64,000 nucleotides of DNA. Source: an uncultured Gemmatimonadales bacterium (lineage in GTDB: Bacteria; Gemmatimonadota; Gemmatimonadetes; Gemmatimonadales; Gemmatimonadaceae). The stretch's first letter is position 1, and each line of letters opens with the position of its first letter. Positions 1 to 64,000 of the stretch are shown here, piece after piece. The notes beneath the pieces are model-generated. The model saw nothing but the letters and a program-made list of their open reading frames with translations. It was not told where the DNA came from and ran no database searches. A program made the position numbers and the translations under genes. Location of the stretch: contig CAWBZV010000005.1 in the NCBI GenBank assembly GCA_963793305.1, positions 1,120,001 to 1,184,000 on the forward strand, in the 5' to 3' direction.

Positions 1-1226
1 TCTTCGCCGTCTTCCTCGGCCTCTGGGTATTGGGAACCTACGGCGCGGGCGATCATCGCCGTGACGTGGGGAAAGTGTTCACGGGCGGCGCCGTAGGTGT
101 CACGCTTGTCGGTTGGGGACCGCTTTGGGCCGCGCCGTCGATCGCGGCGCTGCTCGGTCTCGCTGCCGCGGCGAGTGCGCTCGCGATCGCGCTCGTGCTC
201 GAGCGGCTCCTCGTCGAAGTCCTCGTCTACCGGGCGCGCGCGCGCGCCGCCCACGCGCCACGCGCCCTGTTGGTCGGTCCGTCTCCCGATGCGCGCAAGG
301 CGCTCCGCGCATCGCCGTTCACGATCCAATCCGAGTTCCGCGTACTGGGGTACATATCGACGGATTCCCGCGCCCCGGCCGATGCCCTGGGCGGCGTGAG
401 CGAGTTCGTCGACGTGATGGCGACGCTCGACGTCGACACGGTGATCTTCGCCGGTCACATCGAGGAGACGTTGTTCCACGATCTGCTCACGATCGCCGAT
501 GCGGCCGGATGCCACGCCTATTCGCTGGCCCGACCCGCGACGCTGACGGGGTACGTCCCCGAGCTCGTGTGGCTGCGCGGCGTACCGCTCGTGCAGCTCA
601 CGCGGCCCGGGCTCCACGGCCAGCAACTGCTGATCAAGCGGATCGTCGATGTCTCGGTATCCGCGGTGGGTCTCGTCGTCCTCGCGCCGCTGCTCGTGGT
701 CGTCGGGTTGGCGGTCGGGCTGTCGTCGCCCGGGCCGATTATCTTCCGGCAACGGCGAGTGGGTTCTGGCGGCCGCCAGTTCGACATCTTGAAATTCCGC
801 AGCATGGTCGACGGCGCGGACGAACAGCGCACCGAGCTGGCGGCGGAAAGCATTTACCAGGACGGGCGGCTCTTCAAGATGCCGCTTGATCCGCGGGTGA
901 CACCGCTCGGCGCGTTCTTGCGCCGGACGAGTTTCGACGAGCTGCCCCAGCTGTGGAACGTGCTGAAAGGCGAGATGTCGCTCGTCGGCCCGAGACCGCC
1001 GTTGCCATTTGAAGTGGCGTTGTACGAGGAACACCATTATTCGCGGTTCGACATGAAGCCGGGGATCACGGGACCCTGGCAAGTGAACGGGCGGAATCGG
1101 GTGACCGACTTCGATGAGGTCATCCGCCTCGAGACGGCTTACCTGCGCCGTTGGGGCATCTGGAAGGACGTTGCGATCCTGCTACGGACGATCCCGGTCG
1201 TCCTCAAAATGGAAGGTGCGCACTGA
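1..1226 (+). CDS. Undecaprenyl-phosphate sugar-1-phosphate priming transferase (WcaJ/WbaP-like), 5' truncated by window edge
   Basis: C-terminal bacterial sugar transferase motifs [48 protein letters not shown]; frame open from window start. Confidence 0.92.
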
Positions 1227-1236
1227 GGTCTCGGAG

Positions 1237-2322
1237 ATGACGGTGGCGCTGGTAACCGGCGCCGCTGGATTGATTGGCGCGGAGGCGGTGCGCCACTTTC
1301 ACGCGCTCGGTTGGGATGTGGTTGGCATCGACAACGACATGCGGCGGACGTTCTTCGGCGACGAGGCTTCGACCGCGTGGATGGCGGACCGGCTGGTCCG
1401 GGAACTGCCGCGCTACCGGCACGTCTCGATCGACATCCGCGACCAGGATGCGATCGGCGCGGCGGTGAAGCGCATCGGCTCCTCGCTGTCACTCGTGATT
1501 CACGCGGCGGCGCAGCCGTCGCACGACTGGGCCGTGCGCGACCCGATGACCGACTTCAGTGTCAACGCCCAGGGCACACTGGTGATGCTCGAGGCGGTCC
1601 GCCAGCATGCGCCGCGCGCCACGTTCATTTTCACCTCCACGAACAAGGTGTACGGCGACACGCCGAACGGGCTGCCGCTGGTCGAAACCGCGCGGCGGTA
1701 CGAGTTGCCGTCCGATCACGAGTGGTACGGCGGGATTCCCGAGAGCATGAGCATCGACCGTTGCACGCACAGTCTGTTTGGCGTGTCCAAGACGGCGGCG
1801 GACTTGCTCGTGCAGGAATACGCCCGCTATTTCGACATGGCGGCGGTCGTGTTTCGTGGCGGGTGCCTGACGGGTCCCGGCCATTCCGGCACCGAGCTTC
1901 ACGGGTTTCTGGCCTATCTCATGAAGTGCACGGCCACGGGTCGGCCGTACACGGTGTTCGGCTACAAAGGCAAGCAGGTTCGCGACAACATCCATAGCGC
2001 CGATCTGGTGTCCGCCTTCGAGCACGTCGCTCGGCGACCGTGTCCCGGCGCCGTGTACAACATTGGCGGCGGCCGGTCGGTGAATTGCTCGATGCTCGAG
2101 GCGATCGCGCTGAGTGAGGAGATCACGGGACGTGAGCTCCGCTGGACGTACGACGAGCGGAACCGCATCGGGGATCACATCTGGTGGATCGGTGATCTGA
2201 CCGCGTTCCGGAACGATTATCCGGATTGGCGGTTGCGCTACGACGTTCCGGGCATCCTGCGCGAGATCTTCGAGCTCAACCGGGAGCGCTGGGGATCCAC
2301 GGAGCGCGCGCCGGCGGCGTGA
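1237..2322 (+). CDS. NAD-dependent epimerase/dehydratase (CDP-paratose 2-epimerase-like)
   Basis: VTGAAGLIG Rossmann motif, AAQPSHD, STNKVYG, GKQVRDN; ATG at 1237 after GGAG. Confidence 0.85.
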
Positions 2323-3125
2323 TCGATCGCGGCAAGTACAACGTGCTCGGGGTGCGCATCGATGCCCTCGACTACGAGGCGGCCGTCGATCGCATCATCG
2401 GCGCGGCCCGCGAGCGTTGGCCCCTGGCGGTGACCGCGTTGGCCGTGCACGGCGTGATGACCGGCGTCTTGGACCCTGTGCAGCGTTACCGCTTGAACGG
2501 TCTCGACATCGTGACGCCGGATGGCATGCCGGTCCGTTGGGCGCTCAACCTCCTCCATGGGACGCGCCTTCCAGATCGCGTCGCGGGTCCCGTGCTGATG
2601 CTGCGCGTAGCGGCGGCGGCGGCCGAGGCCGGACTGCCCATTTTTCTCTACGGCAGCCGTTCCACGGTGCTGGAGGCTCTGGCGCGCTCGCTCTGCCAAC
2701 GCTTTCCCGATCTCCGGGTCGCCGGGATGACGCCTTCCCGATTTCGGCGACTCACGGCTGCCGAGCGCGATGAGGTCGTTGCGCAGATCCAGGCCAGCGG
2801 GGCGGCGCTCGTTTTTGTCGGACTGGGATGTCCACGCCAAGAGGTGTGGATCTACGAGTATCGCGATCGCCTCGAGATGCCGTTACTGGCGGTCGGAGCT
2901 GCGTTCGACTTCCATGCCGGCACAGTGCCCAGAGCGCCCGCGTCGCTCGAGCGACTCGGATTGGAATGGGCATTCCGTCTCATGCGCGAGCCGCGGCGCC
3001 TCTGGCGGCGCTATCTTTTTCTCAATCCCGCCTACCTGTGGCTGCTGGCGCTTCAGGCCTCGAGACTGCGCCGGTTCGACCCCTCGGACAGTACGCCTCC
3101 ATCGGGAGAGCTGCTCAACGGTTGA
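2319..3125 (+). CDS. WecB/TagA/CpsF family glycosyltransferase
   Basis: [42 protein letters not shown] overlaps upstream TGA. Confidence 0.92.
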
Positions 3126-3126
3126 A

Positions 3127-4236
3127 TCAGTCGACGGCTCGGGCGTACGCGTCCAGAGTGCGCCGAGCTACGTGCCCCCAATCGAACGTTGCCGCGCGGA
3201 TCCTTCCGCGACAGCGCATCGTCTCGCGGAGCTGGGCATCGCCCCAGGTGCGCCGTACCCCATCGGCGATCGCGTCCACGGACATCGGGTCGACGAGAAT
3301 CGCCGCGCCGCCGGCGACCTCGGGGAGCGACGAGACATTGGAGGTCACGACCGGACAGCCGACCGACATTGCTTCGAGCACCGGAAGGCCGAAGCCCTCG
3401 TAGATCGAGGGATAGGCGAGCAGGGTGGCGGCGGCATACAGGGCAGGGAGATCAGCCCGGGGGACGTAGCCCAAGAATCTCACGGCCGGTGTGAGCTGCA
3501 ACTCGGCGATGAGCCGCGGCACGTCGTCCGACATCCAGCCCGCCGGACCCGCGTGCACGAGCGTGATGTCCTTCGTCTCGTTCTCACTCCGCAGTTGGTA
3601 CACGGCGCGCAGCAGGCGGGGAAGGTTTTTGCGTGGCTCGGTTGCCCCAACGGTCAGGACGAACCGCTCCGGCAACCTGAGCCGTCGTCGTACTTCCTCG
3701 ACCCGCGCGCCGTCCGGCGGACCCGCGGCGAATTCGGGATCCACGCCGGCGGACACTGTCAGCACGCGGTCGTCCTCGAGGTGAAACCGTTCGAGGATTT
3801 CGGCGCGCGATGCTTCGGACGACGTGACGACCATGCGCGCCGCCGCCAGTGACTTGGGCAGCATCACTCGGACGTAGTTCCGCGCCCATGATCTGAAAAA
3901 TTCTGGGAAGCGGAGCATGATAATGTCGTGCACGGTCAGGACGACGGGCAGCGATGGTCGCGCCGGTCCGAACCCGCCATTCGGGATATGCAGAACGTCG
4001 GCGCCGGAACGGCGCGCGGCTCGCTCCACACCGTACGGCCACCAGTACAGATCGCGGACCGGCGACACGGCGCGCATGAGCAGGCGAGGGGCATCGTGCG
4101 GCGGTTGGATCGCGAACGCGATCGGCCGGAACTGATCGCCAAGCAGTGGGGCGAGCGTCGTCGCGACGCGAGCGGCGTACGTGCCGATGCCGGCGCCGCT
4201 CACGGACGCGATGGTCATGTCGTATGCAACGCGCAT
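3127..4236 (-). CDS. Glycosyltransferase family 4 (GT-B)
   Basis: MRVAYD start, TVHD, EPRKN, PSIYEGFGLPVLEAM, SSLPEV. Confidence 0.92.
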   Translation of the reverse strand: MRVAYDMTIASVSGAGIGTYAARVATTLAPLLGDQFRPIAFAIQPPHDAPRLLMRAVSPVRDLYWWPYGVERAARRSGADVLHIPNGGFGPARPSLPVVLTVHDIIMLRFPEFFRSWARNYVRVMLPKSLAAARMVVTSSEASRAEILERFHLEDDRVLTVSAGVDPEFAAGPPDGARVEEVRRRLRLPERFVLTVGATEPRKNLPRLLRAVYQLRSENETKDITLVHAGPAGWMSDDVPRLIAELQLTPAVRFLGYVPRADLPALYAAATLLAYPSIYEGFGLPVLEAMSVGCPVVTSNVSSLPEVAGGAAILVDPMSVDAIADGVRRTWGDAQLRETMRCRGRIRAATFDWGHVARRTLDAYARAVD

Positions 4237-4241
4237 CGCCC

Positions 4242-5276
4242 TCACCGCATCATCGCGGCGACACCGATGCGATCCAAGGCATCGAGGACCTCGCTCAACT
4301 CGATTCGGTCGATGCACGGGGCCGCCGGTGTGACGCACCGCCGCTCGAAGCATGGGTGGCAGGGGAGGCCGATGCTCCGGCAGACGGTGACGGAATGCGC
4401 GCGAAACGTCCCGAAACGCTGTGGGTCCGTGGGCCCGTTGAGTAGCACACAGGGGATGTCCAGCGCTTCGGCGATGTGCAGGGCGGCGCTATTGTTGCAC
4501 ACCACCGCGGACGCCCCGGCGATGAGCGCATACAGGGCCGCCGTCGACGGGAATTGTGCTTCCGGCGCCGACGTGCTGGCCCGCCCGATCGCGTCGATCG
4601 TGGCGCGATCATTCGAACCGCCGACCACCATCACGCGGTGTCCCGCGTCCTGGAGGCGATCGGCGAGCGATGCGATCTTCCGCGGGCTCCACTGCTTGAA
4701 TTCCCAACTCGCGCCGGGGTGCAGAATGACATAGGGGCCTCGCGCGTCGCGATACGGAACGACATCCGCGAGCTGCGGGGTCTCGGTGAGTGTCGTACCG
4801 CTCCACTGACTGACGAGGTGGACGTACTCCTGATACCGATGCAGACCCGGCGGGCATTCGAACACGCGCACGCCCGGCAGGGTGCGGAAACGCAAGCGCA
4901 GATCCGCTACGCGGCGGCAGGTCGAGCGGAAGAATGCCTCCTCGCGGGGATCGCCGCGAAAGAGCAGCGTCGTGTCGGCATTGAACGCCCGGAGGGCGCG
5001 CCACGCGCGGTAGACCTCACCGTAGTCAATCGTCCAGGGCAGGTACTTGTCCCGGGCCAGCCGCCCTCGCGTCCAGAAAGGCGCAAAGGGCACGTGGATG
5101 TCGTAGTCGCCGCTACGCACGAGAGGATCGCTGAATCGTGGATCGGACACGAGCGCGATCTCGGCGTCCGGCCGCGCCTTGCGCAGCGAGCGGAGTCCCG
5201 CCGTCGCAAGGACCGAGTCACCGAAGCGCCAGAGCTCAACGAATGCGATGCGCTCGCGGCGCCTCGATCGCTTCAC
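4242..5276 (-). CDS. Glycosyltransferase family 9 (heptosyltransferase-like)
   Basis: RFGDSV, LHPGASWEFKQW, NNSAALHIAEAL, LNGPT, C-terminal CxPC...C motif. Confidence 0.85.
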   Translation of the reverse strand: MKRSRRRERIAFVELWRFGDSVLATAGLRSLRKARPDAEIALVSDPRFSDPLVRSGDYDIHVPFAPFWTRGRLARDKYLPWTIDYGEVYRAWRALRAFNADTTLLFRGDPREEAFFRSTCRRVADLRLRFRTLPGVRVFECPPGLHRYQEYVHLVSQWSGTTLTETPQLADVVPYRDARGPYVILHPGASWEFKQWSPRKIASLADRLQDAGHRVMVVGGSNDRATIDAIGRASTSAPEAQFPSTAALYALIAGASAVVCNNSAALHIAEALDIPCVLLNGPTDPQRFGTFRAHSVTVCRSIGLPCHPCFERRCVTPAAPCIDRIELSEVLDALDRIGVAAMMR

Positions 5277-5315
5277 GTGGTGGTGTCTCTCGTATTCGAA
5301 GAGGGATGTTCGTGA

Positions 5316-5389
5316 TGGTCGCGCAGGGACTCGAACCCCGGACCTCTGGTATGTGAGACCAGCGCTCTAACCAGCTGAGCTACGCGACC
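5316..5389 (-). tRNA. tRNA-Val (anticodon CAC), 3' CCA not encoded
   Basis: Reverse complement folds as a cloverleaf: acceptor GGTCGCG/CGCGACC, anticodon arm CTGGT-CTCACAT-ACCAG, T-loop TTCGAGT. Confidence 0.96.
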
Positions 5390-5517
5390 GACTAACTCAA
5401 ACCTGCGCAGGCGGCGCGAGGCCTGCGACTCGGCACACAAGTTTAACCTCCGGCCCGCGACACGGCCAGGCCAGGGTTGATACGAGACCACCCCTGTACC
5501 ACATTGCCGCTGCGCGC

Positions 5518-6201
5518 ATGGACACAGTGGGAGTGCCTCCGACGATGCGGACCAATCAGCCGCGACGAAATCTGCACGAGATGATCGTGCCGATCATGCG
5601 TCGGTTCCGGCGAGCGCGAATGGTCGAATTCGCCGCGGCGGTGCATCTCACGCCGCGCACGCGGGTATTGGACGTGGGCGGAACTCCTTTCAACTGGGAA
5701 CTGTGTCCGGTGCGCCCCCGCGTGACCTTGCTCAATATCGAGCTGCCCGATTACGAGAAGCCGCCCGACATGACGTACTTGCAGGGCGATGGGTGCGCGC
5801 TGGATTTCGAGGATGGCGCGTTCGACGTTGTGTACTCGAACAGCGTCATCGAGCACGTGGGGAGCCTCGAGCGGCAGCGGCAATTTGCCGCCGAATGCGC
5901 GCGGGTTGGGCGATCGTACTACGTCCAAACGCCAAACCGCTGGTTTCCGGTCGAGCCCCATCTGGTGACGCCGTTCTTCCATTTTCTGCCGCGCGGCTGG
6001 CAAAGCCCACTCGTGCGAAACTTCTCACTGTGGGGTCTGGTCAACCGGCCTGACCGCTCCGCCCGGGCGTGGTACGAGGACGTACGCCTGATGACGAAGC
6101 GTGAGGTGCGAGCCCTCTTTCCCGACGCGCGCATCATCGCCGAACGAGTGTTCGGTCTGGCGAAATCGTACACCGCCGTGCGCGTCGCGCTGCCCGCGTG
6201 A
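5518..6201 (+). CDS. Class I SAM-dependent methyltransferase
   Basis: VLDVGG motif I, FDVVYSNSVIEHV, VQTPNRWFPVEPH; exact start uncertain. Confidence 0.85.
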   Translation: MDTVGVPPTMRTNQPRRNLHEMIVPIMRRFRRARMVEFAAAVHLTPRTRVLDVGGTPFNWELCPVRPRVTLLNIELPDYEKPPDMTYLQGDGCALDFEDGAFDVVYSNSVIEHVGSLERQRQFAAECARVGRSYYVQTPNRWFPVEPHLVTPFFHFLPRGWQSPLVRNFSLWGLVNRPDRSARAWYEDVRLMTKREVRALFPDARIIAERVFGLAKSYTAVRVALPA

Positions 6202-6245
6202 TGAGGATTGAGCGGCCGCGGTTCGCCTGCCACATTCCGTCTGCC

Positions 6246-7851
6246 ATGAGAGTCATGCATCCACGCGGCGCCGTGGTCATCGCGCTGCTCGTCGCGGCCG
6301 GCGCGATGGCGGTTCCCGCGCAAGCGCAAGGGTCGGCCGATCTCCCGCTCGACGACAACGCGTACTACTACATTGACGCGTTGCTGGCTCGCGGGGCGTT
6401 GCGGTCGTTGTCGGCGCTCGACCGGCCGTACAAGGTGCACGACGTTTGGGCGTTGCTCGATCGCGACAGCATCGCGCGCTCGAGCCCGATGATGCGCAGC
6501 TTCACGCGCGCACTCCGGGTGTCGATGCGGAAGTACGACCCGCGCGCCGACCGGCCCACGCCCCGCGACAGCACGCGAACCGTGATGCGGTACCAGGTCG
6601 GAGGCGACGTGTACGCGACCGGTCAGACCTCCGGCATTCGCGAGCTCATGCTGGGGGACGGGCACGCGGCCCTCGATCCGGCGTTCGAACGTCCGCGCAG
6701 TGGCTGAAGGCGGACCGCTGACGATCGCCTTCCGCGGCGGCATCGATCGGCGACTGATGGATGACCCGGAGTACTGGCACCCGAACTCGTTCCTGCAGCA
6801 GGCCAACGACTTCCGACTCACGGACGGCTACATCGATGCCCGCTGGCGCTTTGGTGAGATCTTCATCGGTCGCGAAGCCCGGAACTGGGGACCCGAGGCG
6901 CTCGATGGCCTCCTCCTGGGCCACTACACGTATACCTACGATCAGTTCTACGCGTTGATCGGCGTGCGCGACCTCCACTATCAGATCATCGCGACGCGAT
7001 TGAACAACGAGTTCGTGCCGCCCGATACCGTCGCGCAGCGGTACTTCACGATTCACCGTCTGGCCGCGCGCATCGGGCCGGCCGAGTTCGCCGCCCAGGA
7101 AGCCGTCGTGTACGGCGGACCGGGTCGTGGATTCGAGCCGTCGTTCCTGAGTCCCGTGAATCTCTTCACGTTCTCCCAACTCAACGACGACCTGGACGCC
7201 ACCAAGAAGCTGTCGGCGCAAGCCGCGGTGCGCACGCGGTCGGCTGGAACGTACGCTGCCGAGGTGTACCTGAATGACATTCAGACGGGGGGCTGCAATC
7301 CGGCGGTGCTGTGCAAGAAACCGATCAGCGGTGGATGGACGCTGACGGCCGAGGGCATACCGTTCATCGGCGAGCAGCGGTTGTTCGCGTCGTACACCCT
7401 CGTCTCCTTCCTCGACTACCGGACCGATACGCCCTGGGAGCAGTATGACTACAACTACATCGGCCTCGGTCGCGGGTTCTCCGACTACGATGAGTGGCGG
7501 GCCGGCGTGGATCTCGCCGTGCTGCCGGGTGTCCCGCTCAAGGTGTACGGCGCCTATCGCCGGCAGGGCGAGGGCGACTACCGTATCCCGGTCCCGCCCC
7601 CCGATTCATTCCCCCTCATCCCGGCGTTCCTGTTCGGTACCGTGGAGCACGTGTATCGTGTGGGCGTGACCGGCGCCGCGTCGTTTCGCTGGCTCGACGT
7701 GTCGGGTGACGTCGGCGTCAACCACGTAACGAACTACAATCACGTCTCGGGAGTCTCGCACAACGACCTGGCGGCCCGGGTCCAGGTGATGCTCGTCTGG
7801 GCGCGCATCTTCGGCGGGGCCCTATCCACCGGACGGGACGATGCGCGGTAG
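6246..7851 (+). CDS. Capsule assembly Wzi-like outer-membrane protein, split by a +1 frameshift at 6687-6693 (about 534 aa if repaired)
   Basis: Signal peptide ending VPAQAQ; GREARNWGP motif; beta-strand-rich C-terminal half; removing one A from GAACGTC joins ORFs 6198..6707 and 6700..7851. Confidence 0.65.
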
Positions 7852-7860
7852 CGCCCGGCC

Positions 7861-9066
7861 ATGACCCGCGTGCTCATCGTCGGCGGTGGGATCGTCGGCC
7901 TCTCCGCTGCCTACCAGCTCACGGAGCAGCATCCCAACGTCGAACCGATCGTGCTCGAGAAGGAAGATGCCGTGGCGCGGCATCAGAGCGGTCGCAATAG
8001 CGGCGTGCTGCACGCCGGCCTCTACTACGCTCCGGGATCGGCGAAGGCGCGTCTGGCGGTCGCCGGCATCCGCGAGATGACGGCGTTCTGCGGCCGGCAC
8101 GACATACCGCACACGATCTGCGGGAAATTGGTCGTGGCCACATCGGCGGACGAGGTGCCGCGGCTCCGGGCGCTCCTCGAGCGCGGCACGCGCAACGGAT
8201 TGCGTGGTCTGCGCTGGCTGACGGCCGAAGAGGCACGCGCGATCGAGCCGGCGGTCGCCGCGGTGGCGGCCGTGCATGTGCCCGAAGAGGGAATCGTCGA
8301 CTACCCCCGCGTCGCTCGAGCGCTCGCCGACGCGGTGCGCTCGGGCGGTGGCCGGGTCGTCTGCGGCGCCCGTGTCGACTCTTTGCGCGCGACGACCGGC
8401 GGGTGGGTCGCCGAGACGTCCGCCGGGGCGTTCGAGGGCGACGTGCTCGTGAATTGCGCCGGGCTGCAGGCCGATCGGATCGCCGCGTTGAGCGGCGCGC
8501 GTTTGGACGTGCGCATTGTCCCTTTCCGTGGTGAGTACTACCTGCTGCGACCCGACCGCGAGCACCTCGTGCGATCGCTGATTTATCCCGTTCCCGACCC
8601 TGCATTCCCGTTTCTTGGCGTACATTTCACGCGCCGGATCAACGGCGGTGTCGAAGCCGGGCCGAATGCCGTGCTGGCACTCGCGCGCGAGGGCTACGAC
8701 CGGCCGCGGTTCGATCTGCGCGATGCGCTGTCGGCACTGGCGTTCCCGGGCCTCTGGCGGTTCGTCGCGCGCTATCCCCGCGTGTGCGCCGAAGAGCTCC
8801 GTCGCTCCTCGAGCCGCCGTCTGTTCGCCGCATCGCTGGCCCGGCTCGTCCCCGAGGTCGAGCCCGACGATCTGCTCCCGGGCGGCGTCGGCATCCGCGC
8901 CCAAGCCATGCGGCGGGATGGCACGCTCGTCGAGGATTTTCATTTTGTCGCCCAGCCGCGCGCGCTGCACGTCATCAACGCCCCAAGCCCGGGTGCGACC
9001 GCGTCGCTGGCCATTGGCCGGGAGATCGTCATGCATGTTCGTCCCGCGCTGACACGCGCCGCCTGA
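7861..9066 (+). CDS. lhgO: L-2-hydroxyglutarate oxidase family FAD oxidoreductase
   Basis: GGGIVG FAD motif, HQSGRNSGVLHAGLYY, PFRGEYY, YPVPDPAFPFLGVHFT, NAPSPGATA. Confidence 0.9.
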   Translation: MTRVLIVGGGIVGLSAAYQLTEQHPNVEPIVLEKEDAVARHQSGRNSGVLHAGLYYAPGSAKARLAVAGIREMTAFCGRHDIPHTICGKLVVATSADEVPRLRALLERGTRNGLRGLRWLTAEEARAIEPAVAAVAAVHVPEEGIVDYPRVARALADAVRSGGGRVVCGARVDSLRATTGGWVAETSAGAFEGDVLVNCAGLQADRIAALSGARLDVRIVPFRGEYYLLRPDREHLVRSLIYPVPDPAFPFLGVHFTRRINGGVEAGPNAVLALAREGYDRPRFDLRDALSALAFPGLWRFVARYPRVCAEELRRSSSRRLFAASLARLVPEVEPDDLLPGGVGIRAQAMRRDGTLVEDFHFVAQPRALHVINAPSPGATASLAIGREIVMHVRPALTRAA

Positions 9067-9633
9067 TGAAAATATCTGTCGAGCCGACCACGATCGCCGA
9101 CGTGGTGCTGATCAAACCCGAGGTCTTTCGTGATCCGCGCGGCTTCTTCACTGAAGTGTTCCGCGAGGAACGTCTTCGCCGCCGCCGGGTTGCCGACCCG
9201 GTTCGTCCAGCTGAATCACTCGCGCTCGGCCCGCAATGTCGTGCGGGGGCTCCATGTCCAGTGGGATCCCCCCATGGGCAAGCTGATGCGAGTCACCCAC
9301 GGTGCCGCCTTCCTGGTGGCCGTCGATCTCCGCAAGCGATCACCAACACTCGGACAGTGGGTGGCGGCCACGGTGTCGGCGGACGATATGACTCAGGTCT
9401 GGGCACCGGCAGGGTTCGCGCGGGGCTTCTGCGTCCTCAGCGATTTCGCCGAGATACAGTATTTGTGTACGGGCACGTACAATTCTGAGGGGGAAGGCGG
9501 GATCCGGTGGGATGACCCCGCGCTCGGTATCCCCTGGCCGACGGCGACACCAATCTTGTCGGCCAAGGATACGCGGGCACCGTCGCTCGAGGAGTGGCTC
9601 GCGACGCCACAGTCTAACCATTTTCAGTCATGA
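9066..9633 (+). CDS. rfbC: dTDP-4-dehydrorhamnose 3,5-epimerase, +1 frameshift at 9168-9174 (about 188 aa if repaired)
   Basis: FRDPRGFFTE in one frame; FVQLNHS, RGLH, VDLRKRSPTLG, GIRWDDP in the next; ATG overlaps the lhgO stop. Confidence 0.88.
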
Positions 9634-10631
9634 AGATTCTGGTCGCTGGCGGAGCAGGGTACATCGGCTCCGTGTTGGTGCCGAAACTGATCGCCCGCGG
9701 ATACGAGGTCGACGTCGTCGACCTGCTCTGGTTCGGCAACACGCTCCCGGGGGATATCCGGGTCATGCGGCGCGACGTGCTCGATCTGACCCGGGATGAG
9801 CTCGTGGGGTACGACCAGGTCGTGTTCCTGGCCGGCCTGTCGAACGATCCCATGGCGGAGTACTCGCCGGGAAAGAATTTCGTCTTCAACGCCGCCAGCC
9901 CAGCCTATCTGGCCTACATCGCCAAGCAGGCGCGCGTGCGGCGATTCGTGTACGCGAGCTCGTGCTCGGTGTACGGGTACACGGAGAACGAGCTGTTCGA
10001 CGAGCGCTCTCCCGCGATCTCGACGTATCCCTACGGGATCTCCAAGCTCCAGGGGGAGTTCGCGGCCCTCCAACTGCAAGACGAGACGTTCTCGGTCATC
10101 GCGCTGCGCAAAGGAACCGTCTGCGGATACAGCCCGCGCATGCGACTCGACCTCGTGATCAATACAATGTTCAAGACGGCGCTGACGACCAACGTCATCA
10201 CCGTGAACAATCCGGCGATCTGGCGGCCGATCCTGGCGATTCAAGACGCGGCCAGTGCGTATATCCGGGCCATCGAGTGCGGCGCCGAAATCTCCGGCAT
10301 CTTCAACGTCGCATCGGGGAACTACACGCTCGGCGAGCTCGCCGATTACGTGAGTGAGGCGCTCCGCGAGCTGGTCGGACTCGAGCCCCGGCTCGACATC
10401 AAGCACCTGACGGACGTGCGGAACTACAAAGTCTCGTGCGAGAAGGCGCAGACCACCCTGAGCTTCAAGCCCGCGCACAACGTCCGGAGCATCGTGAAGG
10501 ACCTGGTCGACCATCGGCACCTGTTCGCGGATTTCGACGACCCGCGTTTCTCCAATATCGCGACGTTCAAGCGGTTGGACGGGATTCCCAACGTCGCCCT
10601 CCCGCCGCGCTCGCCACGGGTGGCGGTCTGA
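9630..10631 (+). CDS. Extended SDR NAD-dependent epimerase/dehydratase
   Basis: GGAGYIG, ASSCSVYG, YGISK (YxxxK), GYSPRMRLDLVIN. Confidence 0.88.
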   Translation: MKILVAGGAGYIGSVLVPKLIARGYEVDVVDLLWFGNTLPGDIRVMRRDVLDLTRDELVGYDQVVFLAGLSNDPMAEYSPGKNFVFNAASPAYLAYIAKQARVRRFVYASSCSVYGYTENELFDERSPAISTYPYGISKLQGEFAALQLQDETFSVIALRKGTVCGYSPRMRLDLVINTMFKTALTTNVITVNNPAIWRPILAIQDAASAYIRAIECGAEISGIFNVASGNYTLGELADYVSEALRELVGLEPRLDIKHLTDVRNYKVSCEKAQTTLSFKPAHNVRSIVKDLVDHRHLFADFDDPRFSNIATFKRLDGIPNVALPPRSPRVAV

Positions 10632-10641
10632 TCGCGCGCGC

Positions 10642-11505
10642 ATGACTGTCGTCGTTGTTGGCGGCAACGGCCAACTCGGCGCCGATCTCATGACCGCATG
10701 CGCCGCGCGGAGGCTTCCGGCGATCGGGCTCACCCACGCCGATATCGAAGTGACGGACGCGACATCGGTCAATGCGGCGCTCGACCGGGCGGCGGCCGAC
10801 GTGATCGTGAACACGGCGGCGATGCACAATGTCGAGCGCTGTGAACAGGAGCCCGCCCAAGCGTTCGCCGTCAACGCCATCGGCGCGCGGCATCTCGCGC
10901 TCGCGGCGGCGCGACGCGGCGCGGCCCTCGTGCACGTCAGCACCGACTATGTGTTCGACGGTGCGCTGCGCCGCCCCTACGTCGAGGCCGACCTGCCGCG
11001 GCCGCTCAATGCGTACGGCGTGAGTAAGCTGGCCGGCGAGCACTTCGTGAGCGCACTCGCACCCCGCCATTTCATCGTTCGGTCATCGGGCCTCTACGGC
11101 GCGCATCCGAGTCGCGCGAAGGCCGGAGGACTCAACTTCGTGCGCCTCATGCTCAAGCTGGCGCGCGAGCGCGGGACGGTACGCGTCGTCGCCGACGAGT
11201 TCGTCACGCCGACGTACACGGTCGATCTCGCCGAACAGATCCTCGATCTGGCGGAGACGAGCGCCTACGGCACGTATCACGCGACGAGCGCCGGTGCCTG
11301 CTCGTGGAACGAGTTCGCCCGCGAGATCTTTCGCCGCGCCGCGCCGGACACCATCGTCGAGGATGCCGCGGCGTCGGACTTTCCGCGGCCGGTCGCGAGG
11401 CCGCTGTACTCCGTCCTCGACAACGCGGGCCTGCGCGCGTTGGGCATCGATCGCATGGCGGACTGGCGCGATGCGCTCGGCCGCTATCTCGCCGTGCTCG
11501 ATTGA
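10642..11505 (+). CDS. rfbD: dTDP-4-dehydrorhamnose reductase
   Basis: GGNGQLG, HVSTDYVFDG, PLNAYGVSKLAGE, RPLYSVLD. Confidence 0.92.
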   Translation: MTVVVVGGNGQLGADLMTACAARRLPAIGLTHADIEVTDATSVNAALDRAAADVIVNTAAMHNVERCEQEPAQAFAVNAIGARHLALAAARRGAALVHVSTDYVFDGALRRPYVEADLPRPLNAYGVSKLAGEHFVSALAPRHFIVRSSGLYGAHPSRAKAGGLNFVRLMLKLARERGTVRVVADEFVTPTYTVDLAEQILDLAETSAYGTYHATSAGACSWNEFAREIFRRAAPDTIVEDAAASDFPRPVARPLYSVLDNAGLRALGIDRMADWRDALGRYLAVLD

Positions 11506-12482
11506 TGCCGCTCGAGGCCGACTCGGATACCTGTCTGATCTGCGGCAATGCACACGACAATCAGCGGTGGACCGCGCGCGAGATGATGTTCGGCTTGCGC
11601 GACCGGTTCGAGTACCGGGAATGCGCGGCGTGCGGTTGCCTCACCCTCATATCACCTCCCGCCGACCTGTCGCGCTACTATCCCGCGGATTACTACGCGC
11701 ACGGGCGCCCGCGTCGCGAGTCCGGACTCAAGCGGTACCTGTGGCGCGTCCTGGCCGATCAGGTGCTGGGTCGACCCAGCGCGCTGGGCCGCGTGCTGGT
11801 GTGGCGTTTCGGGGCGCCGGAGTTCACGGAGTGGGTGCGCACGGCCGAGGTGTCGCGCGACGCCATGATTCTCGATGTCGGATGCGGCAATGGCTGGCTC
11901 CTCCGCCATATCCGAGCCGCGGGCTGGCACCGGCTGACCGGCGTCGACCCGTTCCTGGACCACGAGATCACCTGGCCCGATGGCGTGGTCCTCCGTCGGT
12001 GCGCGCTCGACGAGGTGACCGGCCACTTCGACTTCATCATGGCGCACCACTCCTTCGAGCACATGCCGGACCCGTGCGCCGCCGCGCGCCACATGGCCCG
12101 ACTCCTGGCTCCTGGCGGCCGCGTGCTGATCCGTGTTCCGGTCGCCGACTCCGAAGCGTGGCGTACGTATCGGTCGGATTGGGTGCAGCTCGACGCACCG
12201 CGCCATCACGTGATCCCCACGCGAGTCGGCATGGAGCACATCGCGCGACAGGCGGGTCTCCGCATCGAGCGGGTGACGTACGATTCGACCGGCTTCCAAT
12301 TCTGGGGCAGTGATCAGTACCGCCACGATGTTGCGCTGGCCGACGCGCGCCGGCGGAGCGGTGACGCCTGCCTCTGCTCGGCGAGCGCTCGCGCGCAATA
12401 TGACGCACGCGCTCGCGTCCTGAACGAGAGTGGCGGAGCTGACCAGGCCTGCTTCTACCTGCGCGCCGTCTCCCCGGTATAG
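11505..12482 (+). CDS. Class I SAM-dependent methyltransferase with N-terminal CxxC...CxxC zinc ribbon
   Basis: CLICG...CAACG, ILDVGCGNG, HSFEHMPDP, LDAPRH; ATG overlaps the rfbD stop. Confidence 0.87.
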   Translation: MPLEADSDTCLICGNAHDNQRWTAREMMFGLRDRFEYRECAACGCLTLISPPADLSRYYPADYYAHGRPRRESGLKRYLWRVLADQVLGRPSALGRVLVWRFGAPEFTEWVRTAEVSRDAMILDVGCGNGWLLRHIRAAGWHRLTGVDPFLDHEITWPDGVVLRRCALDEVTGHFDFIMAHHSFEHMPDPCAAARHMARLLAPGGRVLIRVPVADSEAWRTYRSDWVQLDAPRHHVIPTRVGMEHIARQAGLRIERVTYDSTGFQFWGSDQYRHDVALADARRRSGDACLCSASARAQYDARARVLNESGGADQACFYLRAVSPV

Positions 12483-12491
12483 GTTTTCTCC

Positions 12492-14000
12492 ATGCGCCGG
12501 ACCGGACTCCTCGCCCGCGACGTCCTCTGGAACCTTGCGGGCCAGGGCGCCCCAATCGCGGCCGCGTTCTTCGCCATACCCGCGCTGACGCGCGGCCTCG
12601 GCACCGACCGCTTCGGCATTCTCACGCTGGCCTGGGTTTTTCTCGGCTATTTCAGCCTGTTCGATCTGGGCCTCGGTCGGGCGTTGACCCAAGCGGTCTC
12701 AGAGCGCCTTGGTCGCGGTGAAACCGAGGACGTCGCGAGCATCGCCTGGACCTCACTCGCCGCGATGGGCTTGCTCGGACTCGTTGCGACGCTCGGCTCG
12801 GCGCTTGCTGCGCCGCTCATTGTCACCCACGCGCTCAAGGTCCCCCCCGAGCTGCGACGCGAGACGGAGCGGGCGTTCTATGTGCTGGCCGCTTCGATTC
12901 CAGTCGTCATTCTGACATCGGGCTTCCGCGGCCTCCTCGAAGCGCGGCACCGCTTCGACCTGAGCAATGCCATTCGCATGCCGCTCAGCCTCCTCATGCT
13001 CCTCTCACCGCTGGCCGTGCTGCCGTTCGATCACGATCTCTTCGTCATCGTCGGGCTGCTGCTGCTCGTCCGGATCGTGGGCCTGTTCGTGCACGCGTAC
13101 TTTGCCGCCCGAGTCGTGCCCGGTCTGTTCAAGCGCCCTGTCCTACGACTCGACGCGATGCGACCACTCCTGGCCACCGGTGGCTGGATGACGGTATCGA
13201 ACATCGTGAGCCCGCTGCTCGCGAGCTTGGACCGGTTCGTCATCGGCGGCGTGGCGTCCATGTCCGCGGTGGCCTACTACACGGCGCCGTACGAGGCCGT
13301 GACGAAGCTGTGGCTGGTGCCGGTCGCGATCAGTAACGCCCTCTTTCCGGAATTTGCCGCGACATTCTCGCGGGATCCGGTTCGGGGCGCCCGCCTGTAC
13401 CGGCGGAGCGTGACCACATTGCTGCTCGTGCTCTTTCCTATCACACTTGTCATCGTCGCCTTCGCGCGCGTGGGTCTCAAGCTCTGGCTCGGGCCCGTCT
13501 TCGCGCAACGGAGCACGGTGCTGTTGCAGGTGCTGGCGGCAGGGGTGTTGATCAATAGCCTCGCGTCAGTCCCGTTCACCCTCGCACAGGGCGTCGGTCG
13601 CCCGGACCTGACCGCCAAGTTGCACCTGGCGGAGCTCGCGCCTTTCGTCGGACTCCTCTGGATCCTGGTCGAGCGATTTGGCATTGTCGGCGCCGCAATC
13701 GCTTGGACGGCCCGCTGCACGGTCGACAGCGTCGTGCTGTTCATCGTCGGGCGGCGCATGTTGCCGAAGGGACACGCCTCGCTCGTGCCGATCGCCATGG
13801 CGTGCGCCGCCGCGGCCGGGTTGCTCGTGGTCGCGGCCCTCGCGGCAACGCCGTGGCTCCAGTTCGGCGTGGTGGTGATCGGCGTGCCCGTGTTTCTCGT
13901 CTGCGGCGTGACCTGGCTGCTCGATCGCGACGACATCGCGGCGATCCTGGCGCGCGTTCCCCTACGAGCGGCGCGCGCGCGGACTGAGCAGGCCGGCTAG
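12492..14000 (+). CDS. wzx: Polysaccharide flippase (Wzx/PST family)
   Basis: Many TM segments; LGTDRFG, FDLGLG, LDRFVIG, FGIVGAAIAW motifs. Confidence 0.88.
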   Translation: MRRTGLLARDVLWNLAGQGAPIAAAFFAIPALTRGLGTDRFGILTLAWVFLGYFSLFDLGLGRALTQAVSERLGRGETEDVASIAWTSLAAMGLLGLVATLGSALAAPLIVTHALKVPPELRRETERAFYVLAASIPVVILTSGFRGLLEARHRFDLSNAIRMPLSLLMLLSPLAVLPFDHDLFVIVGLLLLVRIVGLFVHAYFAARVVPGLFKRPVLRLDAMRPLLATGGWMTVSNIVSPLLASLDRFVIGGVASMSAVAYYTAPYEAVTKLWLVPVAISNALFPEFAATFSRDPVRGARLYRRSVTTLLLVLFPITLVIVAFARVGLKLWLGPVFAQRSTVLLQVLAAGVLINSLASVPFTLAQGVGRPDLTAKLHLAELAPFVGLLWILVERFGIVGAAIAWTARCTVDSVVLFIVGRRMLPKGHASLVPIAMACAAAAGLLVVAALAATPWLQFGVVVIGVPVFLVCGVTWLLDRDDIAAILARVPLRAARARTEQAG

Positions 14001-14927
14001 GGTGCCGGTGAGCACGGCCCAACCGATCCGGGGATGCCCGCGCACGGTTTCCAAGACCGCGCGGCCCGGTTTCGTGACGATGAGATAGAGGAGCGCCGCA
14101 AGCCGACGCAGCCCACGAAGGTTGCGTCGGACCCAGAAACCGCGATGCCGGTTGACGGCGTACGTGACGCGCGGCGATGCCTGGGCCTTGCCGAACGATG
14201 CGCCGACTCGATGATACGCGATGGCGCGCGGCACGTACCGCAGCGGGATCCCAGCGTCGCGAGCCCTCTGCGAATACTCGGTGTCCTCGAGGTATCCCGG
14301 ATAATAGATCTCCGGCAAGTGCCCCAGCCGCCGCAACGTCGGCGCGGAGATGAGCATCGTGCACCCACAGATGAATTCCGTCGGCAGCGCGCCGTCTCCG
14401 CCGGGCACGTCGAGGTTGTGGATGGACAGCGCGCGGACCGGCAGGATGCGACCGCCCGCGTACCAGACGCGATGGGGCGGCGCCATCTCGTAGATCGTTC
14501 CTGACGCGAGACCCGTGTCCGGGTAGGCGGCCAGTCCGGCCTCGAGATCGGCGAAATAGCTCGGACTCACCGTGGCGTCATTGTTCAACAACAGGAAATG
14601 CGTCGCGCCAACGTCGTGCTCCGCATACGCCAACGCGATATTGTTGCCGCCGGAGAAGCCCCGGTTTGTCGACGATGTGAAGAGCACCACTGCTCCAGAC
14701 CGCGGCACGCGGTCGGCGGGCCAGCCCGTCCGATCCTCACTCTCGATGCGCAGCGGTACGCCGCGCTCGCCCGCCCACGCGCGCAGTCGCTCGACCTCGC
14801 CGGGTCGGGAGCCGTTGTCGACCAGTGCAATGCCGTACGGCCGCGGCCGCGCGTCGAAGAGCGACTGGAGGCAGACCTCCGTATCGGCCGCGCCGTTCCA
14901 GTTGACGAGAATGACCCAGACGTTCAC
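13962..14927 (-). CDS. Glycosyltransferase family 2
   Basis: VILVNWNG, VDNGS, NRGFSGGNN, LLNND, YLEDTE; GTG at 14927 overlaps upstream stop. Confidence 0.9.
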   Translation of the reverse strand: MNVWVILVNWNGAADTEVCLQSLFDARPRPYGIALVDNGSRPGEVERLRAWAGERGVPLRIESEDRTGWPADRVPRSGAVVLFTSSTNRGFSGGNNIALAYAEHDVGATHFLLLNNDATVSPSYFADLEAGLAAYPDTGLASGTIYEMAPPHRVWYAGGRILPVRALSIHNLDVPGGDGALPTEFICGCTMLISAPTLRRLGHLPEIYYPGYLEDTEYSQRARDAGIPLRYVPRAIAYHRVGASFGKAQASPRVTYAVNRHRGFWVRRNLRGLRRLAALLYLIVTKPGRAVLETVRGHPRIGWAVLTGTLAGLLSPRARRS

Positions 14928-16432
14928 GCGCGGTTCACGCGGTCGGCACACTCTGTCCCGACGATCGTCATCGTCGCGCCGCTCAGCCAGAAGTAGAGGT
15001 ACGAGACGAATTGTCCGGTGAAGACCACCGAGGTGACGCTGTTGATGGCGATGCCGACGGTCGCCGCCAAGACCAGGACGCCGAAATGACGGGTGGGGGC
15101 CGTCGACCCGGAGCGAGCAATGGTCCGAGCGGCTGCGCCGACGCCGAAGAGAATCACCAGGAGCGGCAGCAGTCCCGGCAATCCGAGCTCGACGCCGTAC
15201 TTGAGGTACAGATTGTCTCCGGTCACATGTTCTGCGCCGAATCGGTCTCCGGTCGCGTCGGCGGTCGCCAAGCCAGTGCCGAGCGGGTTCGCGACGAACG
15301 CCGCGATGCCGTTCGACCAATCGACGAGGTGCTCCGTGCTGCTGCCGGTCTTGAACAACAACGTGTCGATCAACCACGCACCGAAGTCCGGTATGACGGC
15401 GATCGACATCACGAGCACCGCGGCGAATCCGGCGAGCACGCCGACGATGGCGCTCCGGCGATGGAGGTACCACGCGACGAGTCCCGTTTCGATCACGGCG
15501 CACACGATCGACATGCGCGTCACGGTCAGCAACAGGCCGGTCCAGGCGATAGCGTAGGCCACCCATCGGAGGAGCCCCACCCGGCGATCGCGGCGTAACA
15601 CCGCGATCGTGGCGGCCGGCATGATGAGGAGGAAGGCCGCCGCGAAGGCCTGGCTGGACAGGAACGTCGAGCCGGCGCGTGCGACCTGGCGGCCGCCGAT
15701 CTCCGTAAAGTAGTTCATTGGCAGTCCCAACTCGTCGGTCTGCAGCATGACCCCGAGGTTGAGAAAATCGCTAAAGTACTTCGACGCTCCGATGGCCACG
15801 AGGAACTCAGGTGGTACGAACAGTCGCTCGAGAATGGCCACGATGGAGAGGGCGACGCCGACCGCGAAGATCGTGTTCACGATGATTTCGCCGGCCATCT
15901 CTTTTCCACTGGACCGGCCGACGAAATAGAGCAGCAGAAAGAGACCGCTGTCGCGCACGCCGTACAACTGGCCGACGAGCGGGATCGGAGTGCCGACGAA
16001 CGGCTCTCGACCGATCAGGTTGCCCAGAACGACCGCGCCGAGGGCGGCGACGACGAGATCCATGGCGACGACGCGCGCGCCCCCACCCCGACCGGTCAAC
16101 AGTCGGACGATGAGCGCGATGAACACCACGAGCACGAGCGCTTCCTTCCACGCCGCGACGATCCGCGTGGTGGTCTCCGACAGGCCAACCACGGCGAAGA
16201 GCACGGCGACCACGACCACGTGCAGTGGGAGGAGGCAACACAGCGTGATGAACGCGCGCCGCGGGCGAGCCGCGAGCCAGGCGACCGCGCCCGATCCGAC
16301 GAGGACCAACGCGATCGGCGGTGCCAGCCATCCCAAGACCAGGAGCGCGGCCAGTCCGCCGACGCCCAGTCGCCACCACCGCCAGCGGCCCGGCTCGCCG
16401 TCTCCGGAGATCGCGACGGCGGCGGTCGTCAT
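14924..16432 (-). CDS. O-antigen ligase/Wzy polymerase-like membrane protein
   Basis: Multi-TM; RAGSTF, LLTVTR, NPLGTG, DNLYL...ELGLPG (Wzy_C-like) in wza-wzz context. Confidence 0.78.
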   Translation of the reverse strand: MTTAAVAISGDGEPGRWRWWRLGVGGLAALLVLGWLAPPIALVLVGSGAVAWLAARPRRAFITLCCLLPLHVVVVAVLFAVVGLSETTTRIVAAWKEALVLVVFIALIVRLLTGRGGGARVVAMDLVVAALGAVVLGNLIGREPFVGTPIPLVGQLYGVRDSGLFLLLYFVGRSSGKEMAGEIIVNTIFAVGVALSIVAILERLFVPPEFLVAIGASKYFSDFLNLGVMLQTDELGLPMNYFTEIGGRQVARAGSTFLSSQAFAAAFLLIMPAATIAVLRRDRRVGLLRWVAYAIAWTGLLLTVTRMSIVCAVIETGLVAWYLHRRSAIVGVLAGFAAVLVMSIAVIPDFGAWLIDTLLFKTGSSTEHLVDWSNGIAAFVANPLGTGLATADATGDRFGAEHVTGDNLYLKYGVELGLPGLLPLLVILFGVGAAARTIARSGSTAPTRHFGVLVLAATVGIAINSVTSVVFTGQFVSYLYFWLSGATMTIVGTECADRVNRA

Positions 16433-17535
16433 CGATCGTCGGCCACCGCGGCGCGCTGCCGGCGACGGGCGCCAGGAATGGCTCTGACCACGCCATCCAC
16501 TGCCATCCTCAAGCCAGCCGCCTCCTGGGGGTTCCGCTCGGCCCAGCCCGCGACGAGCACGAGCGAGCCGGCGACGAGCACGCCGAGGAACAGGCCAATG
16601 AAGGCCGCCGCAATGGTGATCGATGTGCGCTTGGGCCACTGTCGCATGACGGGGACGACCGCCGAGTCGACGACAGTGATCACCGGCGTGTCGTTCACCT
16701 CATCGAGTCGCGACGTTTCGAGCTCACGACGCAAAGTGAGGTAGAGCTCGCCCTCGATCTCGACCTGACGCCGGAGGCGTCCCTGCTCGAACGTCAGCTC
16801 CGCCGACTGCTGCCATTGCCGGTTGGTTTGCTGAAAATCACGAAGCCGGTCTTCGGCCGCGCGCAGCGTCGCCTGCGCGTTGGTCACCCGCGCATCGGCG
16901 AACACGCGGCGCGCCCGCGCGCGCGACTGGCGCTGCTCGACGTTGAACGAGTCGACGAGCGCCGTCACGTGATTGGCCAATGCCGCCGACAACGCGGGCC
17001 AGCGCGTATCGGCCCAGACCGTTATCAGATTGGTCTTGGTATCCGGGATCGCGCGAATCACGCCCTTCTCGAGCGTCGTGAGTGTCATCTCGAGTCGCTT
17101 CCGCGGATCCGGCACGTCGTCCGGCCCGAGGAGCTCCACGAGCGTCGCGGTGGCCTGGCCTCCGCGTTGGCGCGGATTCGCGTATTGCGCCGTCGCCAAC
17201 CTGGTGAGCAACTCGCGACTCATGATCAGTTGCTGGTAGAACTGCGGCGACGTGGTCGGGTCACCGGACACGCCGATCCCCAACGACTGGGCAAAGCCCG
17301 AGGCGCCCGCGATGCTGGCCAGCCCGGAGGACAGCCGCGATCCGGAATTCGGTATGGCGAGGAACGAGGCGCGCCCGCGGTAAATGGGGTGCGCAATGAA
17401 CGTGATGGCGATCGCGGCCGCCACGACGGCGAACGCGATCAATGCGACCATCCGCCACCGCGTGAGCACGCGTGCGAGCCATTCACCGAAGGTCATGCCG
17501 TTGCTCAGAACGGCGGGCGCGATCCCGTTTGTCAT
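16429..17535 (-). CDS. Polysaccharide chain-length determinant (Wzz/GumC-like, no kinase domain)
   Basis: N-terminal TM followed by PIYRGRA, central coiled coil, VVDSAVVP...PKR and a C-terminal TM. Confidence 0.8.
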   Translation of the reverse strand: MTNGIAPAVLSNGMTFGEWLARVLTRWRMVALIAFAVVAAAIAITFIAHPIYRGRASFLAIPNSGSRLSSGLASIAGASGFAQSLGIGVSGDPTTSPQFYQQLIMSRELLTRLATAQYANPRQRGGQATATLVELLGPDDVPDPRKRLEMTLTTLEKGVIRAIPDTKTNLITVWADTRWPALSAALANHVTALVDSFNVEQRQSRARARRVFADARVTNAQATLRAAEDRLRDFQQTNRQWQQSAELTFEQGRLRRQVEIEGELYLTLRRELETSRLDEVNDTPVITVVDSAVVPVMRQWPKRTSITIAAAFIGLFLGVLVAGSLVLVAGWAERNPQEAAGLRMAVDGVVRAIPGARRRQRAAVADDR

Positions 17536-20182
17536 CAGTGCCGTGTCAGGTAGATGACCGTCGCCAGGCTGGCGATCAACTGCACTGCGGTTCCGATGTA
17601 GGCCAGTGTCTGATCGGGCTGTTGGAGTCGCAGTTCCTTCTCCGGAACGTACACCCGCGAGCCCGGCTCGGGCACCGGGATGGTCGCCGGGAGAATCCCG
17701 TGGTGTCGAACGCTCTCGACCGTACCGTCGGGCTGCGTCACGTAGGCGCGACTGAGCTCCGCGCGGATGCCGGGGCCACCCGCGGCGTACACATAGTAAA
17801 TGAGGTTCTTGCCCGGGGCGTACGTGATCGCGATGGGCGCGTTCACCGATCCCGCGACGCGCACGACACCCGAGTAGCTCGGGATACTGATGGAATCGCC
17901 ATCCTGCAGAATGAGGTTGTCCTGGTGGTTCGGATTCTTGAGCGCGTCGCGAACGTCGACACCGATCCGGCCAACATGGTTCTGCGTCCGAATCAGCGCG
18001 ATGCCATTCGGATCGGCCTCTTTCGTCGGGCCACCCGCGCGCTCCAGTACTGCGTCGAGCCGCTCGGTCTTGGTGAGGAGCGTATATCGCCCGGGATACC
18101 GGACCTCGCCGGTCACCACGACCGTCCGGGGCAAGGTCCAATTGACTTGACGGAAGATGAGCACGTTGTCATACGGCTCGAGCACCGTGGACGGTCCCGA
18201 TGAGTCCAAGGGAACGCGCATGGTCACCGCCGTCACTCCACCCGCCCGATTCTCGGGAACGCGGGCAATCTCCGCCTGCGTGAGATCCGCGCCCTCCGTC
18301 GGGCCGCCGGCGAGGAGGACGAGGTCGCGCAAGGTCATGCCATCGTGATACGCCAAGCGCCCACCGTGGCGCACCGCGCCGGCGATGGCGACGTAGCGCC
18401 GCGGTCGCATCTCGTGCAACGCGAAGATCCGGATGTCGTCGTGGTCCTGCAGGATCACGTCCTCAATGGGCTCTCCGGTTGAGTCCCGGAGCGCTGCGCG
18501 GAGCTGTTGGCGGGTCGAATCCGGCCGCAGGCGCGCGATCAGCACGCTGCCGAGATACGCATCGGGTTTGAGGCCGCCGGCGAGTTTGAGCGCATCGGAG
18601 AGACGCATACCCGGCGAGAACCCCTGTGCACCCGGCGTCCAGACATCGCCGGAGACCGTCACGCGGTCGCGGACGCTCAGGTCGACCTTGAACACGTGCA
18701 CGCTGTCGTCCGGCTCCATCGCGATGGCCGGGCCAAGGCTGGCGTCCAGATCGGGAGGGGAGAACGTCCATCACGACCCGAGCGCGGTTGCCCCCGCCGG
18801 CCGTCGTATCGGGAACGACGCGCGTAATCTGCACGCGGTGGCGGACCGCGCTGGCCTCGAACCCACCGGCGTCGCGGAGCGCGTCGCGCAGTGTCTCCCC
18901 AGGCGCGAGCTCGTAGATGGCTTGACGCACCACCTCGCCCGTGACCTTGATGCGCGGGCCGTGCACCGGCACGAACACGATGTCACCGCTCTGGAGCTGG
19001 ACATCATGTGATGCGTCGCCGTGCAGGAGATACGCGTAGACGTTCGAGCGAGTCCGCCAACCGGCCGCCGCGCCGGATCTCGATGCGGCGCAGCGAGCCG
19101 TTCGGGTCCGGCCCGCCCGCGACGTAGAGGGCAGTGAGGGCCGTGCCGGCGCTCGAGATCTCGTAGCTGCCCGGTTGCGCGACGTCGCCGACCACGAAGA
19201 CCTGATTCGTGTGGAGGCGGGTGACGCTGATCGAGAAATGCGTGGTTGCCGATGGTCCCCGGCGCACGCCGGAGTAGAACCGCGGGAGCCGCTCGTACAA
19301 CACGTCTTCCAACTGCGCCAGGGTAAGATTCGCCACGGCGATCTCACCGACCGAGGGGATCACGACGAACCCCTCGCGCGTGACGAGCAGCGATCGGGCG
19401 GCTTCGACCTGCCCGGTCAGGATCAGCATCAACTGGTCGCCGGGTTCGATCCGGTAGTTCGCCCCGACGGGACCCGCGAGATTCGCTCTGAATTGCGAGC
19501 TGCCCCGTCGAAAGAGATTCAAGCCGAACACCCGAAGGGCGGAGTCGGGTGGCGCGAGCATACGGAGGAGCCGCTGCTTGGCGGCATAGGGGATCGATGT
19601 ATCGGCCACCAGCGACCGAATGCGGGCGCGGATGGCCCGCATCGAATCGGCGGCGAACGCCGTATCCGCCGTCGAGTCGAACGCATACGCATCAGGGGGA
19701 GGTCGGAGGCGTCGCAACGCGCGGCCGAGCAGCAGCGAATCCGCGTAGGCGGCCGCACCCGTGTCGACCGTATCGGCCAGGCGCCCTCGCGCGCGGCGGG
19801 AGAGGAGAGAGTCGAGTCGGGCGGTACCCACCAGTGAGTCGACGGTCGCCGAGTCCACCAGTCCGAGTTGGCTGACGGCGTTGATCACCTCGGCGCTCGG
19901 CGGCATTGTGTCGGCGGACGTGCCGCCACCGCCAGCCATGTAGGCGTCCAGCAGACTGTCAGGATACCCCGCTGCCTCCAGTCGTGACCGGATCTGCTCC
20001 GGAGTCAGCCCGCTCTCCTCGAGGCGTTGTCGCAGCTGCGCGGCGAGGTCAGGTCGGGTCTGGAGGAGCTGCTGTGCCTGTGAGGAAGATGGGACCTGCG
20101 GCACCTGGGCCGCCGCGACCTGCGCGGCGACGAGCAGTGCCACCGCCAGGCCGACTGCGGTAATTAGCGACCGAGGTCGCAC
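17535..20182 (-). CDS. SLBB-repeat polysaccharide export protein (Wza/KpsD-like), two +1 frameshifts at 19039-19045 and 18762-18768 (about 881 aa if repaired)
   Basis: Signal peptide ending VAAAQ; YRIEPGDQL Poly_export motif; repeated V.V.G.V..PG and L..AGG SLBB units spread over three consecutive frames. Confidence 0.85.
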
Positions 20183-20349
20183 GGAAGCGTTCGCATCTTG
20201 GGGAGCAGGATGGAGAAACGTCTGCGGCGAGCGCGTCGCCTGGAACAGAGCGGTAGTGTAATTCGCGAGACACCAGGCGGGTACCCCCGAGCCCGCTCCG
20301 ACGTTCCGGTCTTGCGCGTGTATGAACGACCAGCCCAACATTGCACGAA

Positions 20350-21555
20350 GTGCAACGCTACGCGACACTCACACTCCTGCTCGCGGTCCCGCTCGCTCCG
20401 CTCGCCGGAACGGCGCATCACCGCGGGGTACACGTCCTGAGCCTGGCACAAGCGACCGATACCGAGGCGGCATTTGCCGCTTGGGTCGGCGCAATCAACG
20501 CCGATTGCTCGGATACCGTCGTCGGTGATCTCGGCGACAACGTGGTGCGGCTGCGGCGCAATCCGGAGTATCGCATTCGCGCGACGTGTGTGGCGCCCGC
20601 CGCGCGGTCCGTCGAGATTCGCGGCCACGGGGCCGACTCATCGCTCATCGTCGTCAATTCCACGGCGTACGCCGGCGGTGGCGGATTCGCCTTCTTGGTC
20701 GACGACCGACGCGTCCGCATCCATGATCTCGCCATTCGGGGCAACGCGTCCGACTTTGCGCGCAATGCCGGAGACGGGAACAGCGGCGAGGCGATCCGCT
20801 TCCAGGGTGACAGCGGAGGATACGGCGAGGCGGATCACCTCTCCATCAGCCAGTTCGCCACCGCCGGCGTCAATGTGTACAAGGCGCCCGCCGTCTCGGT
20901 GCACGATGTCACCGTCGTCTGTCCGACGTGGACCCACGCGCCGGCCGTCGTGCCGGCAATGGGCATCTGGGTACGATTGATTCGGCAACCCCGTCCACGC
21001 GGGCAGTTCAATGGAACCGTGGACAGGAACACGGTGTCCACGTGCTCCGCTGAGGGCATCGCGATCTCCAGCGCGACGCATATCGCGATCCGGTACAACC
21101 GGGTCGGATGCCCGGATGGCTCGTGTGCATCGACGAGCATCGGGATCGCACTGTATGGCGATGGGTCGGATTGCACGCGCGCGGTCGTGTCGAGCAACTA
21201 CGTTTATGGCAACACGGTGATAGCCGGCAACAGTATCAGCGCGGGGATCGTGATCCAGGGGACGGGCAACAGTGTCGGCTCGGGTCACGCGAACACGATC
21301 GACAGCAACACCGTCCGCGATCCCGGGAAGTACGGCATCGTCATCGCTCGGGCGTCGTGCGTAGGTGCCGCCGCGTACGGCGGGAATGTCGTTTCGCGCA
21401 ATACCCTTTCGGGAGCGGCGCGGCCGTTGATTGTGGTCGGGGGGTCGGCGGACACCGTCGCGCTCAATACGCTGGCGATCGGTGGTGGAAACCGGACGAA
21501 TCTCATTCAGGATCTGACCGGCACCGCGGTCGTCCGCGAAAACATCATCCACTGA
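20350..21555 (+). CDS. Secreted right-handed parallel beta-helix protein (pectin-lyase-like fold)
   Basis: Signal-like N-terminus; repeated GI.I and N.V..N beta-helix units; 8 Cys. Confidence 0.7.
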   Translation: MQRYATLTLLLAVPLAPLAGTAHHRGVHVLSLAQATDTEAAFAAWVGAINADCSDTVVGDLGDNVVRLRRNPEYRIRATCVAPAARSVEIRGHGADSSLIVVNSTAYAGGGGFAFLVDDRRVRIHDLAIRGNASDFARNAGDGNSGEAIRFQGDSGGYGEADHLSISQFATAGVNVYKAPAVSVHDVTVVCPTWTHAPAVVPAMGIWVRLIRQPRPRGQFNGTVDRNTVSTCSAEGIAISSATHIAIRYNRVGCPDGSCASTSIGIALYGDGSDCTRAVVSSNYVYGNTVIAGNSISAGIVIQGTGNSVGSGHANTIDSNTVRDPGKYGIVIARASCVGAAAYGGNVVSRNTLSGAARPLIVVGGSADTVALNTLAIGGGNRTNLIQDLTGTAVVRENIIH

Positions 21556-21667
21556 TCGACGCGGTCTATAGTCTTTCGGGCCACGCTATTGACCGCGCCA
21601 GGACGGTTGTCCACGTTATGTCGTTGCCCGTTGCGCGTACCTTCCTCGCCCGGAGCGGCTGCCCCGC

Positions 21668-23041
21668 ATGGCCCTTCTCTCCTTTCTCGATCGTGAGCAC
21701 TCGATCGCCGAATCGGACTACAGTCGCTGGCTCGTCCCGCCTGCCGCTTTGGCCATTCACCTGTGCATCGGACAGGTCTATGCGCTCAGCGTCTTTAAGA
21801 TCCCCCTGTCCCAACTGATCGGCGGCAGTCCGAAAGCGCCCGGGAACTGGTCCCAGGAGACGATCTCCCACCTGTTCCAGATCGCGATCGTGTTTCTCGG
21901 GCTGTCGGCGGCAACGTTCGGGGCTTGGCTGGAGCGGGTCGGCCCACGCCGGGCCATGTTCACCTCCGCCTGCTGCTTCGGGGGCGGCTTTGTCGTCGGC
22001 GCCATCGGCATCTACCTGCACCAGTTCTGGCTTCTCGAGCTGGGCTACGGGGTGCTCGGCGGCATCGGGCTCGGCATCGGCTACATCTCGCCGGTGTCTA
22101 CGCTGATCAAGTGGTTCCCGGACCGCGCGGGAATGGCGACCGGCATGGCGATCATGGGCTTTGGCGGCGGCGCGATGATCGCATCCCCGCTGTCGGTCGG
22201 CTTGATGAATTTCTATAAGTCCGGGCTCTCACAGGGCGTCACGAAGACGTTCCTGACGATGGGCGTCCTGTACTTCCTGTTCATGATGTTCGGCGTCTTC
22301 AGCGTTCGTCTTCCAAAGCCGGGATGGCGTCCGGCCGGCTTCGTCGAGCCGACGACCGGTCGGATGATCACGCGGGCGAATGTCTCGGTGAATGAGGCCA
22401 TGCGGACGCCGCAGTTCTACCTCCTGTGGGTCATGCTGTGCGTGAACGTCACGGCGGGCATTGGCGTCATCGAGCAGGCGTCGCCGATGATCCAGGAGAT
22501 GTTCCCCGGCGTGATCAAGGCATCGGCGGCCGCCGGGTTCGTCGGACTGCTCAGCATCGCGAACATGAGCGGCCGGTTTCTGTGGTCTTCGTTCTCCGAC
22601 ATCATTGGCCGGCGCGCCACCTACGCGACGTTCTTCGCGCTCGGCGCGGTGCTCTACTGGTGTATTCCGGCCGCGGGCCATAGCGGACGGGTCTGGTTGT
22701 TCGTGCTGATCTGCGTCGTTGTTCTCACGATGTACGGCGGCGGGTTCGCGACGATCCCCGCCTATCTGCGCGACATGTTCGGCACGATGCAGGTCGGCGC
22801 GATCCACGGCCGGTTGCTCACGGCGTGGTCACTGGCGGGCGTCCTGGGCCCGCTGATCGTGAACCGCATGCGCGAGTCGCAGATCGCCGCGGGTGTCGCA
22901 AAGGCCGATGCCTATACGCTCAGCATGCACATCATGACCGCGCTGTTGGTCGTTGGCTTTCTCTCGAATCTCTTTGTGCGCCCGGTCGATGAGCGGCACC
23001 ACTATCGGACAGCGACCGAGCCGGCGGGGGTGCCGACATGA
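21668..23041 (+). CDS. OFA-family (oxalate/formate/lactate-type) MFS transporter
   Basis: HLCIGQVYA, GYISPVSTLIKWFPDRAGMATG, YGGGFATIPAYL, IHGRLLTAWS. Confidence 0.9.
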   Translation: MALLSFLDREHSIAESDYSRWLVPPAALAIHLCIGQVYALSVFKIPLSQLIGGSPKAPGNWSQETISHLFQIAIVFLGLSAATFGAWLERVGPRRAMFTSACCFGGGFVVGAIGIYLHQFWLLELGYGVLGGIGLGIGYISPVSTLIKWFPDRAGMATGMAIMGFGGGAMIASPLSVGLMNFYKSGLSQGVTKTFLTMGVLYFLFMMFGVFSVRLPKPGWRPAGFVEPTTGRMITRANVSVNEAMRTPQFYLLWVMLCVNVTAGIGVIEQASPMIQEMFPGVIKASAAAGFVGLLSIANMSGRFLWSSFSDIIGRRATYATFFALGAVLYWCIPAAGHSGRVWLFVLICVVVLTMYGGGFATIPAYLRDMFGTMQVGAIHGRLLTAWSLAGVLGPLIVNRMRESQIAAGVAKADAYTLSMHIMTALLVVGFLSNLFVRPVDERHHYRTATEPAGVPT

Positions 23042-23136
23042 AAGGACGGCTGATCATTGCCTGGAGCTTCGTCGGCATCCCGTTGATTTGGGGTGTCGCC
23101 CAGGTCGTCACGCGATCGCTGGCGCTGTTCCGGTAA
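23038..23136 (+). CDS. 32-aa single-TM MFS-associated small protein MKGRLIIAWSFVGIPLIWGVAQVVTRSLALFR
   Basis: ATG overlaps the MFS stop (ATGA); AWxxVGIPLxWGV pattern typical of OFA-MFS tail or small subunits; too short for the ORF track. Confidence 0.8.
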   Translation: MKGRLIIAWSFVGIPLIWGVAQVVTRSLALFR

Positions 23137-23142
23137 GTCCAA

Positions 23143-23216
<74 letters not shown>

Positions 23217-23249
23217 TTCACGGCAGGTTACCGGGCGCTCGACGGCCGG

Positions 23250-24243
23250 TCAAGCGTCAGGGTAGTCGTCGAACGCCGCCACCACCTCGGCGGCCGAGAC
23301 GGTGGCGGCGCCGAGCTTGCCGACTTCGACACCGGCGGCGTAATTCGCGACGATCGCCGCTTCCAACGCGCTCGCTCCACCAGCCAACATGGCTGCCAAA
23401 TAGGCGGTCACGGTATCGCCGGCCCCGACGACGTCATACACCGCGCGCGCGGTCGTCGGGACGTGGTGCGTTGAGCCATCGGGTTCGATCAGCGCCATGC
23501 CCTTTTCTCCAAGGGTCAGCAGGAGATGCTCGACGCCGAGTCGTTTCAGGGTCGCATGCAGCTCGGCCGGCTCATCGAGATCGACCGCCGCTCCGAGCGC
23601 ATTTTCCAACTCTCGTCTATTGGGCTTGAAGATCGTCGCGCCGCCGTACTGGAAAAAATGTCGATACTTGGGATCGACGACGACCGGAATACGTCGTTCG
23701 CTGGCTCCCTCGATGGCTCGCCGGATCACGCGGGGTACGAGCACCCCCTTGTTGTAGTCCTCGAGCACGACAGCGTCCGCGTCGGCGACCGCCCGGCTCA
23801 CGACATCGAGGAGCCCGTCGATCTCCGCGCCGGAGATGTCGGCATCTTCTTCTTCGTCGAACCGCACGACCTGCTGCGCCCGCGCGAGGACGCGAGTCTT
23901 CGTGGTCGTGGGACGACCCACCATGCACAGCGCGCGCGGATCGGTGGGCAACCCGCGGAGCAGGTCGCGCACGACGCCGCCGGCAATGTCATCGCCGACG
24001 ACCGCCACGAGCTCGCAACGCGCGCCCAACGCCACGACATTCTGCGCGACGTTCGCGGCGCCACCCAGCGCTTGCGCGCGCTGGCGCACGCGTACGACCG
24101 GCACGGGCGCCTCGGGGGAGATGCGATCGAACGTCGCCACGGAGATACACATCGAGCATCGCGTCGCCGACGACCGCGACGCGCATCCCCCGCGCCGCAT
24201 CGAGCAGCTCGACGAGCCGCGCCCGCGAAATGGACGGTTGCAT
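23250..24243 (-). CDS. rfaE1: D-glycero-beta-D-manno-heptose-7-phosphate kinase (HldA/RfaE1), +1 frameshift at 24129-24135 (about 330 aa if repaired)
   Basis: VVGDAMLDVY then RISPEAPVPVV, LGGAANVA, DYNKG, KPNRRE, VYDVVGAGDTV. Confidence 0.9.
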
Positions 24244-24304
24244 GAGGGAGCTAAGATAAACCGAAGGGTGGACTCTCGGCACGGGGCTTGCCCAATAGAC
24301 GGGG

Positions 24305-25111
24305 ATGCTTGCCCGTGCGCGCCTGAACGATGCGGCGAAGGCGAAGGTGCTGGGCCTCCAGAACTTCGCCGTGCTGGCATGGAATGCCACCAGGTTCATT
24401 TTTGCGCGACCGTTTTATGCCCTTGACGTCGTCCAGCAGATGGACGCCATCGGCGTTGACTCGGTCGGCATTGTCGTTCTGACCGGCTTCTTCACCGGCA
24501 TGGTGCTCGCGCTGCAATCGTCGAACAGCCTGGCGGGGTTCGGCGCGACGCTCTTCGTCGGTCGCCTCGTGAGCGCCTCGATGATCCGCGAGCTCGGTCC
24601 CGTGCTGGCGGGACTGATGGTCGCGGGGCGCGTCGGCTCCGGCATCGCGGCCCAGATCGGCTCGATGCGAGTCACGGAGCAGATCGATGCGCTCAATACG
24701 CTCGGCACGGACCCGATCAAGAAGCTCGTCACGCCGCGCCTCATCGCCGCGCTCATCATGGTACCGGTCCTGACCGTCATCAACGATGTGGTCGGCATCA
24801 TTGGCGGCAATGTCATCGGCGCGTTCGTGATTGGTGTGCCGAGCGCACTCTACTGGCATACGGTCTGGCAGCAGATCGCAGCCGATGGCTTCGTCTGGCG
24901 TGTGATCCCGCAGGATTTCATTCAGGGGCTCGCGAAGCCGTTTCTGTTCGGAGGGATCATCGCGATTACCGGCTCGTACTACGGGCTCGCGACGACGGGT
25001 GGCACCGAGGGCGTTGGCCTGAGCACGACGCGTACGGTGGTGACGGCGAGCATCAGCATTCTCGCCGTCGATTACGTCGTCACGCAGTTCCTGCTGACGA
25101 TATTCTCGTGA
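24305..25111 (+). CDS. mlaE: MlaE-family ABC permease
   Basis: FTGMVLALQ, RELGPVL, GRVGSGIAA, MRVTEQIDAL, PRLIA. Confidence 0.92.
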   Translation: MLARARLNDAAKAKVLGLQNFAVLAWNATRFIFARPFYALDVVQQMDAIGVDSVGIVVLTGFFTGMVLALQSSNSLAGFGATLFVGRLVSASMIRELGPVLAGLMVAGRVGSGIAAQIGSMRVTEQIDALNTLGTDPIKKLVTPRLIAALIMVPVLTVINDVVGIIGGNVIGAFVIGVPSALYWHTVWQQIAADGFVWRVIPQDFIQGLAKPFLFGGIIAITGSYYGLATTGGTEGVGLSTTRTVVTASISILAVDYVVTQFLLTIFS

Positions 25112-25914
25112 CCACCGCCGCCGGCGTTCGCCGCGCGATGCGCCGCGAGCTCGCCAAGGATGAACCGGGGGCGCCGTCGGGTGTCCCGATCATCCAAATC
25201 GACCATGTGTCGCTGGCGTTCGAGAACCCGGTGCTCGACGATGTGTCGTTTGACGCGTATCAGGGCGAAACGATCGCGGTTGTCGGTGAATCGGGCACAG
25301 GCAAGTCGACGCTCCTCAAGCTGATGCTGCGGCTGTTGCGTCCAGACGAGGGCCGCGTATTGATCAACGGCCGGGACATCAGCGAGTTGACGTTCGACGA
25401 TGCGCTCGCGGTGAGGAGTTGCATGGGCATGGTGTTTCAGGGGGCGGCGCTGTTCGACTCGATGAGCGTGTTCGAGAACGTCGCGTACCCACTCCGCGAG
25501 CACACGACGATGGACGAAGACGCCATCGAGGCGCGCGTTCGCGAGAAGCTGGAGTTCGTCGACCTCGAACCGGAGCGCGTGATCGGGTGCCTTCCCTCCG
25601 AGCTCTCTGGCGGGATGAAAAAGCGTGTCGGGATCGCCCGCGCGATGGCGAATAACGCCCCGATCATGCTCTACAATGAGCCGACGTCGGGGCTCGACCC
25701 GCTGACCACTGGCACGATCACCCGCCTGATCATGAAGCTTCAACGCGAGCTCGGCATCACGAGCATTGTGGTCACGCACGATATTCGCTCCGCGAACCGG
25801 ATGGCGAGCGCCATCGCGCTGTTGCACGATCGCCGGATCACGTTCTTCGGAACCCCCGAGGACATGGCCGCGAGCGAGGATCCCTACATCCGGGATTTCC
25901 TGGGAGGATTATGA
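25108..25914 (+). CDS. mlaF: MlaF-family ABC ATPase (Walker B reads YNEP instead of YDEP)
   Basis: GESGTGKS, FQGAALFDS, ELSGGMKKRVGIARA, VTHD. Confidence 0.9.
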   Translation: MTTAAGVRRAMRRELAKDEPGAPSGVPIIQIDHVSLAFENPVLDDVSFDAYQGETIAVVGESGTGKSTLLKLMLRLLRPDEGRVLINGRDISELTFDDALAVRSCMGMVFQGAALFDSMSVFENVAYPLREHTTMDEDAIEARVREKLEFVDLEPERVIGCLPSELSGGMKKRVGIARAMANNAPIMLYNEPTSGLDPLTTGTITRLIMKLQRELGITSIVVTHDIRSANRMASAIALLHDRRITFFGTPEDMAASEDPYIRDFLGGL

Positions 25915-26888
25915 AGCGAGCGACCCGCATCTCGTGGGAAGAGCTCCGCGTCGGTCTCGTCATCGTGATCGCGGTCGCCGCCGGCATCTTCGCGATGTTC
26001 GAGCTGGGCCAAGCCGCCAACCTGTTCACGTCGCGTTACCGTTTGATCGCGTACCTGAAGAACGCGAAGGGCCTCGCCAAGGGCGCGGCGGTGACGATCA
26101 ATGGCCAGGTCGCTGGATCGATCGAGTCGATCGAATTCCTGCCCATCTCCAACGACACGACGCGGAATCTCAGGATCACGGTCGCGATCGACCGCCGCCT
26201 GCAACCCCAGGTCCGCGGCGACAGCCGCGCGACGCTCCAATCGCTCGGACTCCTCGGCGACAAGGTCTTCAACATCTCCACGGGGACGGCGAAGTACAGC
26301 GTGCTCCAACCGGGGGATGTCGTGCCGTTGGCCACCTCGCTCGACTACGACCAGGTGGTCCAACAGGCCGGTACGGCCGTGACGGCCATGGTCGCGCTGA
26401 CGCAGGACCTCAAGTCGATCTCCGGCAGCATCATCAAGGGCGAAGGGACAATGGGCCAGCTCATCACGAACCGGTCACTCTACAATGCGCTCACCGGCAC
26501 GCTGCAACAGACCAATACGCTCCTGGCTCGACTCCAGGATCAGCACGGAACGCTCGGCCACCTGATCGACGACCCAACGCTGTACGAAAACCTGACAGCG
26601 GCCGTGGCCTCGATCGACTCGCTCGCGACCGCCTTGAGCTCACGGAAGAGCACCCTCGGCCGTCTCCTGCGCGACGATACGTTGTACACGCACATGGTCA
26701 GCGTGGCCGTCGGTGCCGACTCCCTGGTCAAAAGCGTCGAGAGCGGCAACGGATTCGCCGGCAAGATGCTCCGCGACCAGCAACTCTACGATCAGTTGCT
26801 CAAAGCGGTGACGGACCTCAATGCGGTGCTGGCCAACGTCCGACGCGATCCGAATCGCTACACCAAAGGCCTCGTGCGCGTGTTTTGA
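25911..26888 (+). CDS. mlaD: MlaD/MCE-family substrate-binding protein
   Basis: ELRVG plus TM, GL..GA.V...G...G MCE motif, GLLGDK, helical GT.G.L..D..LY repeats. Confidence 0.88.
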   Translation: MKRATRISWEELRVGLVIVIAVAAGIFAMFELGQAANLFTSRYRLIAYLKNAKGLAKGAAVTINGQVAGSIESIEFLPISNDTTRNLRITVAIDRRLQPQVRGDSRATLQSLGLLGDKVFNISTGTAKYSVLQPGDVVPLATSLDYDQVVQQAGTAVTAMVALTQDLKSISGSIIKGEGTMGQLITNRSLYNALTGTLQQTNTLLARLQDQHGTLGHLIDDPTLYENLTAAVASIDSLATALSSRKSTLGRLLRDDTLYTHMVSVAVGADSLVKSVESGNGFAGKMLRDQQLYDQLLKAVTDLNAVLANVRRDPNRYTKGLVRVF

Positions 26889-26968
26889 CAGTAGGCCCGC
26901 TCGGATGTTTGCCGAGACCCCACGTCGGTGCATTTCGTCACCGAGGCTGGCTCATTGGTACGAACCCG

Positions 26969-26977
26969 TGATACATT
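26969..26977 (+). promoter_or_regulatory. Putative extended -10 promoter (TGaTACATT) for the arylsulfotransferase gene
   Basis: TGnTAnnnT about 75 nt upstream of the start, in an intergenic region. Confidence 0.35.
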
Positions 26978-27051
26978 CGCTCCGACAGAATCGAGGCGTG
27001 TCGTGGTCCCGCGCGCCTCCGCCGAAACGGCCCGTTTCTCTTGCGAGGGTG

Positions 27052-28479
27052 ATGATGCGCGTCATGTGTGCGATCGGGGTGCTGGTGCTCGCTGCGTGTT
27101 CGGAATCTAACCCCACGGGCTACAATGCTGGGTCACTGCATGTGGGCGGCGTGACCGTTCACCACAACGCGAACAACGGCCTCTCGTTTCACTTCACCTT
27201 TCAAGCAACGGGCGCGGACTCGGCCCGCATCCTGTACGCGGGACCGGGCGATACCGGCGCGACTCCGTGGTCGCACCTCGTGTCAGGTCAGAACCAAATG
27301 GATGTGCTCGGTCTCCTTCCCGCCATCCAGTACAACCTCACGCTCCAGGTCGTGGGCGTCGCTGGCGCGACCGTCGACCCTCAGTTCCTCCAAGTCACGA
27401 GCAACCTCCCCACCTCGCTCACGGATGCGCACATCACGTACACCGGGACCCCCGGACCGGGGTACACACTGCTCTCCACCATCCTAGAGAAGACGGGCAA
27501 TACGGCCGCGATCGCCTTCGACTCACTCGGCCGCGTCCGCTGGTATCGCGAATTCACGAATACGAGCTCGCTCAATGCGCAGATGCAGCGCAACGGCCAT
27601 TTCACGGTGGGGCTCACCAACCCGGACTCGCTCACGATACAGGTCGGCCGGTATATCGAGCTGTTGCCGAACGGCGACAGCGTCGCTGGCTACACGGCGC
27701 CCGCGCCCTATCAGACTGATTGCCACGAGATCGTGCTGTCCGGAGATTCCGCGACGGGGATAACCGCGCAGTTCTTCGCGTACGATACGACGCGCGCGTT
27801 CAACCTGACAGCGCTCGGTGGACCGGCCGATGGCAAGGTCTACGGCCACACGTTGTTTCGCATGACGGGGCCGAGCACCGTCACCTTTTCGTGGGATACG
27901 TGGAGCGCGTTCGGCATCTCCGACTGGGTCGAGCAAGGCGGCACCACGGCCGACTACGATCACCCGAACGCGCTGTCGTTCGATGCCGACAGCAACTACC
28001 TGATCTCGTTCCGCAACATGGCGAGCGTCGTCAAGTTGAACCGAAACACCGGCGCGGTCATCTGGCAGCTCGGGGGCAATCGCAGCACCTTCACGATCGT
28101 CAATGATCCGCTGGGCTTCTTCAGCGCGCAACATTTCGCCCGGCGCCTCCCGAATGGACACATCCTGATGTACGACGATGGAGACCGCCACTCGCCGTCA
28201 ACGTCGCGCGCCGTCGAATACGCGCTGGACACCGTCGCCAACACCGCCACTCTGGTATGGCAGTATCTACCGCAACCGGCAGTGTACACCCCGGTCGTCG
28301 GTTCGGCCCAGCGGCTGGCGAACGGCAACACGGTCGTGGGATTCGGACAGGCCGCGCAGATCGACGAGGTGGATGCGAACGGACACTTGCTCGCGCGGGG
28401 GATGTTCACGTGGAGCGGCGCCACAGCGTTCTACCGCGCGCTCCGCTTGCCGTCGCTCTACCGATACGAGACGCCCTGA
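27052..28479 (+). CDS. Arylsulfotransferase (ASST) family lipoprotein
   Basis: Lipobox LAAC; DCHE, DYDHPNAL, ISFRN, WQLGG, FSAQH, GSAQRLANGNT. Confidence 0.78.
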   Translation: MMRVMCAIGVLVLAACSESNPTGYNAGSLHVGGVTVHHNANNGLSFHFTFQATGADSARILYAGPGDTGATPWSHLVSGQNQMDVLGLLPAIQYNLTLQVVGVAGATVDPQFLQVTSNLPTSLTDAHITYTGTPGPGYTLLSTILEKTGNTAAIAFDSLGRVRWYREFTNTSSLNAQMQRNGHFTVGLTNPDSLTIQVGRYIELLPNGDSVAGYTAPAPYQTDCHEIVLSGDSATGITAQFFAYDTTRAFNLTALGGPADGKVYGHTLFRMTGPSTVTFSWDTWSAFGISDWVEQGGTTADYDHPNALSFDADSNYLISFRNMASVVKLNRNTGAVIWQLGGNRSTFTIVNDPLGFFSAQHFARRLPNGHILMYDDGDRHSPSTSRAVEYALDTVANTATLVWQYLPQPAVYTPVVGSAQRLANGNTVVGFGQAAQIDEVDANGHLLARGMFTWSGATAFYRALRLPSLYRYETP

Positions 28480-28539
28480 GGTCGCCCGTATCGAACGATG
28501 ACGCGCCCGCCGGGGCGATGACGCGCTAGTTTCCGATCC

Positions 28540-29523
28540 GTGTTTATTGATCGTGTGACTGTCATCATCGAAGCCGGCACGGGTGGTTCCGGGGCGAGCT
28601 CCTTCCGCCGCGAGTTCCGCGTGCCCTTTGGTGGACCCGATGGCGGCGACGGCGGACGCGGCGGGGACGTGTACGTCCAGGCCGACGAGAATCTCACCAC
28701 GCTCCTGGACTACACGTACCGCGACCGGTGGGTCGCCGAGCGGGGTGAGCACGGCATGGGGTCGAACAAGACCGGTCGATCCGGCCCAGATATCACGCTG
28801 CCGGTGCCGCCGGGCACCGTGATCGTCGACTCCAAGACCGGCGAGCGGCTGGGTGAGGTGGTCGAACACGGCCAGACGCTGCTCGTAGCCCACGGCGGCC
28901 GCGGCGGGAAGGGCAATGCCTTCTTCGCCACCGCGACGCACCAAAGCCCCCGCGAGTGGCAGCCCGGCGAAGAGGGCGAGCACCGCACGTTACTGTTGGA
29001 GCTCAAGCTGATCGCCGACGTCGGTCTGGTCGGCCAGCCGAATGCCGGCAAGTCCACGCTGCTGTCGGTGATCTCGGCGGCGCGCCCAAAGATCGCCGAC
29101 TACCCGTTCACGACGCTCTCGCCAAACCTCGGCGTCGTCCAACTCAGCGACGGCCGTACATTCGTCGTCGCGGACATCCCCGGCATCATCGAGGGTGCCC
29201 ACGAGGGCCGCGGCCTCGGCCTCCAGTTCCTGCGCCACATCGAGCGCACGCGGCTGCTGGCGTTTCTGATTCCCATCGACGCGATGGATCTCCAGGCCGA
29301 GTACGATGGCCTCCGCGCCGAGGTCGCCGCGTACTCGAACGACCTCACGCAGCGTCCGCACTGCGTCGTGCTCACGAAGATGGACCTCTGGGGCCCAGAC
29401 CCGGCTCCCACTGTTGACGCGCCGGATGCGTTCGGGATCTACCCGATCTCCGCTGCCGGGCGTACGGGCCTCGACGCGCTGCTCGCCGCTTGGTGGACAC
29501 AACTCCTCGCCCAGCGCGCCTGA
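28540..29523 (+). CDS. obgE: GTPase ObgE/CgtA
   Basis: FIDRV, Gly-rich Obg fold, GQPNAGKS, YPFTT, DIPG, TKMD. Confidence 0.96.
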   Translation: MFIDRVTVIIEAGTGGSGASSFRREFRVPFGGPDGGDGGRGGDVYVQADENLTTLLDYTYRDRWVAERGEHGMGSNKTGRSGPDITLPVPPGTVIVDSKTGERLGEVVEHGQTLLVAHGGRGGKGNAFFATATHQSPREWQPGEEGEHRTLLLELKLIADVGLVGQPNAGKSTLLSVISAARPKIADYPFTTLSPNLGVVQLSDGRTFVVADIPGIIEGAHEGRGLGLQFLRHIERTRLLAFLIPIDAMDLQAEYDGLRAEVAAYSNDLTQRPHCVVLTKMDLWGPDPAPTVDAPDAFGIYPISAAGRTGLDALLAAWWTQLLAQRA

Positions 29524-30329
29524 ACGACCTGTCGGACCCTCCCGACGTCCTGTATTCGGCCGGCTCGCTCGCTATACTGGACGCGCCGACCGTAACGCTG
29601 GTCGGTAGCCGTCGGGCGACCGCATATGGCGAACGCATAGCACGCGTCTTCGGCACCGCATTCGCCCGCGCAGGCGTCTCCGTCATCAGCGGTCTCGCCT
29701 ACGGCATCGATGTCGCCGCCCAACGTGCTGCGCTGGAAGCTGGTGGCAACGTCTGCGCGGTTCTCGGCACTGGCCTGGACGTGTTCTACCCTCTCTCCCA
29801 TCGCCGCATCCAGCAGACCATCGCCGAGCGTGGACTTCTGCTATCCGAGTACGCGGCAGGAACGACGGCCCGTCAATGGCATTTCCCACAGCGAAACAGG
29901 CTCATGGCCGCCCTGGGTCGGGCGACGATCGTCATCGAGGCCGGCGAAACCAGCGGCGCGCTGTTGACGGCCCAAATCGCGCTCGACCTGGGCCGCGCGG
30001 TCGGCGTCGTTCCCGGCAACATTGACTCGCCAGAGTCGCGCGGCACCAACGATCTGCTCCATCGCGACAAGGTCGCGCCGGTCACGGACGTTGCGAGTGC
30101 CTTGGCATTACTCAACGCCGCGCCGTCGATGCGGCAACTCGAGCTCGCGCCGGACGAGGAAGCCGTCTGGCGCGCCTTGCCGGCAACGAGCGTCGACGAC
30201 CTTGTCGCTCGCACCACGCTCCCGACGCCGCGCTGCCTAGCGGCCGTCGCCTCCTTGGAGCTCGCCGACGCACTTACCGTTGGCTACGACGGCTCAATTC
30301 GACGGCGGGAAACCGGCGATATTTCATGA
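29490..30329 (+). CDS. dprA: DNA-processing protein DprA (short form)
   Basis: VGSRRAT, SGLAYGID, FPQRNRL, EAGETSGALLTA; start uncertain. Confidence 0.9.
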   Translation: MVDTTPRPARLNDLSDPPDVLYSAGSLAILDAPTVTLVGSRRATAYGERIARVFGTAFARAGVSVISGLAYGIDVAAQRAALEAGGNVCAVLGTGLDVFYPLSHRRIQQTIAERGLLLSEYAAGTTARQWHFPQRNRLMAALGRATIVIEAGETSGALLTAQIALDLGRAVGVVPGNIDSPESRGTNDLLHRDKVAPVTDVASALALLNAAPSMRQLELAPDEEAVWRALPATSVDDLVARTTLPTPRCLAAVASLELADALTVGYDGSIRRRETGDIS

Positions 30330-30330
30330 C

Positions 30331-31482
30331 GTGCCCCCGCGCCACCTCTATGTCCACGTCCCATTCTGCGCCCGTCGCTGCTCGTACTGCGATTTTTCGA
30401 TCGCGGTCCGAGCCAAGCTGCCAGTAGCCGAGTACCTGTCGGCTCTGCGCGTCGAGTTGACGCTGCGCCATGGCGCCGACGGGCCGTGGCCGGTGGACAC
30501 GATCTACTTGGGCGGAGGCACGCCGTCAGCGTTGGGCGCAGATGTTGGTCGCCTGATGGACCTGCTGCGTGAATTCGTGCAACCAACGTCAGGTGCCGAA
30601 GGTGGCGAAGGTGCTGGGGATGCCGAGGGTGCCGAAGTGACACTCGAAGCGAACCCCGAGCACGTCACTCCGCGCATGGCCGCAGCATGGCGGGAAGCCG
30701 GCGTCAATCGCCTGTCCCTGGGCGCGCAGTCGTTCGACTCGAAAGTTCTAGCGTGGATGCACCGCACCCATCGCGTGGATGATATTTCGCGCGCCGTAGA
30801 CGCAGCGCGAAGCGCGCGTCTAGAAAACGTGTCTTTGGATCTGATCTTCGCCCTCCCGACGAAACTCGGCCGGGACTGGGAGGCAGACCTGAATCGCGCT
30901 ATCGCCCTCGACCCGGCCCACATTTCGCTCTACGGCTTGACCGTGGAACCTGCCACGCCCTTGTCGCGCTGGATCGCACGTGGCGAGACCACGCCGGCCG
31001 ATGATGGCGTCTATGCGGGCGAGTTCCTGCGGGCCCACGCGATGGCGGCGTCCGCTGGCTTCGATCACTACGAAGTGTCGAACTTCGCGCTACCTGGCCG
31101 GCACTCGCGACACAACTCGGCCTATTGGTCCGGTGCGCCCTACGCCGGACTGGGTCCGTCCGCTCACGAGTTCGATGGGACGACCCGTCGCTGGAACGTC
31201 GCCCCGTATGCCGAGTGGTGTTCTACGCTGCGCGCCGGCAAAGACCCGATTGGGGGGTCTGAGCAACTCACGCGAGAAAACCAGGAGACCGAGCGCGTGT
31301 ATTTGGGGCTGAGAACAGCGAGCGGTCTTGTAATCGAACCAGGTGATGAGCCCGTAATAGACTCGTGGGAGCAGCAAAACTGGGCGGATCGGCGAGCCGA
31401 CCGAGCCATATTGACCCCTGACGGTTGGCTTCGTCTGGATGCCTTGGCCACTGACTTGACTTATGCCAGAAGTCGTTCGTAG
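30331..31482 (+). CDS. hemW: Radical SAM heme chaperone HemW
   Basis: LYVHVPFCARRCSYCDF, GGGTPS, YEVSNF, HNSAYW. Confidence 0.92.
   Translation: MPPRHLYVHVPFCARRCSYCDFSIAVRAKLPVAEYLSALRVELTLRHGADGPWPVDTIYLGGGTPSALGADVGRLMDLLREFVQPTSGAEGGEGAGDAEGAEVTLEANPEHVTPRMAAAWREAGVNRLSLGAQSFDSKVLAWMHRTHRVDDISRAVDAARSARLENVSLDLIFALPTKLGRDWEADLNRAIALDPAHISLYGLTVEPATPLSRWIARGETTPADDGVYAGEFLRAHAMAASAGFDHYEVSNFALPGRHSRHNSAYWSGAPYAGLGPSAHEFDGTTRRWNVAPYAEWCSTLRAGKDPIGGSEQLTRENQETERVYLGLRTASGLVIEPGDEPVIDSWEQQNWADRRADRAILTPDGWLRLDALATDLTYARSRS
30592..30636 (+). repeat. Five degenerate 9-bp units (ggtgccgaa-like) encoding GAEGGEGAGDAEGAE in hemW
   Basis: ggtgccgaa ggtggcgaa ggtgctggg gatgccgag ggtgccgaa. Confidence 0.7.
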
Positions 31483-31492
31483 TTTTGAACTT

Positions 31493-32539
31493 ATGCCATT
31501 GCCCGCGCTCAACGACCGCGAGCGTCGTATCCTTGAGGCCGTCATTCAGAGCTACGTAGAGACAGCCGAGCCCACTGGCTCGCGCAGCCTCGCCCGTCGC
31601 TTTGGTTTCGGCGTCTCGCCTGCGACGATCCGCAATACGATGAGCGACCTGGAGGAGAAGGGGTACCTGTACCACCCTCACACTTCCGCGGGCCGCGTGC
31701 CGACGGACATCGCATACCGGTTGTACGTCGACTCACTCATGCGCCTTTCTCCGGCTTCACTGCCGCTGCCGGAGAAAGACGACCTGATGGAACGCTTGGC
31801 CGCGGGCGGCTCGGCGATCGAAAATATTTTGCGGTGCGCCGCGCAGAGCCTCGGCCTGCTCACGCAAGAGTTGGGCATTGCGCTCGGTCCCCGCATGGAC
31901 CAGACCGTGCTCGAGCGTCTCGACCTGGTTCGCCTCTCGAGCGAGCGTCTGTTGCTGGTCCTCGGTCTCCGCGGCGGCGCCATGCGCACGATTTTCGTGG
32001 AGGTTGCGGGCGCGATCGCCGATCCGATCCTCACGGAAGTGGCGCTCGTCCTCAACGAACGGCTCGCGGGGCTGACGCTCCGGGAGATCCGCGCCTCGCT
32101 CGTCTCGCGCCTGCGCGACACGGTGCCGTCTGAAGAGGCGGGCCAGCTGTTGAACATCTTCGTGCAAGGTGCCGACTCGATGTTCGACGCCCCGCTCGCC
32201 ACCGACAATGATGTCGTGCTCGGCGCGGCGTCGGTGCTCGCCGAGCAGCCGGAGTTCGCCTCGGGCGATAGCCTGCGCCGGCTGATCGCGCTGACCGAGA
32301 CGCGTGCGTCTCTGTCCGAGCTGCTGCGCAAGCGCTCGACGGGTGGCGGCATCACGATCACGATCGGGAATGAGCACGCCGATCCGCGACTCGACAACTT
32401 GACGATCGTGACCGCCGAGTACCGCGCGGGTCCGCTCGGTGGCGTGATCGGTGTGATCGGCCCGACGCGGATGCCGTACGAGAAGGTGATTTCGCTCGTG
32501 AGTCACACGTCGCAGATGATCTCCGCGCTGTTCGCTTGA
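31493..32539 (+). CDS. hrcA: Heat-inducible transcription repressor HrcA
   Basis: SPATIRN.M..LE..GYL..PHTSAGRVPT, GVIGPTRMPY. Confidence 0.95.
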   Translation: MPLPALNDRERRILEAVIQSYVETAEPTGSRSLARRFGFGVSPATIRNTMSDLEEKGYLYHPHTSAGRVPTDIAYRLYVDSLMRLSPASLPLPEKDDLMERLAAGGSAIENILRCAAQSLGLLTQELGIALGPRMDQTVLERLDLVRLSSERLLLVLGLRGGAMRTIFVEVAGAIADPILTEVALVLNERLAGLTLREIRASLVSRLRDTVPSEEAGQLLNIFVQGADSMFDAPLATDNDVVLGAASVLAEQPEFASGDSLRRLIALTETRASLSELLRKRSTGGGITITIGNEHADPRLDNLTIVTAEYRAGPLGGVIGVIGPTRMPYEKVISLVSHTSQMISALFA

Positions 32540-32547
32540 GGACTGCT

Positions 32548-33678
32548 GTGGCCGATTTCTACTCCGTGCTCGGAGTAACGCGAACCGCGTCCGACGACGA
32601 GATCAAGAAAGCCTATCGCAAGCTCGCCATGCAGTATCATCCCGACCGCAACAACGGGTCGAAGGATGCCGAGGAGCAGTTCAAGGCGATCAGCGAGGCC
32701 TACGACGTCCTGCGCGACCCCAACAAGCGCGCGGTCTACGATCGCTACGGCGAAGCCGGCCTGCGGGGCGGCGGCGGTGGCGGATACCACCACGTCGACC
32801 TGTCCGAAGCGCTCAGCATGTTCATGCGCGACTTCGGCGGCCTGGGCGGGTTCAGCGACCTATTCGGCACCGGTCGTGGCCAGAGCAACCGCACCGGAGC
32901 GGATGTCAAAGTCCAGATCGACCTCACGCTGAGCGAGGTCGCGTCGGGCATCGACAAGACGCTCACCATGAAGCTCCTCGACGCGTGCGACAAGTGTAAC
33001 GGCAACGGCGCCGAGCCGGGCACGACGCCGCAACGCTGCGCGACGTGCGGTGGCAGCGGGGAAGTGCGCCGCGCCCAGCGCTCGTTCTTTGGCCAGTTCG
33101 TGAGCGTCGCGCCGTGCCCGACATGCGGCGGCGAGGGCACGGTCGTGTCGACGCCGTGCAAGAAGTGCCGTGGCGACGGTCGCGTGCGCGCCGAGAAGAC
33201 GTTGACGATCCGCGTACCGGCGGGCGTCGCCACGGGTCAGTACATGACGCTTCGCGGCCGCGGCAACGCGGGTCCGCGCGGCGGCGAGCGTGGCGATGTC
33301 ATCGCCATTTTCAACGTGCAGGATGACCCGCGGTTCGAGCGTGACGGCGATGATCTCTACAGCGAGGTCTTGGTCTCCTACCCGCAGCTCGTCTTCGGCG
33401 CGGACCTCGACGTGCCGACGGTCACGGGGACGGTCGGCCTCCGTGTGCCGCCATCGACACACAGCGGGCACGTGTTCCACATCCGCGGCAAGGGGCTCCC
33501 GCGCGTGAACGCCACGGGTATGGGTGACCTGCACGTCCGCGTGCAGCTCTGGACGCCCGATGCACTCACGCGCGATGAGGAGGCGCTGATCCGCAAGCTC
33601 GCCGAGGTCGAGTCGAAGCCTCCGCAGACTCGCGCCAAAGGGTTTTGGACGAAGATGAAAGAAGCGCTGGGCGCGTGA
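32548..33678 (+). CDS. dnaJ: Chaperone DnaJ
   Basis: J-domain HPD, four CxxCxGxG repeats; GTG start after GAGG. Confidence 0.96.
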   Translation: MADFYSVLGVTRTASDDEIKKAYRKLAMQYHPDRNNGSKDAEEQFKAISEAYDVLRDPNKRAVYDRYGEAGLRGGGGGGYHHVDLSEALSMFMRDFGGLGGFSDLFGTGRGQSNRTGADVKVQIDLTLSEVASGIDKTLTMKLLDACDKCNGNGAEPGTTPQRCATCGGSGEVRRAQRSFFGQFVSVAPCPTCGGEGTVVSTPCKKCRGDGRVRAEKTLTIRVPAGVATGQYMTLRGRGNAGPRGGERGDVIAIFNVQDDPRFERDGDDLYSEVLVSYPQLVFGADLDVPTVTGTVGLRVPPSTHSGHVFHIRGKGLPRVNATGMGDLHVRVQLWTPDALTRDEEALIRKLAEVESKPPQTRAKGFWTKMKEALGA

Positions 33679-34478
33679 CCTGGTTTTCGGTGCGCGTTTG
33701 GCCCGATGAGGCCACGCGCGACGCCGTGACCCAGGTGCTGTTCGATCACGGTTGCGCGGCGCTCCAAGACGATGGCCCATCGATCGTCACCTGCTTCCCC
33801 GAAGAACAGATCGCGGCGCTCCGTGCGGCGATCGCTCCGGAGGTCCGCGTTGAGATCGCGGCGATCGCAGACGTTGACTGGTCGGAGCGCTGGAAGGACC
33901 AGCTCCACGCGCACCGTATCGGTTCGCTGACGATCGCCCCGCCATGGCTGGCCACCCCGGGCGCAATTGTCATTGAGCCGGCGATGGCGTTCGGTACCGG
34001 CGACCACCCCACCACGCGCGGCATGCTGCACCTGATGCAGAGGGTAATTCGCCGCGGCGATTTGGTCGCCGACCTCGGCGCCGGCAGCGCGGTCTTGTCG
34101 ATCGCCGCTGCGATGCTCGGGGCGTCGCGAGTCGCGGCGATCGAGATCGACGCCGAGGCGATAAGCAACGCCGAGCTCAACGTGCGCCACAATGGTGCCG
34201 ACGACCGCGTGCAAGTGCTTCAGGGCGACGCCGCGCTACTGCTCCCACTCCTCGCGCCAGTTCGTGTTGTCCTCGCAAATATTATTTCTTCAGTCCTCGT
34301 GGAACTCTTGCCCACGATGGACGCGAGTCTCACCGCCAATGGCGCGATGATCGTCAGCGGCGTGTTGCGCGCGGAGCGCGCACACATGCTGTCCGTATTC
34401 GAGTCCGCTGGCTGGCTGCTGGCCGATGAGACCACCGAGGCCGACTGGTGGAGCGCGAGTTTCGAGCGAGCCACATGA
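33675..34478 (+). CDS. prmA: Ribosomal protein L11 methyltransferase
   Basis: IEPAMAFGTGDHPTT, DLGAGSAVL, LANI; follows dnaJ. Confidence 0.92.
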   Translation: MTWFSVRVWPDEATRDAVTQVLFDHGCAALQDDGPSIVTCFPEEQIAALRAAIAPEVRVEIAAIADVDWSERWKDQLHAHRIGSLTIAPPWLATPGAIVIEPAMAFGTGDHPTTRGMLHLMQRVIRRGDLVADLGAGSAVLSIAAAMLGASRVAAIEIDAEAISNAELNVRHNGADDRVQVLQGDAALLLPLLAPVRVVLANIISSVLVELLPTMDASLTANGAMIVSGVLRAERAHMLSVFESAGWLLADETTEADWWSASFERAT

Positions 34479-35180
34479 TCGGGCTATTCACCCAGGGCCC
34501 GTTCACCGTCGGCGAAACGGTCACCGTCGAAGACGCGGCAACCCACCACCTGCGCGTGCGACGCGCCACGATGGGCAACGCGATCGCCCTCTACGACGGC
34601 GCGGGCACAACCGCCGAAGGCCAGCTGACACTGTTGACGACCCACCGGGCGGTGGTCTCGATTACCTCCGTCCGCCATATCGACGCGCCACCGGCGGTCC
34701 ACCTGCTCGTACCGATCGCCGACCGCGATCGAATGCTCTGGCTCGCCGAGAAGGCCACCGAGCTGGGACTCACGTCCTGGCGCGCCGTGAACTGGCGCCG
34801 CTCGCGCAGCGTGTCGCCACGCGGCGAGGGCCCGTCGTTCGCCGCCAAAGTGCGTGCCCGGATGTGCGCCGCCATCGAACAGTCCGGCAATCCCTGGCTG
34901 CCGACGGTCGAGCCAGAACGTCGACCCGGCGGTCGCGGCAACCGAATCCTCAGGCGCCCGTTACGTGCTGGCCGCCGGTGCCCCACTGATGGCGAGCCCA
35001 CTCACGGCACCGCTCACGCTCGCCCTCGGCCCCGAGGGTGGAATCGAGGACGACGAGGCGGCACTCTTCGAGCGCTCCGGCTTCATCCCGGTATCCGTCG
35101 GAGCACACACGTTACGGTTCGAGACCGCCGGCGTCGTCGCCCTCGGCCTCGCCCGCGCCCTGCTGGAGCACACGCGATGA
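34475..35180 (+). CDS. rsmE: 16S rRNA m3U1498 methyltransferase, +1 frameshift at 34916-34922 (about 234 aa if repaired)
   Basis: HHLRVRR, EKATELG, AIEQSG in the first frame; LGPEGG and LRFETAG in the second. Confidence 0.9.
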
Positions 35181-35524
35181 GTGATGAGGCGACCTGCCTG
35201 TTCTGCCGGATCGTGCGCCACGAGATCCCGGCACAGATCGTCAGCGAGACCCCGGACACGATCGCTTTCCGCGACATCAACCCGCAGGCGCCGCAGCACA
35301 TTCTCGTGATCCCGCGCCGTCACGTCGCGAATCTGAACGCGCTCGATGACCCGGCCCTGGTCGGCAAGCTCGCCGCCGCCGCGACGGATATCGCCCGCAA
35401 GGAAGGTTTCGCCGACAGCGGTTATCGCATTGTGATCAACACACTCGCCGACGGCGGCCAAACGGTCGACCATCTCCATCTGCACGTACTCGGCGGCCGC
35501 CACATGAAGTGGCCGCCGGGATAG
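35177..35524 (+). CDS. hinT: Histidine triad nucleotide-binding protein (HinT)
   Basis: CLFCRI, AFRDINPQAP, GQTVDHLHLHVLGGR..WPPG; ATG overlaps the rsmE stop. Confidence 0.93.
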   Translation: MSDEATCLFCRIVRHEIPAQIVSETPDTIAFRDINPQAPQHILVIPRRHVANLNALDDPALVGKLAAAATDIARKEGFADSGYRIVINTLADGGQTVDHLHLHVLGGRHMKWPPG

Positions 35525-35564
35525 TCCGCTACTTCACGAGCGCCTCGAAGGCGGCCACTTCATG
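35503..35564. repeat. Perfect 15-bp inverted repeat CATGAAGTGGCCGCC / GGCGGCCACTTCATG with 32-nt spacer
   Basis: Arms at 35503-35517 and 35550-35564, between convergent genes. Confidence 0.8.
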
Positions 35565-35613
35565 CATCGGTTGGACTAACGCGTCGGCTGGCGCCGATCG
35601 CGGGGCCCCCGGG

Positions 35614-36420
35614 CTAGAGCGTTATCAGTGCGAGCTCGGGTCGCGACCCGACGCGCAGAGGAATGCCCGAATTCCCGAGCCCGCGACTGACGTACATGGC
35701 ATGCCCGTTGGGCCCAGCGTACCAGCCTTTGACATAGGGCCCGCTGCCCTCGGGCACAAAGACGGCCAGGCCGAACGGCGCGATCTGCCCACCGTGCGTA
35801 TGCCCGGAGAGCACGAGCGCGGGCCGGGTGGCCGCTTGCGCCACGGCGTCGAACGTGACCGGGCAATGGGACATCACGACGGTTCTCGCGCTGCCAGACG
35901 GCAGCCGCTGCAGCAGCCCGTAATCGGGCAAGCCAGCTCGCCAGTCATCGAGGCCAACGAGATCGACGGGCGCGCCGCCGATGTTGAGCCTCAGCGTCTC
36001 GTTGACGAGCAGCCGCACACCCGCGTGCTCGTAATGCCGCTTGAGCGCGCCGAGATCGCAGAGCCCTTGGTACTCCCAATTTCCAAGCGTCGCATACTTG
36101 CCGAGCGGCGCATCGATTGCCCCGTAGAACTCGACATGATGCTCACGCCCTCGCTGATCCACGGCATCGCCGGCAATCGCGATGACATCGGGCTTGAATG
36201 CCTGAACGGCCGCAATCAACCGTTTGCCTTCGACATAGTCGTGCGGCGAATGCATGTCCGTCAGCAGCGCGAGCCGTAAAGGCGGCGCTCCGGGTGCCAT
36301 CGGATGCCCGTGGGTCGTCACCTCCAGCTCGTTGGAGGAGGCGCCGTACAGGGCGCCTAGCGCTCCAGCCGTTCCGAGCGCGGCCGTGCCCAGGAAGCGG
36401 CGCCGTGACAGATCAGGCAT
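35614..36420 (-). CDS. Calcineurin-like metallophosphoesterase (YkuE-like) with Tat-like signal
   Basis: SRRRFL twin-arginine; TDMH, GDAVD, GNWE, SGHTHGGQ, VSRGLG. Confidence 0.9.
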   Translation of the reverse strand: MPDLSRRRFLGTAALGTAGALGALYGASSNELEVTTHGHPMAPGAPPLRLALLTDMHSPHDYVEGKRLIAAVQAFKPDVIAIAGDAVDQRGREHHVEFYGAIDAPLGKYATLGNWEYQGLCDLGALKRHYEHAGVRLLVNETLRLNIGGAPVDLVGLDDWRAGLPDYGLLQRLPSGSARTVVMSHCPVTFDAVAQAATRPALVLSGHTHGGQIAPFGLAVFVPEGSGPYVKGWYAGPNGHAMYVSRGLGNSGIPLRVGSRPELALITL

Positions 36421-36433
36421 ACGGGAATATAGC

Positions 36434-36462
36434 TTGACATGCGTTCTCGGAACTGATTTATT
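36434..36462 (+). promoter_or_regulatory. Putative sigma70 promoter for the rpsU operon (TTGACA-17-TTTATT)
   Basis: Perfect -35 at 36434-36439 with an AT-rich, imperfect -10. Confidence 0.45.
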
Positions 36463-36503
36463 TCAAGGCAGTTAGGTCACTTCATCAAATAGGGGAATTG
36501 CGT

Positions 36504-36692
36504 TTGTCAGAAGTAATTATTCACGACGACGAGAACTTCGAGCGCGCCTTGAAGCGCTTCAAGAAGAAGTGCGAGAAGGCGGGCATTCTTTCAGACCTCC
36601 GGAAGCACCGGCACTATGAGAAGCCGAGCGAACGCCGCAAGCGGAAGATGAACGCGGCGATGCGCAAAAACCGGCGGACTCGGCACGCCTGA
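36504..36692 (+). CDS. rpsU: 30S ribosomal protein S21
   Basis: [12 protein letters not shown]...[14 protein letters not shown] start 8 nt after AGGGG. Confidence 0.95.
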
Positions 36693-36699
36693 GGCGCGC

Positions 36700-37143
36700 G
36701 TGGCCGAGCTAACGGCGCGGCTACAGTCGGATCTCAACGCCGCGCGCAAAGCGCAGGACAAACCAGGGACGTTGCTCTTGAGCACGATCCTGGCTGACGT
36801 CAAGAACCGCCGAATCGAGCTGGGCCGTGACCCTAGCGACAATGAAGTGGCTGACGTGCTACGCAAAGGCATCAAGCGACGCCGCGAGGCGATCGAGCTG
36901 TACGATAAGGGCAATCGCCCGGAGCTCGCCGAGAAGGAGCGCGTCGAGGTGCGCTCTCTCGAGAAGTATCTGCCCGCGCAGGTCGATCCGGCCGAGCTCC
37001 GAGAGGCCATACGGGCCGCGATAGCGGCCGGCGCGACGAATATCGGGGCGGTGATGGGAAAGGTGGTTCCGCAGTATAAAGGACGCGCGGAAGGCAGCGT
37101 CCTCTCCGCCATTGCGCGCGAGGAGCTCGCCGCCCGGGGGTGA
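36700..37143 (+). CDS. GatB/YqeY domain protein
   Basis: KRRREAIELY..GNR.ELAEKE, YLPAQ, GAVMG; follows rpsU. Confidence 0.9.
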   Translation: MAELTARLQSDLNAARKAQDKPGTLLLSTILADVKNRRIELGRDPSDNEVADVLRKGIKRRREAIELYDKGNRPELAEKERVEVRSLEKYLPAQVDPAELREAIRAAIAAGATNIGAVMGKVVPQYKGRAEGSVLSAIAREELAARG

Positions 37144-39542
37144 ACGCCCATGCGCTGGGCGTGCTGGAGTTGCCGCGCGTCCTCGAGCTTGTCGCCCAGC
37201 GCGCAACGTCGGACCTCGGCGCCGCCCGCGTACGCTCAGCCTCGCCCAATCCCGATCGGTCGTGGATCGAGCGCGAGCAAACCCGTATCGTCGCCGTTCG
37301 CGCGCTCATCACCGCCGACCACCCTTGGTCGCCCGAACCGATCCCGGATCTCACGTCCGCGCTGGCTCGCCTTCGCATCGAAGGCACCTCGTGGTTGGGG
37401 TCGGAATTATTATCGGGCGCCGTCTTACTGCGATCCTCCCGTCTTACACGCCATGCTCTCGTAGATGCTCGCATAGTATTGGCCGATTTCGCCGAGCGGA
37501 TGGTCGTAGCGCCAGACCAGGAAAAATCGATCGCGCGTGCCATCAATGACGATGGAGCCGTACGCGATGGTGCGTCGCCGCTCCTCGCCAGGCTGCGCCG
37601 AGATCTCAAGGGAGCACAGCTTGAGCTGATCCGCTTGCTGGAGCGGATCATGTCGCGCTTGGATCCTGGCCAACAAGTCGCCGACGGCTCGGTGACGATG
37701 CGCAACGGCCGCTACGTCATCCCGGTGCGCCGCGGCGGTCAGGTGTCGGTCGGCGGGATCGTGCACGACACGTCGTCGACCGGCGCGACGTTGTTTGTGG
37801 AACCGCCGGCAGCCGTCGAAGCAGGAAACCGCATCCGCGAGATGGAAGCCGACGAGGCCCGCGAAGTCGAACGCGTGCTTCGTGAGCTGACGGATGCGTT
37901 ACGACCGCTGCATGCCGCGCTCGTGGATGCGCTCGACGCGCTCGTGGAGCTCGACACCCTGGCGGCCCGCGCGCGCTACGCGATCGACTTCAACTGCGCG
38001 ACCCCGGATCTGGCGGAACCGGAAGCGGGGATGACCATCCGCGACGGTCGCCATCCGTTGCTGCTGGCACAGGGGATCCCGGTCGTCCCGTTCGACCTCG
38101 AGATGGCCCCGAATGAGCGCACGCTACTGCTATCGGGCCCGAACACCGGTGGGAAAACCGTGCTGCTCAAATCCGTCGGCCTCTTCTCGGCGATGGTGAG
38201 CACCGGGCTCCCGGCCCCTGTCGGCCCGGAGAGCCGCGTCCCGCTCTACGATGAGATCTTCGCCGATATCGGCGACGAGCAGTCGATCGCCGCGAGCCTC
38301 TCGACATTCAGCGCGCACGTCAAGAACTTGGGCGACATATTGGCGCATGCCACCGCGCGCTCCCTCGTGCTGATCGACGAGCTCGGCTCCGGCACCGACC
38401 CCATCGAGGGCGCCGCGCTCGGCGGCGCCGTGCTCGAGGATCTCACGGGCCGCGGGACGATGACGCTCGCCACGACGCACCTGGGCGCGCTCAAGGACCT
38501 CGCGTCGGAAGTCTCCGGCGTGGTCAACGCGTCATTGCAGTTCAACGTCGCCAAGCTCGAGCCGACCTATCGCTTGCAAAAGGGCGTGCCGGGTCGCTCG
38601 TACGGCCTCAGCATCGCCCGGCGGCTGCAACTCCCGGATGTCGTACTGGCCCGCGCCGAGGAGCGAGTGCCGCGCGCCGAGCGCGATGTCGACGCCCTGC
38701 TCGCGGATCTGGAGCGTCGGGACGCGATGCTCGCCGAGCAAGAGGCCCACGCGGCCGAGCTGATCGCCGGCGCCGAGTCCCGGTTCTCGCGCCTAGAAGC
38801 CCGCGAGCAGGCGGTGCGCGACCGCGAGCGGGATGTCTCGCGGAGTGCCCACGAAGACGCGCGGCAATACATTCTCCGCGCCCGCCGCGAAATCGACCGC
38901 GTGGTCTCCGAGCTCCGTGCCGCCGCAACGCCTGACGCGATCCGCTCGGCGCGCCGGCAAATCGAGTCGCTCGCCACTGACCACGCGGACGCCACTGCCG
39001 ACGCCGACGCCAGTGACCACGCGCCATTCGATGGTTCACCGGAAGGCACCCCGGAGGGCACTCCGTCGTCGTCCCGCCGTCCTTCACGCGAGGCGCCGAA
39101 GGCGCCGAGCGTGGGATCCTGGGTGGAGCTCGGCACACTAGGCGGTCGCCTGGGCCGAGTCCTGGAGCTACGCCAAGACGATGCCGTCGTAGCCGTTGGC
39201 TCACTCAAGATGACGGTACCACTTGCCACGCTGCGCCCATCGCGCCAGACCGCGCCGGTGGAGACAGTGCCGGTGCTGCCCAATGTACTGGAAGCCCCTG
39301 CGGCGCCCGAGGTCGACCTGCGTGGGATGCGAGTAGACGAAGCCGAGGAGCAGGTGATGTACGCCTTGGACGCCGCAATCCGCGCCGACCTCCCGTCGCT
39401 CCGAGTGATCCACGGAAAGGGCACCGGCGCGCTCCGCGAGCGCGTGGCGGAGATGCTCCGCAAGGATTCTCGCGTCAAGCACTTCCGCCTCGGCGCCTGG
39501 AACGAGGGCGGCGCAGGCGTGACGATCGCGGAGCTCGCGTGA
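37140..39542 (+). CDS. mutS2: Endonuclease/ribosome rescue factor MutS2
   Basis: GPNTGGKT, DIGDEQSI..SLSTFS, DELGSGTDP, C-terminal Smr domain IHGKGTG. Confidence 0.94.
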   Translation: MNAHALGVLELPRVLELVAQRATSDLGAARVRSASPNPDRSWIEREQTRIVAVRALITADHPWSPEPIPDLTSALARLRIEGTSWLGSELLSGAVLLRSSRLTRHALVDARIVLADFAERMVVAPDQEKSIARAINDDGAVRDGASPLLARLRRDLKGAQLELIRLLERIMSRLDPGQQVADGSVTMRNGRYVIPVRRGGQVSVGGIVHDTSSTGATLFVEPPAAVEAGNRIREMEADEAREVERVLRELTDALRPLHAALVDALDALVELDTLAARARYAIDFNCATPDLAEPEAGMTIRDGRHPLLLAQGIPVVPFDLEMAPNERTLLLSGPNTGGKTVLLKSVGLFSAMVSTGLPAPVGPESRVPLYDEIFADIGDEQSIAASLSTFSAHVKNLGDILAHATARSLVLIDELGSGTDPIEGAALGGAVLEDLTGRGTMTLATTHLGALKDLASEVSGVVNASLQFNVAKLEPTYRLQKGVPGRSYGLSIARRLQLPDVVLARAEERVPRAERDVDALLADLERRDAMLAEQEAHAAELIAGAESRFSRLEAREQAVRDRERDVSRSAHEDARQYILRARREIDRVVSELRAAATPDAIRSARRQIESLATDHADATADADASDHAPFDGSPEGTPEGTPSSSRRPSREAPKAPSVGSWVELGTLGGRLGRVLELRQDDAVVAVGSLKMTVPLATLRPSRQTAPVETVPVLPNVLEAPAAPEVDLRGMRVDEAEEQVMYALDAAIRADLPSLRVIHGKGTGALRERVAEMLRKDSRVKHFRLGAWNEGGAGVTIAELA

Positions 39543-41293
39543 CGCGCGAGGAAGTGAGGGAACGCGTTCGCGAGGCCTCGGATATCGTTCAGATCATCGG
39601 CGAGTCGGTCTCCCTCAAACGCCAGGGCAACACGTACCGCGGCCCATGCCCATTTCACAATGGGAAGGACCGGAATTTCACGGTCTGGCCGAAGTCCGGC
39701 GTTTACAAGTGCTTCGTGTGCCACGAGAGCGGCGATGTCTTCAGCTTCCTGCAGAAGCGTCTCGGGATGGATTTCCCGAGCGCCCTCAAGTCGGTCGCCG
39801 AGAAGTCGGGCATCGATCTTCCGCGTTCCGATCCACATGGCTCGGCGGCCCCGGACTCTCGCGAGCCACTCTGGGAGACTCTCGCCGTCGCCGCGGACCA
39901 CTTCTCCCGACTGTTATGGGATGATCCGGCTGCCGAGGCGGCGCGCGCGTATCTGGCCTCGCGCCAGATCGATCGCGCCACGGCCGACCGATTCGGCCTT
40001 GGTTACGCGGCCGATGGCGAACGGGTGTTGTCCCACCTCCGAAGCCTCGGATTCGATGATGCGCGCCTGACCGAGGTCGGTCTCCGCACGGTCGGGGATG
40101 AGGAGCGAAAACCAGCCCCGCGCTTCTGGCACCGCCTCATGATCCCGATCCACGATGCCTCGGGACATGTCGTGGGGTTCGGCGGCCGGACGCTCGGCGC
40201 CGCGAAGCCCAAGTACCTCAACTCGCCCGATTCGCCGATTTTCTCGAAGAGCAAGCTGTTATACGGGTTCTACGCCGCAAAGCTCGCTATGCGGCGAGAA
40301 GCCAAGGCCATCCTGGTCGAGGGGTACTTCGACCTGATTCGTGTCGCCACGGCGGGGATCGACTATGTGGTCGCGTCCATGGGGACGGCGTTGACGGAGC
40401 CCCAGGCCCAGTTGCTGGCGCGTTACACTCGGCAAGTCATGATCGCGTATGACAGCGATCGTCCAGGTCTCGAAGCCACATTTCGTTCCGCCGATGCCTT
40501 GCTGGAACATGGCGTTCGGGTCCGCGTCGTGACATTGCCGCCTGGAGAGGACCCAGACAGCTTCGTCGCCAAGCACTCTCGCGCGGATTTCGAGGCTCAA
40601 CTCGCTCAGGCCCTCGACGTATTCGATCGGAAGGTGCAACTTGCGGAACGCGGCGGATGGTTTGCCGATCTTGGCAAGAAGCGCCGCGCGATCGACAAGT
40701 TGTTGCCGACCATTCGCGTGACGGCTGATCCAATCACTCAACAACTCTATGTTGGCCGACTGGCCGAGGCATCGGGCGTCAGCGCTGATGTCTTATGGCG
40801 AGAGATCGGCGTGACCCCTGACCCAGTCACGGTCCCGCGCCAGAATCCTCCTCGCGCCGGCCGCTCGTCACTACAGGCGCGGTCGGGATCGATCCCCGGC
40901 CTCAACTCGGAGCGTTGGCTCGTCCAGTATCTCCTCGCCGCTCGCTCGCTGTTGGAGTCCGTGGCGCCCCGCGTGGACGTGTCGATGCTGCGCGACCCGG
41001 CGTCCCGGGCCATTTACGGCGCGCTTCGCGCCGCCGGACCGGACGCGACCTTGGACGAGCTGACGAAGAATTTGTCGCCGGATGAGATTGCGCTGGTGCA
41101 AGAGATGCAGGCAAAAGGAACCATGGGCGCCAACCCGACCGTCGCGGTCGAGCAATGCATCGCCAAGCTCCACGAGCGGGCGATCAATGAGCAAGCGCGC
41201 GAGATCGATGAGAAGATCAAGTACGCAAGTGAAGCGCAGAAGACCGAATTGACGAAAGAGAAAACCCGGTTACGGAGGCGTGGTGCACCCTGA
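39539..41293 (+). CDS. dnaG: DNA primase
   Basis: CPFH zinc finger, FGGR, KYLNSP, VEGYFD, TOPRIM DSD, DPD. Confidence 0.95.
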   Translation: MTREEVRERVREASDIVQIIGESVSLKRQGNTYRGPCPFHNGKDRNFTVWPKSGVYKCFVCHESGDVFSFLQKRLGMDFPSALKSVAEKSGIDLPRSDPHGSAAPDSREPLWETLAVAADHFSRLLWDDPAAEAARAYLASRQIDRATADRFGLGYAADGERVLSHLRSLGFDDARLTEVGLRTVGDEERKPAPRFWHRLMIPIHDASGHVVGFGGRTLGAAKPKYLNSPDSPIFSKSKLLYGFYAAKLAMRREAKAILVEGYFDLIRVATAGIDYVVASMGTALTEPQAQLLARYTRQVMIAYDSDRPGLEATFRSADALLEHGVRVRVVTLPPGEDPDSFVAKHSRADFEAQLAQALDVFDRKVQLAERGGWFADLGKKRRAIDKLLPTIRVTADPITQQLYVGRLAEASGVSADVLWREIGVTPDPVTVPRQNPPRAGRSSLQARSGSIPGLNSERWLVQYLLAARSLLESVAPRVDVSMLRDPASRAIYGALRAAGPDATLDELTKNLSPDEIALVQEMQAKGTMGANPTVAVEQCIAKLHERAINEQAREIDEKIKYASEAQKTELTKEKTRLRRRGAP

Positions 41294-42008
41294 TGTAATT
41301 GCGCTACTCGCGTTGCAGGCCGACGATGCGGCGATTCTGGAGCTCGAGGAGCGGATGGCGGCGCTCGAACCGCGCGCGAAGGCGCTCGATGAGGCGCGCC
41401 GCAAGGCGCTCGACGCGGCGCAGCGGTCGCACACGGCGGTCGACGATGAGGAAAAGCGCCGCCGCGACCTCCACGCGCGCATTACCCAGCACAAGCAGCT
41501 GCACGAGCGCAACGTCGCCCAGCTCGACGCGGTGAAGAAGGTGAAGGAAGCCACCGCGGCGATGTCTCAGGTCGAACAGGCGCGGCGTATCCTCGCCGAG
41601 GAAGAGAGCGAGCTCGCGACGTTGTCGCGCCGGATCACCGAGCTCACCACCGTCCGCGACAACCACGAGCACGCGCTCGCGGATCTCGACCACCGGCACG
41701 CCGAGGATCGGGCGTCGATCGCGTCGCAGCGCGCCGAGATCGAGGCCGCGTTGACGACCGCGCGCGCCGCGCGATCCGACAAGGCCGCCGGCGTCAACCG
41801 ACCCCTCCTCGCGAAGTACGACCGTATCCGATCGGTCCGGAAACGGGGCGCATTGTTTTCGCTGCGCGGCCCGTCGTGCGGGAACTGCGATACGAGCGTG
41901 CCGATGCAGCGTCGGAACCTCATGGCCGCGCGCGGCAACATCGAAGTATGCGAGCAGTGTGGTGTGCTGCTCTATGCCGACGTGGCGTCTGCAGAAGGAG
42001 CCGCCTAG
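41280..42008 (+). CDS. Coiled-coil C4-type zinc ribbon protein (DUF164/CT398-like)
   Basis: Long coiled coil, YDRIR, CGNC...CEQCG. Confidence 0.85.
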   Translation: MVHPDVIALLALQADDAAILELEERMAALEPRAKALDEARRKALDAAQRSHTAVDDEEKRRRDLHARITQHKQLHERNVAQLDAVKKVKEATAAMSQVEQARRILAEEESELATLSRRITELTTVRDNHEHALADLDHRHAEDRASIASQRAEIEAALTTARAARSDKAAGVNRPLLAKYDRIRSVRKRGALFSLRGPSCGNCDTSVPMQRRNLMAARGNIEVCEQCGVLLYADVASAEGAA

Positions 42009-42017
42009 CTTCCGCGC

Positions 42018-43713
<1,696 letters not shown>

Positions 43714-43733
<20 letters not shown>

Positions 43734-44237
43734 GTGGCGAGGTCGCGTGATCGCCGCTCCACCGGGCGACGCCGTGCGTCCCACCACGGACCGCGTGCGC
43801 GAGGCGTGGATGAGCATCGTGCAACCCTGGCTCCCCGGCGCCCGCGTCGTCGACCTCTTCGCCGGCTCCGGTGCGCTCGGCCTCGAAGCCCTGTCCCGCG
43901 GAGCCATCTCCTGCGACTTCGTCGAATCGTCTCCGAAAAGTCTGGTCGCACTGCAAGCGAACATCGCGAAGCTCGATGCGTCTGCCTCGTTCACCGAGTC
44001 CACCGTATGGACGCCGTGAAGTACGCGTTCATACGAGCCGAAGGCGAGTATGACGTGGGATTCGCCGATCCACCATACGACCGTGGCCTGGCGCCGGCGC
44101 TCGCTGAGCGCTGGCTCGAGGTGCCGTTCGCAACGGTCCTGGGCATCGAACACTCGGTGCGTGAGGAGTTGCCGCCGAGTGGTGAGACGAGACGGTACGG
44201 GACGACGGCCATAACTTTCTACGGACTGCTCCGATGA
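43714..44237 (+). CDS. rsmD: 16S rRNA m2G966 methyltransferase, -1 frameshift near 43985-44000 (about 174 aa if repaired)
   Basis: RIVAGEWRGR, RPTTDRVRE, DLFAGSGALGLEALSRG, then FADPPY and RRYG in another frame. Confidence 0.88.
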
Positions 44238-44716
44238 ACGTCACGGGCATTTACGCTGGCAGCTTCGACCCGATCACTCGGGGCCACGAAGACTTGATGC
44301 GACGGAGCCTCGAATTCGTGGACCGCTTGGTGGTCGCGGTCGCCGTGAACTCCTCGAAGCAACCGCTGTTCACGATCGACGAACGCCTGGAGTTGATCCG
44401 CGCGGCCGTCGCCGACGAGCCACGGATCGAGGTCCGCCAATTCCCGGGCCTCTTGGTCGACTTCGCCACGTCGGTTGGAGCCCGGATCGTGATCCGGGGT
44501 CTAAGGGCGGTAAGCGATTTCGAGTACGAATTTCAGATGGCGCTCATGAACCGGCACTTATCCGGGCACTTAGAGACGGTTTTCATGGTTCCTTCGCTGG
44601 ATATGACCTACGTCAGCTCCAGTATCGTCCGCGAGGTCGCCCGCTACGGTGGCGACGTCTCGGCGCTCGTGCACCCCCGCGTGGCCGAGGCCATGCGGCG
44701 CAAGTTCGCCCAGTGA
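44234..44716 (+). CDS. coaD: Phosphopantetheine adenylyltransferase
   Basis: GSFDPITRGH, RGLRAVSDFEYE, VSSS. Confidence 0.96.
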   Translation: MNVTGIYAGSFDPITRGHEDLMRRSLEFVDRLVVAVAVNSSKQPLFTIDERLELIRAAVADEPRIEVRQFPGLLVDFATSVGARIVIRGLRAVSDFEYEFQMALMNRHLSGHLETVFMVPSLDMTYVSSSIVREVARYGGDVSALVHPRVAEAMRRKFAQ

Positions 44717-45732
44717 CAGTCGCGGAGGCCGCCCTCTCGGCTTCGACGTTCCTCGCCGACGTCAGAGCACGCGCTGCCCGTACGGCGCGAACGATCGTCT
44801 TCCCGGAAAGCGGGGACCCCCGTACCCTGGAGGCGGTCCGGACGCTCCTCGCGGACCACGTGGTCGAACCGATCCTGATCCTGGACCCGGCGCACCGAGA
44901 TACCCACGCCGCCGCGCGCAGCGCGGCGCGCGCCATCGACCCGTGCCGAGACCCGAGACGGGAGCAAGCCGCCGATTGGCTCGCCGCATCCCCGCGCGCC
45001 ACGAAGCTGTCCCCGGATGAAATCAAGAAGCTGGCCGTCACCCCCCTGTACTTCGCGGATGCCTTGGTAAGGGCCGGCGATGCCCATGGCTGCGTCGCCG
45101 GTGCGGTGCACACGACGGCCGATGTCGTCAGGGCCGCCCTCCGCATGATCGGCCCGGCGCCGAACGTCACGACCGTCTCGAGCGCCTTCTATATGGTGCT
45201 GCCCGACGGCCGAATCCTGACGTTCACCGACTGCGCCGTCGTCCCGCTACCGACCGACGCCCAGTTGGCCGACTCGGCCGAGGCCGCGGCCGACGACCGT
45301 CGTCGTATCGTCGGCGACGTGCCAAAGGTGGCATTCCTCTCATACAGCACGCACGGCAGCGCCGGCGGCAAATCCGTCGAGCGCGTCCGCCGCGCGGTCG
45401 CGCTGCTCTCCGCACGGCGCCCCGATCTGGCGATCGACGGCGAGCTGCAGGCCGACGCCGCCCTCGTCCCAGAGGTCGCGCGGCGCAAAGTCGGTGCCGA
45501 TGGGGGTCCGGTCGGCGGCACGGCGAATGTGCTCGTGTTTCCATCGCTCGACGCCGGGAACATTGCCTACAAACTGGTCGAACGCCTGGCCTCCGCCGTC
45601 GCGGTGGGGCCGATCTTGCAAGGACTCGCGCGGCCCTGCTCCGATCTCTCGCGCGGGGCGGGTCCGCATGACATTATCAATGTGGCGGCGATTACCGCGC
45701 TGCAAGCCACGACGTTGGGAGAGCCGACATGA
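44713..45732 (+). CDS. pta: Phosphate acetyl/butyryltransferase (PTA_PTB)
   Basis: IVFPE, DCAV, FLSYST.GS, DGELQAD, ANVLVFP.L.AGNI.YK, GPILQG, DLSRG. Confidence 0.9.
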   Translation: MTVAEAALSASTFLADVRARAARTARTIVFPESGDPRTLEAVRTLLADHVVEPILILDPAHRDTHAAARSAARAIDPCRDPRREQAADWLAASPRATKLSPDEIKKLAVTPLYFADALVRAGDAHGCVAGAVHTTADVVRAALRMIGPAPNVTTVSSAFYMVLPDGRILTFTDCAVVPLPTDAQLADSAEAAADDRRRIVGDVPKVAFLSYSTHGSAGGKSVERVRRAVALLSARRPDLAIDGELQADAALVPEVARRKVGADGGPVGGTANVLVFPSLDAGNIAYKLVERLASAVAVGPILQGLARPCSDLSRGAGPHDIINVAAITALQATTLGEPT

Positions 45733-46061
45733 GTTTTTCGATCACGAAGCACGGAGAGGTTGTTGTGGTCGACGTAGAGGGGCAGTTAATCGTGGGAAAT
45801 CGTCAGGAACTGAAACAGAAGGTTCTCGATGAGCTCGAGAAGGGCGAGCGGAAGTTTCTGATCGACTTCACGCGCACCGGCTACATCGACAGCTCCGGGC
45901 TCGGCGTGCTCGTGTCGCTGTCCAAGAAGATTCGCGAGCAGGGCGGGGAACTGCGGCTCGCGAACTTGAACGATGACCTCAAGACGTTGTTCGAGCTCAC
46001 GAAGCTCGACACGTTGTTTCAGATCGCCGACACGCGGGAACGCGGGCTCCAAAGCTTTTGA
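45729..46061 (+). CDS. STAS-domain anti-sigma factor antagonist (RsbV/SpoIIAA-like)
   Basis: YIDSSGLGVL phosphoacceptor motif. Confidence 0.92.
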   Translation: MSFSITKHGEVVVVDVEGQLIVGNRQELKQKVLDELEKGERKFLIDFTRTGYIDSSGLGVLVSLSKKIREQGGELRLANLNDDLKTLFELTKLDTLFQIADTRERGLQSF

Positions 46062-46504
46062 TGGCTCGCGCCCGGGATCCACTCGATTCCATGCGCGTCG
46101 TGATCGAGCTGGAAGTCCCGAATGATGTCCGAAGAATCGAACAGATCGTGGAGCTCGTGAGTCGTCAGATTCGCGAGCTCGACTTTCCGGCGCGCGCCTG
46201 CTCGCTGAACATCCCGGTCGCGCTCTCGGAAGCTTTATCGAACGCCATGCTGCGCGGCAACGCGGATGACAGCGCCAAGCACGTCCGGGTGCGCGCCCTC
46301 GTCGACAAAGCCGCCCTCGTGCTCGAGATCACCGACGAGGGCGTCGGGTTCGACCTCGACCGTTGCACCCGCGACCCGACCACGCCCGAGAACGTCGTGC
46401 GCGAGGACGGGCGTGGCCTGTATCTCATGCACCAGCTGATGGACCGCGTGGAGCGCTATACCGACGGTGGCAACGTCGTGCGCCTCACGCTGAAGCGCCC
46501 GTGA
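46061..46504 (+). CDS. Anti-sigma factor Ser/Thr kinase (RsbW-like HATPase)
   Basis: EALSNAM N-box, DEGVGF G1 box, GRGLYL G2 box. Confidence 0.9.
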   Translation: MARARDPLDSMRVVIELEVPNDVRRIEQIVELVSRQIRELDFPARACSLNIPVALSEALSNAMLRGNADDSAKHVRVRALVDKAALVLEITDEGVGFDLDRCTRDPTTPENVVREDGRGLYLMHQLMDRVERYTDGGNVVRLTLKRP

Positions 46505-48093
46505 GAGAGCAGGACCTGGGGGTCGTGCTCACGGCCTTCACCGACAGCACCCAGTGCGCCGCGTCGGTGTGGACGCAGTCGGACCCGTCCCGCCCACTCG
46601 TCCTCCTGGCCGCGTCACCCTCGACACCTGCGCCCCCGCCTTTGGACCAGTTGCCGGTCGGCGCCGAGCCGGCCGCGCTGTCTCCTGACCAGCTGATCGC
46701 GCGCGTCCCATCCGCCAAGCGCGCGTGGCTCGTGGTTGGTCCGGCGAAGTCAGCGGATCTGCCGCTCAAGCAGTTGTTGCGCTTCCTGGCCCCGGTTGTG
46801 TCGCAGATGCTGAAGACCGCCACCGAAGTCGAGCACGCGGCGGTCGAGCTGGCCGAGCGGTACGAAGAGATCAATCTCCTCTATACGATCAGCGAGATCT
46901 TGGGCCGCACGGTACGCCTCGAGGAAGCCGCGGCCACGATCCTCAAGGAGATTTCCGAGACGGTCGGCGCGCGCAAGGCTTCGATCCTCGTGCACGATCG
47001 CGTGACCGACACCCTGCAGGTGGTCGCCGCTATCGGCGTCCGCCCCGAGGACGCTCCGCCGATCGCCGCCGAGGATCCATGTAGCGTCTCGGCCCGCGTC
47101 TTCCGCACGCAACATCCGGTGATCGTCGACGGCGACGAAATGCCGTGCGATGCCGAAGCCGGCTATCGTCGCGGGATGATGCTCTCCGTCCCCATCATGT
47201 GGACCGCCCCGGATGGCGGTGAGCCACTCGGCGTCGTCAATCTCTCGGATCGCGGCTCCGGCAACCCATTCAGCGCCGGCGACCAAAAACTCGTCGCCGC
47301 GATCGCCACACAAATCGGCACGGCGATCCAGAACACACGCCTGGTCCGCGCCTCGCTGAATCAGCAGCGCCTCGTTCAAGAGATGCAGCTGGCTCACGAT
47401 CTCCAGATGCACCTGCTGCCCTCGGTCAACGCGGTGGCTCCAGAAGCCGACGTTGCCGCGCGCGTTGCACCGGCCGAGAGCGTGGGTGGCGATTTCTACA
47501 ACCTGTTCCGACTCGGCGCCGGCAACACTGGCGCGATGATCGGCGATGTCTCGAGCCACGGCTATCGCGCGGCGCTCATCATGGCCCTCGCCATGAGCGC
47601 CTCGGCGATCCACGCCCAGACAACGCTGGACCCAGCCGAAGCCCTTCGCTCTCTCTTGCTGTCCCTCCAAGATGAGCTCTCCAGCACCGAGATGTTCATC
47701 ACGGTCTTCTACGGCGTCGTCGATCGCGTGCGCGGCGAGTTGCGCTACGCGAACGCCGGCCACCCTCACGCCTTTATCGTTCGCGGCTCCGGCACGGTCG
47801 AACGCCTCGACGCGCTCGACCCGCCCCTTGGCCTGGGGATCGGCGCGCCGTCCGGCGCCACCCGCCCGTGGTCCCGTCGCGAAGACTTACTGGTCCTCTT
47901 CACCGACGGCGTAAGCGACGCCCGCAACCGCGCCGACGCCCGCCTCGGCGAGCAGGCCGTCCTCGACACCGTTCTCGAATACCGCGATCGTTCGCCGGCC
48001 GAGATCGTCGATCGCATCCACGAGCGCGTCACGAGCCACCGCGGCGATGTCCCATTGCGCGACGACCTGACGCTGGTCGTCCTGCGCAGTTGA
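46501..48093 (+). CDS. GAF plus PP2C (SpoIIE/RsbU-like) phosphatase
   Basis: GAF segment; VGGDFY, GDVSSHG, NAGH, FTDG, DDLT. Confidence 0.9.
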   Translation: MREQDLGVVLTAFTDSTQCAASVWTQSDPSRPLVLLAASPSTPAPPPLDQLPVGAEPAALSPDQLIARVPSAKRAWLVVGPAKSADLPLKQLLRFLAPVVSQMLKTATEVEHAAVELAERYEEINLLYTISEILGRTVRLEEAAATILKEISETVGARKASILVHDRVTDTLQVVAAIGVRPEDAPPIAAEDPCSVSARVFRTQHPVIVDGDEMPCDAEAGYRRGMMLSVPIMWTAPDGGEPLGVVNLSDRGSGNPFSAGDQKLVAAIATQIGTAIQNTRLVRASLNQQRLVQEMQLAHDLQMHLLPSVNAVAPEADVAARVAPAESVGGDFYNLFRLGAGNTGAMIGDVSSHGYRAALIMALAMSASAIHAQTTLDPAEALRSLLLSLQDELSSTEMFITVFYGVVDRVRGELRYANAGHPHAFIVRGSGTVERLDALDPPLGLGIGAPSGATRPWSRREDLLVLFTDGVSDARNRADARLGEQAVLDTVLEYRDRSPAEIVDRIHERVTSHRGDVPLRDDLTLVVLRS

Positions 48094-48118
48094 GCGGCGC
48101 CCTGGTCGCGTTGCGCAT

Positions 48119-48907
48119 TTGAGCCGCCGACTCGGCCAGCACTTTCTCACGGACCCTCGCGCGCTCGCGCGAATCGCCGACGCGCTCGCGCTCAGCGGCA
48201 CTGAAACCGTCGTCGAAATCGGTCCCGGCCGCGGCGCCCTGACCGAGCTCCTACTCGCCCGCGCCGCCCGCGTAGTCGCCATCGAACTCGATAAGCCGCT
48301 AGTCGAGCTGCTCCGCGGTCGCTTCGGTGCAGACAGTCGGTTCACGCTCGTCCACGCGGACGTGCTCGATGTCGCGCTCGCCGGCGCAGCCGGCGGCGTC
48401 CCATTCGCGCTGGCAGGCAACATCCCGTACTACATCACGACCCCAATTCTCTTCCACGCACTGGAACCACCAATGCCGCTACGCTCGGTGTTTCTCGTGC
48501 AGAAAGAAGTGGCCGAGCGCGTAGTAGCCGAACCGGGCTCGAAGATCTACGGTGCTCTCTCGGTGAACGTCCAAGCGCTCGCAGTCCCGCGTCTTGTAGC
48601 AAAAGTCCCGGCGGCCGCTTTCTCCCCACCCCCAAAGGTGGACTCGGCGATCCTCGCCATGGAACCCCGCGCCGAGCCTTTGATCACGGCAGCCGAGCAA
48701 TCGGGATTCTCCGAGATGGTCATCGCGACCTTCGGCCTGCGCCGCAAGCAGATGCGTCGTGTCGTGCGCACGCTGGCCGAATTGTCACCGGACGCGGCGG
48801 ACCAAATACTCAACGGTGCGGGAATTGACGCCGAGTCACGCCCCGAGACGCTCGCCCCCGGGAAATTCGCTGCGCTATACCGGCAGCTTGCCAATGTATC
48901 CACGTGA
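48119..48907 (+). CDS. rsmA: 16S rRNA dimethyladenosine transferase
   Basis: LGQHFL, EIGPGRG, GNIPYYIT, QKEVAER, F.PPPKVDS. Confidence 0.95.
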   Translation: MSRRLGQHFLTDPRALARIADALALSGTETVVEIGPGRGALTELLLARAARVVAIELDKPLVELLRGRFGADSRFTLVHADVLDVALAGAAGGVPFALAGNIPYYITTPILFHALEPPMPLRSVFLVQKEVAERVVAEPGSKIYGALSVNVQALAVPRLVAKVPAAAFSPPPKVDSAILAMEPRAEPLITAAEQSGFSEMVIATFGLRRKQMRRVVRTLAELSPDAADQILNGAGIDAESRPETLAPGKFAALYRQLANVST

Positions 48908-48917
48908 GACTACATTG
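48888..48917 (+). promoter_or_regulatory. TA operon promoter TTGCCA-17-TACATT with overlapping operator palindrome
   Basis: -35 at 48888-48893, -10 at 48911-48916, ATG 6 nt later; arms CAATGTA (48892-48898) and TACATTG (48911-48917) flank CACGTG. Confidence 0.7.
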
Positions 48918-48922
48918 CACGT

Positions 48923-49207
48923 ATGTTGAACGCCGGTATCCGGGAGCTCAAAGCGAATTTGAGCCGCTACCTGAAGCAGGTGGCGAAAGGTCGGATCGTG
49001 CTCGTCACTGACCGGGGTCGCGTCGTAGCTGAGTTGCGTGCGCCAGGGGGATCGAGCGCATCCGAGTTGCGCTGGCAGGAAATGGTCGCATTGGGCGCAA
49101 TCCGGCCCGCGTCCGACCCGGCCGATCGGTCATGGGCCAACTGGCCAGGATTGGGACTCCCGGCCGGCACGGCCCAAAAGATCGTCGACCTCGATCGCGA
49201 CGAATGA
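48923..49207 (+). CDS. Phd/YefM-family antitoxin
   Basis: GIRELKANLSRYL..V..G..V.VTDRG..VA N-terminal motif. Confidence 0.9.
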   Translation: MLNAGIRELKANLSRYLKQVAKGRIVLVTDRGRVVAELRAPGGSSASELRWQEMVALGAIRPASDPADRSWANWPGLGLPAGTAQKIVDLDRDE

Positions 49208-49644
49208 CCTCGCCCGCGCCGAGCCTGACGCTCTACGCGGAGACGAGCGCGGTGCTGCGCGTGGTGCTCGAAGGCGACAAATCACTGGGTACCATCTTGG
49301 CCGGCGCGACGCGGCTCGTCACATCGACTCTCACCTTCGTCGAGGCGGACCGCGGGCTTCGCCGAGCCCGGGCCGAGCGGCGTCTCGATACGCGCCAGTT
49401 CACTCGCGGCGAGCGGTGGCTCGCGCGCTTTGCTCGTGCCTGCGATGCCATGCCCCTCACGGATGCCGTGCTCGATCGCGCGAAGCGCGATTGCCCGGTC
49501 GAGCCGGTGCGCACACTCGACGCGCTGCATCTCGCGAGCATTCGGTTGTGGGACGAACGGATAGGCGAGATCACCGTTGCCTCGACTGACCAACGGGTGC
49601 GTGCGAACGCCGCGGCGTGGGGCCTCGCGCTCGTACCGCCGTAG
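49204..49644 (+). CDS. PIN-domain (VapC-like) toxin
   Basis: YAETSA, E, RTLDALHLAS, STD acidic PIN residues; ATGA coupling to the antitoxin. Confidence 0.88.
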   Translation: MTSPAPSLTLYAETSAVLRVVLEGDKSLGTILAGATRLVTSTLTFVEADRGLRRARAERRLDTRQFTRGERWLARFARACDAMPLTDAVLDRAKRDCPVEPVRTLDALHLASIRLWDERIGEITVASTDQRVRANAAAWGLALVPP

Positions 49645-49652
49645 CGACTATA

Positions 49653-50271
49653 TCAGGAGGCTGTCACCCTGCTGATCGCGCTTCCCGCCTCCCTCATGCT
49701 GCTGATCGCGGTGCAGGTTGGTCGATGGGCTGCGCAGTACAACTGTGCCAAGCGCGGCACCGGCTGGTCCTCGTGCACGGCAGCCAGCGTGAGCCCGTGT
49801 AGCGCTTGAACATGTTGCGCAACTGCGACCCGGATCCAAATCCGATTGCTACGGCGACGCGCTCGACGTGCTGATGGGTGGTGGCGATCATATGCGTGGC
49901 GACAAAGAGCCGGCACCACCCGATCGTGCCTCTGGTGTTGGCAGGTGCAAGCCTCGCATAAGGCGATAGAGGGTCCGGTCGCTCACTCGCAACGCCTCCG
50001 CCACCATGGTCACCGTCAGCCGTGACGTGGCGCCCATGGTGCACCAGGAAATAAGGGGCTGCTCCGGCGACGGTATCCACGGTAGGGCGCGATGCGCGGC
50101 CTCGGCGTGCATCGGTGCCGTCAAGGTCGCAGCGAGTGCCGTTCGCACGCCCCGCTCGAGGCTCTCGAATCCGAGGAGCGAGACGTAAGCGTCGATGAAT
50201 GAGACGTTGGCGACTGGCAGAGCGGCTCGTGCTACCGCGTCTCGATGCTCGCTCGTGGCAGGGGCGGCCAC
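49653..50271 (-). pseudogene. Decayed AraC-family transcription regulator (two -1 frameshifts near 49930 and 49795; N-terminal domain shortened)
   Basis: HTH1 VTMVAEALRVSDRTLYR, then GWCRL..A and HTH2 VERVAVAIGFGSGSQLRNMFKRYTG in the next frame, tail in a third frame. Confidence 0.7.
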
Positions 50272-50453
50272 GGTTGAAGTGGCAGGATCAGGTGCTGTGC
50301 CAGCGTTCGCGGGTACATTCTTGTCTCGCGAGCTGGGTTATACGGCCGGAGGCGCGGCTCTAGGTTTCATGACACCGTTTCTCGTCGCAGCTGTTGGCTC
50401 GGCGCAACCCTTCGGATGCACAGCGACCGCCCGATGACTTAACCGGGGACATT

Positions 50454-50726
50454 ATGCGGTCACCGAAAGCCGGCAATCGCGAAGCGAACGAAGCAGTCGC
50501 CGCTCGACGTAAGCGGGAACGATCGCGCTACGCGTGGCGGACATGGGTGCTCGGCGTCGGACTGCCCGTTGGACTCACCATGAGCATTGCGACGGTGTAC
50601 GCATTGCGCGGGCGGGTCATGCATTCGTTGTTGCAAGCCGCAATATCAGTCGCGCTTTCGACGCTCGTGGCGATGGGTCTCAGTTACGTCGCTGGCTTGT
50701 ATTTCTGGTCCCGAGAAGAGCACTGA
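50454..50726 (+). CDS. Small hypothetical membrane protein (2 TM)
   Basis: ATG after GGGG; basic N-terminus then two hydrophobic segments. Confidence 0.55.
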   Translation: MRSPKAGNREANEAVAARRKRERSRYAWRTWVLGVGLPVGLTMSIATVYALRGRVMHSLLQAAISVALSTLVAMGLSYVAGLYFWSREEH

Positions 50727-51065
50727 ATGCCGGCAGGTCGCAAGGCGGGCAACGTCTTTTCTTGGCGGTGCCCGCCCGGTGATCACTGATGATCTAGCTT
50801 GTGTGGTTCGCGCAGGGCGTGCGAGATCCTGCGCCCATGTCCACGTCCCGAGCCACGCGATTCTGCAGCGCGATTGCGAGAGTCGTGATGGCGGAGCCAA
50901 TCGTATGGCGCAGCGGCGCGAGCCCGTGAGATCTTAACCCTCGGTGATCGACGCGTCGCTCGTGATCGGGGTTGACCTGGCTCCGGGGACGGTGGTGTGC
51001 AGGTCGAGCGTGACCTTTACGACTCGCGCACGGAGACGCGCGTGCTCGTGCCGCGTGGGTCGCGG

Positions 51066-51476
51066 CTATGGCTGCTTTGTGGCAACCTCGCTCCGGTTCT
51101 GTGTACTGAGCCTCAGTCGCGGGGCGATCAACTCCAGCGCGACGAACAGCATGAAAAACGGCAGATAGAGGACGGCGACACGCTGCAAGGCTACGGTCCA
51201 GTTATGTCGCACCGCCTCGGGATAGAAGTAATGCGCGATACTCATAGCGAACATGGCCGGAAGTGTGACGACGAGAGTCCCAAGAGCCCCGCCCGAAATA
51301 CGCCGCCAGAGGATGGCCATGGGCGTGAAGAGCATTGCCAGGCCGATGCACGCCAATGGGATGGGGACCCGCCGCGCCGTAGTGACGATGATGACTACCG
51401 CCGTTGCGATCATGCAGAGTCCCATCGCGAGACGTACCTTCGCAGGTGTTCGGTGGTACCAGTTGTCGTTCGGCAT
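51066..51476 (-). CDS. Hypothetical membrane protein (about 4 TM)
   Basis: 136-aa ORF with four hydrophobic stretches. Confidence 0.6.
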   Translation of the reverse strand: MPNDNWYHRTPAKVRLAMGLCMIATAVVIIVTTARRVPIPLACIGLAMLFTPMAILWRRISGGALGTLVVTLPAMFAMSIAHYFYPEAVRHNWTVALQRVAVLYLPFFMLFVALELIAPRLRLSTQNRSEVATKQP

Positions 51477-51756
51477 AGCGACGTTGGGAATTTCCTCGGG
51501 GCTCTCCCGTCTCGCCAGAGCGGGTGGTTATGCGACGATTTCTACGGTCGGGACCTGCAGCAACTAGGAAATACGATTCCGCTGTGCTGCCGATTGGTGA
51601 CGCTCACTGTGGCAGGAGTAATGCTTTAGGTTTGGATCACCGACAAGGGTTCAGCGATCTTCGCCAGCCCCCAACGCCGCTACCGGTGCGGACGGCTCGG
51701 CTTGTTGGGTCGACGACGGCACCCTAGCCCCTGACGGTCGATAAGTCGGCGGAGCT

Positions 51757-52401
51757 TTAGCGCTCGATTCGATGCGCGAGCGCGTAGGACAGTACTTCGA
51801 GCTCGGCCGCCATATTCACCGCGCGCACGATGACGTCATCCGGCACGCGCAGCTGAATCGGCGCGAAATTCAGAATGCCGTGAATCCCGGCGCGCACGAT
51901 AAGCTCGCCCGTTTCCTGTGCCGCACCACCAGGGACGGCGAGCACCGCGATGTCGGGTCGTAAGACGTCGGCATCGCTCACCAGCTGCGCGATGTCGCGG
52001 ACCGAGTGCCCGTCCCATTGGGTGCCGATCTTCGCGGGATTGTTGTCGTACACGGCGACGACTCGGAACCCGCGATGACCGAAGCCGGAGTACTGCGCGA
52101 GCGCTGAGCCGATCTTACCGGCGCCGACGATCACGACTTGCCATTCGCGGCCGAGTCCCAAGATCTCGCGCAGGCGCGAGACCAGCTCGGGGACTGGATA
52201 TCCCAGTCCGCGTTTGCCAAAAGAGCCGAAGAACGAGAGATCTTTGCGAACCTGCGCCGAGGTGGTGCCGCCCAGCTTCGCCAGCGTCTCGCTGGAAATA
52301 GTAGCCAGCCCGCGCCCGCCGACCTCCTCGAGGTAGCGGAGGTAGAGCGAAAGTCGCCGGACAGTAGAGTCGGCAATGCGTCGGTTCGCGGCTCGTGCCA
52401 T
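51757..52401 (-). CDS. rex: Redox-sensing transcriptional repressor Rex
   Basis: RLSLYLR, ISS..L, QVRKDLSFFGSFGKRGLGY, GAGKIG, GILNFAP. Confidence 0.96.
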   Translation of the reverse strand: MARAANRRIADSTVRRLSLYLRYLEEVGGRGLATISSETLAKLGGTTSAQVRKDLSFFGSFGKRGLGYPVPELVSRLREILGLGREWQVVIVGAGKIGSALAQYSGFGHRGFRVVAVYDNNPAKIGTQWDGHSVRDIAQLVSDADVLRPDIAVLAVPGGAAQETGELIVRAGIHGILNFAPIQLRVPDDVIVRAVNMAAELEVLSYALAHRIER

Positions 52402-52417
52402 GTGAAATTATTCACAA
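52400..52417. promoter_or_regulatory. Rex operator ATGTGAA-ATTA-TTCACAA
   Basis: 13/14 match to TTGTGAA-N4-TTCACAA; overlaps the rex start codon. Confidence 0.85.
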
Positions 52418-52457
52418 GTTACGAGCCTGCACGTTATCTTGCACCCGTGAGGCGTTC

Positions 52458-53327
52458 GTGGAGCTAACGCGAGCTAAGGCTGCGGCTTACCTGGCCGCGG
52501 GTCCAGCCCCTGCCTCGGAGTTATTGGCCCATGCGTGCGGCATTCCTGGCCTCCCGAGCGTCGTCGCCGACCACATGGCCGCCGTCTTGTTTGCCGGCCA
52601 CCCCGAGTTTGCTCGGGATCTCGTCAGCGGCCTTTGGAAGCACGTCTCGGTTCGCTCCGACCTGTCCCTCGACGGCGCGTCTCCACTCCGCGGCCTCTCG
52701 TACGCAGTCGTCGATGTCGAGGCCACAGGTGGCCGCCCCGAGCGCGGCCGCTATGGCCCCGATCGCGTGATCGAAGTCGCGATCGTCACCGTGCGCGATG
52801 GTGCTGTTGATGACGTGTACGAGACCCTGATCAACCCCCAACGCCCGATCCCGCGATTCGTGTCGCGCCTCACGGGAATCTGGGCCGAGACGTTGAGCCA
52901 AGCCCCACGGTTCGCCGACGTCGCCCAAGAGGTCGCGCGCCGGTTGGATGGTCACGTGTTCGTCGCCCACAACGTGAAATTCGATTGGCGCTTTCTCTCG
53001 GCCGAGCTGGCGCGAGCCGGCGCCGGCCGACTCCGCGCGCCGCGCCTGTGCACGGTGCGCCTCGCCCGCCGATTGCTTCCGCACCTGCGCCGCCGCTCGC
53101 TCGACCACGTCGCCCACCACTACGACGTCGAAATTACCGCTCGGCACCGCGCCGGCGGCGACGCCGTCGCGACCGCGCGCTGCTTGATTCGCATGCTGCG
53201 CGATGCCGATCGTCAAGGCATCACCACGTGGAGCGATGTGCAATCCCTGTTGGCGCTCCCCGCTCCCGCTCGCCCAAAGCGCCATTCGGCGCTCCCCACT
53301 CAGGTTCAGCACGAGGAAAGCGCGTGA
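52458..53327 (+). CDS. DEDDh 3'-5' exonuclease (DnaQ/PolC-like)
   Basis: VVDVEATG, AHNVKFD, HRAGGDA; GTG after GAGG. Confidence 0.9.
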   Translation: MELTRAKAAAYLAAGPAPASELLAHACGIPGLPSVVADHMAAVLFAGHPEFARDLVSGLWKHVSVRSDLSLDGASPLRGLSYAVVDVEATGGRPERGRYGPDRVIEVAIVTVRDGAVDDVYETLINPQRPIPRFVSRLTGIWAETLSQAPRFADVAQEVARRLDGHVFVAHNVKFDWRFLSAELARAGAGRLRAPRLCTVRLARRLLPHLRRRSLDHVAHHYDVEITARHRAGGDAVATARCLIRMLRDADRQGITTWSDVQSLLALPAPARPKRHSALPTQVQHEESA

Positions 53328-54208
53328 CCGTTCCGCAGATCGAAACGCGACAGCTCGGCGCATGGCGCATACACTCAGTCCGCTCCGGCAACATGCGCCT
53401 CGACGGCGGCGCGATGTTCGGAATCATTCCCAAGCCACTCTGGGAGAAGAAGCTCCCGGCTGACGAGCGCAATCGCATCCCGATGTGCATGCGCAGCCTC
53501 GTGATCGAGCACGAGATCGGTCCCATCGTGATCGAGACCGGTGTCGGCAACAAGGAGAGCGAGAAGTTCTACGACATCTACGGCATCGACTCGCGAACAC
53601 CGGATGGCCGCACTCAACTCGAAGCCGGTCTGTCGACTCTCGGCGTCCCGCCGGAAAAAGTCGCGCTCGTCATCAACACGCACTTGCATTTCGACCACGC
53701 GGGCGGCAACACCTATCGCGACAAAGGCGGCGAGATCCGCTTGTCGTTCCCCAACGCGCGGTACGTCGTTCAGGCGGGCGAATACCATTACGCCACACAC
53801 ACGAACGAGCGCACGGCGGGGAGCTACTTTGACGACAACTTCGTTCCGGTCGAGGCCGCGGGCCGGTTCGACTACGTTCGCGGCGAGCGGGAGATCGTGC
53901 CAGGCGTGACCGTGATCCCGGTCCCGGGCCACACACCCCACCTCCAGGGAGTCCTGGTCGAGAGCCGCGGCGAGAAGGCGTTTTTCATCACGGACTTGGT
54001 GCCGACGACCACCCACCTCCCGCTGCCCTGGATCATGGGTTACGACGTCGAGCCGCTCGTGACGCTGGAGACAAAGCGACGGATCCTGCCTCGTGCGGCC
54101 GAGGAGGGCTGGCTGGTCGTGTTCCCCCACGATGCGCGTACGGCCTGGAGCCGGATCCGCCGCGAGGCAAACACGTATACGCTTGACTCTCCCGACAAAA
54201 CGGCATAA
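53324..54208 (+). CDS. MBL-fold metallohydrolase (YtnP-like)
   Basis: LDGGAMFG, THLHFDHAGG, GHT, WIMGYD, PHD. Confidence 0.9.
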   Translation: MTVPQIETRQLGAWRIHSVRSGNMRLDGGAMFGIIPKPLWEKKLPADERNRIPMCMRSLVIEHEIGPIVIETGVGNKESEKFYDIYGIDSRTPDGRTQLEAGLSTLGVPPEKVALVINTHLHFDHAGGNTYRDKGGEIRLSFPNARYVVQAGEYHYATHTNERTAGSYFDDNFVPVEAAGRFDYVRGEREIVPGVTVIPVPGHTPHLQGVLVESRGEKAFFITDLVPTTTHLPLPWIMGYDVEPLVTLETKRRILPRAAEEGWLVVFPHDARTAWSRIRREANTYTLDSPDKTA

Positions 54209-54211
54209 CTT
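54183..54211 (+). promoter_or_regulatory. sigma70 promoter TTGACT-17-TAACTT for infC-rpmI-rplT
   Basis: -35 at 54183-54188, -10 at 54206-54211 (includes the upstream TAA stop). Confidence 0.7.
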
Positions 54212-54229
54212 CTGCTGCAACAACACGCT

Positions 54230-54363
54230 AAGTAGTCCCGCGCGGTGCGGGGCTCACCCTCCGGCCCTTTTGGTGCTGTAGGAGTTCAGTCTAGGCGACG
54301 GCCCACGCTGTGGCGTGAGCCGCCTATCTACGCGAACTCCACGTGGGTTCGCGTTTGTTTTTT
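54230..54363 (+). ncRNA. Structured 5' leader of the infC operon, L20-leader-like attenuator
   Basis: AAGTAG-hairpin-CTCACC, hairpin 54292-54326, terminator-like stem with U-tract. Confidence 0.55.
54330..54363 (+). terminator. Intrinsic terminator-like hairpin within the infC leader
   Basis: ACGCGAACTC-CACGT-GGGTTCGCGT followed by TTGTTTTTT. Confidence 0.7.
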
Positions 54364-54390
54364 GCTTTCTAAATTCGAGGGAACGGAGTT

Positions 54391-54906
54391 ATTCAGGACA
54401 ATTCGAAGCGGGTTCGCGTCAACCGGCAAATTCGCATCAGTCCGATCCGCGTGATTGGAGCGGACGGCAGCCAGTTGGGAATCATGGATGTGGATGCCGC
54501 GCTCTCAGCGGCACAGGAGCAGGGACTTGATCTGGTCGAGGTCGCACCCACCGCGCGGCCACCCGTCGCCCGCATCATGGACTACGGGAAGTTCAAGTTC
54601 GAGCAGGCGAAGATGGCTCGGCAGGCCAAAAAGAAGCAGCACATCATTCACCTCAAAGAGGTGAAGTACCGGCCGGGCATCGAGGACCACGATTTCGAGA
54701 CGAAGACGCGGCACGCTCGCGAGTTTTTGCAGGACGGCAACAAAGTGAAAGTCACGATGATGTTCCGGGGCCGACAGATCGCGCATCCGGAGTTGGGGAG
54801 GGAAGTCGTCGACCGGGTGGCGGCAGCGCTCAACGACATTGCCAAAGTCGAGAGCGACGCCAAGCTCGAAGGAAAGTCGATGATCATGATCTTGACGCCG
54901 AAATAG
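54391..54906 (+). CDS. infC: Translation initiation factor IF-3, probable ATT start
   Basis: In-frame extension [20 protein letters not shown] upstream of the ORF-track start; GAGGG SD before [25 protein letters not shown]. Confidence 0.93.
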
Positions 54907-54914
54907 GACTGACG

Positions 54915-55112
54915 ATGCCAAAGATGAAAACGCACAAGGGCGCGAAGAAGCGCTTCTCCGTCACAGCCACGGGGAAGGTGCGCCGCCTGAAGGCGTATAA
55001 GAGCCACATTCTGACCAAGAAGTCCGCGAAGAGAAAGCGCAATCTGCGCCGGCCGACGATCGTCACGCCGAACGGCGACGCGTTGCGTATTAAGCGTCTC
55101 ATTCAGGCGTAA
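54915..55112 (+). CDS. rpmI: 50S ribosomal protein L35
   Basis: [31 protein letters not shown]. Confidence 0.96.
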
Positions 55113-55121
55113 GGAGCTCAC

Positions 55122-55484
55122 ATGCCTCGCGTCAAATCGAACGTCGTACGACTCAAGCGCAAAAAGCAGATCATGAAGGCGGCCCGCGGTGCATTCGGCG
55201 GGCGCTCCAAGCTCTGGAAAGCCGCGAAGGAGACCGTCGAGCGCGGCTGGCGCTATGCGTATCGCGATCGCAAGAACAAAAAGCGCGATTTTCGTCGTCT
55301 ATGGATCACCCGCATCAACGCCGCGGCCCATCAGAACGACATGAGCTATTCGGTGTTCATGAACGGCCTCAAAAAGGCCGGCATTGAAGTCGACCGGAAG
55401 ATCCTCGCCGATCTCGCGGTCCGCGACCCGCAAGCGTTTACCGCGCTCGCCGAGCGCGCCCGCAACGCCCTGACCGCCGCGTAA
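55122..55484 (+). CDS. rplT: 50S ribosomal protein L20
   Basis: [35 protein letters not shown]. Confidence 0.97.
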
Positions 55485-55502
55485 ACTCGGGCGGTCTCTC
55501 GC

Positions 55503-55540
55503 AAAGAGGGCGGCGGCGCGATGGCGCTGCCGCCCCTTTT
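55503..55540 (+). terminator. Intrinsic terminator-like hairpin between rplT and pheS
   Basis: GGGCGGCGGCGC-GATG-GCGCTGCCGCCC then CTTTT. Confidence 0.7.
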
Positions 55541-55544
55541 ACTT

Positions 55545-56567
55545 ATGCCTATGCTCAACGAGCTCCAAGACCTAGAGGCTCGCGCCCTCCGCGCACTCGC
55601 CGATGCCACGTCGCTCGGGGACGTCGAAGACGTGCGCGTGAAATATCTCGGCCGCAGCAGTGGCGAACTGAACGCGTTCATGGCCCGCCTGCCTAGCCTG
55701 CCCGCCGAAGAACGTCGCCCGGTCGGCAGGATGCTGAACGATGTCAAAGCGCACATCACCGAGGCGATAGCCGAGCGCCTTGCCGAGCTCGAAGCGAGTG
55801 CGGTGAGCGAAGCGCCCGCGCTCGATCTCAGCATGCCGGGTCGCGAGACGTGGCGCGGCGGCCGCCACCCGGTCACGCTCGTCATCGACGAGATCGAGCA
55901 GATCTTCCGCCAGTTGGGCTTCACCATCGCTCTGGGCCCTGAGGCCGAGACGGAGTGGTACAACTTCGGCGCACTCAACTTCCCGCCGAACCACCCGGCG
56001 ATGGACGCCCACGACACGATCTACTTGTCGGATGATGTGCTGCTCCGAACCCACACGTCGCCCGTGCAAATCCGCACGCTCCAACGCTGGGCGCCACCCA
56101 TTCGGGTGCTGGTGCCGGGCACGGTGTACAGGCGCGATCCATTCGATGCCTCGCACGCGCCGGGGTTCGCCCAGGTCGAAGGCCTCTCCATCGACGAAGG
56201 CGTGAGCTTCGTCGACCTCAAAGCCACATTGACGCACTTCGCCCGCGAATTCTTCGGCACCGCCATCACGCGCTTCCGCCCGAGCTTCTTCCCATTCACC
56301 GAGCCCTCGGCCGAAATGGACGTGCAATGCCAGATCTGCAAGGGCGCCGGCTGCGCGGCCTGCAAGGGCACGGGCTGGATGGAGATCCTCGGCTCGGGCA
56401 TGGTCCATCCCGCGGTGCTCGAAGCCACGGGTGTCGACAGCGAGCGCTACTCGGGCTGGGCCTTCGGCATGGGCCCGGGTCGCGTCGCGCAGCTGCGCTA
56501 CGGCATTCCCGATATCCGCGCCCTCTACGACACCGACGTGCGCGTCCTCGGCTCCCTCTCCACATGA
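55545..56567 (+). CDS. pheS: Phenylalanine-tRNA ligase alpha subunit
   Basis: LLRTHTSPVQ, FRPSFFPFTEPSAE, GWAFGMG; start at 55545 or 55551. Confidence 0.96.
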   Translation: MPMLNELQDLEARALRALADATSLGDVEDVRVKYLGRSSGELNAFMARLPSLPAEERRPVGRMLNDVKAHITEAIAERLAELEASAVSEAPALDLSMPGRETWRGGRHPVTLVIDEIEQIFRQLGFTIALGPEAETEWYNFGALNFPPNHPAMDAHDTIYLSDDVLLRTHTSPVQIRTLQRWAPPIRVLVPGTVYRRDPFDASHAPGFAQVEGLSIDEGVSFVDLKATLTHFAREFFGTAITRFRPSFFPFTEPSAEMDVQCQICKGAGCAACKGTGWMEILGSGMVHPAVLEATGVDSERYSGWAFGMGPGRVAQLRYGIPDIRALYDTDVRVLGSLST

Positions 56568-58996
56568 ACGCGTCAACGTCCTGGCTCTCGCAGTTCGTCG
56601 ACACGGGCCTCACGCCCGCGCAACTCGCGGATCTGATCACGCGCCACGTGGCGACCGTCGATGCCGTCGAGCCGCTGCGCGCCGATCTCTCATCGATCAT
56701 CGTCGGCCGGGTGCTCACGGCCGACCGCCATCCGGACAGCGACCATCTCTGGGTCACCACCGTCGATGCCGGTGGTCCCGAGCCACTCGAAGTCATCTGC
56801 GGCGCGCCGAACGTCACGGCCGGCACGAAGTACCCGTTCGCTCCGGTCGGCGCCACATTGCCGGGCGGGCTCAAGATCGAGAAGCGCAAGATCCGCGGGC
56901 GCGTCTCGAACGGCATGCTCTGCTCCTCGCGCGAGCTCGGCCTCGGCGCGGATCATGAGGGCATCTTGCCGCTCTCAACGGACGCACCACCCGGTACACC
57001 GTTCTTGCGGGTTTTGCCGGACGCCGACACGCGCCTCGTCGTCGATGTCCTCGCCAACCGCCCGGACTTGCTCTCTCATCGCGGACTAGCCCGAGAGATC
57101 GCTGCGGCGACGGGTAAGTCATTGAGATCCCCGGCCGTCATAGACATTCAGGCCCCGGCGCCAATCCCGACGTTCGCCTCAGGCGAGACCGCTGGCGTTC
57201 GCGTGGTTGTCGAACATGCGACGGACTCGCCAGCCTACATGGGTGTCGTAATCCGAGGTGTCAAAGTCGGCCCTAGCCCGCAATGGCTCATCGACCGCCT
57301 CACGGCCGTCGGCGTCCGCTCGATCAACAATCTGGTCGATGCAACGAACTACATGCTGCACGGCTTCGGCCAGCCGATGCACGCGTTCGACCTCGATGCC
57401 CTCCGCGGAGGGGTCGTCCAAGTTCGTCGCGCCAAGGCCGGCGAATCGCTGGTCACACTCGATGGAGTCTCGCGGACGCTCGATCCGGAGATGGTGGTCA
57501 TTGCCGACGCCGAACGCGCCCAAGGTCTCGCCGGCATCATGGGCGGCCGCACCAGCGAGGTCAGCGACAAGACCGTCAACGTCTTCTTGGAGATCGCGAC
57601 GTTCGATCCGCGCCGCACCCGTCGCACGTCGCGCGCGCTCGGCCTCTCGACCGACGCGAGCTACCGCTACGAACGCGGCGTGCCGCAGGAGCTGCCGGCC
57701 GATGTCTATCGCGCGACGCTCCAACTGATCATCGAGTTGTGCGGCGGTACAATCGCGGGCGCCCCAGCCGTGGTGACGGCGCCAGAAAGAGAGCGCCACA
57801 AGCTGACGCTCCGCGCCGCGCGTGTGCGCACCATACTCGGCGTCGACATCTCGTCGGCCGAGTCGGCTCGCCTGCTCAATGCGGTCGGCTTCGAGGCCGT
57901 GCCGATCGAAGGCGACCTGGCGGTCACCGCGCCGTGGTTCCGCACGGACATCGCCCGCGAGATCGATCTCATCGAAGAAATCGCGCGCCTGCGCGGCTAC
58001 GAGACGTTCCCGAGCGACCTTCGGCCCTATCGCCCGAGCGCCGTCCCGGATCCGGCGCTGCTCGACACGACGCGCCGCCTCACCGACGCCCTCGTCGGCC
58101 TCGGCTTCTTGGAAGCGCGGCCACTCTCGTTCGTCGCCGACGCCGGTCCCGATGGCGTGCGTCTCCGCAACCCGCTCGGCGATAGCGAACCCTATTTGCG
58201 CTCGGATCTCCTCGGCCCGCTGTCTCGGCGAGCCGAGTACAATCTCGATCGGAAGCAGGGTGACCTGCGTCTGTTCGAGATCGGGACGATTTTTCTGCGC
58301 GACGAGGGCACCCGGCCCATCGAGCAAGTCCACGTCGCCGCGCTCATGATGGGCGCTCGCCGCCCGCCGCACTTCACCGAGCCTGATCCACCAGTCTTCG
58401 ACGAGTGGGACGCCAAGGACATTGCCGAACGCCTCGCGTCGCTCGCCTTCCCGGGTGCGCCGATCAGCATGCGCCCCGGCTCCCCGGACGTCGCGATCTG
58501 GAAGGTCCACGCCGGCGGGTTTGCCATCGGCATCGTGACTCGCGTTCCACTCGACGCTCCAGCCTGGGCGCGCCCGGCCTATGGAATCGAATTGTGGCTC
58601 GAGACGACGCCGACTGATCCGGTGGCGAAGCCGGGCGCCAATGCCTATGCGACGGTGGCTGAGTCGGCGAAGGGGCGAGTTGTCCCGCGATATGTCGCGC
58701 CACCAACGTTCCCCGCGGTCGAGCGGGACGTGAGCCTCCTCGTACCGGACAGCCTGGAGGGCGGGGCGGGAGAGGTCGAGCGCGTGCTCAAAGCCGAGGG
58801 TGGCCTACTCGAAGAAATTCGCTTAGTCAGCGAGTACCGAGGCCCAGGAGTGGACGCTGGAGATCGCAGCGTTACATGGCGGTTGACGTTCCGTCACCCA
58901 ACGCGCACTCTTACCGAGAAAGAGGTTGATGAGCGACAACGTAAGCTGTTGCGAACGTTAGAGACGGAGCTCGGTGTCCGACAACGAGCGATCTGA
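56564..58996 (+). CDS. pheT: Phenylalanine-tRNA ligase beta subunit
   Basis: CGAPNV, SNGMLCS, NRPDLLS, GQPMHAFD, DLIEEIAR, FDX-ACB tail. Confidence 0.96.
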   Translation: MNASTSWLSQFVDTGLTPAQLADLITRHVATVDAVEPLRADLSSIIVGRVLTADRHPDSDHLWVTTVDAGGPEPLEVICGAPNVTAGTKYPFAPVGATLPGGLKIEKRKIRGRVSNGMLCSSRELGLGADHEGILPLSTDAPPGTPFLRVLPDADTRLVVDVLANRPDLLSHRGLAREIAAATGKSLRSPAVIDIQAPAPIPTFASGETAGVRVVVEHATDSPAYMGVVIRGVKVGPSPQWLIDRLTAVGVRSINNLVDATNYMLHGFGQPMHAFDLDALRGGVVQVRRAKAGESLVTLDGVSRTLDPEMVVIADAERAQGLAGIMGGRTSEVSDKTVNVFLEIATFDPRRTRRTSRALGLSTDASYRYERGVPQELPADVYRATLQLIIELCGGTIAGAPAVVTAPERERHKLTLRAARVRTILGVDISSAESARLLNAVGFEAVPIEGDLAVTAPWFRTDIAREIDLIEEIARLRGYETFPSDLRPYRPSAVPDPALLDTTRRLTDALVGLGFLEARPLSFVADAGPDGVRLRNPLGDSEPYLRSDLLGPLSRRAEYNLDRKQGDLRLFEIGTIFLRDEGTRPIEQVHVAALMMGARRPPHFTEPDPPVFDEWDAKDIAERLASLAFPGAPISMRPGSPDVAIWKVHAGGFAIGIVTRVPLDAPAWARPAYGIELWLETTPTDPVAKPGANAYATVAESAKGRVVPRYVAPPTFPAVERDVSLLVPDSLEGGAGEVERVLKAEGGLLEEIRLVSEYRGPGVDAGDRSVTWRLTFRHPTRTLTEKEVDERQRKLLRTLETELGVRQRAI

Positions 58997-59267
58997 GATC
59001 CTGGCTTTCCGCGAGCTGACCCTGCTCGTGCGCCACTTGGGCGACGAGCTGGCGAGCTTCCGCAAGCGCGCACTCACGGCTGAGTCGCGCGTGAAAGCGA
59101 TAGAGGTCGCCGGCTCGACGAACACTGAGGGGTTGGCCGAGCGGGTGGCGCAGCTGGAGGCCGAGAACACGGATCTCCGCACCCGATTGGAGGCCGCCCG
59201 CGGGAGGGCGAGACATATGTTGGAGCGGGTGCGATTCCTCCGTCAGCAACAGGAGGGTGGCCGATGA
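58974..59267 (+). CDS. Coiled-coil protein (ZapB-like)
   Basis: Heptad-rich 97-aa ORF between pheT and zapA. Confidence 0.6.
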   Translation: MSDNERSEILAFRELTLLVRHLGDELASFRKRALTAESRVKAIEVAGSTNTEGLAERVAQLEAENTDLRTRLEAARGRARHMLERVRFLRQQQEGGR

Positions 59268-59548
59268 CAAAAACCGTCGTTCGCGTAACGATCGTCGGTG
59301 ATGAATATTCGATCAAGACCGAGGCAGCCCCGGAACACACGCGTCGCGTTGCCGAGTACGTTGATAATGCGATCCGGACGGTGATGCACGGTTCGATGGT
59401 CGAGCCGCAAAAGGCCGCGATCCTCGCGGCGCTCCAGATTACGAACGAGCTGTTCGAAGCCAACCGAGCGGCGCAAACGCTCGCGGCTGAAATCGAGTCG
59501 TTGGGGGCCGAGGTCCGTCACTGGCTACCACCGGCAAAGCGCGCCTGA
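59264..59548 (+). CDS. zapA: Cell division protein ZapA
   Basis: V.I.G.EY.I, VA.YVD, AILAAL.I..EL. Confidence 0.88.
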   Translation: MTKTVVRVTIVGDEYSIKTEAAPEHTRRVAEYVDNAIRTVMHGSMVEPQKAAILAALQITNELFEANRAAQTLAAEIESLGAEVRHWLPPAKRA

Positions 59549-59601
59549 ACAACGTTTAAACGCCGCGGCGGTAGACGAGCCGCGCTGGAGTATAGATTCG
59601 T

Positions 59602-61191
59602 ATGGAAACAGGAGTCATCGTCCTGGCCGCGTTTGCGGCCGTGCTCGTTGCAGGTTGCATTATCACGTTCATGGCCGGGCGCCGTCAGGGACAGGCGGCC
59701 GAGGCTGAGCGTTTGGCCGCCGCCAAGGCGGGCGCCGAGGATGTGCGGCGGCGCGCGATCGAAGAGGCCGAGCGCGAGGCCGAGAACCTGCGCAAGAGCG
59801 CGCTCGTCAGCGGCAAAGAAGAGCTGATCAAGCAGCGCGAGGCGTGGGAGGTCGAGGCCCGTCGCCGCCGCGATGAGATCGAACGCGACGAGAAGCGGGT
59901 GCAGGAGCGCGAGACGGTCCTCGATCGCAAGTTCGACGTGCTCGACCAGCGCGACCGAGAGATCGGCACCAAATCCACAGATATTGGCCGCCGCTCGAAG
60001 GTTCTTGAGGATCGTGAAGCCGAGCTCGACCGTCTAGTCGCCGATGAGCGGCGTCGCCTGGAGCAGCTGGCTGGCATGTCGGCCCAAGATGCCAAAGCGC
60101 TCCTGATGCAGCGGATGGAGGAGGAAGCGCAGGCCGCCGCGGCTAATCGGTTACGCGAGATCCGCGAGTCGTCGAAGCGAACAGCGGATCGCGAGGCCAA
60201 GAAAATAGTCGCGCTCGCTGTCCAACGAATCGCAGCCGAACATACGGCTGAGTCGACAGCGTCTGCCGTCGCTCTCCCGAACGATGAGATGAAGGGGCGC
60301 ATTATCGGTCGCGAGGGCCGAAATATTCGCGCCTTCGAACTGGCAACGGGTGTCGACGTGATCATCGACGACACTCCGGACACCGTCGTAGTCTCGTGCT
60401 TCGACCCGGTTCGCCGAGAAGTCGCGCGCCTGGCGCTCGAGAAGCTGGTCGCCGACGGCCGCATACACCCGGGCCGGATCGAAGAGGTCGTCAACAAGGC
60501 GCGCACTGAAGTCGACGCCGCGATCCTCGAAACGGGCGAACAGGCCGCGTACGAGACAGGCGTCCGCGGCCTCCACCCGGAACTGATCAAGCTGATCGGG
60601 CGTATGCGTTGGCGGACGAGCTACGGCCAGAACATCCTCCAGCACTCCAAGGAGGTCGCCTGGCTCGCCGGCATCATGGCTGCCGAGCTCGGACTGGATG
60701 TCGCCCTCGCCAAGCGCGGCGCCCTCCTGCACGATGTCGGCAAGGTACTGACACACGAACACGAGGGCACGCACGTGCAACTCGGCGTCGAGGTCGCCAC
60801 CAAGTACGGCGAAAGCCCGTTGGTGGTGAACTGCATCGCCGCGCATCACGACGACGTGCCCCACGAGACCGAAGTCTCCGTGCTCGTGCAGGCGGCCGAT
60901 GCGATCTCGGGTTCCCGTCCAGGCGCCCGCCGCGAAGCGTTCGAGACGTATGTCAAACGCCTGGAGGGCATCGAACGCATCGCCTCATCGTACCGCGGCG
61001 TCGACAAGGTCTTCGCGATCCAGGCAGGTCGTGAGGTGCGCGTCGTCGTCACGCCGGAAGACGTCGACGACGCTCGCATGACGACGCTCTCCGAGGAGAT
61101 CGCCCGTCGGATCGAGGCCGAGCTGCAGTATCCGGGTCAAATCAAAGTCGTGGTGATCCGTGAGACGAGGGCAGTCGACTTTGCCCGCTGA
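59602..61191 (+). CDS. rny: Ribonuclease Y
   Basis: N-terminal TM, coiled coil, KH MKGRIIGREGRNIR, HD motif LLHDVGK. Confidence 0.96.
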   Translation: METGVIVLAAFAAVLVAGCIITFMAGRRQGQAAEAERLAAAKAGAEDVRRRAIEEAEREAENLRKSALVSGKEELIKQREAWEVEARRRRDEIERDEKRVQERETVLDRKFDVLDQRDREIGTKSTDIGRRSKVLEDREAELDRLVADERRRLEQLAGMSAQDAKALLMQRMEEEAQAAAANRLREIRESSKRTADREAKKIVALAVQRIAAEHTAESTASAVALPNDEMKGRIIGREGRNIRAFELATGVDVIIDDTPDTVVVSCFDPVRREVARLALEKLVADGRIHPGRIEEVVNKARTEVDAAILETGEQAAYETGVRGLHPELIKLIGRMRWRTSYGQNILQHSKEVAWLAGIMAAELGLDVALAKRGALLHDVGKVLTHEHEGTHVQLGVEVATKYGESPLVVNCIAAHHDDVPHETEVSVLVQAADAISGSRPGARREAFETYVKRLEGIERIASSYRGVDKVFAIQAGREVRVVVTPEDVDDARMTTLSEEIARRIEAELQYPGQIKVVVIRETRAVDFAR

Positions 61192-62069
61192 GTTGATCGA
61201 TGGCGTCGCCATCGCGCGCGATGTTCGCGAAGATGTCGCGCGTGAGGCGGCGGCGTTGGTTGCCCAGGGCATAACCCCGGGTCTCGCTGTCGTATTGGTG
61301 GGCGACGACCCGGCGAGCGCCGTCTACGTGCGCGCCAAGGGGAAGGCGACCGAAGAAGCCGGCATGCACGGCGAAACCATTCGTCTCCCGGCGGAGACGA
61401 CGCAGGACGAGCTACTGGCGCTGGTCGACCGTCTGAACGCCGACGAGTCGATCCACGGCATCCTGATCCAGTCGCCGCTCCCGAAACACATCAAGTATCA
61501 GTCGATTATTGAGCGGCTCAGACCTGAGAAAGACGTCGACGGCTTTCATCCGATCAACGCCGGCAAGCTGCTCATTGGTGATCGCACGGGATTCGCGCCG
61601 TGCACACCGGCGGGCGTGATGGAGAATGCTGCGCCGCAAGAAGGTCGAGGTACAGGGGGCAGAATGCGTCATCGTCGGCCGCAGCACGATCGTCGGCCGC
61701 CCGATGGCGGCACTCATGATCCAAGATGACGCGACCGTCACGGTCTGCCACAGCAAGACGCGCGACCTCGCCTCGCACACCCGCCGCGCGGACATTCTCA
61801 TCGCCGCGATTGGCCGCCCGCGGTATATCACGGGTGATATGGTCCGCCCCGGTGCTGTCGTAATCAACGTCGGCATCAATCGGGTAAGCGACAGTCGGGC
61901 AAAACAGGGCTATATCCTGGTCGGCAATGTCGATTTTCCGAGCACTAGTGAGGTCGCGTCATTGATTACCCCTGTCCCTGGCGGGGTCGGGCCAATGACG
62001 ATCGCGATGTTGCTTAAAAACACTGTGCGCTCTGCAGCGATGACGGGCCAGCCGAGTCACCAGCACTAA
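61181..62069 (+). CDS. folD: Methylenetetrahydrofolate dehydrogenase/cyclohydrolase, +1 frameshift at 61625 (about 295 aa if repaired)
   Basis: [21 protein letters not shown] then [19 protein letters not shown] in the next frame. Confidence 0.93.
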
Positions 62070-62078
62070 ATTTCGGCC

Positions 62079-63413
62079 ATGCGACCGCGCCAGGCTCAGG
62101 CCGATCTCTTTCCGCTCGATAGCGCCGCGTTCAACGCTTCCTCGGCCGCGGCGGCCGCACTCGCCGCGCCGCCAGGCTCGACACCCGCGGCCGCGACGAC
62201 TGTTACGGCGCTGACGTATCTCGTGCGCGACGTACTGGAAGGTACCGTCCTCCCACTCTGGGTCCGGGGGGAAGTGTCCGATTTCAAGGCGAGCCGTAGC
62301 GGCCACTGGTACTTCACGCTCCGCGATGACTCGTCGCAGCTGCGCTGCGTTGTCTGGTCGCGCGAGGCCGTGCGCATTAAGACGCCGCCGGCCGATGGCC
62401 GCCAGGTCGCCGTGCGCGGCCAGCTGACGGTCTATCCCGCGCGCGGCGAGATGCAGTTCGCCGTCATGGACGTCGAGCTCCTCGGCGCCGGTGCGCGGCG
62501 CGCGGCCGTGGAGCGCACGTTGCGCGCGCTCGAAAAAGATGGCCTGCTCGATGACGCCCGAAAGCGTGCGCTCCCGCGCTGGCCTCGCCGTATCGCGGTC
62601 GTCACCAGCCCCAATGGCGCCGCCATCCGCGATGTGATCGCGGTGGTTGCGCGCAGGGCCCCATCGGTCGAGGTCGTCGTTGTCGCTGCTCGCGTTCAGG
62701 GCGCTGGCGCGCCGGACGCATTGTGCGCCGCACTGTCGACTGTCGCCCGTTGGGCGGACGCCGACACGGTCATCATCGGCCGGGGCGGTGGCGCCAAGGA
62801 CGATCTCTCGGCCTTCGACGACGAGCGCGTGGCTCGTGCGCTCGCCGCGTGTCCCATGCCGACGATTTCCGCGGTCGGTCATGAGATAGACCTGACCGTT
62901 TGTGACCTCGTTGCCGACCACCGCGCTCCGACACCGTCCGCTGCCGCAGAGGCAGCCGTACCCGCCGAGTCCGACCTCTCCGCTCGCCTCCACGCCGCGG
63001 GCACCGATCTCGCGGCGGCCGCGACGCGTCGCATACGCGAAGCTCACTCCGCTCTCACTCGCTCCGCCCGCCACGTCCACCGTTCCGCTTCGGTCTCGGT
63101 CGAACGCCGCGCTGCCCGCCTCTCGGCCGCCGCCGCCCGCGTTCAGGCCTTGAGCCCGCTCGCCACCCTCGCCCGCGGCTACGCCGTCGCCCGCGACATC
63201 GACGGCGGCCCGGCACTGACCAGCGCGGCCCAATTCGCGCCCGGCCGGCCGTTTGACCTCGTGCTAGTCGACGGCACCGTCCGTTCACGTGTCGACGGCC
63301 CTGTGCCCGCTCGCGTCGACGGTCCCGTGCCCGCTCGCGTCGCACCTGCCCCAGTCGACCCACTGCTCGCCGACGCGACGAGGGGCGCGAAGCGCCACGA
63401 GGAGGCGTCGTGA
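62079..63413 (+). CDS. xseA: Exodeoxyribonuclease VII large subunit
   Basis: WVRGEVS, SGHWYFTLRD, VTS..GAA, RGGG, SAVGHEID, TPSAAAE, LSPLATLARGY. Confidence 0.95.
   Translation: MRPRQAQADLFPLDSAAFNASSAAAAALAAPPGSTPAAATTVTALTYLVRDVLEGTVLPLWVRGEVSDFKASRSGHWYFTLRDDSSQLRCVVWSREAVRIKTPPADGRQVAVRGQLTVYPARGEMQFAVMDVELLGAGARRAAVERTLRALEKDGLLDDARKRALPRWPRRIAVVTSPNGAAIRDVIAVVARRAPSVEVVVVAARVQGAGAPDALCAALSTVARWADADTVIIGRGGGAKDDLSAFDDERVARALAACPMPTISAVGHEIDLTVCDLVADHRAPTPSAAAEAAVPAESDLSARLHAAGTDLAAAATRRIREAHSALTRSARHVHRSASVSVERRAARLSAAAARVQALSPLATLARGYAVARDIDGGPALTSAAQFAPGRPFDLVLVDGTVRSRVDGPVPARVDGPVPARVAPAPVDPLLADATRGAKRHEEAS
63267..63338 (+). repeat. Three tandem 24-bp units encoding VDGTVRSR-VDGPVPAR-VDGPVPAR in the xseA tail
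   Basis: Units start at 63267, 63291 and 63315; the last two differ at 2 synonymous positions. Confidence 0.8.
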
Positions 63414-63631
63414 GCTTCGAAGCCGATGTCGCGCGGTTGGAGACGATCGCCGCCGAGCTAGATGGCGGCGGCCAAGGCGTGTCGCTCGACCGCGCCCTCG
63501 AGCTCTTCGAAGAGGGCGTAGCCTGCCTGCGCCGCGCCTCGGCGGAGCTCGCGCGCGCCGAGTCCCGTGTGACGCAGCTCGTCGAGCAGGTCGACGGAAC
63601 GTTCACCTTGAAGCCTTTCCGCAATGAGTAA
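63410..63631 (+). CDS. xseB: Exodeoxyribonuclease VII small subunit
   Basis: SFE....LE.I...L, SLD..L..FEEG, L..AE.RV. Confidence 0.93.
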   Translation: MSFEADVARLETIAAELDGGGQGVSLDRALELFEEGVACLRRASAELARAESRVTQLVEQVDGTFTLKPFRNE

Positions 63632-64000
63632 CGCGGTCGGCGCATTGGATGACGTGTCATTCGGCGAAGACCGTCGCGCCATTCAATCGGCCTTGGCCAG
63701 CGTCTGCGCCGGCTATCTCGATGATCTCCCGCCGGTCGCGGCGGAGGCGATCCGTTATAGTTTGATGGGCGAGGGGAAGCGCATCCGCGCGATCCTCTTG
63801 CTGGCCGCCTATCGCGCGGCCGGTGGCCGCGGCGACGCCAGCGCGCTGGCGGCATTGGTCGAAGTCGTGCACGCCTACTCGCTCGTGCACGACGACCTGC
63901 CGTGCATGGACGATGACGATCTCCGCCGCGGCCGTCCCACGGTCCATCGCGTGTTTGGCGTGGCCGCCGCCACGGCCGCCGGCCTGGCAATGGTCCCACT
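63624..64000 (+). CDS. ispA: Polyprenyl (farnesyl/geranylgeranyl) diphosphate synthase, 3' truncated by window edge
   Basis: Manual translation from ATG 63624: [35 protein letters not shown]. Confidence 0.93.

Follow-up and report, generated by a model that had tools for sequence, protein, structure and literature searches.

One-ended, motif-specific assembly errors at GACGTC and GATG in a Gemmatimonadales genome and their probable origin in DNA methylation

Described artefacts and methyltransferases

Motif-bound, strand-biased G>A errors of nanopore reads can reach the consensus, as reported in the accessible parts of Liu et al. (bioRxiv 10.64898/2026.01.14.699587) and Chiou et al. (PMC10687267). 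In R10 data, G2A is described as the dominant methylation-linked error, and it is strand-biased. The accessible text of Liu et al. (10.64898/2026.01.14.699587) also gives eight C>T calls at CATCTC with reverse-strand read support; on the opposite strand this word contains GATG, the second motif found here. The lesion described below belongs to this known artefact class. It differs from the published nanopore errors in that +1 insertions make up a fifth of the GACGTC lesions and break genes, in that about one third of the sites are wrong, and in that the motif was deduced from the assembly alone.

According to the accessible parts of the respective papers, M.AatII makes G(m6A)CGTC (PMC3287169), and M.Lsp6406III makes m6A in gAcgTc and has a cognate endonuclease gene (PMC4752239). 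The target here is the same 6-bp palindrome, and the miscalled base is the G adjoining the adenine that these enzymes methylate. Unlike M.Lsp6406III, the candidate of this genome has no neighbouring endonuclease, and the likeness is one of putative target and enzyme type. D12 adenine methyltransferases of the NlaIII and FokI kind recognise CATG and GGATG. The second candidate is likewise a MethyltransfD12 protein and the second error motif is GATG, whereas this candidate is a stand-alone orphan with a putative GATG specificity. The (incomplete) literature searched showed neither this lesion nor a case of GACGTC methylation in Gemmatimonadota, and the accessible part of one marine survey gives no methylated motifs in this phylum (10.64898/2026.06.24.734251).

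Lesions in the window

The window is the whole 64,000-nt stretch analysed (positions 1,120,001 to 1,184,000 of contig CAWBZV010000005.1). It was compared with independent sequence, namely contigs from the public runs X1, X2, X3 and X5 (three studies) and the congener genomes G001 and G003. As the first-pass annotation had stated, a direct read of the window places six gene breaks on GAACGTC (6687, 9168, 18762, 24129 and 34916) or GACGTTC (19039). These and the further lesions are as follows.

6687..6693, plus strand: GAACGTC, true GACGTC; extra A in the Wzi-like gene; base absent in X1 and X3 contigs, frame joins
9168..9174, plus strand: GAACGTC, true GACGTC; extra A in rfbC; base absent in X1, GACGTC in G001 and G003
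18762..18768, plus strand: GAACGTC, true GACGTC; extra A in the SLBB export gene (gene on the minus strand); absent in X1, X2 and X5
19039..19045, minus strand: GACGTTC, true GACGTC; extra T in the SLBB export gene; absent in X1, X2, X3 and X5, GACGTC in G001
24129..24135, plus strand: GAACGTC, true GACGTC; extra A in rfaE1/PfkB (gene on the minus strand); absent in the main X1 contig, GACGTC in G001 and G003
34916..34922, plus strand: GAACGTC, true GACGTC; extra base in rsmE; G001 one base shorter with GACGTC, joined frame 249/249 residues, 92%
20215..20222, plus strand: compound lesion at a true GACGTC (extra base and A for G), new relative to the six; in X1 and X2, 20215 is absent and 20217 is G
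61623..61628, plus strand: AGAATG (GAGAATG), probable true AGATG; second motif, splits folD (~61626); model-called +1 frameshift, Pfam halves in two frames, joined frame matches G003
5824 and 6441 (span 5824..14615), no strand assigned: silent substitutions, GACGTT for GACGTC; X1 has C or G at each
7936, 10479, 10590 and 14610 (span 5824..14615), no strand assigned: silent substitutions, AACGTC for GACGTC; X1 has C or G at each
9235, 10166, 10771, 15119, 17441, 18465, 20872, 20958, 23141 and 23985 (span 9234..23988), plus strand: ten silent CAATG for CGATG; G in X1 at all ten

The extra base is missing from the X1 contigs at all five of the six sites that were compared with the runs, and X2, X3 and X5 concur with X1 wherever they cover, save low-depth contigs at 24130. 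There, contigs of X2 (depth 2.6) and X3 (3.6), as well as a second X1 contig, reach across the position but keep the extra base; these contigs may be partial matches from other organisms. The rsmE site reads GACGTC in the 91%-identical congener G001. With one base removed, a single frame matches the congener protein across the break, over 522 aligned residues for the Wzi-like protein, 364 for the rfbC frame, 887 for SLBB and 369 for RfaE1/PfkB, and Pfam backs the gene names (Wzi, weakly, dTDP_sugar_isom, Poly_export/SLBB, PfkB and Methyltrans_RNA). Both earlier claims, that deleting the base yields a continuous protein and that the genes are intact in vivo, are borne out by the joined frames, the five run comparisons and the intact rsmE of G001; the polysaccharide export cluster of the window is intact. 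The accompanying statement that no homopolymer run is involved needs correction, since the extra base duplicates A (or T) and therefore creates a 2-base run.

The 7-mer alone is not diagnostic of a lesion, because only 6 of its 36 copies in the window (19 GAACGTC and 17 GACGTTC) are lesions; 13 others inside the run-compared stretch show no difference from the runs. Beyond the six, two more one-base breaks were found, at 20215 and ~61626 (folD). Five of the six silent GACGTC substitutions in 5824..14615 are also corrected by at least one further covering run, and in 9234..23988 67 CGATG and 76 CATCG are still correct. X1 is ~99.9% identical, and its A>G and T>C changes total 19, of which 17 fall on the GACGTC/GATG motifs. 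The first reading is supported but was incomplete: it had missed both the second motif and the G>A substitution, which is the more frequent outcome.

Error pattern across the genome

Over the whole genome, GAACGTC/GACGTTC is the site of 149 of 450 model-called insertion frameshifts where 5.1 are expected, the enrichment that had been proposed as a check, and of 2 of 106 model-called deletions; coding positions with the 7-mer within 15 nt amount to 1.0%. These counts are lower bounds, because the frameshift model, which called three of the six original sites, missed several true breaks near a stop. AACGTC is the most over-represented 6-mer (O/E 1.40, z +25); GACGTC ranks second in depletion (O/E 0.72). 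Against G001 (596 kb aligned), 195 GACGTC sites are intact or miswritten, 53 of them as AACGTC/GACGTT and 12 with an added base; the reverse direction gives 5 substitutions and no insertions. Near-cognate 6-mers are roughly symmetric in the same alignment (GACGTG 5:6, GACGCC 10:8, GACGAC 11:9). The target is exactly GACGTC: the error requires the full 6-bp palindrome, the flanks are unconstrained, and G>A substitution is a four-fold commoner outcome than insertion. The second motif, GATG, shows the same lesion, as CAATG and AGAATG. In both motifs a G stands directly 5' of the A. Depletion of CTCGAG, AGCGCT and AACGTT was rejected as a sign of the lesion, being equal in congeners and accompanied by no error class.

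Among 257 sites no lesion is double-ended, where ~5 would be expected were the ends to fail independently. Error pairs less than 3 kb apart share their orientation in 127 of 189 cases, compared with 38 of 81 in the control (pairs not being independent), and this sharing drops to ~50% beyond 6 kb. Taken together, the lack of double-ended sites and the shared orientation of neighbours point, indirectly and from contigs only, to strand-specific read errors. A genome-wide plus-strand asymmetry was discarded: there is no strong signal, and AACGTC and GACGTT are balanced. CAATG slightly exceeds CATTG on the plus strand in 11/11 large contigs. Short-range polarity accounts for the local skew better than such an asymmetry. 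The extra and substituted bases are an assembly artefact that is specific to GACGTC and GATG, one-ended and locally polarised.

Candidate enzymes and competing explanations

Two orphan adenine methyltransferases are encoded in the genome, both outside the window, in agreement with the earlier remark that the responsible genes are not in it. The candidate for GACGTC is a beta-class enzyme (C2:48212-49066) and that for GATG a D12 enzyme (C4:116395-117483, Pfam MethyltransfD12); both have the DPPY motif, which is typical of m6A enzymes. The beta-class protein has one strong PADLOC model (PDLC03215, E 2.6e-96, Type II amino-MTase). Dam is 278 aa long. Given that length, the plasmid sizes in Table 1 of PMC3287169 (accessible part) imply an M.AatII of the size of the best PADLOC model (331 positions), a weak hint of a relationship. 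By eye, the genes next to the beta-class one encode a glycoside-hydrolase-like protein and a small regulator, and no adjoining endonuclease was found in this genome (G000, 92% complete). The usual partner of the family was not found in G000, G001, G004, G005 and G026 in a search without positive control, and sequence searches with this partner nuclease yield no Pfam or PDB name. The C-termini of the family are not decisive, and metagenome contigs searched for the start of the M.AatII gene gave no match. The D12 gene stands alone as an orphan, with a sigma-factor-like gene next to it; it is kept in 5/5 congeners, and its product aligns with the N-terminal half of a Type II MTase model of 646 positions. 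Three more methyltransferases are present: a C5 enzyme with Vsr, BREX PglX and a type IIG-like protein.

Among genomes carrying a homolog of the beta-class gene, 6 of 11 insertions lie on the lesion 7-mer in G034 (58% identical homolog; 0.1 expected) and 3 of 37 in G042 (0.2 expected); both are long-contig genomes unrelated to this organism. The non-carrier congener G003, the only non-carrier long-contig genome with a frameshift test, has 1 of 56 (0.4 expected), with O/E of 1.04 for GACGTC and 1.05 for AACGTC; it is an error-rich genome with many other insertions. No clear signal is seen in the remaining five of the seven long-contig carriers (G035 1/1, G050 1/18, G026 1/12, G033 0/14, G040 0/7), and the six outside carriers had been selected partly by a high AACGTC/GACGTC ratio. 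Over 47 carriers, the median of this ratio is 1.72 in long-contig (n=25) and 1.33 in short-read genomes (n=22), classes judged from assembly contiguity and titles rather than platform records and not separated (p=0.18). In the long-contig non-carriers G007, G016, G020, G028 and G029 it is 0.81-1.09, from pattern counts only. Near 80 homolog loci, GACGTC ranks 28 and 24 of 64 in palindrome avoidance and is not singled out. The GACGTC depletion of many carriers is not counted as evidence.

Overall, a methylation-driven long-read consensus error at GACGTC and GATG is very probably the best explanation. That methylation is the cause, as the first-pass annotation had proposed in naming a methyltransferase as the simplest one, is highly probable, and the mark is likely to be m6A. 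The beta-class orphan is the more probable source of the GACGTC mark, while for the D12 orphan as the GATG enzyme the chances appear even; the platform was presumably nanopore. The organism, Gemmatimonadaceae-like by its named homologs, would methylate the adenine in both strands of GACGTC and the adenine of GATG, and the assembly would be a long-read consensus lacking short-read correction. Reads of the G-m6A strand would often call the G as A, with opposite-strand reads correct. Under low, strand-skewed local coverage, the consensus would adopt the wrong A, giving AACGTC, or GACGTT from the other end; alternatively it would retain both letters, giving GAACGTC/GACGTTC and a +1 frameshift.

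The same artefact could arise if the terminal C of GACGTC, and likewise CATC, carried m4C or m5C and were miscalled as T: a C>T change on one strand appears as G>A on its complement, and contigs do not tell the two apart. Beta-class enzymes can make m4C, weak PDB matches include an N4 methyltransferase, and the genome has a C5 methyltransferase. However, both orphans have DPPY, the known GACGTC enzymes make m6A, and G2A in read orientation dominates R10 data, which leaves methylated cytosine unlikely. The wrong call on the G of the GA step in both motifs would also suit a phosphorothioate (GpsA) or 7-deazaguanine, which had been raised earlier as a speculative alternative, in a genome that is only 92% complete. 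This is highly improbable: neither DndB nor a PAPS-reductase-family gene (PAPS_reduct; dndC/sspD type) was found in the 92%-complete genome, in searches with positive controls that gave matches in 1 and 14 of 14 genomes (DndD, DndE, SspB/C and other Dpd proteins lying outside the individual searches). A single TGT was matched (PF01702) and no second one, and therefore no separate dpdA was found, although a distant DpdA could escape.

A context weakness of basecaller or polisher independent of DNA modification accords with published data in which the A2G/G2A bias is still present in amplified DNA, but the error demands the full palindrome and is missing from the error-rich long-contig congener G003, so that this explanation is very unlikely. 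Real hotspot mutations in the sequenced strain deserve hardly any credence. The runs may represent a sister strain, and the low-depth contigs at 24130 lack the deletion; yet X1 differs almost only at the motifs, at ~99.9% identity, the intact form is common to runs of three studies and two congeners, and the errors are one-ended and locally polarised. Hundreds of frameshifts, including those in folD and rsmE, would moreover be implausible in a viable cell.

The result is mainly a warning on assembly quality. Extrapolated to the whole assembly, about one third of GACGTC sites are wrong, with roughly 1,000 substitutions and 250 frameshifts; of the CGATG/AGATG sites, a few percent are also wrong. 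An apparent pseudogene, or an Asp-to-Asn or Val-to-Ile change, that falls on a GACGTC/GATG word should not be taken as biology. As a by-product, the specificities of two uncharacterised methyltransferases from an uncultured lineage can be guessed in a form open to test. More tentatively, the error pattern alone may read out the methylome of the lineage and its specificities. GACGTC would then be the target of a Type II restriction-modification family that is widespread and unannotated (beta-class methyltransferase and convergent NaeI/EcoRV-fold nuclease) and survives here as an orphan methyltransferase, and a lineage-conserved orphan D12 enzyme would hemimethylate GATG. If true, this asymmetric 4-bp GATG hemimethylation would be a candidate regulatory mark in this phylum.

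Broken genes of the assembly compared with independent contigs

Contigs of up to 1.6 Mb and the kind of errors seen suggest that the assembly (5.72 Mb, 26 contigs, 65% GC, rated 92% complete) was built from long reads. For one protein of this genome, the close homologs that carry names belong to Gemmatimonadaceae records. In the first-pass annotation, six frameshifts in the window (one each in the Wzi-like gene, rfbC, rfaE1 and rsmE, and two in the SLBB export gene) were placed on GAACGTC or its reverse complement GACGTTC, and all six read this way in the sequence. Once the extra base is deleted, each gene has one frame and matches the congener protein across the break; Pfam matches back the gene names. 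The window holds 36 copies of GAACGTC/GACGTTC, 6 of which are lesions. Further one-base breaks lie at 20215 and in folD (~61626). At 48090-48118, close to a gene end, the window has 29 bases more than the congener G001.

Of ten public runs, three contained at least half of the words sampled. Window positions 5600-25550 were compared with contigs of the runs X1, X2, X3 and X5, from three studies. X1 may be the source sample of the assembly, while X3 and X5 come from other studies. X1 lacks the extra base at all five of the six sites lying in this stretch (6688, 9169, 18763, 19043 and 24130), and one base is likewise left out at 20215. X2 agrees with X1 at 18763, 19043 and 20215, X3 at 6688 and 19043, and X5 at 18763 and 19043. 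At 24130 the deletion is missing from overlapping contigs of low depth in X2 and X3 and from a second contig in X1, which may be foreign partial matches; both G001 and the congener G003 read GACGTC there. At the rsmE site, outside the compared stretch, G001 reads GACGTC and is one base shorter. The genes being whole in independent contigs, the earlier view that they are intact in vivo is upheld: the frameshifts are a real sequence feature but false biology.

In the compared stretch, X1 further differs from the assembly by 30 substitutions. GACGTC is restored by its two T>C and by five of its 17 A>G changes; of the other A>G, ten give back CGATG and two lie in other contexts. Of the 20 true GACGTC sites there, 12 are miswritten. 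The A>G at 16362 and 18901, outside both motifs, restore GGCGCC and CCCGGG; other runs differ from X1 at 16362 and partly at 18901. Many loose-ended contigs of other origin stack at 23152-23214 and 22099-22132, the pattern that a repeat or a tRNA-like element would give.

Genome-wide enrichment and strand orientation

No 6-mer of the assembly is more over-represented than AACGTC/GACGTT (O/E 1.40), and only one is more depleted than GACGTC (O/E 0.72). Using a self-trained coding model, 556 frameshifts were called genome-wide (450 insertions, 106 deletions). GAACGTC/GACGTTC lies within 15 nt of 149 of the 450 insertions, with 5.1 expected, an enrichment in line with the first-pass proposal, and of only 2 of the 106 deletions. 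GAATG/CATTC is found at 97 of the 279 remaining insertions (11 expected).

The comparison with G001 covered 596 kb aligned at 91% identity, from 770 kb. At 257 GACGTC sites of G001 with matching flanks, the assembly has 130 unchanged, 53 as AACGTC/GACGTT, 12 with an insertion and 62 otherwise different; in the opposite direction, 5 substitutions and no insertions were seen. Near-cognate words are roughly symmetric, with a slight lean in GAAGTC (12:4) and GACCTC (8:3). CGATG to CAATG occurs 135 times versus 39 the other way, and AGATG to AGAATG at 12 of 646 sites. An unbiased substitution-context scan ranked the GACGTC and GATG classes top. GACGTC density is ~460 per Mb, compared to 610-810 in five congeners (sizes rounded), and the normalised AACGTC/GACGTC ratio 1.80, compared to 0.81-1.04.

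If the palindrome is marked on both strands, reads of each strand would err at their own G, and a strand-majority consensus would therefore carry the error at one end only; GAACGTC is then simply a consensus that kept G as well as A. Of the 257 sites none is wrong at both ends, with ~5 expected for independent ends. Pairs of errors less than 3 kb apart, which are not independent, share orientation in 127 of 189 cases for substitutions (control 38 of 81), 21 of 29 for insertions and 50 of 78 across motifs; this is mostly lost beyond 6 kb. Published nanopore work fits this mechanism: G2A is described as the chief methylation-linked error in R10 data, motif-bound and strand-biased (10.64898/2026.01.14.699587), and amplification as removing modification-mediated errors (PMC10687267).

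Candidate methyltransferases and their motifs

G(m6A)CGTC is given as the product of M.AatII (PMC3287169), and M.Lsp6406III is entered as m6A gAcgTc (PMC4752239). MTase genes were sought with five MTase Pfam models, four of which matched, and the overlapping N6_Mtase. Five MTase-type genes were found:

C2:48212-49066, orphan beta-class MTase, DPPY motif
C4:116395-117483, orphan D12 MTase, DPPY motif
C3 defence island, after the BREX genes, C5 MTase with Vsr (Pfam)
C3 defence island, BREX PglX (PADLOC)
C4:73526-78733, type IIG-like MTase, 1043 aa, Eco57I-like

As anticipated, the candidates for the responsible genes (on contigs C2 and C4) lie outside the window. A methyltransferase remains the best reading, the mark being deduced from the error pattern. 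The speculative alternative of phosphorothioate or 7-deazaguanine chemistry found no support, as DndB and PAPS_reduct gave no match in a Pfam search of the 92%-complete genome and TGT a single one.

The defence island (C3:726195-738417 and 740304-748547) carries BREX genes with several apparent frameshifts; PADLOC confirmed PglX and PglZ. DruM models, too, match its C5 MTase, and the island contains other uncharacterised genes. A split SNF2-like helicase follows the type IIG-like MTase.

Among 30 relatives searched, the beta-class MTase occurs in 5, including G001, G004 and G005, and was not found in the congeners G002 and G003; the D12 MTase occurs in 11, including all five congeners and the unpublished G012. 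G003, a single contig with many insertion errors, shows no GACGTC-type lesion, with 1 insertion of 56 on the 7-mer against 0.4 expected, and has a modest GATG-type one (5 of 56, 1.5 expected; CAATG O/E 1.21). This pattern fits the D12 MTase as the GATG enzyme and the beta-class MTase as the GACGTC enzyme. In seven long-contig beta-class carriers, insertions on the 7-mer number 6 of 11 (G034), 3 of 37 (G042), 1 of 1, 1 of 18, 1 of 12, 0 of 14 and 0 of 7, a comparison that is suggestive only, because six of the seven were picked partly for a high ratio and the platform is not on record.

Insertions in G003 (L051-L070) are also enriched near GCAGC/GCTGC (16 of 56, 5.3 expected), likewise given as a motif of such errors (PMC10687267). 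Insertion calls in G042 (L194-L203) lean towards CTGCA and GTCGA words too, which suggests further methylated motifs there.

The beta-class family and its partner gene

The beta-class family is widespread, with 8000 of 8000 scored candidates passing. Of 80 GTDB loci, direct tblastn places a convergent gene of ~220 aa after the MTase in 43, and clustering in 63. The product of this gene bears an HPD...EIK motif, and NaeI (Z 9.6, rmsd 3.6, 147 aligned) is among the Type II endonucleases that its structure model (pLDDT 87.5) matches. Given the convergent position, the motif and the NaeI-like model, it is probably the cognate nuclease. Searches did not find it in the studied assembly or four other carriers. 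The partner family, which lies downstream of the MTase match in L112-L190 (e.g. L115:3882-4565, minus strand), is large (3183 matches), lacks annotation and matched no Pfam model; its members are probable Type II restriction endonucleases of NaeI/EcoRV-like fold. G058, to which L114 belongs, has very few GACGTC sites (153 in ~4.3 Mb), which may be general palindrome avoidance, since CTGCAG is very rare too (198).

This class of artefact has already been published. The present analysis adds the substitution class, which was missed by the first-pass annotation working from sequence alone, GATG as a second motif and a candidate enzyme for each of the two motifs.
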